33,348 nt of DNA from Candidatus Margulisiibacteriota bacterium (GTDB lineage Bacteria > Margulisbacteria > WOR-1 > O2-12-FULL-45-9). The translations under genes and the position numbers were made by a program. This document shows positions 1-33,348 of this stretch, piece after piece. The notes below the pieces were generated by a model that was not told the DNA's origin, made no database searches, and worked only from the letters and a program-made list of their open reading frames with translations. The stretch spans positions 1-33,348 of the forward strand of contig JAYEOW010000038.1 in NCBI GenBank assembly GCA_034723395.1, in the 5' to 3' direction. Position 1 is the stretch's first letter. The number at the start of each line of letters is the position of its first letter.

Positions 1-622
1 CGACCGGTTTAGAAATGAGGCGGGAAGCAACCATTTTGTCCTATCCCCGAGTAAATGGGCAAAAAAGACGTGTGCAATTGGTATTTATTCGCGTCAGGGC
101 CGGGGCGGCGGCACTTTTGCTCACAAAGACATTGCTTTTGAATTCGCTTCCTGGATCAGCGCGGAATTTAAACTGTATCTGATAAAGGAATTTCAGCGGT
201 TAAAATTACAAGAAAATGAAAAATTAGCGCTGGGCTGGGACGCAAAAAGGCTCCTGGCAAAAGTGAATTATAAGGTGCATACAGATGCCGTAAAAGAACA
301 TTTGATTCCCAAAAGCATCAGTCAGAAACAAGCCAGTTTTATTTACGCAGACGAGGCCGATATTCTAAATATGGCTTTATTTGGCATAACAGCTAAAGAA
401 TGGAGAGAAAAGCATCCTGATAAAAAGGAAGAAGAGAATGTCAGAGATTATGCCGATGTTTCCCAGTTGGTTTGTTTGGCCGGATTGGAAAGCCTGAACG
501 CGGAGTTTATCAGGCAAGGGATGGCTCCGGCGGAAAGGCTCAAAAAGCTCAATCAGATCGCGATTATTCAAATGAGATCGATTTTGGAAAGCTCATCAAT
601 AAAACAAATTGAACGCCAATGA
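1..622 (+). CDS. KilA-N domain DNA-binding protein (5' truncated by window edge)
   Basis: Frame is open from position 2 (DRFRNEAGSNHFVLSPSKW...GRGGGTFAHKDIAFEFASWISAEFKLYLIKEFQRLK), the KilA-N family signature. It continues into the 263..622 ORF. Confidence 0.85.
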   Translation, partial: DRFRNEAGSNHFVLSPSKWAKKTCAIGIYSRQGRGGGTFAHKDIAFEFASWISAEFKLYLIKEFQRLKLQENEKLALGWDAKRLLAKVNYKVHTDAVKEHLIPKSISQKQASFIYADEADILNMALFGITAKEWREKHPDKKEEENVRDYADVSQLVCLAGLESLNAEFIRQGMAPAERLKKLNQIAIIQMRSILESSSIKQIERQ

Positions 623-819
623 AAAAAGAACAAAATTATTATTATGACGCGATGGATTGTTTATGTGCGGGAAATACGACAAATGCCGGATCAAGCCCGC
701 GGGATATAGACGCTATGTTTGATGAGGGGAATGAATCGCAAAACTGGGATAAGCTGGCAATGCTTTTAGACGCGCAGAACGAAAAACATAAATTTTGGGA
801 TGAGCCCTCCGAGTATTGA
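619..819 (+). pseudogene. Short hypothetical ORF, possibly an internally deleted remnant
   Basis: 66 aa with an ATGA overlap on the upstream stop. It reads like the N-terminus (NYYYDAMDCL) and C-terminus (MFDEGN..NWDKL..QN.KHKFW.EP) of a longer protein joined together. This is from recollection, not verified. Confidence 0.35.
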
Positions 820-870
820 ATAGAGGAGTCCTTTGCGCTGGCGTGGGTTGAGTGAGGGAGGAAAACTAGG

Positions 871-1011
871 CTTGTCCTGAGTCCCACGAAGGGCTTTTTC
901 TGTCAATGTTTTTGGGGGCGAGTTGCGTTGGGCGGTGGCGATGTGAGAAACGAAGTGCGAAATGAGTCGAAGGGCATATCGCAAGACGGTTCGCTCATCG
1001 CTCGGGACAAG
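871..1011. repeat. Inverted-repeat-bounded intergenic element (MITE/REP-like)
   Basis: CTTGTCCTGAG (871-881) and CTCGGGACAAG (1001-1011) are inverted repeats with one G-U mismatch. Internal CGAAGGG/GAGTCGAAGGG motifs. Confidence 0.5.
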
Positions 1012-1035
1012 TAAGAGAGGGAGGGGTGAGTTGTG

Positions 1036-1044
1036 TGGTATAAT
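1036..1044 (+). promoter_or_regulatory. Extended -10 sigma-70 promoter
   Basis: TGgTATAAT upstream of the Bro-N gene. Confidence 0.55.
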
Positions 1045-1067
1045 TCAAATGTATCATGGGAGGCCAT

Positions 1068-1907
1068 GTGGCCGATAAAAAAGAAAAACATATAGCTATT
1101 TTCAGAGGGAAAGAAATTAGAAGGATCATTCATGGTAATGAGTGGTGGTTTTCAATCGCAGATATATGCGGAGTCCTTACCAAAAGCCTTGACGCAGGGG
1201 CGTATTGGAGAAAATTAAAGCAAAGATTAAAAGAAGAAGGAAGCGAAGTCGTGACAAATTGTCACGGGTTGAAATTGATGGCTCCGGATGGAAAAAAGCG
1301 AGAAACAGACTGTGCGAATACAGAAGGCATATTTCGTATCATCCAGTCAATTCCTTCGCCAAAAGCGGAACCGTTCAAGCGCTGGCTGGCAAAAGTGGGC
1401 TATGAACGAATTAAGGAAATTGAAGATCCGGAACTGGCGACTAAAAGAACCCGGGCATTATACAAAGCGAAAGGTTATCCCGACGCCTGGATCGAAAAGA
1501 GGATGCGGGGCATCGCTATTAGGGAAGAATTAACCGATGAATGGGACAAACGCGGGATAAAACAGCAGAGGGAATATGCGATCCTTACGGCGGAAATATC
1601 CAAAGCCGCGTTTGGGCTGACCCCGAGCGAATATAAAAAGCATAAGAGGTTAAAAAGAGAGAACCTCCGCGATCATATGACCGACCTGGAATTGATCTTC
1701 TCCATGCTTGGCGAAGCGGCAACTAATGAAATTACGCGCGGCAAAGATCCAAAAGGTTTTGATGAGAACAAAAAGACGGCGCGAGAGGGCGGGGTGGTGG
1801 CGGGAAAAGCCAGAAAGGATCTGGAAAAACGGAGCGGTAAAAGGATTATTTCCAAAGAAAATTATTTAAGGCCTGGCGAGTCCTATGAGTTGGGGCAGAT
1901 CGAGTAG
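1068..1907 (+). CDS. Bro-N domain protein (phage antirepressor-like)
   Basis: IAIFRGKEIRR..EWWFSIADIC..YWRKLKQRL..RIIQSIPSPKAEPFKRWLA. GTG start at 1068 follows GGAGG; alternative ATG at 1056. Confidence 0.85.
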   Translation: MADKKEKHIAIFRGKEIRRIIHGNEWWFSIADICGVLTKSLDAGAYWRKLKQRLKEEGSEVVTNCHGLKLMAPDGKKRETDCANTEGIFRIIQSIPSPKAEPFKRWLAKVGYERIKEIEDPELATKRTRALYKAKGYPDAWIEKRMRGIAIREELTDEWDKRGIKQQREYAILTAEISKAAFGLTPSEYKKHKRLKRENLRDHMTDLELIFSMLGEAATNEITRGKDPKGFDENKKTAREGGVVAGKARKDLEKRSGKRIISKENYLRPGESYELGQIE

Positions 1908-1914
1908 AGTGAAA

Positions 1915-2673
1915 ATGAAAGAAAAAATTCGTCTGGTCAGGACACTATTGGAAAAACGGAGTATCAGGCGTAAAGAGGGCCGGTTTGTGGTTGAAGGGCC
2001 GCACCTGGTCGAAGAAGCGGGAGAGCAGATCGACTTCGTAGTTTATGCGGAAAACCTTCCCATTGTAGCTAAATTACAAGGAAAAGGGATAGAATGTCTA
2101 AAGGTATCCAAGAAGCAGTTTGGCGAGATATCGGAAGTCGAAACACCGCAATGGATCCTGGCGGTTGTAAAAGAGAGAGCGCATCAAATTGGCCATGTAT
2201 TAAAGAATCCGCTGCCGTTAGTAGTATTTTGTATCGAAGTACAGGACCCAGGGAACCTTGGAACAATTATCCGGACTGCTGACGCGGTCCATGCATCAGG
2301 GGTTGTTCTTTCACGGGGAACAGTTGATGTTCTAAACAGTAAGGTTGTCCGTTCGACCATGGGATCGATCTTCCATCTGCCGATCGTGACCGTTGAAGAT
2401 TACTTAGAAGCGATCGATTATCTAAAAAAGAAAGATGTGCGGATCGTAGCCGCTGACGTTTCTGCTGAGAAAGATTACTTTTCGGCCGATTATAAAGGGC
2501 CAGTCGCGATCTTAGTCGGAAATGAAGGGGCGGGGCTTCCGGATGAAGTCCTTGAAGTTTGTGATGATAAAGTTAAGATCCCGATGCCGGGAAGAGCGGA
2601 ATCATTAAATGTGGGAGTCTCAACGGCGGTCATGTTATACGAAGCGTTAAGACAGAGGAAATATGCAAGATAG
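1915..2673 (+). CDS. TrmH/SpoU family RNA 2'-O-methyltransferase
   Basis: SPOUT motifs VQDPGNLGTIIRTA, GNEGAGL and IPMPGRAESLNVGV. Position upstream of pheS is typical. Start placed at ATG 1915. Confidence 0.92.
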   Translation: MKEKIRLVRTLLEKRSIRRKEGRFVVEGPHLVEEAGEQIDFVVYAENLPIVAKLQGKGIECLKVSKKQFGEISEVETPQWILAVVKERAHQIGHVLKNPLPLVVFCIEVQDPGNLGTIIRTADAVHASGVVLSRGTVDVLNSKVVRSTMGSIFHLPIVTVEDYLEAIDYLKKKDVRIVAADVSAEKDYFSADYKGPVAILVGNEGAGLPDEVLEVCDDKVKIPMPGRAESLNVGVSTAVMLYEALRQRKYAR

Positions 2674-3679
2674 AATCAGACAGATAGAAACGGATGCAAT
2701 AGCTGCGATTAACAGCGCGGTAGATCCTCAGGAGTTAGAAGCGGCCAGGGTCAAATATGTCGGTAAAAAGAGCGAATTTATGCAGCTTCTAAAATCGCTC
2801 GGAACCCTTTCACCCGAAGAACGTCCAGTGATCGGCGCATTGATCAATCAAACTAAAGTAAAACTGCAAAACGCGCTGAACCAGAAAAAAGTTTTTCTTC
2901 TCCAAGCAGACCAATCTAAAAAGATCGATGCGGATAAGATCGATGTTACACTGCCGGGTAAAGGGATAAAACGGGGTAGATATCATCCGGTCACTCAGGT
3001 TAATGAAGAATGTAAAGCTACCTTCATCCGCTTGGGTTACGAGATCGCCGAAGGGCCGGATATCGAACTGGATTACTATAACTTTGACGGATTAAATATC
3101 CCGCCGCACCATCCTTCACGCGACGCGTTCGCGACCTTATTCATTGATGAAAAAGTTTTGTTGAGGACGCATACTTCGCCGGTCCAGATCCGCGTTATGG
3201 AAAAGCGAAAACCGCCGCTGGCGATTGTCGCACCGGGGAGGGTTTACCGCCGCGATTCCGACGCTACCCACTCACCGGTCTTCCAACAGCTGGAAGGCTT
3301 CTTTGTCGATAAAAATGTTACCTTTGGCGATCTAAAGGGGACATTGACCGAATTCCTGCGCCAGACATTTGGTCGTAAACGTAATGTTCGCTTCAGGCCG
3401 AGCTTCTTCCCCTTTACCGAACCATCGGCCGAGGTGGATGTCGAATGCGTTATGTGCAACGGCAAAGGCTGCCGCTTATGCAAAGGTACCGGCTGGCTGG
3501 AGATTCTCGGTTCGGGGATGGTCGACCCGAAAGTTTTAAAAGCGGTCGGCTACAATCCGGAAAAAGTGAGCGGGTTTGCCTTCGGCATGGGGATCGAGCG
3601 GATCGCGATGTTGAAATACCGGATCGATAATATTCGATTATTTTACGAGAATGATATCCGTTTTCTGGAGCAATTCTGA
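2663..3679 (+). CDS. pheS: Phenylalanine--tRNA ligase alpha subunit
   Basis: LLRTHTSPVQIR, RFRPSFFPFTEPS, GFAFGMGIERIAML and a CxxC..CxxC Zn site. Confidence 0.98.
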   Translation: MQDRIRQIETDAIAAINSAVDPQELEAARVKYVGKKSEFMQLLKSLGTLSPEERPVIGALINQTKVKLQNALNQKKVFLLQADQSKKIDADKIDVTLPGKGIKRGRYHPVTQVNEECKATFIRLGYEIAEGPDIELDYYNFDGLNIPPHHPSRDAFATLFIDEKVLLRTHTSPVQIRVMEKRKPPLAIVAPGRVYRRDSDATHSPVFQQLEGFFVDKNVTFGDLKGTLTEFLRQTFGRKRNVRFRPSFFPFTEPSAEVDVECVMCNGKGCRLCKGTGWLEILGSGMVDPKVLKAVGYNPEKVSGFAFGMGIERIAMLKYRIDNIRLFYENDIRFLEQF

Positions 3680-5664
3680 TGAAAGTTCCAATTGAATGGC
3701 TTAAAGAATTAGTAAACATCAAAGGGAGCCCGGATAAGCTTGCCCATATGATGACCATGGGCGGGCTTGAAACAGTAGTTGAGCCGGGGAATCTTCTGGA
3801 AATTGATATCCTGCCAAACCGCTCCGATTGCTGGAGCATTTTGGGGATCGCCCGCGAAGTTGCCGCTTTAACCAAAACGACTGTGAAAAGACCCGAATAT
3901 AGGGTTGTTGGCATATCGAAAAAGGTTAAGGACGCGGTTACGGTTGAAGTTAAAGACAAGAAACTATGTCCTCGATACATGGCTCGTGTTATCGAAAACG
4001 TTACGATTGAAGGGTCGCCAGACTGGCTGAAAAAACGGTTGGAGAGCGCCGGCGTCCGCGCGATCAATAATGTGGTAGATGTAACTAATTATTTTCTTCT
4101 AGAGCTCGGCCAGCCGATGCACGCTTTTGACGCTAAGCTGATCAAAGATCGAACGATTATCGTTCGCGAAGCTAAACCTGGAGAGAAAATTACAACGTTA
4201 GATGGCAAGGAACATGAACTTTCGTCGGATATGCTGATGATCACAGACCCTGAGAAGTTAATTGCGATTGCAGGAGTGATGGGGGCGGCGAATACGGAAG
4301 TTAACGGCCAAACAAAAACGGTTATTTTAGAATCAGCTTATTTCGATCCGGTATCGATCAATAATACGTCGAAAAATATTAAGCTGAGGAGCGAATCATC
4401 GGTCCGCTTCGAGCATGGGGTTGGTTGGGCGATGGTCGAAGAGGCGCTCGACCGCGCCGCGATAATGATCGCCGAGCTTGCCGGTGGAAGTATCCTGGCC
4501 GGGAAGATCGATAAGAAAACGGGAGCAAGGAAACCAAAAACGATTAAATTTCGGCCAGAGCGGGTTAATCAAGTTTTAGGAACTAATCTTTCTGCCGCCG
4601 AAATGCAATCATTGTTAAAACGGTTAGGATTTAGTGTAAGCGGGAATAAAGTTAAAATTCCTCTCTTCCGTGCCGAAGATATCTCTCGCGAGATCGACCT
4701 GATCGAAGAGATCGCCCGCGTTTACGGTTACGATAAGATCGAGCCAACAATGCCAAATACCTCATTTCCGGGCAAGGGTGTGGATAAGCTCGATCTTTTT
4801 CGCAATAAAGTGCGCGAGATCATGATCGGATGCGGATTAAATGAAGTCCAGACCTTTAGCATGGTCGGCCCGAAAGAGTTTGAAAGAACCGGAACAGATC
4901 CTTCCAAAGCGGTAAAGATCGCTAATCCGATGTGCGTTGAAGAGAGTTTGATGCGGACGATCCTGCTCCCAAGCTTACTGAATGTGGTTGAACATAATAT
5001 CAACCGCCAGGTCGAGGATGTCTTTATCTTTGAGATCGGGAAGATATACGCTTATTCAGGTGGTAAATTGCCGGCGGAAAGATGGGGCTTGACCGTTACC
5101 GCGATCGGTTCTCCGTTTATGAGCGCGATCGATAAGGGGAAGGCCGATTATTTTTACATTAAGGGGATCTTGCAAAATCTCCTGGACGTTTTAGGGATAA
5201 AAGACCATAAGCTGGTTGAGTCAGACAGCCATCTGGTTCAACCGGGAAGGGGTGCCTCGATCGCCGGGCTCGGATTGATCGGCGAGCTTCATCCAAGTAT
5301 CAGGAAAAAATATAAGATAGAAAAACAGCTCTCTTTCTTTGGGATCGATCTCGAAGGGCTTTTTAAGCTTGTAGAAGAGAGCCAACGATATAAACCGCTC
5401 CCTAAATTTCCTTCTGCTTCACGCGATATCGCAATGAATGTTCCCAAAGGTCTGGAAAATCAGATGATCATATCGACTATTAAGAAACTCGGCGGAGATA
5501 TGGTTGAAGCTGTTTTTCTCTTTGATAAATATAAAGATAGTCTTGCTTACCGGGTTATCTTTCGTAATCCGGAGCGGACCTTGACCGATGACGAAGTCAA
5601 TAAAAAGCATGCGCAGATCATAAAGGCCCTCGAGTCTAAACTTAATGTGCGGCTAAGAAGGTAG
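3679..5664 (+). CDS. pheT: Phenylalanine--tRNA ligase beta subunit (lacks B2 OB-fold)
   Basis: PNRSDC, INNVVDVTNY..LELGQPMHAFD, REIDLIEEIARVYGY and C-terminal B8 (FPSASRDIA, RTLTDDEVN). Only 661 aa. Confidence 0.97.
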   Translation: MKVPIEWLKELVNIKGSPDKLAHMMTMGGLETVVEPGNLLEIDILPNRSDCWSILGIAREVAALTKTTVKRPEYRVVGISKKVKDAVTVEVKDKKLCPRYMARVIENVTIEGSPDWLKKRLESAGVRAINNVVDVTNYFLLELGQPMHAFDAKLIKDRTIIVREAKPGEKITTLDGKEHELSSDMLMITDPEKLIAIAGVMGAANTEVNGQTKTVILESAYFDPVSINNTSKNIKLRSESSVRFEHGVGWAMVEEALDRAAIMIAELAGGSILAGKIDKKTGARKPKTIKFRPERVNQVLGTNLSAAEMQSLLKRLGFSVSGNKVKIPLFRAEDISREIDLIEEIARVYGYDKIEPTMPNTSFPGKGVDKLDLFRNKVREIMIGCGLNEVQTFSMVGPKEFERTGTDPSKAVKIANPMCVEESLMRTILLPSLLNVVEHNINRQVEDVFIFEIGKIYAYSGGKLPAERWGLTVTAIGSPFMSAIDKGKADYFYIKGILQNLLDVLGIKDHKLVESDSHLVQPGRGASIAGLGLIGELHPSIRKKYKIEKQLSFFGIDLEGLFKLVEESQRYKPLPKFPSASRDIAMNVPKGLENQMIISTIKKLGGDMVEAVFLFDKYKDSLAYRVIFRNPERTLTDDEVNKKHAQIIKALESKLNVRLRR

Positions 5665-5666
5665 TT

Positions 5667-8186
5667 ATGGCCGACCAGACCCCGATGTTAAAACAATATC
5701 TTTCCATCAAAGAGCGGCATCAGGATGCGATCCTCTTTTTCCGCTTAGGAGATTTCTATGAGATGTTCTTTGATGATGCGGTTAAGGCTTCCAAGGAACT
5801 TGATCTTGTCCTTACTGGAAGGGGGAAAGACGAAAAACGGATGCCGATGTGCGGGATTCCATTTCATGCGGCCGAGAATTATATTGCTAAACTTATTGAT
5901 CGAGGATATAAGGTTGCGATCTGTGAGCAGGTTGAGGATCCTAAAGCTGGAAAAGGGATTGTTAAACGTGAAGTCATTCGAATAGTTACTCCGGGAACGG
6001 TTATCGAAGCGAACCTTTTAACCGAAAAAGCGAATAATTATCTGGCTGCGATCACCAAGGAGAAAAATAAGTACGGATTAGCCTACATTGATGCTTCGAC
6101 CGGGGAATTTAAGATTACCGAGCTTGATAGTAAAGAGAAGGTATTGGATGAGATCAATCGAATAAATCCGGCCGAGCTTTTAGTTTCTGATCTTATTGAT
6201 TCATCGAAACCTGAGACTGAAAGTCTCGGTTCCGATGAAAAAAGGAACCGCGAATTTCATTCGCAGGTTCCCCAGACTTCATTCAAAGACACCTATGACA
6301 TAGAAAACGCGGAGGAGCGGCTAAAAGAGACCTTTGAAGTCAGCTCTCTAAGCTCCTTTGGTCTTGATTCGGTTAAGTCTGCCTGGGGGGCAGCGGTCGC
6401 TATCCTTGATTACTTAAAAGAGACACAGAAGACTGCGCTTAACCATATCAATAATATTAAACCGTATCATCCAAGCCAGTTCATGTTTATCGACGCGGCT
6501 ACGCGAAGAAACCTTGAGTTGGTTAAAACTATCCGGGATAAATCGTATAAAGGGAGCTTGCTCTGGGTATTGGATAAGACTAAGACTTCGATGGGCGGCC
6601 GAAAGCTTCGCCAATGGGTATTACAGCCTCTATTGGAAGCAGAAAAAATCAATCAAAGGTTAGATGCGGTCTCGGAACTGTTCGATAGCGCCGAAATGCG
6701 GGCAGAGCTGGCCCAAGAGATCGAAAATATTTCGGATATCGAACGGGTTGTAGGAAGGATTGCTTCGGCTAAAGCGAACGCGCGGGATCTGATCGCGCTC
6801 AAAGAATCTTTACAGCGATTACCAAAGATCAGGGACGTATTAAAAGATTGCAAGTCTGAATTACTCAAGGAACCGAGGCGTTCAGCCTCAGGTTCCGCGG
6901 AAGAGATTATTGAACTGATATCAAAAGTCATCGTAGACGAACCGCCTTTAACGATCAAAGAAGGCGGATTAATTAAAAGTGACTACGATCCGGAGATAAA
7001 TAAGATTAAACAAGCGGCTCGGGAAGGGAAAGAGTGGATCGCGCGGTTGGAGAATGAAGAACGAAAGCGGTCGGGAATTAAGTCTCTGAAGGTCGGTTAT
7101 ACCAAAGTATTCGGTTACTATATTGAGATCACCAAATCTAATCTTGCCCAGGCGCCCGATGATTATATTCGCAAACAGACTTTGGTGAATGCCGAAAGAT
7201 TTATTACCCCGGAATTAAAAGATAAGGAATCGTTGATCCTAAACGCGGACGAGCGGATGAAAGAGATGGAGTACAGAGCATTTTGCGGTGTGCGGGAGCG
7301 AATTGCGATAAAAACTGCTGAGCTTCAAAAACTAGCGGATAGTTTAGCTCAAATCGACGTTTTGTTATCACTGGCGGAAGTTGCGATAGAGAATCATTAC
7401 TGTAAACCTGAGATGAGAGCTGTGATATGTGATATGCGAGTTGTGGAGTCACGGCATCCTGTGGTTGAGAAAACATTAGGGGCACATCAGTTTGTGCCGA
7501 ACGATATAGAGCTAGATGAGGCAGAGAGCAGGTTCCTTTTGATCACCGGTCCGAACATGGCCGGGAAGTCGACCTATATGCGGCAGGTTGCCTTAATTGC
7601 GCTGATGGCACAGATCGGTTCATTCGTTCCCGCAAATGAAGCGGAGCTTTGCCTGGTTGATCGAATATTTACCCGGATCGGAGCGATGGATGATATCTTC
7701 TCCGGACAGTCGACCTTTATGATGGAGATGACCGAAACCGCTAATATCCTAAACAATGCGACCGATAAAAGTTTAATAATCCTGGATGAGATCGGGCGGG
7801 GGACGGCGACCTTTGACGGCATGTCGATCGCCGCCGCGGTTGCCGAATATATTCATGCAAAGATCAAAGCTAAAACTTTATTTGCCACCCATTATCATGA
7901 AATAACGCAGTTGGCCGATAAGCATGCCGGGATGAAGAATTTAAATGTTCTGATCAAAGAGGAGGGGGACCATGTGACTTTCCTTCATAAGATTGTTGAA
8001 GGGCCTGCCGATCGATCGTACGGTATTCAAGTGGCCAAACTTGCCGGGCTGCCAAAAGAGGTCGTTAAACGAGCTAAAGAAGTTTACGATAAACTTGAAA
8101 TGGTTGAAAATGATCTGGGAAACGTCCCGCGCCGCGCGTCACGCGTCCCGAAGAAAGTTGATAAAAAACAAACCACTTTATTCTGA
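5667..8186 (+). CDS. mutS: DNA mismatch repair protein MutS
   Basis: TPMLKQY, FRLGDFYEMF, Walker A TGPNMAGKST, STFMMEM, LDEIGRGT, ATHYHE, SYGIQVA. Confidence 0.98.
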   Translation: MADQTPMLKQYLSIKERHQDAILFFRLGDFYEMFFDDAVKASKELDLVLTGRGKDEKRMPMCGIPFHAAENYIAKLIDRGYKVAICEQVEDPKAGKGIVKREVIRIVTPGTVIEANLLTEKANNYLAAITKEKNKYGLAYIDASTGEFKITELDSKEKVLDEINRINPAELLVSDLIDSSKPETESLGSDEKRNREFHSQVPQTSFKDTYDIENAEERLKETFEVSSLSSFGLDSVKSAWGAAVAILDYLKETQKTALNHINNIKPYHPSQFMFIDAATRRNLELVKTIRDKSYKGSLLWVLDKTKTSMGGRKLRQWVLQPLLEAEKINQRLDAVSELFDSAEMRAELAQEIENISDIERVVGRIASAKANARDLIALKESLQRLPKIRDVLKDCKSELLKEPRRSASGSAEEIIELISKVIVDEPPLTIKEGGLIKSDYDPEINKIKQAAREGKEWIARLENEERKRSGIKSLKVGYTKVFGYYIEITKSNLAQAPDDYIRKQTLVNAERFITPELKDKESLILNADERMKEMEYRAFCGVRERIAIKTAELQKLADSLAQIDVLLSLAEVAIENHYCKPEMRAVICDMRVVESRHPVVEKTLGAHQFVPNDIELDEAESRFLLITGPNMAGKSTYMRQVALIALMAQIGSFVPANEAELCLVDRIFTRIGAMDDIFSGQSTFMMEMTETANILNNATDKSLIILDEIGRGTATFDGMSIAAAVAEYIHAKIKAKTLFATHYHEITQLADKHAGMKNLNVLIKEEGDHVTFLHKIVEGPADRSYGIQVAKLAGLPKEVVKRAKEVYDKLEMVENDLGNVPRRASRVPKKVDKKQTTLF
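6200..6271. repeat. Two head-to-head 28-nt REP-like hairpins inside mutS
   Basis: 6206-6233 (reverse complement GGAACCGAGACTTTCAGTCTCAGGTTTC, extended by TTCATC/GATGAA) and 6244-6271 GGAACCGCGAATTTCATTCGCAGGTTCC. Confidence 0.85.
6869..6896 (+). repeat. Third 28-nt REP-like hairpin inside mutS
   Basis: GGAACCGAGGCGTTCAGCCTCAGGTTCC, with the same architecture as the 6206 and 6244 copies. Confidence 0.85.
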
Positions 8187-8195
8187 TCTTTGTTA

Positions 8196-8204
8196 TGGTA
8201 TAAT
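8196..8204 (+). promoter_or_regulatory. Extended -10 sigma-70 promoter
   Basis: TGgTATAAT followed by an AAAGGGGGA ribosome-binding site and ATG 8232. Confidence 0.6.
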
Positions 8205-8231
8205 TTTATAAATTTGAAAGGGGGATATCAG

Positions 8232-8645
8232 ATGAGAAAGTTAGTTTTGGTTGCGGTTTCGGTTGCGATATTTGCTTCAAGTGCGTTTGCTTTTATGCCG
8301 GCAATTATTGGCGGTTATCGTGATGGATTGGCTGTCGGTATTCAAGGTTCCAGTTCGATTGCGCGTAACGTTGCGCTCCGTCTGGGAGTTGAAGCTACCG
8401 GAGGAAATGCCCCTCTGATCGCCTTTATCGGAGGTAAATTCTATCTTGGAGCAATGGGTAGAATGCCGATGTCATTGGGCCTTTCAGGTGTAATGTATTC
8501 GGGTAATTCAAGCAGTAAATTCGGTTTCGGCCTATCGGCTATCTTTGATCGCGCCTTCGGTGTGCGGCCGATGTTCCTTGAGGTTGGAGTAGATGTGGTT
8601 GATGCCGCCAGGGCGCAGATCCAGTTAGGGTATAAGATCTACTAA
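8232..8645 (+). CDS. Exported protein, probable small outer-membrane beta-barrel
   Basis: Sec signal peptide (MRKLVLVAVSVAIFASSAFA), Gly/aromatic alternating strands, C-terminal QIQLGYKIY ending in an aromatic residue. Confidence 0.6.
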   Translation: MRKLVLVAVSVAIFASSAFAFMPAIIGGYRDGLAVGIQGSSSIARNVALRLGVEATGGNAPLIAFIGGKFYLGAMGRMPMSLGLSGVMYSGNSSSKFGFGLSAIFDRAFGVRPMFLEVGVDVVDAARAQIQLGYKIY

Positions 8646-9689
8646 AAGAGAGATATAGTCCCGGATGGGGAATCCGGCCACGTTATCAAGGCTGATGTGT
8701 CCTTTAGCAAGTGGCTCTAGCATGGAACTCTCTTTATAAACCTCAAATCGGACGGATCTGCCATTACGAGTAACTTTTATGATATATGGTTCGCCTTGAT
8801 CAAAAATAAATCCTCCATTTCCTTTTGAATTTTTTACAACAAAATTTGTTCCCCCAATATTCCCCAGCGGCATTCCGGTTGCGCCCGCATTTTTTGCAAA
8901 GGTATATTCTGTTATTGAAGGGTTTTTGCCGAATAATTTCTTAAATTGGTGAATGCTCCAATCGGGGGCCCCGTTACCATTAGCCGCGCTGCTCGCTTCC
9001 TCAGGCAGGTAATTTACCTTATCCGGTTCGAGGCCAAAAAATACTTTTCTTATTTCTCGGTTGTGTTTATGGCTAAAAATAGCTCTCCGCGCATTACCAA
9101 TTTCATCAAAGGTTAGCTGGCCTTTTATAATTCCAGCTTTTGTTTCACCGAAATGTAATAATGGAAAAAGCGCCGGCATCGCGATCCTCCCTTTGCCGTA
9201 GGTGCTCCATTCTATCTCGCAAGGGGAGGGGATCTCCCCATTCTTTGCCACCCAGGCAAGGAAGTCCGCCTTCCACCCCGGGTCCAGTAGTTCCGACCAG
9301 ATGGGACGGACCCTGAAATAAATATCACTAGGACTGCTTCCCGGATGGAGCTCAAAAAAGGCTCCATTTAATACATTTTGGGGAACTTTAAAGCGGGCAG
9401 ACAGTGTCTCCATCTCTGCTGAAGAGACGAATACCTGGTTGGTGCAGTTATTAATATTGTTGTCTTCGGTCCGAACTAAAATATGTGAGGACCGCACAAC
9501 CCTACCGCCAACTTTAATCCCATCATTAGTGAACTTAATGTCAGGAGATGTATCGTGAAGACGATGAAATTCTCTTTCAGTTATGTGTTTTCCGGGGGGA
9601 GGGGTAATGCTACGGCCAGGAGCTCTCCGTAAAAAACAATAGGCTTTACCCGGCCTGCTCCCAATTTGATATAAAGCTGTTACTCCCAT
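8625..9689 (-). CDS. Orphan hypothetical protein (354 aa), sigma-28-like motif upstream
   Basis: Long ORF with no recognisable family. Motif ends 8 nt before the ATG. 3' end overlaps the convergent gene by 21 nt. Confidence 0.7.
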   Translation of the reverse strand: MGVTALYQIGSRPGKAYCFLRRAPGRSITPPPGKHITEREFHRLHDTSPDIKFTNDGIKVGGRVVRSSHILVRTEDNNINNCTNQVFVSSAEMETLSARFKVPQNVLNGAFFELHPGSSPSDIYFRVRPIWSELLDPGWKADFLAWVAKNGEIPSPCEIEWSTYGKGRIAMPALFPLLHFGETKAGIIKGQLTFDEIGNARRAIFSHKHNREIRKVFFGLEPDKVNYLPEEASSAANGNGAPDWSIHQFKKLFGKNPSITEYTFAKNAGATGMPLGNIGGTNFVVKNSKGNGGFIFDQGEPYIIKVTRNGRSVRFEVYKESSMLEPLAKGHISLDNVAGFPIRDYISLLVDLIP

Positions 9690-9697
9690 GACAACTA

Positions 9698-9727
9698 TTT
9701 ATCCGGAGGTTTTGGGCAAAATTTCAG
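9698..9727 (-). promoter_or_regulatory. Sigma-28-like promoter motif, copy A
   Basis: CTGAAATT-ttgcccaaaacctc-CGGATAAA. The TGA is the stop codon of the upstream ORF. Confidence 0.65.
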
Positions 9728-10497
9728 TTTTTGTTATATTGTTCCCTCAGATCAATTAAGCTTGTATCAAAAGAATGAAGTTTTATGTCATCCAGGATCG
9801 AGTGGCCAATTCTTTGTCCATTCGATACGCAAAATAAGGAATTTTGGATTGAGATTGCCAATTTTTTGCTCTCATTTGTCGGTCCATTTTCATCAAACGA
9901 GAACAATGTGATATTACTTTCCAGCATTGATCTTATCCTTTCGAATAAAGGTCCCGGATCCGGGCCGAAAAAGAACCTGAAGCCTCTATAATCCAACGCA
10001 TGCGACGGATTATCTGTTTTGTGGCCGGTAATGCAGGCGAATGGCCGGGCATCGAGCCTGGATATTATTGCGCGGAGCAGTGACTGGTATTCCCGAAATA
10101 TTGTTTCGGCCGTTGGGCCCTTGTCGATCCGGGGGAGGAGACAATTTACCAGCACTGTTCCAAAAGGGACCTCATCACATCCAATGCGGGGAAGGACTAT
10201 CTGGGGCGCGTGATATTCGAGCTCCAGCCGGGTCGGGATAAGTGCATCGAGTGATCCCGGGGGACGGACCGAAACGGAATTGACACTGCGAGAAAATCTT
10301 TTTATTTCGGTCATTACCCGGAGTCCCGCGCTTTCAACAAATGCCTGCGCTTGTTCCATGGTTTTTAGAGCGGACAGCTCTCGAACGATCTTTCGAGGGA
10401 TCCGCCGGTTTTTATTGGTTCGATCTAACCAGCGCAAGGTATTATGTGACTTTGATATATTTAATGTTCTTGTTTTTGTTATCATTTTATTAATCAA
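9724..10497 (-). CDS. Orphan hypothetical protein (~255 aa), sigma-28-like motif upstream
   Basis: Long ORF with TTG 10497 or ATG 10485 start. No recognisable family. Confidence 0.7.
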   Translation of the reverse strand: MINKMITKTRTLNISKSHNTLRWLDRTNKNRRIPRKIVRELSALKTMEQAQAFVESAGLRVMTEIKRFSRSVNSVSVRPPGSLDALIPTRLELEYHAPQIVLPRIGCDEVPFGTVLVNCLLPRIDKGPTAETIFREYQSLLRAIISRLDARPFACITGHKTDNPSHALDYRGFRFFFGPDPGPLFERIRSMLESNITLFSFDENGPTNESKKLAISIQNSLFCVSNGQRIGHSILDDIKLHSFDTSLIDLREQYNKN

Positions 10498-10514
10498 ACT
10501 TTTCCTGTTACTTT

Positions 10515-10544
10515 AATATCGTATGGATCTGGATAGAATTTCAG
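10515..10544 (-). promoter_or_regulatory. Sigma-28-like promoter motif, copy B
   Basis: CTGAAATT-ctatccagatccat-ACGATATT. Confidence 0.7.
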
Positions 10545-10577
10545 TTTCCAAGTGATTTTTGCTATACTATTTCTGTA

Positions 10578-10703
10578 ATGGGGATTGTCCAGATTATAAT
10601 GACCGTATGTATCGTCGCTGCCGTTATCTTCTATTTCTACAAGCGGAGCAAATGGATGAAGGAACAGGAAATGGAAGAGAGGTTCCGGGATCTTTACGAA
10701 TGA
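10578..10703 (+). CDS. Small single-pass membrane protein (41 aa), not in the ORF track
   Basis: MGIVQIIMTVCIVAAVIFYFYKRSKWMKEQEMEERFRDLYE*. TGcTATACT lies 9 nt upstream. Its stop abuts the stop of the convergent ORF. Confidence 0.65.
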   Translation: MGIVQIIMTVCIVAAVIFYFYKRSKWMKEQEMEERFRDLYE

Positions 10704-11582
10704 TCAGCTCCCCGGACTATTGATCCACTCACTATCATAATATAACTCGAAGGCTCTGCTTAAGCTGAGGAAAAGACTGTTTATCCCGGCCAATTCATTC
10801 TCGATCGTATATCCTTCGATGAGCAGCGCTTTGCCGTCCCGGTTTAAAATGATCGTAATAGCTATGTGTCGGCCGACCTCTCCTGCTACCGCATCGCGGC
10901 AGATCGCGGCCTCCTTGGTCAGGCCTAATTTTACGGCGAGCATGTAGTGGAAGGCGAGGGAGGCGACGTCGTTCCAGACCTTATCCAGATCGGTTTCTGC
11001 TTCGATCTGTATCGCCTTCTTACGGATATTTGATTCAATATCGATTATTGCATCGGATAACGGCGCGCTTGAGAGCGCGTATGGCTTGATCAGCCCGAAA
11101 GCCATCTTAAGCTTTACTGCCCGCATGCCAAAGTCCCGGCAAAATTCAACCAGGAGATCGGATATATCGTTCCGGTCCCGCTTGATTACCTGGTTAATCG
11201 ATTTGAGCAGCTGCGGTATGATCTTGCCGCTGATGGACAGGAACAATTCGCTCATATCCGGGTCGGTTTCAAAATAGTTGTCGATCAATTTTTTCCCGAT
11301 TAATAATGGGACGCATTTTGTTGTAAACTTCGGGCCCTCTTGCAGAAAAACGCGGATCGTCTGTAGATTATGATAGATGTTAAACATGCTGCGAGGATTG
11401 TCCTTGTTTGAAGGGACGAAAATAATGCGGTAGCCGTTTTGGCAGTTGGTCAGGGTGTCAAAGTTCTTAACTACGGTCTGCAGGATATTGGCCAGGTGGT
11501 TAAGCTTAGTATGGTCCCACCCGTATTTTGATATCTCCCTGATATCCAGCGGCGCTTTTGGAGTAGTTCTGGTAATACGCAT
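10704..11582 (-). CDS. Orphan hypothetical protein (292 aa)
   Basis: Long ORF starting MRITRTTPKAP, with AAAGGT before the ATG and a weak motif copy at 11614-11643. Confidence 0.7.
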   Translation of the reverse strand: MRITRTTPKAPLDIREISKYGWDHTKLNHLANILQTVVKNFDTLTNCQNGYRIIFVPSNKDNPRSMFNIYHNLQTIRVFLQEGPKFTTKCVPLLIGKKLIDNYFETDPDMSELFLSISGKIIPQLLKSINQVIKRDRNDISDLLVEFCRDFGMRAVKLKMAFGLIKPYALSSAPLSDAIIDIESNIRKKAIQIEAETDLDKVWNDVASLAFHYMLAVKLGLTKEAAICRDAVAGEVGRHIAITIILNRDGKALLIEGYTIENELAGINSLFLSLSRAFELYYDSEWINSPGS

Positions 11583-11586
11583 ACCT

Positions 11587-12051
11587 TTATTGGTTAAACC
11601 CTATCTTAATAGTTACATCGGCCCGCTGTATTGCATTTTTTGCGGGATCGATGGTGATATACGCTTTAACGTTTCTTCCTTCGGTGCTGTTAACCGTAAT
11701 CTTGCATTTTAGTTGTTGATTCCTTATTCCATGAGTGGCAAGTTCTCTAATTGCGACCCGGATCGATCGATTTAATATCTGGGAACGGGCTTCGGGGTCA
11801 CCCAGGATTGCGCTGTCACTTACGGAAAACTTTATCTCACTGACATTTTTTTTCTCCAGGGCCGAAGCAATTTCACGAAAGCGGGTTGCCCTTAAATATC
11901 CCGGGGTTAACACTAAGGTGTTCTTCCGTCTGTTTTTAAGTATTTTATCTTTTAGTTGGCGGGAGAATACCGTTAATCCCTTAAGGTATACACCTTTTCC
12001 AAGCAATCTAAAGGGACGCTCCAACAATATTAAATTACGGAACATTTTCAT
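11587..12051 (-). CDS. Orphan basic hypothetical protein (154 aa), sigma-28-like motif upstream
   Basis: ORF fills the gap between neighbours. Motif ends 8 nt before the ATG. Confidence 0.6.
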   Translation of the reverse strand: MKMFRNLILLERPFRLLGKGVYLKGLTVFSRQLKDKILKNRRKNTLVLTPGYLRATRFREIASALEKKNVSEIKFSVSDSAILGDPEARSQILNRSIRVAIRELATHGIRNQQLKCKITVNSTEGRNVKAYITIDPAKNAIQRADVTIKIGFNQ

Positions 12052-12059
12052 CTTGAATA

Positions 12060-12089
12060 TTTATCGGGGGAAAATTGCGCAGATTTCAG
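12060..12089 (-). promoter_or_regulatory. Sigma-28-like promoter motif, copy C (inside the 3' end of the HAD gene)
   Basis: CTGAAATC-tgcgcaattttccc-CCGATAAA. The TAA is the upstream stop codon. Confidence 0.7.
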
Positions 12090-12594
12090 TCCAATTTTTA
12101 ACTCTTTTTATGTTTTTTTTCTTAGTGGAAAAACGGTTCCAGGGATGGTCGAAGAGGAACACCCGATCGCAGTGTTCTGCGAGCAGTTCGCATTCTTCAA
12201 AATGGTCCTCAATAAAAATGTCGCAATCCTTTGCTTTTAAGAATTTTTCCTTCTCTCTTGAATGATGAAGCTCATGATAAGGGACATTGAGCTTTTTTAG
12301 CCAGCTTTTAGTTTGCCGGTTAAAGAGGGGGAAACGTCCAGTGATCAGTTTAATGTGATGTTTATCCGACCATCCTTGAATAGTTTCGATCGCGCCATCG
12401 ATCGGCGAGATCCTGGTCATTACCTTGGTCCGCCAGGCGTTAAAGAAATAGCGCCAAAGTTTTAGCCGTTCTTTGCGGAAGATATCAACTACTTCTGACG
12501 GATCGACCTTCCTTCCCATGAATTCGTTGAAGTAATCCGAAAGGTCACGGAAGGTATCCGCTATTACGTTGTCTATATCGATCCCGATTTTCAT
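12061..12594 (-). CDS. HAD-superfamily 5'(3')-deoxyribonucleotidase-like protein (NT5C/YqfW type)
   Basis: MKIGIDIDNVIADT (DxD motif I), ITGR (motif II), DIFIEDH (motif IV), LFDHPWN, RVKNW. Confidence 0.85.
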   Translation of the reverse strand: MKIGIDIDNVIADTFRDLSDYFNEFMGRKVDPSEVVDIFRKERLKLWRYFFNAWRTKVMTRISPIDGAIETIQGWSDKHHIKLITGRFPLFNRQTKSWLKKLNVPYHELHHSREKEKFLKAKDCDIFIEDHFEECELLAEHCDRVFLFDHPWNRFSTKKKNIKRVKNWTEICAIFPR

Positions 12595-12614
12595 ATATTA
12601 ATTATTATAACACA

Positions 12615-12654
12615 CCCTCACCCCCTGTCCCCCTCTCCCAAAAGGAGAGGGGGA
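12615..12654. repeat. REP-like palindrome (CCCTCACCCC..CCCTCTCC/GGAGAGGG family)
   Basis: Perfect 11-bp stem TCCCCCTCTCC-caaaa-GGAGAGGGGGA preceded by CCCTCACCCC. A related element lies at 20956-21025. Confidence 0.7.
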
Positions 12655-12664
12655 ACCAAAATAA

Positions 12665-12694
12665 CTGAAATTATTGCCATTTTTTAACGATATA
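12665..12694 (+). promoter_or_regulatory. Sigma-28-like promoter motif, copy D
   Basis: CTGAAATT-attgccatttttta-ACGATATA, 10 nt before ATG 12705. Confidence 0.7.
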
Positions 12695-12704
12695 TATATC
12701 AGGT

Positions 12705-13427
12705 ATGAACGTGACAAAGGCTAGAGAGAATTATAGGGTAATTCCGCATGGAGGTCCGCGAACACTGGTTTTAACCCATCTTCGCGGCGGACAAAGCCAT
12801 AATACCAGGGTTTGCCGCAAATTATGGGAAGTCGCCGATCCGGTTTTTCCAAACCGTTCCCCGTTCGACCACCGGTTGTATCTCAAGGAGAACCATACCG
12901 ATTTTCTCGAACAGGTTGAATTAAGGCTTGGACAGGATGATAAGGTCTTTTCTGCCTCGGGTTCGTTGCATGACCGCACTCCTCCGACCGGTTATGAGAA
13001 TTCTACGCATATCTTTGTCCCGGCATCGGAGCGCGGTTTTGTAGGGCCGGGCCGGCATCTTTTTTTTCTGGGAGGGGGCAACCTAAAATTCTGCCTTGCT
13101 GATACCTTCGAATCGATCATTTTAGCGAAGGGTGAGCAGGGAGAAAGGGTTCAGATCGTTATAACGACACCCTTAGCTTACACAGCAAAGGCAATGGATC
13201 GTTCGGGATACGTCAAAAATCCAAATGAATTTAGCAAAATACTGGAAGGGAGGGATCACCGTATCGCGGTCGATGGTGAATTAATTGCTGATGAGAGCGG
13301 AAAGAACCCTGTTGTTGAACTCCATTGGTTCTCTTCGGTCACTACAATGTTTGCTTCTCCATTCTTTCCTGAATTACAGGATACGACAGCCTTCTCCCGC
13401 GTAATTAATTATTTCATGCATATCTAA
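12705..13427 (+). CDS. Orphan hypothetical protein (240 aa), sigma-28-like motif upstream
   Basis: Long ORF. LFFLGGGNLKFCLADT weakly recalls the cysteine-hydrolase G-x4-C-x3-T motif. Confidence 0.7.
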   Translation: MNVTKARENYRVIPHGGPRTLVLTHLRGGQSHNTRVCRKLWEVADPVFPNRSPFDHRLYLKENHTDFLEQVELRLGQDDKVFSASGSLHDRTPPTGYENSTHIFVPASERGFVGPGRHLFFLGGGNLKFCLADTFESIILAKGEQGERVQIVITTPLAYTAKAMDRSGYVKNPNEFSKILEGRDHRIAVDGELIADESGKNPVVELHWFSSVTTMFASPFFPELQDTTAFSRVINYFMHI

Positions 13428-13429
13428 TC

Positions 13430-13458
13430 TTGAGAGCCTTCCCTCTATATGTTAAAAT
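13430..13458 (+). promoter_or_regulatory. Sigma-70 promoter of thyX (likely leaderless)
   Basis: TTGAGA-17-TAAAAT with TG extension, 8 nt before ATG 13467. Confidence 0.65.
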
Positions 13459-13466
13459 CTTTCTAT

Positions 13467-14876
13467 ATGAGAGTGATCCTCGCCGGTTATAACGTTGATA
13501 CCGAAGTCTTGGAAGACCTTAAAAAGAGCAGCCGTCCGCGGTCGGATGTTACCCCCGAGACGATCTCGGCCTCCTATGCCCGTATTTCCCGCGATCCAAG
13601 GCCGGTAGACGAACTCCGTAAAGTCGCCCGCGAAGAGGTAGAAAAAGCGCGCAAATCTAACTCCGCGATCATCTTCAAAATGGGGCACCATTCGATCGCC
13701 GAACATGCGGTCTTTAACTTTGATATCCTTGGTGTTTCACGTTTAGCCCTCGAAGAGTTAGAAAAATTCCGCCTCTGCGCCTATACCGAAAAATCACAGC
13801 GTTACCAGAAACTCGAAGATGATTATATTGTTCCGGATGAGATAAAAACTGCCGGGTTTGACAAAGATTTTATAGATACGATCAAGAAGCAAAACGCGTT
13901 CTATCATGAAATGGTTGGTCAGGGGATCGAGCCTGAAGACGCACGTTATATCACTTCTCTGGCCACCCAAGCACAGTTGGGCCAGACGATCAACGCCCGT
14001 AACCTGGAATTCCTGTTCCGCCGCTTTGCTTCTCATCCTTTAAATGAAGTTCGTAATCTAGGGAAGGAACTCTATAAATTAGTCGAGCCGATTGCGCCTT
14101 CAATTATTCTTTTTACCGAAGCGAATGAATATGATCAGAAGACTTATGGGGGAATCAGGGACAAAATCAATGAGAAATCGCGGGGAATCAAGGGGAATAA
14201 AGGGAAGGAAGTTGTTCTAGAATCATATACTAAGAATGCGGATGATGTTCTGATTGCGTCGTTTATTCATTCTTCTACGAATTTGCCTTATAAGAAGTGT
14301 TTGAAACAGGCTAAACAAATGAGCGAAAGCGAGAAAAAGGAAATCGTAAAGAAATGTTTTGAGTATGCGGAATTTTACGACCGGCCGCAGCGGGAGTTTG
14401 AATATATTGACCTGACTTATAATTTAATCGTTTCTGCAGCCTGTTTCGGACAGTTAAAAAGACACCGAATGGCTAGTATTACCAGCCAGGTATACGACCC
14501 ATCCTTAGGGGTGACGATTCCTGAGGCGATAGTGAAGGCCGGATTGGATAAGAAGTTTAAGCGTGTAGTAAACTCGACTAACAAGACATTTACAAAAATA
14601 GCTGAGAAACATCCTATGGCTGCACAATATATTCTAACGAATGCGCATCGTAAACGGGTGTTGATCAATGTTAATGCCCGTGAGCTATATCATATTTCAA
14701 GGCTGCGGGAAGATGCCCATGCGCAGTGGGATATTAAGGTTATTAGCCAAAAGATGACCGGGCTGGCAAAAAGGGTTATGCCGCTAACCATGATGTTTAT
14801 CGGCGGAAAAGATGGGTATCCCGCAGTTTATGAGGCTCAATTTGGTAAGAAACCGAAGGTAATGCCACTCGCGTAA
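13467..14876 (+). CDS. thyX: FAD-dependent thymidylate synthase, tandem ThyX domains
   Basis: GHHSIAEH, KFRLCAYTEKSQRY, EDARY and INARNL in domain 1. QLKRHRMAS, NARELYH and HAQWDI in domain 2. Confidence 0.9.
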   Translation: MRVILAGYNVDTEVLEDLKKSSRPRSDVTPETISASYARISRDPRPVDELRKVAREEVEKARKSNSAIIFKMGHHSIAEHAVFNFDILGVSRLALEELEKFRLCAYTEKSQRYQKLEDDYIVPDEIKTAGFDKDFIDTIKKQNAFYHEMVGQGIEPEDARYITSLATQAQLGQTINARNLEFLFRRFASHPLNEVRNLGKELYKLVEPIAPSIILFTEANEYDQKTYGGIRDKINEKSRGIKGNKGKEVVLESYTKNADDVLIASFIHSSTNLPYKKCLKQAKQMSESEKKEIVKKCFEYAEFYDRPQREFEYIDLTYNLIVSAACFGQLKRHRMASITSQVYDPSLGVTIPEAIVKAGLDKKFKRVVNSTNKTFTKIAEKHPMAAQYILTNAHRKRVLINVNARELYHISRLREDAHAQWDIKVISQKMTGLAKRVMPLTMMFIGGKDGYPAVYEAQFGKKPKVMPLA

Positions 14877-14896
14877 TAATAAGGGGGGGGAAGTAA

Positions 14897-15985
14897 ATGT
14901 TAAAGAGAATAATTGTTTTTTGTCTGCTTTCACTGTTTGTGCTTTCGGTTTCGGTAATGGCGCTCGATTTCCAGACCGGGAAAAAGGTCTATGTGGCAAA
15001 GGACCAGATCATATTTGACAATTTCTTTGCTTCGGGTGAAAAGGTATATATAGCCGGACGGATAATGGGCGACCTGATCGTTTTTGCTGGTGAGGTAATC
15101 GTCACCGGGCAGGTTGACGGCAATATTATCACCGCTGGCGGAGATGTTAAGCTTTCCGGGAGGGCACAGAATATTTTTGCGTCCGGCGGCACCATTCTGG
15201 TCAACGGGGTTGTTAAACGGGACTTGCTGATCGGCGGCGGCGAGATCTATATTACCAAGAATTCGAGGGTAGGGCGTGATGCCTATATCGGCGGCGGATC
15301 CGCTAATGTTGCGGGTAAGATATATCGGAACCTGAAGGCAGGGACCGGGACACTGGTTATCTCTCAAAATGCGCTAGTAAAAGGGAAAATTGATTACTCT
15401 TCACGCTATTCAAATGTGTCCAACAAAGCGAAGATATTGGGGAAAGTATCTTACCATCCAATGCCCGATTATCAAGAACAAGCCCAAAGAGTATTTGCGG
15501 GGATCGCACTTACTCGGGAAATTATCGGAGTCTTAACTATTTTATTGCTAGGTCTTCTGTCAATTTTCTTCTTGCCGCACCAGGTTAAGTTGATCCGGGT
15601 GGCGATGCAGAGGGATTTTTGGAAGAATTTTGGGATGGGGATATTATCCCTTATCCTGATCCCCATCGTTACCATTCTCCTCTTTGTGACCTTAGTCGGT
15701 TTTCCGCTGGGGATCCTTCTTTTAGTAGCCTATATATTCGGCATCTATTTTACGACGATTTTTGCCAGCATCTATATCGGCCACTGGATATTTAAAAAGA
15801 TGGGGAAACCGAATATCCATAACGGTTGGTCGCTGGTCGTCGGTTATATCGTATTTAAGGTGTTGACCTGGATCCCGCTGATCGGCTGGCTCTTTGGACT
15901 GATTGTCTTCTTCTGGGCCTTTGGCACCCTGGTCACCACCAGGTTTGTCACTTATAAAGAGGCGAGGGAGCGGGGCGTTCTTTAG
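14897..15985 (+). CDS. Membrane protein with bactofilin-like/polymer-forming beta-helix repeats
   Basis: Signal peptide, repeated GG-x-V-x-I-x-G-x-V-x-G-D units, then several TM helices (TLVGFPLG, IPLIGW). Confidence 0.75.
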   Translation: MLKRIIVFCLLSLFVLSVSVMALDFQTGKKVYVAKDQIIFDNFFASGEKVYIAGRIMGDLIVFAGEVIVTGQVDGNIITAGGDVKLSGRAQNIFASGGTILVNGVVKRDLLIGGGEIYITKNSRVGRDAYIGGGSANVAGKIYRNLKAGTGTLVISQNALVKGKIDYSSRYSNVSNKAKILGKVSYHPMPDYQEQAQRVFAGIALTREIIGVLTILLLGLLSIFFLPHQVKLIRVAMQRDFWKNFGMGILSLILIPIVTILLFVTLVGFPLGILLLVAYIFGIYFTTIFASIYIGHWIFKKMGKPNIHNGWSLVVGYIVFKVLTWIPLIGWLFGLIVFFWAFGTLVTTRFVTYKEARERGVL

Positions 15986-15987
15986 AA

Positions 15988-16272
15988 TTGCAATCGCAGA
16001 AAGCTAAAGGCTTTATATCGATCTTCCTGGCTGCCTTTTTCTTTGGGCTTTTGGCCTTTCTGGTTAAAGTTGCGGTGGCGACCATGCCGGCTGCCCAAAT
16101 CCTTTTTGTAAGGTCGGTCCTAACCTTGCTCTTTATCTTTGCGATCCTGTTCGCGATCTTATTCCTCAACGAGGCCTTTACGTTCCATTTTGTAATCGGA
16201 GCAGCGTTAGTTTTTGGCGGCGGTCTCTATCTGATCGCTCGTGAAGAAGGGTGGCTTCCTTTCCTAAAATGA
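15988..16272 (+). pseudogene. EamA/DMT transporter, internally deleted
   Basis: Has the EamA N-terminus (FG....VK.....P..QILFVRS) fused to an EamA C-terminus (LFLNE......IGAALVFGG) in only 94 aa. Confidence 0.6.
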
Positions 16273-16706
16273 AATTTGTCAAACGCTTCCTGATAATGTT
16301 TGTCCTGCTCGATAATTTCTTGAGCAATTTACCAAAGAAAATATTCTTTAAGACTAACTGGGTATTGGGCGGGAAGTGTAAGCAATGCGGGCGGTGCTGC
16401 CAGAGGATCCTGATGAAGGCGAACCCGCGGCAGCTCTCCAGCCCGCTTTTTACCAAATTGGCGATCGGCTGGACCTGCTGGCTGTTTGATTTTATTTTCC
16501 TCGATACCGATTACGAAAATCATTACATAGCTTTTACCTGTAAGCATTTACAATCGAATGGTAAATGCGGCAACTACTTCTGGCGGCCGAACGTTTGCCG
16601 AAACTTTCCTTTAGTCGATTACTTCGAAGAGCCCAAGATTTTACCATGGTGTGGTTTTAGGGCGCACCGGCGTGATATAATCAAAACTGCCAATGAAAAA
16701 GGTTAA
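16269..16706 (+). CDS. YkgJ family CxxCxxCC cysteine-cluster protein
   Basis: CKQCGRCC...CKHL...CGNYFWRPNVCRNFP. ATGA-coupled start at 16269. Confidence 0.85.
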   Translation: MKFVKRFLIMFVLLDNFLSNLPKKIFFKTNWVLGGKCKQCGRCCQRILMKANPRQLSSPLFTKLAIGWTCWLFDFIFLDTDYENHYIAFTCKHLQSNGKCGNYFWRPNVCRNFPLVDYFEEPKILPWCGFRAHRRDIIKTANEKG

Positions 16707-18603
16707 TTTTCTCTTCGGGATCCACTGCCACCAGCCGGTCGGGAATTTCGGCCACGTTTTTGATGAAGCTTATCAGAAAGCTTACCTTCCCTTTATTAAT
16801 GTCTTAGAAAATCATCCACGAATTAAGGTCTCAATTCACTACAGCGGCATATTGTTCGACTGGTTTAAGGAGCATCACCCCGAGTTTATCGATCTGCTGC
16901 GGAAACTGGTTAGAAGAAGGCAGCTGGAGATCCTGTCTTCCGGTTATTACGAACCGATCCTCTCTATTATTCCAGATGAAGATAAAGTAGGGCAGATCGA
17001 AAAACTAAATCATTTTATCCGTGAAGAGTTCGGTATGGCGCCGCGCGGGATGTGGCTGACCGAAAGGGTATGGGAGCCGTCGCTGCCGAAACCGATCGTA
17101 AAGGCGGGGATCGAATATGCGATGGTTGATGATCATCATTTCAAATTAGCTGGAATAGAAGAGAAAAAACTTAACGGTTATTTTGTTACTGAAGAGCAGG
17201 GGGAGGTACTGAATCTTTTCCCGATCAATAAAAAGCTGCGCCAGATGATCCCGTTTAAACCACCGGAAGAAATTATTGAATACCTGCAGGGACTTGGGAA
17301 CAAAAGCGGAAGTGCGGCAGCAGTTTGTCTCGATGATGGAGAAAAGTTTGGGTTACAAGATGGATCGAACAAATTTATTTACGAAGAAGGATACCTCGAT
17401 AAACTCTTTACCGAAATTGAAGAGAACTCAAAATGGATCCGCTGCATGACCTTTTCGGATTATATGGAAGAGTATCCACCTAAAGGGAGAGTGTATTTGC
17501 CAACCGCATCATACGAAGAGATGATGGAATGGTCAGGCGGTTACTTTAGGAACTTTTTTATCAAATATCCCGAAGCCAACAATATGCACAAGAGGATGCT
17601 TCAGGTAAGCAAACGATTATCTTCTCTACGCAAAGGGAGAAACCTTTTTGGCAGCCGGGAAAATGATGAGCATCTTTTAAAGGCATTAAATCATCTTTAT
17701 AAAACGCAATGCGCCTGCGCTTACTGGCACGGTTTATACAATGGACTCTATTCGGGGCACCTCCGCCGGGCGGTTTATCAAAACCTGATCAACGCGGAGA
17801 TCGAAATGGAGAAATTTAGCCGCCGTGGCAATACCTTTGTTGATGTCGGCGTTACCGATCTCAATAAAGATGGTAAGGACGAAGTAATTCTTGCCAATAG
17901 TATGCTTAGCCTATTTTTCGCTCCAGCAAATGGAGGCTCGCTGTTTGAACTAGATTATAAACTTAAACCGGCTAACGTAATAAATTCGATTGCCCGGCAT
18001 AAAGAGGATTATCATAAGAAAAAGATCGCATACGATAATTATTCAAGGGCATGTTTGGTCGACCACTTTTTTACGCCAGATATGACTTTCGATAAAATGG
18101 TTGCGGGCGATTATAAAGAGGCGGGAGATTTTGTTAATAAAGATTATACTTTTATGCCAAAGCGTGGGGCGGGAGAGATTGGTATCTCACTGTCGCGCGA
18201 TGGAAATGTTGAGAAGATGCCGGTCAAGGTTGAAAAAACAGTCGCATTGCTGGCAAAACAGAGCATTATTAATATTGAATATACGGTGACCAATCAAGGA
18301 AAAGAAAAAGATGAATTCTGGTTTGGTATAGAGTTTAACTTCTCTATCCCGGGAGACCGGTCGAGGGGGGAAATTGAGAATCTCCGCCTGGTCAAGATGG
18401 TTGACGGAGAGAGCGGCTTTGATGTATCATTGGAAATAGATAAAAACGGGTTGGTTTGGCGCTTTCCAGTTGAGACTGTTTCCCGTTCGGATGCGGGAAT
18501 TATTACCGATTATCAAAGTTCAGCGGTCATCCCAAGCTGGAAATTCGGCCTGGAGCCAAACCAGAACTGGAAAGTTAAATTAAGCCTAAGAATCGAGGAG
18601 TAA
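16693..18603 (+). CDS. GH57 alpha-amylase/4-alpha-glucanotransferase
   Basis: HCHQP, YYEPIL, WLTERVW (nucleophile Glu), DDGEKFG (acid/base Asp), YWHGLYNGLY, with a C-terminal beta domain. Confidence 0.92.
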   Translation: MKKVNFLFGIHCHQPVGNFGHVFDEAYQKAYLPFINVLENHPRIKVSIHYSGILFDWFKEHHPEFIDLLRKLVRRRQLEILSSGYYEPILSIIPDEDKVGQIEKLNHFIREEFGMAPRGMWLTERVWEPSLPKPIVKAGIEYAMVDDHHFKLAGIEEKKLNGYFVTEEQGEVLNLFPINKKLRQMIPFKPPEEIIEYLQGLGNKSGSAAAVCLDDGEKFGLQDGSNKFIYEEGYLDKLFTEIEENSKWIRCMTFSDYMEEYPPKGRVYLPTASYEEMMEWSGGYFRNFFIKYPEANNMHKRMLQVSKRLSSLRKGRNLFGSRENDEHLLKALNHLYKTQCACAYWHGLYNGLYSGHLRRAVYQNLINAEIEMEKFSRRGNTFVDVGVTDLNKDGKDEVILANSMLSLFFAPANGGSLFELDYKLKPANVINSIARHKEDYHKKKIAYDNYSRACLVDHFFTPDMTFDKMVAGDYKEAGDFVNKDYTFMPKRGAGEIGISLSRDGNVEKMPVKVEKTVALLAKQSIINIEYTVTNQGKEKDEFWFGIEFNFSIPGDRSRGEIENLRLVKMVDGESGFDVSLEIDKNGLVWRFPVETVSRSDAGIITDYQSSAVIPSWKFGLEPNQNWKVKLSLRIEE

Positions 18604-18606
18604 ATT

Positions 18607-19647
18607 ATGCCTGAATTAAGAAAAGACCCGATCTCCGAACGATGGGTAGTTATTGCGACCGAACGTGGGAAAAGGCCGACCGATTTTGCAATGCCGGCGG
18701 TTTCGGAAGAAAGTTCGAATAATTTAGATAAATGCCCATTCTGCGAAGGCCACGAAAATATGACCCCGCCCGAGATCCTGGCGTGGAGAAAACCGGGGAG
18801 CTTGCCCGATTCACCTGGTTGGGAGATCCGCGGGATGCAGAATAAGTTTCCAGCATTGACTTCTGAGGGTGAGATCAACCGTACCGGAATGGGTGTCTAT
18901 GACATGATGAGCGGGATTGGCGCCCACGAAGTGATCGTTGAGACCCCAAAACACAACCTGGCAATTCCGGACATGTCAGACGAACATGTCGAGAAGATCC
19001 TCTGGGCTTACAAGCAGAGGATCATTGAACTTGAGAAGGATCCGCGTTTTCGATATGCATTGGTCTTTAAGAATTATGGAAAAACAGCCGGAGCATCGCT
19101 TTCGCATCCACATTCCCAACTGATCGCGACGCCGGTTACCCCGCGTTATGTAAAACTCGAACTCTCAAATTCGCGTGAATATTTCCAGGAGAAGGAGCGC
19201 TGTATTTTTTGTGATATTATTCGCCAGGAGCTCGGTTCGGGAGAGAGGATGGTTTACGAGAACGAATATTTTGTTGTTTTTGCCCCTTTTGCCTCTCGTT
19301 TTCCGTTTGAAGTATGGCTGTTGCCGAGACGGCATGAATATGGATTTCAGATGATGCCCGATTCAGAGCGGTTGCTTTTGGCCCAATGTCTAAAAGATAT
19401 TTTAAGAAGGTTAAGGGTAACGCTAAACGATCCGCCTTTTAACTATGTCTTGCATACGGCGCCAAGTACGACCCCGCGGGCGGGAAAACCGGACTACTGG
19501 GGTACTATCCAATACGATTTCCACTGGCATATCGAGATCATTCCCCGGTTGACCAAAATGGCCGGATTCGAGTGGGGTTCGGGATTATATATCAATCCCA
19601 CCTCGCCGGAGCAGGCGGCCAAGTTCTTAAGAGAAGCCGAATTGTAA
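18607..19647 (+). CDS. galT: Galactose-1-phosphate uridylyltransferase (GalT-like)
   Basis: ELRKDP, RGKRP, CPFC, NKFP, GAHEVIVE, GASLSHPHSQ, HWHIEIIPR, AGFEWGSG. Confidence 0.9.
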   Translation: MPELRKDPISERWVVIATERGKRPTDFAMPAVSEESSNNLDKCPFCEGHENMTPPEILAWRKPGSLPDSPGWEIRGMQNKFPALTSEGEINRTGMGVYDMMSGIGAHEVIVETPKHNLAIPDMSDEHVEKILWAYKQRIIELEKDPRFRYALVFKNYGKTAGASLSHPHSQLIATPVTPRYVKLELSNSREYFQEKERCIFCDIIRQELGSGERMVYENEYFVVFAPFASRFPFEVWLLPRRHEYGFQMMPDSERLLLAQCLKDILRRLRVTLNDPPFNYVLHTAPSTTPRAGKPDYWGTIQYDFHWHIEIIPRLTKMAGFEWGSGLYINPTSPEQAAKFLREAEL

Positions 19648-19653
19648 TTGTCG

Positions 19654-20955
19654 ATGAAGGTCCTCTTTTTATCTTCTGAGGTAGTCCCTTTTGCAAAAAC
19701 GGGCGGTCTTGCTGACGTAGCGGGAGCGCTCCCTAAAGCGATCCGCCAGATCGGCCACGATGTCCGCATTTTTATGCCGCGTTATAAATTTGTTGATCCT
19801 AAAGAAACCCTGCCTGGCACGGACATAAAGATGTATTTCTTTGAGAACCGGAATTTTACGTCACGAGAGAGCCTCTACGGGATTGATGGGAAAGATTATT
19901 CCGATAATTACGAAGCGTTTTTAGCATATTGTGAGGCTGTAATTCCATTCTTGTTAGGAATGAAGTGGATCCCCGATATTATCCACTGCAACGACTGGCA
20001 GTCGGCCCCCTTGACCGCATTTGTAAAAAAGAAGAGAGAAGAAGGATCGTTCATGCGTACCGCAACGGTCTATTCGATACACAACATGGCTTACCAGGGG
20101 AGTTTTCCAGGGCGGGAAATTGAAAACTTCGCTAAAGCGGCTATTTTGTCGGCCGACGTGATCAATAGCGTTTCCCCAACCTATGCCAAAGAGATCCAGA
20201 CCGAAGATTTCGGCGCTGGTCTCCAATCTTTTATGCAGGAGCGGACGAAGGATATTTATGGGATATTAAACGGAGTCGATTACGATCTTTGGAATCCTGC
20301 AAAAGACCAGGCGCTGGTCAAACGTTACAACCGGAATACTTTATCGCTTAGGACCCGGAATAAGCGGCCGCTCCAAAAAGAGATGGGGCTGGCTGAGAAC
20401 GAAAATATACCGATTATCGGAATGACTTCACGCCTTGATGTCCAGAAAGGGTTCGATCTTATAGCCGGGGCGATCGAAGAAATTATGAAGCTTGACTGCC
20501 AGTTGATTATTCTTGGTACTGGTGATCCCCGCTATCATAAACTGCTTAATGAGATGAAAGAACGTCATCCGGATAAGATCGGGATCAAGCTCGGTTTTGA
20601 CGCGGCCTTAGCGCAGAGAATTTACGCCGGATCCGATATGTTCCTGATGCCGTCACGCTATGAACCGTGCGGTTTGGGCCAGTTGATAAGTTTTAAGTAT
20701 GGCGCGATCCCGATCGCGAGAAAGACCGGAGGCTTGGCAGACACGGTCCATGACAATGAAGATGGTTTTGTTTTCGAAGAATACAACGCTCAAGCGTTAT
20801 TAGAAGCGATCAAACGGGCTCTTTCTGCTTATAAGAACCGATCGACCTGGAATAAGATGCAGGAACGGGTTATGGGATACGATTACTCCTGGGACGCCTC
20901 CGCGAAAAAGTATATTTCCCTCTATGTGAAGGCATTGGATAAATTGATTAAGTAG
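19654..20955 (+). CDS. glgA: Glycogen synthase (GT5)
   Basis: KTGGLADV, HCNDWQ, HNMAYQG, SRLDVQKG, PSRYEPCGL, TGGLADTV. Confidence 0.95.
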   Translation: MKVLFLSSEVVPFAKTGGLADVAGALPKAIRQIGHDVRIFMPRYKFVDPKETLPGTDIKMYFFENRNFTSRESLYGIDGKDYSDNYEAFLAYCEAVIPFLLGMKWIPDIIHCNDWQSAPLTAFVKKKREEGSFMRTATVYSIHNMAYQGSFPGREIENFAKAAILSADVINSVSPTYAKEIQTEDFGAGLQSFMQERTKDIYGILNGVDYDLWNPAKDQALVKRYNRNTLSLRTRNKRPLQKEMGLAENENIPIIGMTSRLDVQKGFDLIAGAIEEIMKLDCQLIILGTGDPRYHKLLNEMKERHPDKIGIKLGFDAALAQRIYAGSDMFLMPSRYEPCGLGQLISFKYGAIPIARKTGGLADTVHDNEDGFVFEEYNAQALLEAIKRALSAYKNRSTWNKMQERVMGYDYSWDASAKKYISLYVKALDKLIK

Positions 20956-21025
20956 CCCTCACCCAACTTATTCTCAATGTTTATCGTCGGTTATCCCCCG
21001 CTCCCTGAGGGAGAGGGGGTGAGGG
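20956..21025. repeat. REP-like nested hairpin after glgA (possible terminator)
   Basis: CCCTCACCC (20956-20964) pairs with GGGTGAGGG (21017-21025). Inner stem CTCCC-tga-GGGAG. Confidence 0.65.
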
Positions 21026-21062
21026 TTGTTTAAGAAAGACTTTCTATGTTAAAATCACTATC

Positions 21063-21809
21063 ATGTCCGGACACTCTAAATGGTCAACAATTAAGCATAA
21101 GAAGGGAAAAACCGACGCGCAGCGCGGGAAACTCTTCTCTAAATTAGTTAAAGAGATTACCTCCGCGGCAAAAAGCGGCGGTGGTGATCAGGATAGCAAT
21201 CCTCGTCTACGCCTAGCGATCGATAAAGCCAAAGAATCCAACATGCCCAGTGATAATATAGACCGGGCGATCGCCAAGGGAACTGGCGGTGGCGAAGGGA
21301 TAACGATCGAAGAGATCACTTACGAGGGTTATGGGCCCGCTGGGGTCGCGATTTTGGTTGAATGTATGACCGATAATAAACAGCGCACCGTTGCCGAGAT
21401 CCGCCATCTTTTTACCAGAGGGGGCGGGAATATGGGAGAGAGCGGCTGTGTCGGCTGGATGTTCAAGAAAAAAGGGATAATGACCTTTGAAAAAGACAAG
21501 ATCGATGAAGATAAACTGGGGATGGATGCGATCGAAGCGGGGGCTGAAGATATTAATCTGGAAAAGAGTGTTTTGGAAGTCCTGACCAATCCCGAAGATT
21601 TTATAAAAGTCAGGGACGCGCTTAAAGCCAAAGGCTTTGTTCCGGAATCTTCCGAGATCTCCATGTTCCCTCAATCTACAATAAAACTTATCGGTGAAGA
21701 CGCGCGTAAGGTGATGAGTTTGGTTGACTCCTTCGAAGAGCATGATGATGTCCAAAACGTCCACGCCAACTTTGATATCCCCGATGAGATATTAGAGCAG
21801 GAATCATGA
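21063..21809 (+). CDS. yebC: YebC/PmpR family protein
   Basis: [38 protein letters not shown]. Confidence 0.96.
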
Positions 21810-22519
21810 AGATCGCCGCAGATTTGCATGTCCACACTGTTTCCTCCGGCCATGCTTATTCGACTTTAGAAGAGTATGTCGCGCAAGCGAAAAAGATCGG
21901 TTTAAAGGGGCTTGCGATCACCGACCACGGTGAAGCGATGCCGGGAGGGCCGCACTGGTACCACTTCTCAAACATGGGGATGATCCCCGAAAAGATCAAC
22001 GGGATCAGGGTATATCGCGGGATCGAAGCGAATATAATCAACAATGACGGCAAGATCGATCTTAACGATAACGATCTGGCAAAACTTGATATCGTAATGG
22101 TCGCCATGCACCCGCGGACAGGTTATGATAGTCTGGGAGAAGAGGGGAACACCGAAATTCTCTCTAAAGCATTAGAAAATCCATATATTAATATTATCGC
22201 CCATCCAGGAAATCCAAAATATCCGGTGAAGGTTGAAGAGACAGTCGCGATGGCCAAAGAGAAAAAGGTGGCGATCGAAATAAATAACAGTTCGTTTACC
22301 AGCCGGGTGGGGAGTTGGGATCGATGCCTCCAATTTGCGAAAGAGGTCAAGCGCCAGGAGTGGATGGTTGTAATCGGCTCTGATTCGCATATTTCAACAA
22401 TGATCGGAAGATTTGAGAGCGCTTTTAAGTTAATAAAAGAAGCCGGTTTATCCGAAAAGCATGTGATTAATACGTCGCTGGCAAAGATCGATAAGTATCT
22501 ATTAAAAGGAAGGATATAA
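21806..22519 (+). CDS. PHP-domain phosphatase (YcdX-like)
   Basis: DLHVHT, ITDHG, GIEANI, AHP, EINNSS, GSDSH. Confidence 0.9.
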
Positions 22520-23281
22520 ATGTTAGCAAAAAGAATTATCCCGTGTCTCGATGTTACCGAAGGAAGGGTCGTAAAGGGGACTAAGTTCGTGGACCTAAAA
22601 GATGCCGGCGATCCGGTCGAGCTGGCGGCGATCTACGATAAAGAGGGGGCGGACGAACTGGTCTTCCTCGATATTACCGCATCTTCGGATAAACGCCATA
22701 TAATGCTGGATGTAGTTAAAAGGACCTCTGAAAAGATATATATCCCTTTTACCGTTGGCGGAGGGATCAATAATGTTGGGACGATGCGGAAGATTATCGC
22801 CGCAGGAGCTGATAAGGTGTCGGTCAATACAGCAGCCGTGGCCGATCCTAACCTGGTAAAAAAGGGGGCCGAAAAATTCGGTAGCCAGTGTATTGTTGTT
22901 GCCATAGACGCAAAGAAGATTAAGGATAAAAAGTGGGAAGTTTATACTCATGGAGGAAGAACTCCGACGGGGATCGATGCGGTCGAGTGGGCAAAGAAGG
23001 TTGAATCTCTCGGAGCAGGCGAGATACTCTTGACCAGCATGGACCGGGACGGAACCAAGATCGGTTATGAGTTGGAATTGACCAGAGCAATCGCCGATGC
23101 GGTAGAAATTCCTGTAATTGCTTCTGGAGGCGCTGGAAGCAAGGAACATATTTATGAGGCGTTTGTAAAAGGGCATGCGGATGCCGCGCTCTTAGCTTCA
23201 CTGCTGCACTATAAAGAGCTAACTATTAAGGAGATAAAAGATCATCTTGCTAACAAAGGCATTACAGTCCGCGTTACCTAA
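22520..23281 (+). CDS. hisF: Imidazole glycerol phosphate synthase cyclase subunit
   Basis: [45 protein letters not shown]. Confidence 0.98.
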
Positions 23282-24050
23282 AAAAGGTAAGCTTGCCAGG
23301 GCGATGCGCTATTCGGTTTTTGCCGGCGGAAAGCGTTTCCGTCCGGTCCTTTGTATGGCGGCCGCAAAGGCATTGGGAAAGGACCCCAAAAAAGTGATCC
23401 CGATCGCCTGCGCCATCGAAATGCTCCACACCTTTACTTTGGTCCACGACGACCTTCCCGGGATGGATAATAGTGATTACCGCCGCGGGAAACTGACCTG
23501 CCACAAAAAATTCGATGAGGCGACTGCTATTCTCGCCGGTGATGCTTTGAATACGTTAGCCTTTAAAATTCTTGCTAGAGAGACTAATAATGCAAAAGTG
23601 ATCGAAGAGATCGGGAAAGGATTAATGAAGGTTGTAGAGGGTCAGGTAATGGATCTCGAAAGCGAAGGTAAAAAAATTAGCCTAAAAAGATTAAAGGCGA
23701 TCCATCTTAGTAAAACAGCCGCTCTGCTGATCGCCTGCGTCCGCGCTTCGGCGATCCAGCTAAAAGCGACCAAAAGACAGCTTAAATCGCTAACCAATTA
23801 TGCCAAACACCTCGGTCTTGCTTTTCAGATCGCAGATGATATACTGGATGCCACATCGACGAGAAAAAAACTGGGGAAGCCGGTCAAAGCAGATATCGGG
23901 AAAGGCTTTCCTTATTTTATTGGGGTAGAAAGATCCAGAAAACTGGCCTTGCTCGAAAAGAAAAAGGCGCTTGCTGCTTTAAGAATATTTGGCAGGAGAG
24001 CGGATAGTTTACGCGAGTTAGCAGAGTTTGTTGTAATAAGAAAAACATAG
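23247..24050 (+). CDS. ispA: Polyprenyl (farnesyl/geranylgeranyl) diphosphate synthase
   Basis: [38 protein letters not shown]. The start (TTG 23247, overlapping hisF) is uncertain. Confidence 0.9.
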
Positions 24051-24145
24051 CCGCTAAAACACAAAAGCACGAAAGAATTTAGTGTTTTAGTGCCTGCCCC
24101 TCGGGCTGAGCCTCGGGGCGAAGCCGGCAGGCAGGCTTTTGTGGC
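24050..24145. repeat. Nested palindromic/short-repeat intergenic element
   Basis: CTAAAACAC/GTGTTTTAG inverted pair, then CCTGCC...GGCAGGCAGG enclosing GCCCC...GGGGC. Confidence 0.55.
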
Positions 24146-24157
24146 AGGTAGAATAAT

Positions 24158-25558
24158 ATGTATAAACCAAATAAAGAAGAATTTATAAAGTTAGCGGAAA
24201 AAGGGAACCTGATCCCGGTTTATAAAGAGATACCGGTTGGCGATGAAAAACCGGTTTCGGCGTTTAGGAAAATAGAGGGTGAATACTCGTTCCTCCTGGA
24301 ATCGATCGAAGGCGGCGAAAAGATCGCCCGCTATTCGTTCCTCGGAACGTGTTCCAAGGATAAAGTCCACGAATTAAAATCATTCAAGGCGATCAAAAAT
24401 GTCCTGGGCAAATACAAGGCGGTTAAAGTCGATGGTTTGCCGAGGTTCCATGGCGGTTTGGTCGGTTACGTCAGTTATGATATGGTCCGGGAGATCGAAA
24501 AAATCCCCGACAAGAACAAAGACGATCTCAAATTATCCAAAATGGTCCTGCTGCACGCCGATACATTTTTATCCTTCGACCACATTAAAGGAAAACTGTT
24601 CATTATTTCAAACGCAGAGATAAAAGGGGACCCGGAAAAAGCTTATCGGGAAGCGTGCGCAAGGATCGATAATTTAGAGGGAGCTTTAAATAAAGCGGTC
24701 AAGCTTAGGGAGATCCGGCAAAAAGATAAAACGTCCGGATTTTCCTCGAATATGGCCCAAGAAGAGTACGAAGCTGTGGTTGAAAAAGGGAAGGAGCATA
24801 TAAAAGCCGGCGATGTTATCCAGTTCGTCCCTTCACAGCGTTTTGAGACCGATTGCCGCGCCGATCCTTTTGATGTCTACCGGGTGTTAAGAAGGATCAA
24901 TCCTTCGCCGTATATGTATTACCTTAAGTTGGGGAAATTAAAGATCGTCGGTTCCTCTCCGGAAGTTATGGTCCGTTTAGAGGACGGAATGGCCACGGTG
25001 AGGCCGATCGCGGGGACAAGGAAGAGAGGAAAAGACGAGGCCGAGGACCTGGCGATGGAGAAAGAGCTGTTAGCCTCGGACAAAGAGCGGGCCGAACATA
25101 TAATGTTGGTTGATCTCGGCCGTAACGACCTTGGCCGGGTTTGTGATTATGGAACAGTTAAAGTTACCGAAGAGATGGTTATCGAAAGATATTCGCATGT
25201 TATGCATATTGTCAGTAACGTTACCGGAAAACTTAAAAATGGGATGGACTCGGTCGATCTTTTGGAAGCGACCTTTCCGGCGGGGACGGTTTCCGGCGCG
25301 CCAAAAGTTCGTGCAATGGAGATAATCGATGAATTAGAGACAGTTAAGCGTGGTCCCTATGCCGGGACGATCGGCTATTTCGGATTTTCTGGTGAGATGG
25401 ATACCTGCATTACTATTCGTACGATTGTTTTTAAGGGTGACAAAGCCTATATCCAGGTTGGCGCGGGGATAGTGGCCGATTCTATTCCTGCTGAAGAATA
25501 TAAAGAGACCGTTAACAAAGCAAAAGCTATGCTTAAAGCGGTTGAAATGGCTTCATGA
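24158..25558 (+). CDS. trpE: Anthranilate synthase component I
   Basis: [54 protein letters not shown]. Confidence 0.92.
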
Positions 25559-26790
25559 TAAACTTCCGCCTGCTAAAACTTTCTGACCCGTGGCTCTGGG
25601 GATCGGTCAGCTTACTAATTATCATAAGCTTTTTTGCAATCTTCAGCTGCACCTTTTCGATGCAGGCCAAGATCGGCGCCGACGCCTTCCTTTTTATTAA
25701 ACGCCAGTTATTCTCGTTTTTTATCGGATTGATCGGCCTATCGATCTTTGCATATGTAGATTATAAGCGCTTGAAAAGATTATCACTCTACTTTTACGGA
25801 GCGATGCTCTTTTTTCTGTTCGTGATCTTGTTTGGAGGAGCAGGGACCGTGGCACAGCGTTGGCTTCAAATAGGGTCTTTCTCTTTTCAACCGTCGGAAT
25901 TGTCAAAGATAGTTATCGTGATCTGTCTGGCCGCGTACTTATCCACCCGTGAAAAATTAAAGAGTGTTCAGGAATACGGGGTCCTTTTGGCGATGGTCGG
26001 GATACCGTTCTTGCTGATCTTCAGGCAGCCCGATCTGGGAACTGCGCTGGTCTTTATTTTTATCCTGATCGGGATGTTGGCCGTGTCGGGATCATCGCCT
26101 AAGTTATTGGTCCTGATGGTCACGCCGATGGTCTCCATCCTATTGAGGCCGTTTATTTTTCTCTGGATTTTATATTTGTTAGGGATAATTGTAGCTTTAT
26201 TTTTAACGCGTGCCACAGTTTGGGACTGGGTTTTGGTCCTGGGGATAAATGTTTTAGTCGGTCTGGCGCTTCCGCTGATCTGGGGAATGTTAAAGACCTA
26301 TCAAAAAACGCGTATCCTGGCTTTTTTAAATCCTTCACTCGATCCGCACGGGGCAGGGTACCACAGTTTACAGTCGCGGATCGCGATCGGCAGCGGCGGG
26401 ATTTTTGGTAAAGGTTTTCTCCACGGGACGCAGACCCAGCTGCAGTTTATCCCCGAGCAGCACTCTGACTTCATCTTTGCCGCGATCGGTGAAGAATTTG
26501 GCTTTATCGGCGCCAGTTTTGTCCTTGCTTTATATTCGGTCGTTGTCTGGCGGGCGATGGCTATCGCGTCGGCTGCTTCGGACCTTTTTGGCAAACTGCT
26601 TGCTTCCGGGATAGCCGCGATGACTTCCTTTCATGTTTTTGCCAATGTTGGAATGACCTTGGGAATTCTACCCGTAGTAGGAATGCCGCTCCCGTTCTTA
26701 AGCTTTGGCGGATCGTCATTGATGATGAACATGATAGGGGTAGCGATATTACAGAGTATCTCAATGCGGCAGAGAAAGTTGATCTTTTAA
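25555..26790 (+). CDS. rodA: Rod shape-determining protein RodA (SEDS)
   Basis: FQPSELSK, QPDLGT, YQKTRI..FLNP, QSRIAIGSGG, PEQHSDFIF, GMPLPFLSFGGSS. Confidence 0.92.
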   Translation: MINFRLLKLSDPWLWGSVSLLIIISFFAIFSCTFSMQAKIGADAFLFIKRQLFSFFIGLIGLSIFAYVDYKRLKRLSLYFYGAMLFFLFVILFGGAGTVAQRWLQIGSFSFQPSELSKIVIVICLAAYLSTREKLKSVQEYGVLLAMVGIPFLLIFRQPDLGTALVFIFILIGMLAVSGSSPKLLVLMVTPMVSILLRPFIFLWILYLLGIIVALFLTRATVWDWVLVLGINVLVGLALPLIWGMLKTYQKTRILAFLNPSLDPHGAGYHSLQSRIAIGSGGIFGKGFLHGTQTQLQFIPEQHSDFIFAAIGEEFGFIGASFVLALYSVVVWRAMAIASAASDLFGKLLASGIAAMTSFHVFANVGMTLGILPVVGMPLPFLSFGGSSLMMNMIGVAILQSISMRQRKLIF

Positions 26791-27995
26791 AGCTTAAATT
26801 CGGCTTCTACCTGCCCAACTGCTTCAAAGGTCTCATCTTTTACGGAAATAATAATTTTTTCAGCCTTTACCCATCTATCCTTTTTCTTCATATAAACCTT
26901 GCCGGTGAGAGTCAATATTTCGATCCCATCATTGTATACCGCCCGATCCGCTTTTGCTTCCCGCCCTTTTTGAGTAACCAAGACCGAGCCGGTAGCGGTA
27001 GCGTCCCCGGTTTTGGTCGAAAACAGAAGTTCATCAGAAGTTAAGACCGTCTTTTCCTTAAGTATCTCTTTGGCCTCTTTGCTTCTAAGATTTTTAGCCG
27101 TGCTCTCTTTTAAGACCGCTCTCGCTTTTTCAAAGATCGCCTTAACACTCCCTTTCATATAAAGGCTCTTTCTCGGCTGGGAGTAGAGGGCGGAATCGGC
27201 CACCGCAAACTTCTTTCCCTGGACTACATCAACGCTCCCTTTTAAGCGCATATTCCGGGCAGCGTCGGTATAAAATGAAGCGTGGTTGGCTTTGATGACC
27301 GTTTTTACCTTATTTTCAGTAATAGTTAATCTGACATTTTCATCTGCTTCGAGTCTCTCGCTGTCACTATGATATTCCATCTTTTTAGAATAAAGGATCC
27401 CGTCTTTTCTCCGGAGCCGGACCTTATCGAACATACGCGCGATATTTTTATCGTTATCGATCAGGATCCTCTGGGTAAATATTGAGGAATCTTTTTTATG
27501 CAGGTTAACATTGCCGGAGATCTCGGTCTCTTCAATCTTTGGAACATATTTTAACAAATCAGCGGTCATCTTTGTCCAATCTTTTTTCTCCCGATTGGAT
27601 ATCCTGCCAAGGTCGAGATAGGCATTTACTCGATTATTCTTATCTCCAACAACCTCCACAACATCTGAGCGCCTGTACGCCTTGGCGCGGGGAGCGGAAA
27701 GATCGATGACCACTAATTTGCCCGACTTATATATCTTTCCTTTAGTTACATCAAAGAGGTGGGTAACATCGCAATTCTTTGTGGACCAGCCGTCTTTGGC
27801 GTTGAATTCCCAGAGCGGTTTACCGTCTTTACGCCCAGAAACGCGGGTATCTTTGAATTCGGCCACTTTTTCGGTCTTATCTTCACTAAAATAGGTCATA
27901 TCGCGGGGGGAGATGAAATAGTAGACAGCTCCCATTACGAACAGCGAAAAAATGGCCGCGACCAGTATAATTTTCCACGAAAGGTTCTCATCCAT
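26787..27995 (-). CDS. LptC/LptA (OstA-like) periplasmic LPS transport protein
   Basis: N-terminal TM helix, G..dGK..WEF.A (LptC-like), then repeated beta-strand units (A.AD.A.Y.....L.L.G.V). Confidence 0.7.
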   Translation of the reverse strand: MDENLSWKIILVAAIFSLFVMGAVYYFISPRDMTYFSEDKTEKVAEFKDTRVSGRKDGKPLWEFNAKDGWSTKNCDVTHLFDVTKGKIYKSGKLVVIDLSAPRAKAYRRSDVVEVVGDKNNRVNAYLDLGRISNREKKDWTKMTADLLKYVPKIEETEISGNVNLHKKDSSIFTQRILIDNDKNIARMFDKVRLRRKDGILYSKKMEYHSDSERLEADENVRLTITENKVKTVIKANHASFYTDAARNMRLKGSVDVVQGKKFAVADSALYSQPRKSLYMKGSVKAIFEKARAVLKESTAKNLRSKEAKEILKEKTVLTSDELLFSTKTGDATATGSVLVTQKGREAKADRAVYNDGIEILTLTGKVYMKKKDRWVKAEKIIISVKDETFEAVGQVEAEFKL

Positions 27996-28010
27996 AGATC
28001 TCCATTATAA

Positions 28011-28040
28011 CGCAAGAATTTGGCTTAATAAACCGATATG
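28011..28040 (+). promoter_or_regulatory. Sigma-28-like promoter motif, copy E
   Basis: CGCAAGAA-tttggcttaataaa-CCGATATG (CAAG-N15-aCCGATA). The upstream box is divergent. Confidence 0.5.
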
Positions 28041-28086
28041 TGTTATGTAAGGGTACGTGTGTATCTTTATAAGGAGAGCATGTGCA

Positions 28087-30255
28087 ATGCCAGCATTGTC
28101 AGCGGTAGCATTATATAGAAGAATTCAATCATCGCTTACTTCAAGAGCAGTGCGTTCGCCGTACGTGAACAGCAAGACCGTTGAACGTAATGGCCGCCAA
28201 TATCTTTCGATCTCTTCGCCCAGCCGGTTGCTTTTAACCGCGCTGGCGTGGATGCATAAAAAGAATGTCCTCTATCCTTTTGGCCATCCATTCTTTAAAC
28301 TATCCGGAAATACGGCCGATAAAACCAGGAAGGTTATCGACCTAAAACTCCCCCGGGACATTAAAAGTTATGAGACCTTGGCCGAGCATATTAAGAACCA
28401 TCCTAGTCCGGCCGATAAGGGTTTTAATAAAGAAAAGGGTCCGTTCCACTTGGACGATGTTATTGCCATCGCGGCAAAAGTTGCTGACGGGATTGCGGTA
28501 GCGGAAGATGTTAATGTATTGCTCAGGATCTCTCCTGAAGGGATCGTGGCCAGGAACAGCCGGACCGCCGGATCTGAGTTCAGGGAGTGGGACCTGTTTT
28601 TCATGGACCTAAACCACGCATCGCTGACCAAAGATGGATACCGGGGGATCGAGGGGCTGGACCGCGATAATCTTTCCCCGGAGGAGATCCGAGGCGATAA
28701 CAGTACGGTCTATTCCGAACGATATCGTTTGGGTATTTTGCTTTACACCTTATTGACCAGAAAAAATCCGTTCAAGGCTTTACGTGCCGAGTACAATGGT
28801 AAACCGCCACAGAATTTGGCAAAATTATTGGAAACCCGCCTGCGAAAAGAAAACGATCCTCTTTTAACCGCCCGGCTGGAGTTTGAACCTAAATTTGCGC
28901 AGAAAGAGATCTACGCGCTGCTTAAGGGGTTATTGGCCCGAGAAGGAAGCACGAGAATTACAGCTAAGGAAATGTTTGAACACTTAAGAAAACTTGAAGA
29001 AAGATATATTATCCATATTGATACCGCTTTGACGAATGGGAACGGACCGTTACATGTTGGAATGGAATACAGGATCAAGGAGAATATTAATAAACTTGGT
29101 GAGGGAGGGATGGCAAACGTTGTTGAATTCGACGCTTATAAAACGGGTGTGGGATGGAGAAAACTTAAAGGAGCGGCAAAGGTTACAAAAATGGATAGCG
29201 AGTTCCAGGAATATTTTGAGACTGAGTTGAATATACTGCATTTATTAAAAGATCTAAAAAATGTGATTTCTGTTGTGCGCAGTAATATTCACGGCGAGTT
29301 AGCCGGTTTCAGGGACAAAACAGGCAGTGATATTGTTGAAAACCATTCGATGGTCGAGGGGCGTGCGATCCATTTCGAGCGGATATATGATACATTAAAT
29401 GCTAAAGCCCGGATAAAGCCGATCAAAAGCGCGGAACAGCTTTATGATGTTTTGGAAATGCTCATCAGGATAGGGGAAACATTAAAAAAGATCCACGCAC
29501 GGGGGATCTTTCACCGCGATCTTAAATTTGAAAATATCGGCATGAGAGATGCGAGCTGGAATCCGGAAGGGATAAGAATATTGGACTTTGGCGTCGCAGT
29601 AGATACCCATAATAAAGAGCAGATGGAGAAGGAGGCGGAAACTTCCGGGCTTGGTCTGATAAAAGGGACCCCGTTCTATATGTCTCCGGAGATGACTAGG
29701 GGAGAGATCGATCTAAAAACCGATGTCTACTCATTAGCCACCATGTTTTACGAGCTGCTCTACGGCAAAAAAGGGGCAAATATAAAAGTAAAAACCTTGA
29801 GAGAAGCGCTTACTCAGATAACTCGCGGACATAGGTTAAATATTGTTCTGGAGACATTGAAAAATGGTTCGATATTGTTGGATAATAATGATCTGGCTGC
29901 CGGGCCGTCGTTAAAAAAGAGGGATCAGGTTAAAGCGAAAGAGCGGGAAGATGCAGATGTTTTTGAGGCGGATACGCTTGATTTTAAAAAGAATAGCCGT
30001 GATTTTGATATCATAAACGGACAGATGGCAAAGCGGGCGGGACCGGAGACCGGGCTGGCAAGACTAAATGGATCCGGCAAAGAGGTGCGCAGGCGGCTGG
30101 TAAGTATATTTACGCGCGCTTTAGCCACCGACCCGAAAAACAGAAACAGCATGGCCCAATTTGTTTACGGGCTGCAAGACCTGCGGGAATATATAGATAT
30201 TACGTTTGGGATAAGTGAAAAACGGGTTAAGACAAGAAGGGGACGGTTTGCCTGA
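28087..30255 (+). CDS. Hanks-type Ser/Thr protein kinase with an N-terminal degenerate kinase domain
   Basis: C-terminal domain has LGEGGMANV, AAK, HRDLKFEN, DFG, GTPFYMSPE, DVYSLA. AAGGAG precedes ATG 28087. Confidence 0.88.
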   Translation: MPALSAVALYRRIQSSLTSRAVRSPYVNSKTVERNGRQYLSISSPSRLLLTALAWMHKKNVLYPFGHPFFKLSGNTADKTRKVIDLKLPRDIKSYETLAEHIKNHPSPADKGFNKEKGPFHLDDVIAIAAKVADGIAVAEDVNVLLRISPEGIVARNSRTAGSEFREWDLFFMDLNHASLTKDGYRGIEGLDRDNLSPEEIRGDNSTVYSERYRLGILLYTLLTRKNPFKALRAEYNGKPPQNLAKLLETRLRKENDPLLTARLEFEPKFAQKEIYALLKGLLAREGSTRITAKEMFEHLRKLEERYIIHIDTALTNGNGPLHVGMEYRIKENINKLGEGGMANVVEFDAYKTGVGWRKLKGAAKVTKMDSEFQEYFETELNILHLLKDLKNVISVVRSNIHGELAGFRDKTGSDIVENHSMVEGRAIHFERIYDTLNAKARIKPIKSAEQLYDVLEMLIRIGETLKKIHARGIFHRDLKFENIGMRDASWNPEGIRILDFGVAVDTHNKEQMEKEAETSGLGLIKGTPFYMSPEMTRGEIDLKTDVYSLATMFYELLYGKKGANIKVKTLREALTQITRGHRLNIVLETLKNGSILLDNNDLAAGPSLKKRDQVKAKEREDADVFEADTLDFKKNSRDFDIINGQMAKRAGPETGLARLNGSGKEVRRRLVSIFTRALATDPKNRNSMAQFVYGLQDLREYIDITFGISEKRVKTRRGRFA

Positions 30256-30697
30256 CCTCAGGATTTGGATCGCTGCGTGAGATCATTATTCTGATATCAC
30301 GTGCCTCTCTAGCGCTTCGGCCGCCTAAAATCCTTTTCGCGGATTTTTCTTGCCCGCAAAGGATCAATAACCTTATCAGGTGAAACAATCTTCTGCCGTA
30401 AATACCAGAGGGGTTGATGAAGCGGGGGTTCTCGATTTTTTTTCCAAATTCTACGAGAATACTTCCTGCCAGCAGATTGAGGCTAGGATCGCTTTTGAAA
30501 TGTTGCAAAATATATTCGATGGTCGGCTTTAGCTCTTTATTATCGACGTGAAGCTTTCGAAGATTAAAGAGATCAATCTCTTTTTCTCTTAGTGAACCTC
30601 GGTTCTGGATCGAAATGATCGCTTTACGCGCCCATATTTTACGGACAGGTGGTCGCTGCGCGGGAATCGTTGGTGTTCCGCCTATCGTAATGCTCAT
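30227..30697 (-). CDS. Orphan hypothetical protein (156 aa), sigma-28-like motif upstream
   Basis: Start re-placed to ATG 30697 (GGAGGT ribosome-binding site), giving MSITIGGTPTIPAQRPP. 3' end overlaps the kinase gene by 29 nt. Confidence 0.65.
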   Translation of the reverse strand: MSITIGGTPTIPAQRPPVRKIWARKAIISIQNRGSLREKEIDLFNLRKLHVDNKELKPTIEYILQHFKSDPSLNLLAGSILVEFGKKIENPRFINPSGIYGRRLFHLIRLLILCGQEKSAKRILGGRSAREARDIRIMISRSDPNPEVRQTVPFLS

Positions 30698-30712
30698 TTT
30701 TACCTCCGGATA

Positions 30713-30742
30713 ATTATCATTAATATTCCCGGTTAATTTCAC
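30713..30742 (-). promoter_or_regulatory. Sigma-28-like promoter motif, copy F
   Basis: GTGAAATT-aaccgggaatatta-ATGATAAT. Confidence 0.6.
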
Positions 30743-30758
30743 TATTTTTATTAAATTG

Positions 30759-30787
30759 TTGCGCGGGATTTAGGTTAGTGCTATAAT
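30759..30787 (+). promoter_or_regulatory. Sigma-70 promoter of gap-pgk
   Basis: TTGCGC-17-TATAAT with TG extension. Confidence 0.7.
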
Positions 30788-30864
30788 ACTTTTTTGTTTG
30801 TCGACCCCTCGGCTCGCCACTGCGTGACTCGCTCGGGGAAAAATTAAAAAGGGGGAAATTTTTC

Positions 30865-31881
30865 ATGGCTATCAAGGTAGGGATCAATGGTTTCGGAAGG
30901 ATCGGGAGAAATGTTTTAAGGGCGGCCCTAAAATACGGTAACAAGGAGCTTGAGTTCGTTGCGGTAAACGATCTTACCGACAGTAAAACCCTGGCTCATT
31001 TGTTGAAATATGATTCGGTCCACGGTATTCTTGGAGAGGAAGTAAAGACTGTTGAAGGGGGGATCTCCGTTGCCGGAGAGACGATCAAAGTCCTGTCCGA
31101 GAGAGACCCTTCAAAACTCCCCTGGAAAGATTTGGGCGTTCAGGTTGTCCTGGAGTGCACCGGGATGTTTACCGATGCGGAAAAGGCTTCCGCCCATTTA
31201 AAAGCTGGCGCGAAATATGTTGTAATTTCCGCCCCGGCAAAAGGGAAGGGCGCTGCCACGATCGTCCTCGGAGTAAATGACGATAAACTGGATGAGTCCT
31301 GCACGGTTATATCCAACGCATCCTGTACCACAAACTGTTTAGCTCCTGTGGCTAAAGTACTTAATGATTCTTTTAAGATTAAAAGAGGATTAGTGACTAC
31401 TATCCATTCATATACCAACGACCAAAAGATATTAGACCTGCCGCATAAAGATCTTAGAAGATCAAGGGCTGCCGCAATGTCCATGATCCCGACAACCACC
31501 GGCGCCGCGAAAGCGGTCGGACTGGTTATCCCGGAACTTAACGGAAAGTTGAATGGAATGGCAATCCGTGTTCCTACTCCTGATGTTTCCCTGGTTGACC
31601 TGGTTGTCGAATTAGAGAAAACGGCTACGGCTGAAGAGATTAACGCAGCATTTAAAAAAGCGACAGAAGGCGAGCTTAAGGGGATTCTTGGTTATTCTGA
31701 GGAGCTGTTGGTTTCGGTGGATTATACCGGCAATCCTCTCTCTTCGATCGTTGACGCAAAATCAACCATGGTGTTGGATAATAACTTTGTAAAGGTATTA
31801 TCCTGGTACGATAACGAATGGGGCTTCTCCTGCCGCATGGTCGATCTGATGGGATTGATCGGCAAGAAGTGTAAGATCTAG
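30865..31881 (+). CDS. gap: Glyceraldehyde-3-phosphate dehydrogenase, type I
   Basis: INGFGRIGR, SNASCTTNCLAP, RVPTPDVS, WYDNEWG. Confidence 0.98.
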   Translation: MAIKVGINGFGRIGRNVLRAALKYGNKELEFVAVNDLTDSKTLAHLLKYDSVHGILGEEVKTVEGGISVAGETIKVLSERDPSKLPWKDLGVQVVLECTGMFTDAEKASAHLKAGAKYVVISAPAKGKGAATIVLGVNDDKLDESCTVISNASCTTNCLAPVAKVLNDSFKIKRGLVTTIHSYTNDQKILDLPHKDLRRSRAAAMSMIPTTTGAAKAVGLVIPELNGKLNGMAIRVPTPDVSLVDLVVELEKTATAEEINAAFKKATEGELKGILGYSEELLVSVDYTGNPLSSIVDAKSTMVLDNNFVKVLSWYDNEWGFSCRMVDLMGLIGKKCKI

Positions 31882-31892
31882 AGGTAATTGCG

Positions 31893-33095
31893 TTGGCAAA
31901 AAAGACGGCCGCGGATATTTTGGATAAGGACCTGAAAGGTAAAAAGGTTTTCGTCCGCTGTGATTTCAACGTCCCTTTGGATGATAAACAAAATATAAGC
32001 TCGGATAAAAGGATCAAAGCGTCCATTCCGACGATCGAATTCCTAAACAAAAAAGGCGCGATCCTTATTCTCGCTTCTCACCTCGGACGCCCAAAAGGCG
32101 AAGTTAAAAGAGAGATGAGTCTTGCTCCGGTCCAAAAAAGGCTATCTGAACTCTTGAATAAAGAAGTGAAGATGGTCTCGGATTGTATCGGACCGGAAGT
32201 CAAAACGGCGGTTTCCGGATTAAAAGAAGGTGATATCCTCCTTTTAGAAAACCTCCGTTTCCACAAAGCAGAAACAAAGAACGATCCGGAATTTGCTAAA
32301 GAATTATCTTCACTTGCCGATATCTATGTTTCCGACGCATTTGGAACGGTCCATCGCGCCCACGCTTCGACCGAGGGGATCGCCCATCTTCTTCCTGCCT
32401 ATGCCGGTTTTCTAATTGAAAAAGAGCTAAAGTTCTTAGGAGATGCGCTAACCGAGCCCAAACGGCCATTTGTCGCGATAATCGGCGGCGCGAAAATATC
32501 CGGTAAACTTCAAGTATTGAAAAGCCTGTTAAAACAGGTTGATACATTGATCGTTGGCGGCGGCATGGCTTATACATTCTTTAAAGCGCGCGGGATCGAT
32601 ATTGGAAAATCGATCTGTGAAGATGATCTTATCCCTGAAGCAAAAGAAATATTAAAAGCGGCGATCGATGAAGAAGTCCCATTCCTTCTTCCGATTGACC
32701 ACGTTGTGGCGGATGATTTTTCGGAAAATGCAAATGTCCAGATTGTTCCACGCACCACTATTCCCGGAGGTTGGCAGGGAATGGATATTGGTCCGGACAC
32801 AGTTAAAAAATTTAAAAACGCGTTAAAAGATGCAGGGACGATCGTTTGGAATGGACCGATGGGCGTGTTTGAAATGGATGAATTCGCCAAGGGGACTCTC
32901 GAAGTTGCAAAGGCGGTTGCCAAAGCGACCGAAAATGGCGCCGTTTCAATTATTGGAGGCGGGGATTCCGCTTCTGCGGTTAAGAAAGCTGGACTTGCAG
33001 ATAAGATGTCGCATATTTCGACCGGTGGCGGAGCTTCTTTGGAATTTCTTGAGGGTAAGGTTCTTCCCGGGATCGCAATCCTTCAGGAGAAGTAG
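31893..33095 (+). CDS. pgk: Phosphoglycerate kinase
   Basis: RCDFNVP, SHLGRPKG, LLENLRF, HRAHAS, WNGPMGVFE, STGGGASLEFLEG. Confidence 0.98.
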   Translation: MAKKTAADILDKDLKGKKVFVRCDFNVPLDDKQNISSDKRIKASIPTIEFLNKKGAILILASHLGRPKGEVKREMSLAPVQKRLSELLNKEVKMVSDCIGPEVKTAVSGLKEGDILLLENLRFHKAETKNDPEFAKELSSLADIYVSDAFGTVHRAHASTEGIAHLLPAYAGFLIEKELKFLGDALTEPKRPFVAIIGGAKISGKLQVLKSLLKQVDTLIVGGGMAYTFFKARGIDIGKSICEDDLIPEAKEILKAAIDEEVPFLLPIDHVVADDFSENANVQIVPRTTIPGGWQGMDIGPDTVKKFKNALKDAGTIVWNGPMGVFEMDEFAKGTLEVAKAVAKATENGAVSIIGGGDSASAVKKAGLADKMSHISTGGGASLEFLEGKVLPGIAILQEK

Positions 33096-33171
33096 GGGGC
33101 TGTAGCTCAGTCGGGAGAGCATCGCGTTCGCAACGCGGGGGTCGTGGGTTCAAATCCCATCAGCTCCACCA
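33096..33171 (+). tRNA. tRNA-Ala(CGC)
   Basis: GGGGCTG acceptor stem with G3:U70, anticodon arm TCGCG-TTCGCAA-CGCGG, T loop GGTTCAAATCC, encoded CCA. 76 nt. Confidence 0.95.
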
Positions 33172-33195
33172 TTTTGGGAAATAGATAATAGGATA

Positions 33196-33284
33196 ATGCA
33201 GCAGACATTAGTAGTAATTAAACCGGACGGACTGAAAAAATCTTTAACCGGCAATGTTTTGACCCGTTTATCAGAAGGCAAGTT
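33196..33284 (+). CDS. ndk: Nucleoside diphosphate kinase, N-terminal fragment (truncated by fold-back)
   Basis: MQQTLVVIKPDGLKKSLTGNVLTRLSEGK. The continuation LRIVAAKVVEVSKELA is on the opposite strand. Confidence 0.85.
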
Positions 33285-33348
33285 CTTTGGAGACCTCAAC
33301 AACTTTGGCGGCAACGATCCTTAACTTGCCTTCTGATAAACGGGTCAA
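33259..33348. other. Terminal fold-back inversion (perfect 26-bp inverted repeat)
   Basis: 33259-33284 is the exact reverse complement of 33323-33348. Confidence 0.9.

Follow-up and report, generated by a model that had tools for sequence, protein, structure and literature searches.

The genome of a small, uncultured Candidatus Margulisiibacteriota bacterium carries a bipartite motif that is genuine, fixed in spacing, conserved, promoter-like in position and orientation, enriched in front of orphan genes and distinct from sigma-A-type promoters. With moderate confidence, we infer that the motif constitutes an alternative-sigma promoter class and that it is read, most probably, by one of two sigma factors related to FliA/sigma-28, the smaller of which is favoured. 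The reader would then probably be a flagellar-type sigma in a bacterium without a flagellar filament.

Within the window (the whole 33,348-nt stretch of DNA that was analysed), a sequence-only reading had listed seven stretches as copies of one motif. All seven were found where it had placed them, and each was scored with a PWM of 45 columns derived from the genome-wide motif copies (Table 1). Sites A, B, C, D and F proved to belong to the motif, with 23.6–38.5 bits, whereas sites E and G scored negatively and have just the CCGAT part in common with it. Site G had moreover been assigned to the 292-aa orphan as a weaker copy. This gene lies 4 nt behind the first gene of site C and is therefore more simply explained as the second gene of that operon.

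Table 1 Motif sites, the genes behind them and the candidate sigma genes (window positions, unless a contig is named)
Feature	Position	Strand	Details
Site A promoter	9698..9727	-	CTGAAATT-N14-CGGATAAA; PWM 36.0 bits
354-aa orphan (site A)	8625..9689	-	no Pfam family; basic N-terminus; ATG 10 nt past GATA, Shine-Dalgarno absent
Site B promoter	10515..10544	-	CTGAAATT-N14-ACGATATT; PWM 23.6 bits
257-aa orphan (site B)	9724..10497	-	start at TTG 19 nt past GATA, behind AGGAAAAG, or at ATG 12 nt beyond the TTG
Site C promoter	12060..12089	-	CTGAAATC-N14-CCGATAAA; PWM 25.2 bits
Two-gene orphan operon (site C)	10704..12051	-	
Operon gene 1, 154 aa	11587-12051	-	ATG 10 nt past GATA
Operon gene 2, 292 aa	10704-11582	-	4-nt gap after the 154-aa gene
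Site D promoter	12665..12694	+	CTGAAATT-N14-ACGATATA; PWM 38.5 bits
240-aa orphan (site D)	12705..13427	+	ATG 12 nt past GATA
Site F promoter	30713..30742	-	GTGAAATT-N14-ATGATAAT; PWM 31.6 bits
156-aa orphan (site F)	30227..30697	-	ATG 17 nt past GATA, behind GGAGG
Site E	28011..28040	+	motif membership rejected; PWM -11.9 bits
Site G	11614..11643	-	motif membership rejected; PWM -12.3 bits
Small sigma, 196 aa	C46:681-1271		two domains (regions 2 and 4 only), ECF-like build
Second candidate sigma, 246 aa	C55:4553-5293		inside flgI-flgB operon; regions 2, 3 and 4

Site C sits within the 3' end of an NT5C-like gene, and a CCCTCTCCC/GGAGAGGG hairpin lies 5' of site D. Orthologues of the 240-aa orphan behind site D occur in only 5 of the 47 sampled genomes of the class, and in four of these five relatives the motif is retained before the gene (17.8–29.0 bits) with differing spacer sequences. 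The orphan opens a co-directional gene string that runs through thyX into the glycogen genes, as far as glycogen synthase, with a sigma-A-like TTGAGA-17-TAAAAT at 13430 between the orphan and thyX. That site D heads a string reaching thyX and the glycogen genes qualifies the earlier statement that no housekeeping gene in the window is preceded by a copy.

Across the 1.68-Mb genome, TGAAAT-N17-GATA occurs in 85 copies, compared with 3–14 at any one of the remaining 15 spacings between N10 and N25. The prediction of many more sites genome-wide was borne out, the PWM giving about 130: 133 sites of at least 14 bits and 106 of at least 20 bits were found, against 5 and 0, respectively, in locally shuffled DNA. 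The consensus reads aaaaa[G/C]TGAAATTT-N13-nCGATAwatat, with a gap of 16 nt from GAAA to CCGA; the C before GATA is conserved in 63 of the 85 copies and the G is invariant. Enrichment of the motif extends to every one of the 47 genomes sampled from this Margulisbacteria class, which hold 19–239 strict copies each versus 0–7 with a reversed-pattern control, and spacing N19 yields 1–17 copies in each of thirty relatives.

The sites are also positioned as promoters would be. Among the 101 sites of at least 20 bits with a downstream ORF, 91 have a start codon within 60 nt, and in 42 the start falls no more than 12 nt past GATA, the commonest distances being 7 and 10 nt. ATG is the start codon in 33 of these 42 and a Shine-Dalgarno precedes three, compared with 37 of the 49 starts located 13–60 nt past GATA; the 42 starts look leaderless. 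We propose that RNA polymerase with an alternative sigma would recognise a -35 element, TGAAAT, and a -10 element, (C)GATA(A/T), at a single fixed spacing, and would initiate approximately 7–8 nt past GATA. With such a start, some 40% of transcripts would have no leader or almost none, their ATG lying 7 or 10 nt past GATA without a Shine-Dalgarno, while the others would carry a short leader with GGAGG.

The same placement bears on the suggestion that the motif could be a recombination, integration or cassette-insertion site marking acquired genes. This would fit the patchy distribution of the downstream genes, of which the site D orphan is an example, and their occurrence singly among core genes. 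It is nevertheless scarcely credible, given that every copy points at its downstream gene from 5–60 nt before the start, that the two boxes are non-palindromic and without flanking repeats, that the window's genes showed no second flanking copy at their far end, that no integrase accompanies the window sites, and that the motif also precedes conserved genes, for example rpoD, in several genomes. The copy before rpoD is retained in the two closest named Margulisbacteria records.

Genes without a Pfam family lie behind 55 of 89 motif sites, versus 21 of 118 control first-genes (odds ratio 7.5, p = 7e-11), and an arginine-rich N-terminus is common to the products of motif-driven genes. The notion of a lineage-specific orphan regulon is thus upheld in its strong orphan enrichment, but the targets include non-orphans. 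Likewise, the reported lack of copies before housekeeping genes holds for the core operons of the window but fails genome-wide, where the motif is found 5' of rpoD/sigA, RelA/SpoT homologues and second copies of PGK, PFK and PGM. Further motif-driven genes encode two accessory sigmas (222 and 777 aa), Ser/Thr kinases and a PP2C phosphatase. The roughly 130 promoters per genome would mostly drive single, unrelated, patchily distributed genes.

Canonical TTGACA/TATAAT promoters coexist with the motif and serve other transcription units. Of the upstream regions, 82 of 346 lacking the motif and 4 of 50 carrying it had sigma-A-like matches, as against 1 of 346 coding controls. TTGAC-N18-TA.AAT peaks at 33 copies, with 18 and 15 at ±1 over a background of about 4, a broader spacing peak than that of the motif, and the sole primary-type sigma shares 58–72% identity with SigA of Firmicutes/Clostridia-named records. 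The motif might still be thought an operator-plus-promoter, at which the sigma-A holoenzyme acts jointly with a class-specific activator or DNA-binding protein: sigma-A is universal, GATAAT/GATATA resembles a -10 hexamer with nTGAAA 18 nt upstream, and the A-tract 5' of the motif resembles an UP element. We consider this improbable, as the spacing is rigid at one value where the TTGACA/TATAAT class tolerates ±1 nt, the conserved C and invariant G are non-sigma-A features, the two kinds of promoter seldom occur together, and the register is identical to that of the sigma-28 promoters before relatives' flagellin genes.

These flagellin promoters support the sigma-28-like geometry that had been proposed. 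In flagellated Margulisbacteria, flagellin genes carry TAAAG-N15-nCGA[TA]A in exactly the PWM register of the motif (7 of 20 strict), and one flagellin gene (genome G123) carries AGAAAT...TCGATAAT, scoring 20.2 bits; a TGAAA-type -35 was present in 0 of the 20 promoters.

The flagellar basal body encoded in the present genome is near-complete, with rod, L and P rings and C-ring, and is accompanied by a type III export apparatus; no flagellin, MCP or FlgM family match was found. The strongest motif site on the two flagellar contigs (23.0 bits, C55) lies far from the flagellar genes. The search for a sigma-28-type factor returned two relatives, both encoded beside basal-body and export genes. 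FliA/WhiG is the top NCBIfam and PDB match for both, although their scores of 135.6 bits (246-aa sigma) and 75.1 bits (small sigma) are below the curated FliA_WhiG cut-off of 189.6 bits. The idea of a sigma-28-like regulon is supported; the label "group 3" attached to it is not, since the favoured reader consists of just two domains, an ECF-like build.

The small sigma is favoured because it occurs in every sampled class genome (47/47, 57–81% identity) and adjoins flhA across the phylum; matches at E <= 1e-8 were obtained in 113 of 121 phylum genomes, with flhA adjoining in many. Homologues at 30–39% identity are also found in families with background strict motif counts, so the presence of a homologue does not predict the motif, and only 3 of 20 relatives have a motif of at least 20 bits within 700 nt upstream of the gene. 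Here, a 111-aa gene directly upstream of the small sigma follows a 17.7-bit site with its ATG 7 nt past GATA, and this weaker copy in front of the two-gene operon may close a feedback loop. The predicted complex of the small sigma with the 111-aa protein scored 0.79 (median run) versus 0.01 for the best of three controls, with contact agreement of at least 66% between runs and a partner pLDDT of at least 70. Among solved complexes, 51 of 78 attained the former mark, and among mismatched pairs 2 of 108 did. The modelling supports binding of the 111-aa protein to the small sigma, for which it may serve as an anti-sigma.

The reader could alternatively be the 246-aa sigma, which we regard as a distinctly less probable choice, though the foremost of the alternatives. 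It is the genome's top FliA_WhiG match, it possesses regions 2, 3 and 4 like sigma-28, which recognises an extended -10, and it is located within the basal-body operon. It is present in 45 of the 47 class genomes at 60–78% identity, a group that coincides with the class of high motif counts, identity outside the class being 25–38%. However, no copy of it turned up in either G097 (152 strict motif copies at 95% completeness) or G027 (68 strict copies at 79% completeness), both of which retain the small sigma; its absence there weighs against the 246-aa candidate and not against the small sigma. Nor does it offer a promoter of its own for a feedback comparison, since its start overlaps the upstream gene.

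It is very unlikely that the motif is read by a classical ECF sigma (223 aa, C53) or by either accessory sigma (222 aa, C31; 777 aa, C33). TGAAAT-N16-CGATA does resemble the SigW-type ECF promoters of Bacillus subtilis as excerpted from PMC5758882, and the two accessory sigma genes carry the motif themselves. Yet the ECF sigma occurs in 35 of 48 class genomes and is absent from several that are 93–100% complete, none of the 47 class genomes holds an orthologue of the 222-aa sigma, and of 120 phylum genomes only two hold a full-length orthologue of the 777-aa sigma, with one partial orthologue besides, whereas the motif is enriched throughout the class.

Sigma-28 factors (FliA/SigD/WhiG) recognise the consensus TAAA-N15-GCCGATAA. 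The present system resembles theirs in having two boxes at fixed spacing, with GAAA and CCGA 16 nt apart as are TAAA and CCGA in the flagellin promoters, in its -10 core CGATA(A/T), and in that both candidate sigmas match FliA/WhiG best and lie within flagellar gene clusters. It differs in its -35 element, which is TGAAAT and not TAAAG, in the absence of flagellin, chemoreceptor and FlgM genes as targets, in its approximately 130 promoters, mostly 5' of orphans, in the roughly 40% of starts that look leaderless, and in the sub-threshold family scores of both candidates.

A second likeness is to ECF systems. Typical ECF regulons are far smaller than one of about 130 promoters. The favoured small sigma shares the two-domain build of this group, and a motif copy precedes the operon that encodes it and its predicted binding partner; its top matches are nevertheless FliA and not ECF families, and, unlike an ECF partner, the 111-aa protein showed none of the trans-membrane anti-sigma features tested for. 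As described in the excerpted part of PMC5758882, sigma-W type promoters of B. subtilis have a -35 of TGAAAC(nTTTt) and a -10 of CGTA. The -35 word of the motif is nearly identical and followed by a T-tract, and both -10 elements start with CG, but the hallmark AAC and CGT of that account are AAT and CGA here.

Finally, a sigma-28 relative kept without a flagellar filament for non-flagellar genes is paralleled in Chlamydia, for which the excerpt of PMC12282069 names two sigma-28 targets, hctB and tsp, compared with about 130 sites here. The Margulisbacteria differ from Chlamydia in that they retain a near-complete basal body, including the rod, the L and P rings and the C-ring.

The genome (1.68 Mb in 55 contigs, 97% complete, the window being all of contig C38) was searched on both strands for the bipartite pattern TGAAAT-N17-GATA, which occurred in 85 copies, against 3-14 copies for each of 15 other spacings between N10 and N25. 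GATA was directly preceded by C in 63 of the 85 copies. A 45-column position weight matrix built from these own-genome copies yielded, after four rounds of refinement, 133 sites scoring at least 14 bits compared to 5 in locally shuffled DNA, and at 20 bits or more the numbers were 106 and 0. The consensus begins with an A-tract, followed by [G/C]TGAAATTT, a spacer that is first C-rich and then A-rich, nCGATA, and finally alternating A/T. All seven stretches that the sequence-only reading had listed in the window as copies of one motif (sites A-G, with G as a weak seventh copy) were present at the coordinates given. Five of them scored well with the 45-column matrix (A 36.0, B 23.6, C 25.2, D 38.5 and F 31.6 bits), whereas E (-11.9 bits) and G (-12.3 bits) did not belong to the motif. 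Site G was accordingly rejected as the promoter of a 292-aa orphan gene, which starts 4 nt behind the site-C gene and is thus more simply the second gene of the site-C operon.

The sites were tightly placed relative to genes. Since our own gene caller was crude and based on codon usage, and missed 43 of the motif-linked ORFs, the downstream ORF was taken mechanically as the one opened by the first start codon to yield 40 aa or more. By this measure, 91 of the 101 sites of at least 20 bits with a downstream ORF had the start no more than 60 nt away, always on the strand of the motif. In 42 of the 101 cases the start lay no more than 12 nt past GATA, most often at distances of 7 and 10 nt (11 cases each); 33 of these starts were ATG and only 3 had a Shine-Dalgarno sequence, compared to 37 of the 49 starts found 13-60 nt after GATA. 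Of the starts that lie 5-6 nt past GATA, some, mostly TTG, have probably been misassigned. Transcription from sigma-28 and sigma-70 promoters begins approximately 7-8 nt after the -10 element, and with a similar distance from GATA the transcripts of the first group would be leaderless or nearly so. A large class of leaderless mRNAs, including those of sites A, C and D in the window, is thereby predicted. What speaks for a transcription start 6-8 nt after the -10 element, as the sequence-only reading had supposed, is the accumulation of ATG codons at distances of 7 and 10 nt from GATA.

Promoters of the housekeeping type form a class apart. The pattern TTGAC-N18-TA.AAT gave a separate peak of 33 copies, with 18 and 15 at +/-1 and a background of about 4, a looser spacing that is expected of a primary sigma. 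Of 346 upstream regions lacking the motif, 82 held a match of this sigma-A type (at least 10 of 12 bases), compared to 4 of 50 regions that carry the motif and 1 of 346 coding controls. The genome has a single primary-type sigma, of 351 aa and with regions 1.2-4, which shares 58-72% identity with SigA of records named as Firmicutes or Clostridia. Its nearest named relatives belong to Candidatus Margulisiibacteriota MAGs (84% and 81% identity), and this places the organism. The separate canonical promoter class rules out sigma-A as the reader of the motif.

The motif is widespread among relatives. Each of 30 genomes of the same order held 19-139 strict copies, compared to 1-17 at spacing N19. 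Among 120 sampled genomes of the phylum, the 47 belonging to the same class all held 19-239 copies, compared to 0-7 of the reversed pattern; the other classes ranged from 1 to 95. Of the named MAG loci examined, the two closest had a copy approximately 20 nt before rpoD (22.1 and 22.9 bits), and two more distant ones lacked it. Orthologues of the site-D orphan were present in 5 of the 47 class genomes, and four of the five retained the motif (17.8-29.0 bits) with differing spacer sequences. A patchy distribution thus holds for at least one regulon protein.

The proteins downstream of sites of at least 20 bits were mostly without a known family (63 of 99 without a Pfam match at E <= 1e-5). Restricted to proteins of at least 80 aa, 55 of 89 motif-driven proteins had no Pfam family, compared to 21 of 118 control proteins, the first genes of motif-less transcription units in the same fetched regions (odds ratio 7.5, p = 7e-11), and the enrichment persisted when only genes also called by the crude caller were counted (44 of 77, p = 3e-8). 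The genome-wide matrix scan proposed in the sequence-only reading therefore gave both an excess of sites over shuffled DNA and an over-representation of orphans, and the notion of an orphan regulon holds as an enrichment; as a rule it does not, since an annotated minority exists. This minority includes sigma factors (rpoD and two proteins of 777 and 222 aa), proteins of phosphorylation (three Ser/Thr kinases, a PP2C phosphatase and histidine kinases) and of nucleotide signalling (two RelA/SpoT proteins and an adenylate cyclase), second copies of the carbon-metabolism enzymes PGK, PFK and PGM together with PPDK-like proteins, as well as GH16 and GH116 enzymes and an RRM protein. When 90 regulon proteins were compared with one another by BLASTP, only four small groups of 3, 3, 2 and 2 members emerged, which excludes a single expanded family; by this comparison the regulon proteins are mostly unrelated. 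Motif-driven second copies of carbon-metabolism enzymes form a cluster on contig C7, comprising PGK-like (451 aa), PFK-like (439 aa) and PPDK_N-containing proteins (1405 and 740 aa), and standard copies of such enzymes occur elsewhere, e.g. a PGK in the window. The 777-aa sigma-like protein, itself motif-driven, carries an N-terminal extension of some 500 residues that belongs to no family.

Despite their diversity, the motif-driven proteins share a biased N-terminus. The mean net charge of the first 40 residues was +5.45, compared to +1.21 in 1377 other proteins (p = 6e-21), and values of +4 or higher were found in 63 of 80 motif-driven proteins compared to 290 of the 1377 others. Arginine was enriched 2.3-fold, proline and glutamine approximately 1.5-fold, and Asp and Glu were halved. 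The charge effect covers approximately residues 10-55, with no difference from controls at residues 61-160, and was present in leaderless (n=36) and Shine-Dalgarno-led (n=44) genes alike. Only 7 of 101 motif-linked proteins had a hydrophobic N-terminus, the helical hydrophobic moment of the leaders was the same as in controls, and a search of the leaders for a sequence motif returned only arginine-containing di- and gapped peptides as enriched. In regulon enzymes of known fold, the domain starts approximately 15-50 residues into the protein.

Location of the features discussed, in the window, on other contigs of the same genome and in one relative
Feature	Position	Locus	Remark
KilA-N and Bro-N domain genes	window 2-1907		contig start, directly before SpoU methylase, pheST and mutS
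Motif-linked product	window 8625-9689		arginine-rich, acid-poor, non-hydrophobic N-terminal region of ~50 residues
Motif-linked product	window 11587-12051		same type of N-terminal region
Hairpin	window 12618-12655		CCCTCTCCC-loop-GGGAGAGGG
Motif-linked product	window 12705-13427		same type of N-terminal region
ThyX (Thy1)	window 13449-14876		475 aa
Motif-linked product	window 30227-30697		same type of N-terminal region
PGK, standard copy	window 31893-33095		
Carbon-metabolism cluster	C7, ~5.7-22 kb	L019	motif-driven
777-aa sigma-like protein	C33:3291-5621	L030:201-2531	
Small sigma	C46:681-1271		196 aa
Small sigma with 111-aa gene	C46:681-1712	L158	
246-aa sigma	C55:4553-5293		in flgI-flgB operon
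Flagellar basal body and export apparatus	C55:175-10789 and C46:20422-28960	L156, L159	
Flagellin gene of relative G123	G123:C64:827-1380	L174	

Further observations were made in the window. The hairpin listed in the table, a copy of which lies just upstream of site D, recurs in approximately 27 other places of the genome, at gene ends (55 matches when both strands of the palindromic pattern are counted), and probably represents a family of terminator or REP-like elements. The KilA-N and Bro-N domain genes at the contig start are phage-derived DNA-binding proteins or a prophage remnant. The ThyX protein contains two matched family stretches at about double the usual length, and may be a tandem fusion.

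The sequence-only reading had suggested a search for flagellar or type III export genes, and two loci were found to hold nearly the full gene set for a flagellar basal body and type III export apparatus, including rod, L and P rings, MS ring, FliM/FliN, the gate FliOPQR-FlhB-FlhA and the ATPase complex FliHIJ, with a FliG of only 154 residues consisting of the N and M domains. Flagellin_N, Flagellin_C and MCPsignal had no match in the 97% complete genome, hook-associated proteins were not found in it, and no stator gene lay beside the apparatus, the genome's only MotA_ExbB match adjoining TonB. For FlgM, which the sequence-only reading had also proposed to look for, the Pfam family gave no match in the genome even at E <= 0.1. 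Of 121 genomes of the phylum, 113 had FlhA and 15 had flagellin, with many of the flagellin-positive genomes encoding FlhA twice; the phyletic profile of flhA, being near-universal, was discarded as a discriminator.

Six sigma-70-family proteins are encoded in the genome. The 777-aa protein could be dismissed as the reader of the motif with full-length orthologues in only 2 of 120 phylum genomes and one partial, the 222-aa protein with orthologues in 0 of 47 class genomes, and the ECF sigma with presence in 35 of 48. In the search for a FliA/WhiG-type sigma, as called for by the sequence-only reading, two relatives were found, the 246-aa sigma and the small sigma, for which FliA_WhiG (TIGR02479) was the best family with 135.6 and 75.1 bits, respectively, both below the curated cut-off of 189.6, and whose best PDB matches were FliA/WhiG. 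The 246-aa sigma is encoded within a flagellar operon (flgF/G-flgG-flgA-flgH-flgI-orf100-sigma-flgB-flgC-fliE-fliF-fliG-fliH-fliI-fliJ) and occurs in 45 of 47 class genomes at 60-78% identity, though it was not found in G097, a Margulisbacteria genome that is 95% complete and has 152 motif copies, nor in a second one, G027. The 100-aa ORF preceding it was rejected as a FlgM or other anti-sigma, giving no Pfam match even at E = 5; judged by eye, one stretch may be FlgJ rod-binding-like.

The small sigma was found in all 47 class genomes at 57-81% identity, and matches of 30-39% identity, many of them adjoining flhA, occur in most of the phylum. It comprises Sigma70_r2 (28-99) and Sigma70_r4 (139-187) and lacks region 3, approximately 55 residues between regions 2 and 4 being missing in the alignment to FliA. 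Directly 5' of it lies a 111-aa gene of no family, preceded by a motif copy of 17.7 bits with the ATG 7 nt after GATA. Of 20 relatives, only 3 had a motif of at least 20 bits in the 700 nt preceding the small sigma, and in many of the others the gene is placed after flhA. The predicted complex of the small sigma and the 111-aa protein reached a median score of 0.79, compared to 0.01 for the best of three controls. In a benchmark, 51 of 78 solved complexes scored this high, as did 2 of 108 mismatched pairs. At least 66% of contacts were shared between runs, the partner had a pLDDT of at least 70, and the predicted contact surface on the sigma comprised the linker and region 4. The modelling supports binding of the 111-aa protein to the small sigma and makes it a candidate for a new anti-sigma or partner. 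Because of its distribution, its flhA neighbourhood and its motif-preceded operon with a predicted partner, the small sigma is favoured as the reader, with the 246-aa sigma as the main rival.

A possible, though rather unlikely, explanation for these observations is that the TGAAAT-CGATA regulon encodes proteins exported by the flagellin-less flagellar type III apparatus, or a set of proteins targeted together with it; almost all Margulisbacteria retain this apparatus. The 111-aa partner would hold back the small sigma in the way that FlgM restrains FliA, and release of the sigma would turn on approximately 130 promoters, while the arginine-rich, acid-poor and non-hydrophobic leader of about 50 residues would serve as an export or targeting signal shared by otherwise unrelated products. 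If true, a flagellum would here have been converted to secretion or targeting, equipped with a dedicated sigma, promoter code and signal peptide. Apart from this reading, the motif links the gene set to the role of the conserved basal body and export apparatus in bacteria without filament, stator or chemoreceptors. About a fifth of the transcription units can be predicted from this single short motif, along with their probable starts and the leaderless mRNAs, which offers a usable transcription code for an uncultured sister phylum of the Cyanobacteria. Approximately 100 unexplained orphans per genome become one co-regulated set, whose arginine-rich N-terminus makes a functional module testable, and together with its sigma the motif would provide genetic tools with an orthogonal expression pair. 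No description of the motif or of a flagellin-less apparatus in this phylum was found in the literature searched (Margulisbacteria flagella and sigma factors; flagellin-less basal bodies).

Among known systems, the sigma-28/FliA promoter (TAAA-N15-GCCGATAA, fixed spacing) shares with the motif a single spacing peak and the -10 core, but the -35 word is TGAAAT here and TAAAG in the flagellin promoters of flagellated relatives. The latter read TAAAG-N15-nCGA[TA]A in the same register as the matrix (7 of 20 strict, 0 of 20 of the TGAAA type), so the motif is a specificity sister to that of classical sigma-28 promoters. A GAAAT-type box was directly linked to a flagellin gene in one case only, in the relative G123, where AGAAAT...TCGATAAT (20.2 bits) precedes the gene. 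A second, canonical sigma-28 regulon was rejected for the genome under study, in which [CT]TAAA...CGATA showed no spacing peak. The late flagellar and chemotaxis targets of sigma-28 are missing, with 1 of 99 downstream proteins being chemotaxis-like (CheR-domain). The nearest analogue is Chlamydia, which is non-flagellated and has kept sigma-28, and for which two targets are named (PMC12282069). The small sigma has the two-domain build of ECF factors (regions 2 and 4 only), whereas the ECF hallmarks AAC (-35) and CGT (-10) are replaced here by TGAAAT and CGATA; TGAAAC-N15-nCGATA occurred once in the genome and TGAAAC-N15/16-CGT[AC] 7 times. SigW-type ECF promoters of Bacillus subtilis combine -35 TGAAAC(nTTTt) with -10 CGTA (PMC5758882), and the resemblance of the motif to them agrees with the small sigma being a two-domain protein. 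The system works like a sigma-28 or ECF regulon, and departs from sigma-28 in its targets.
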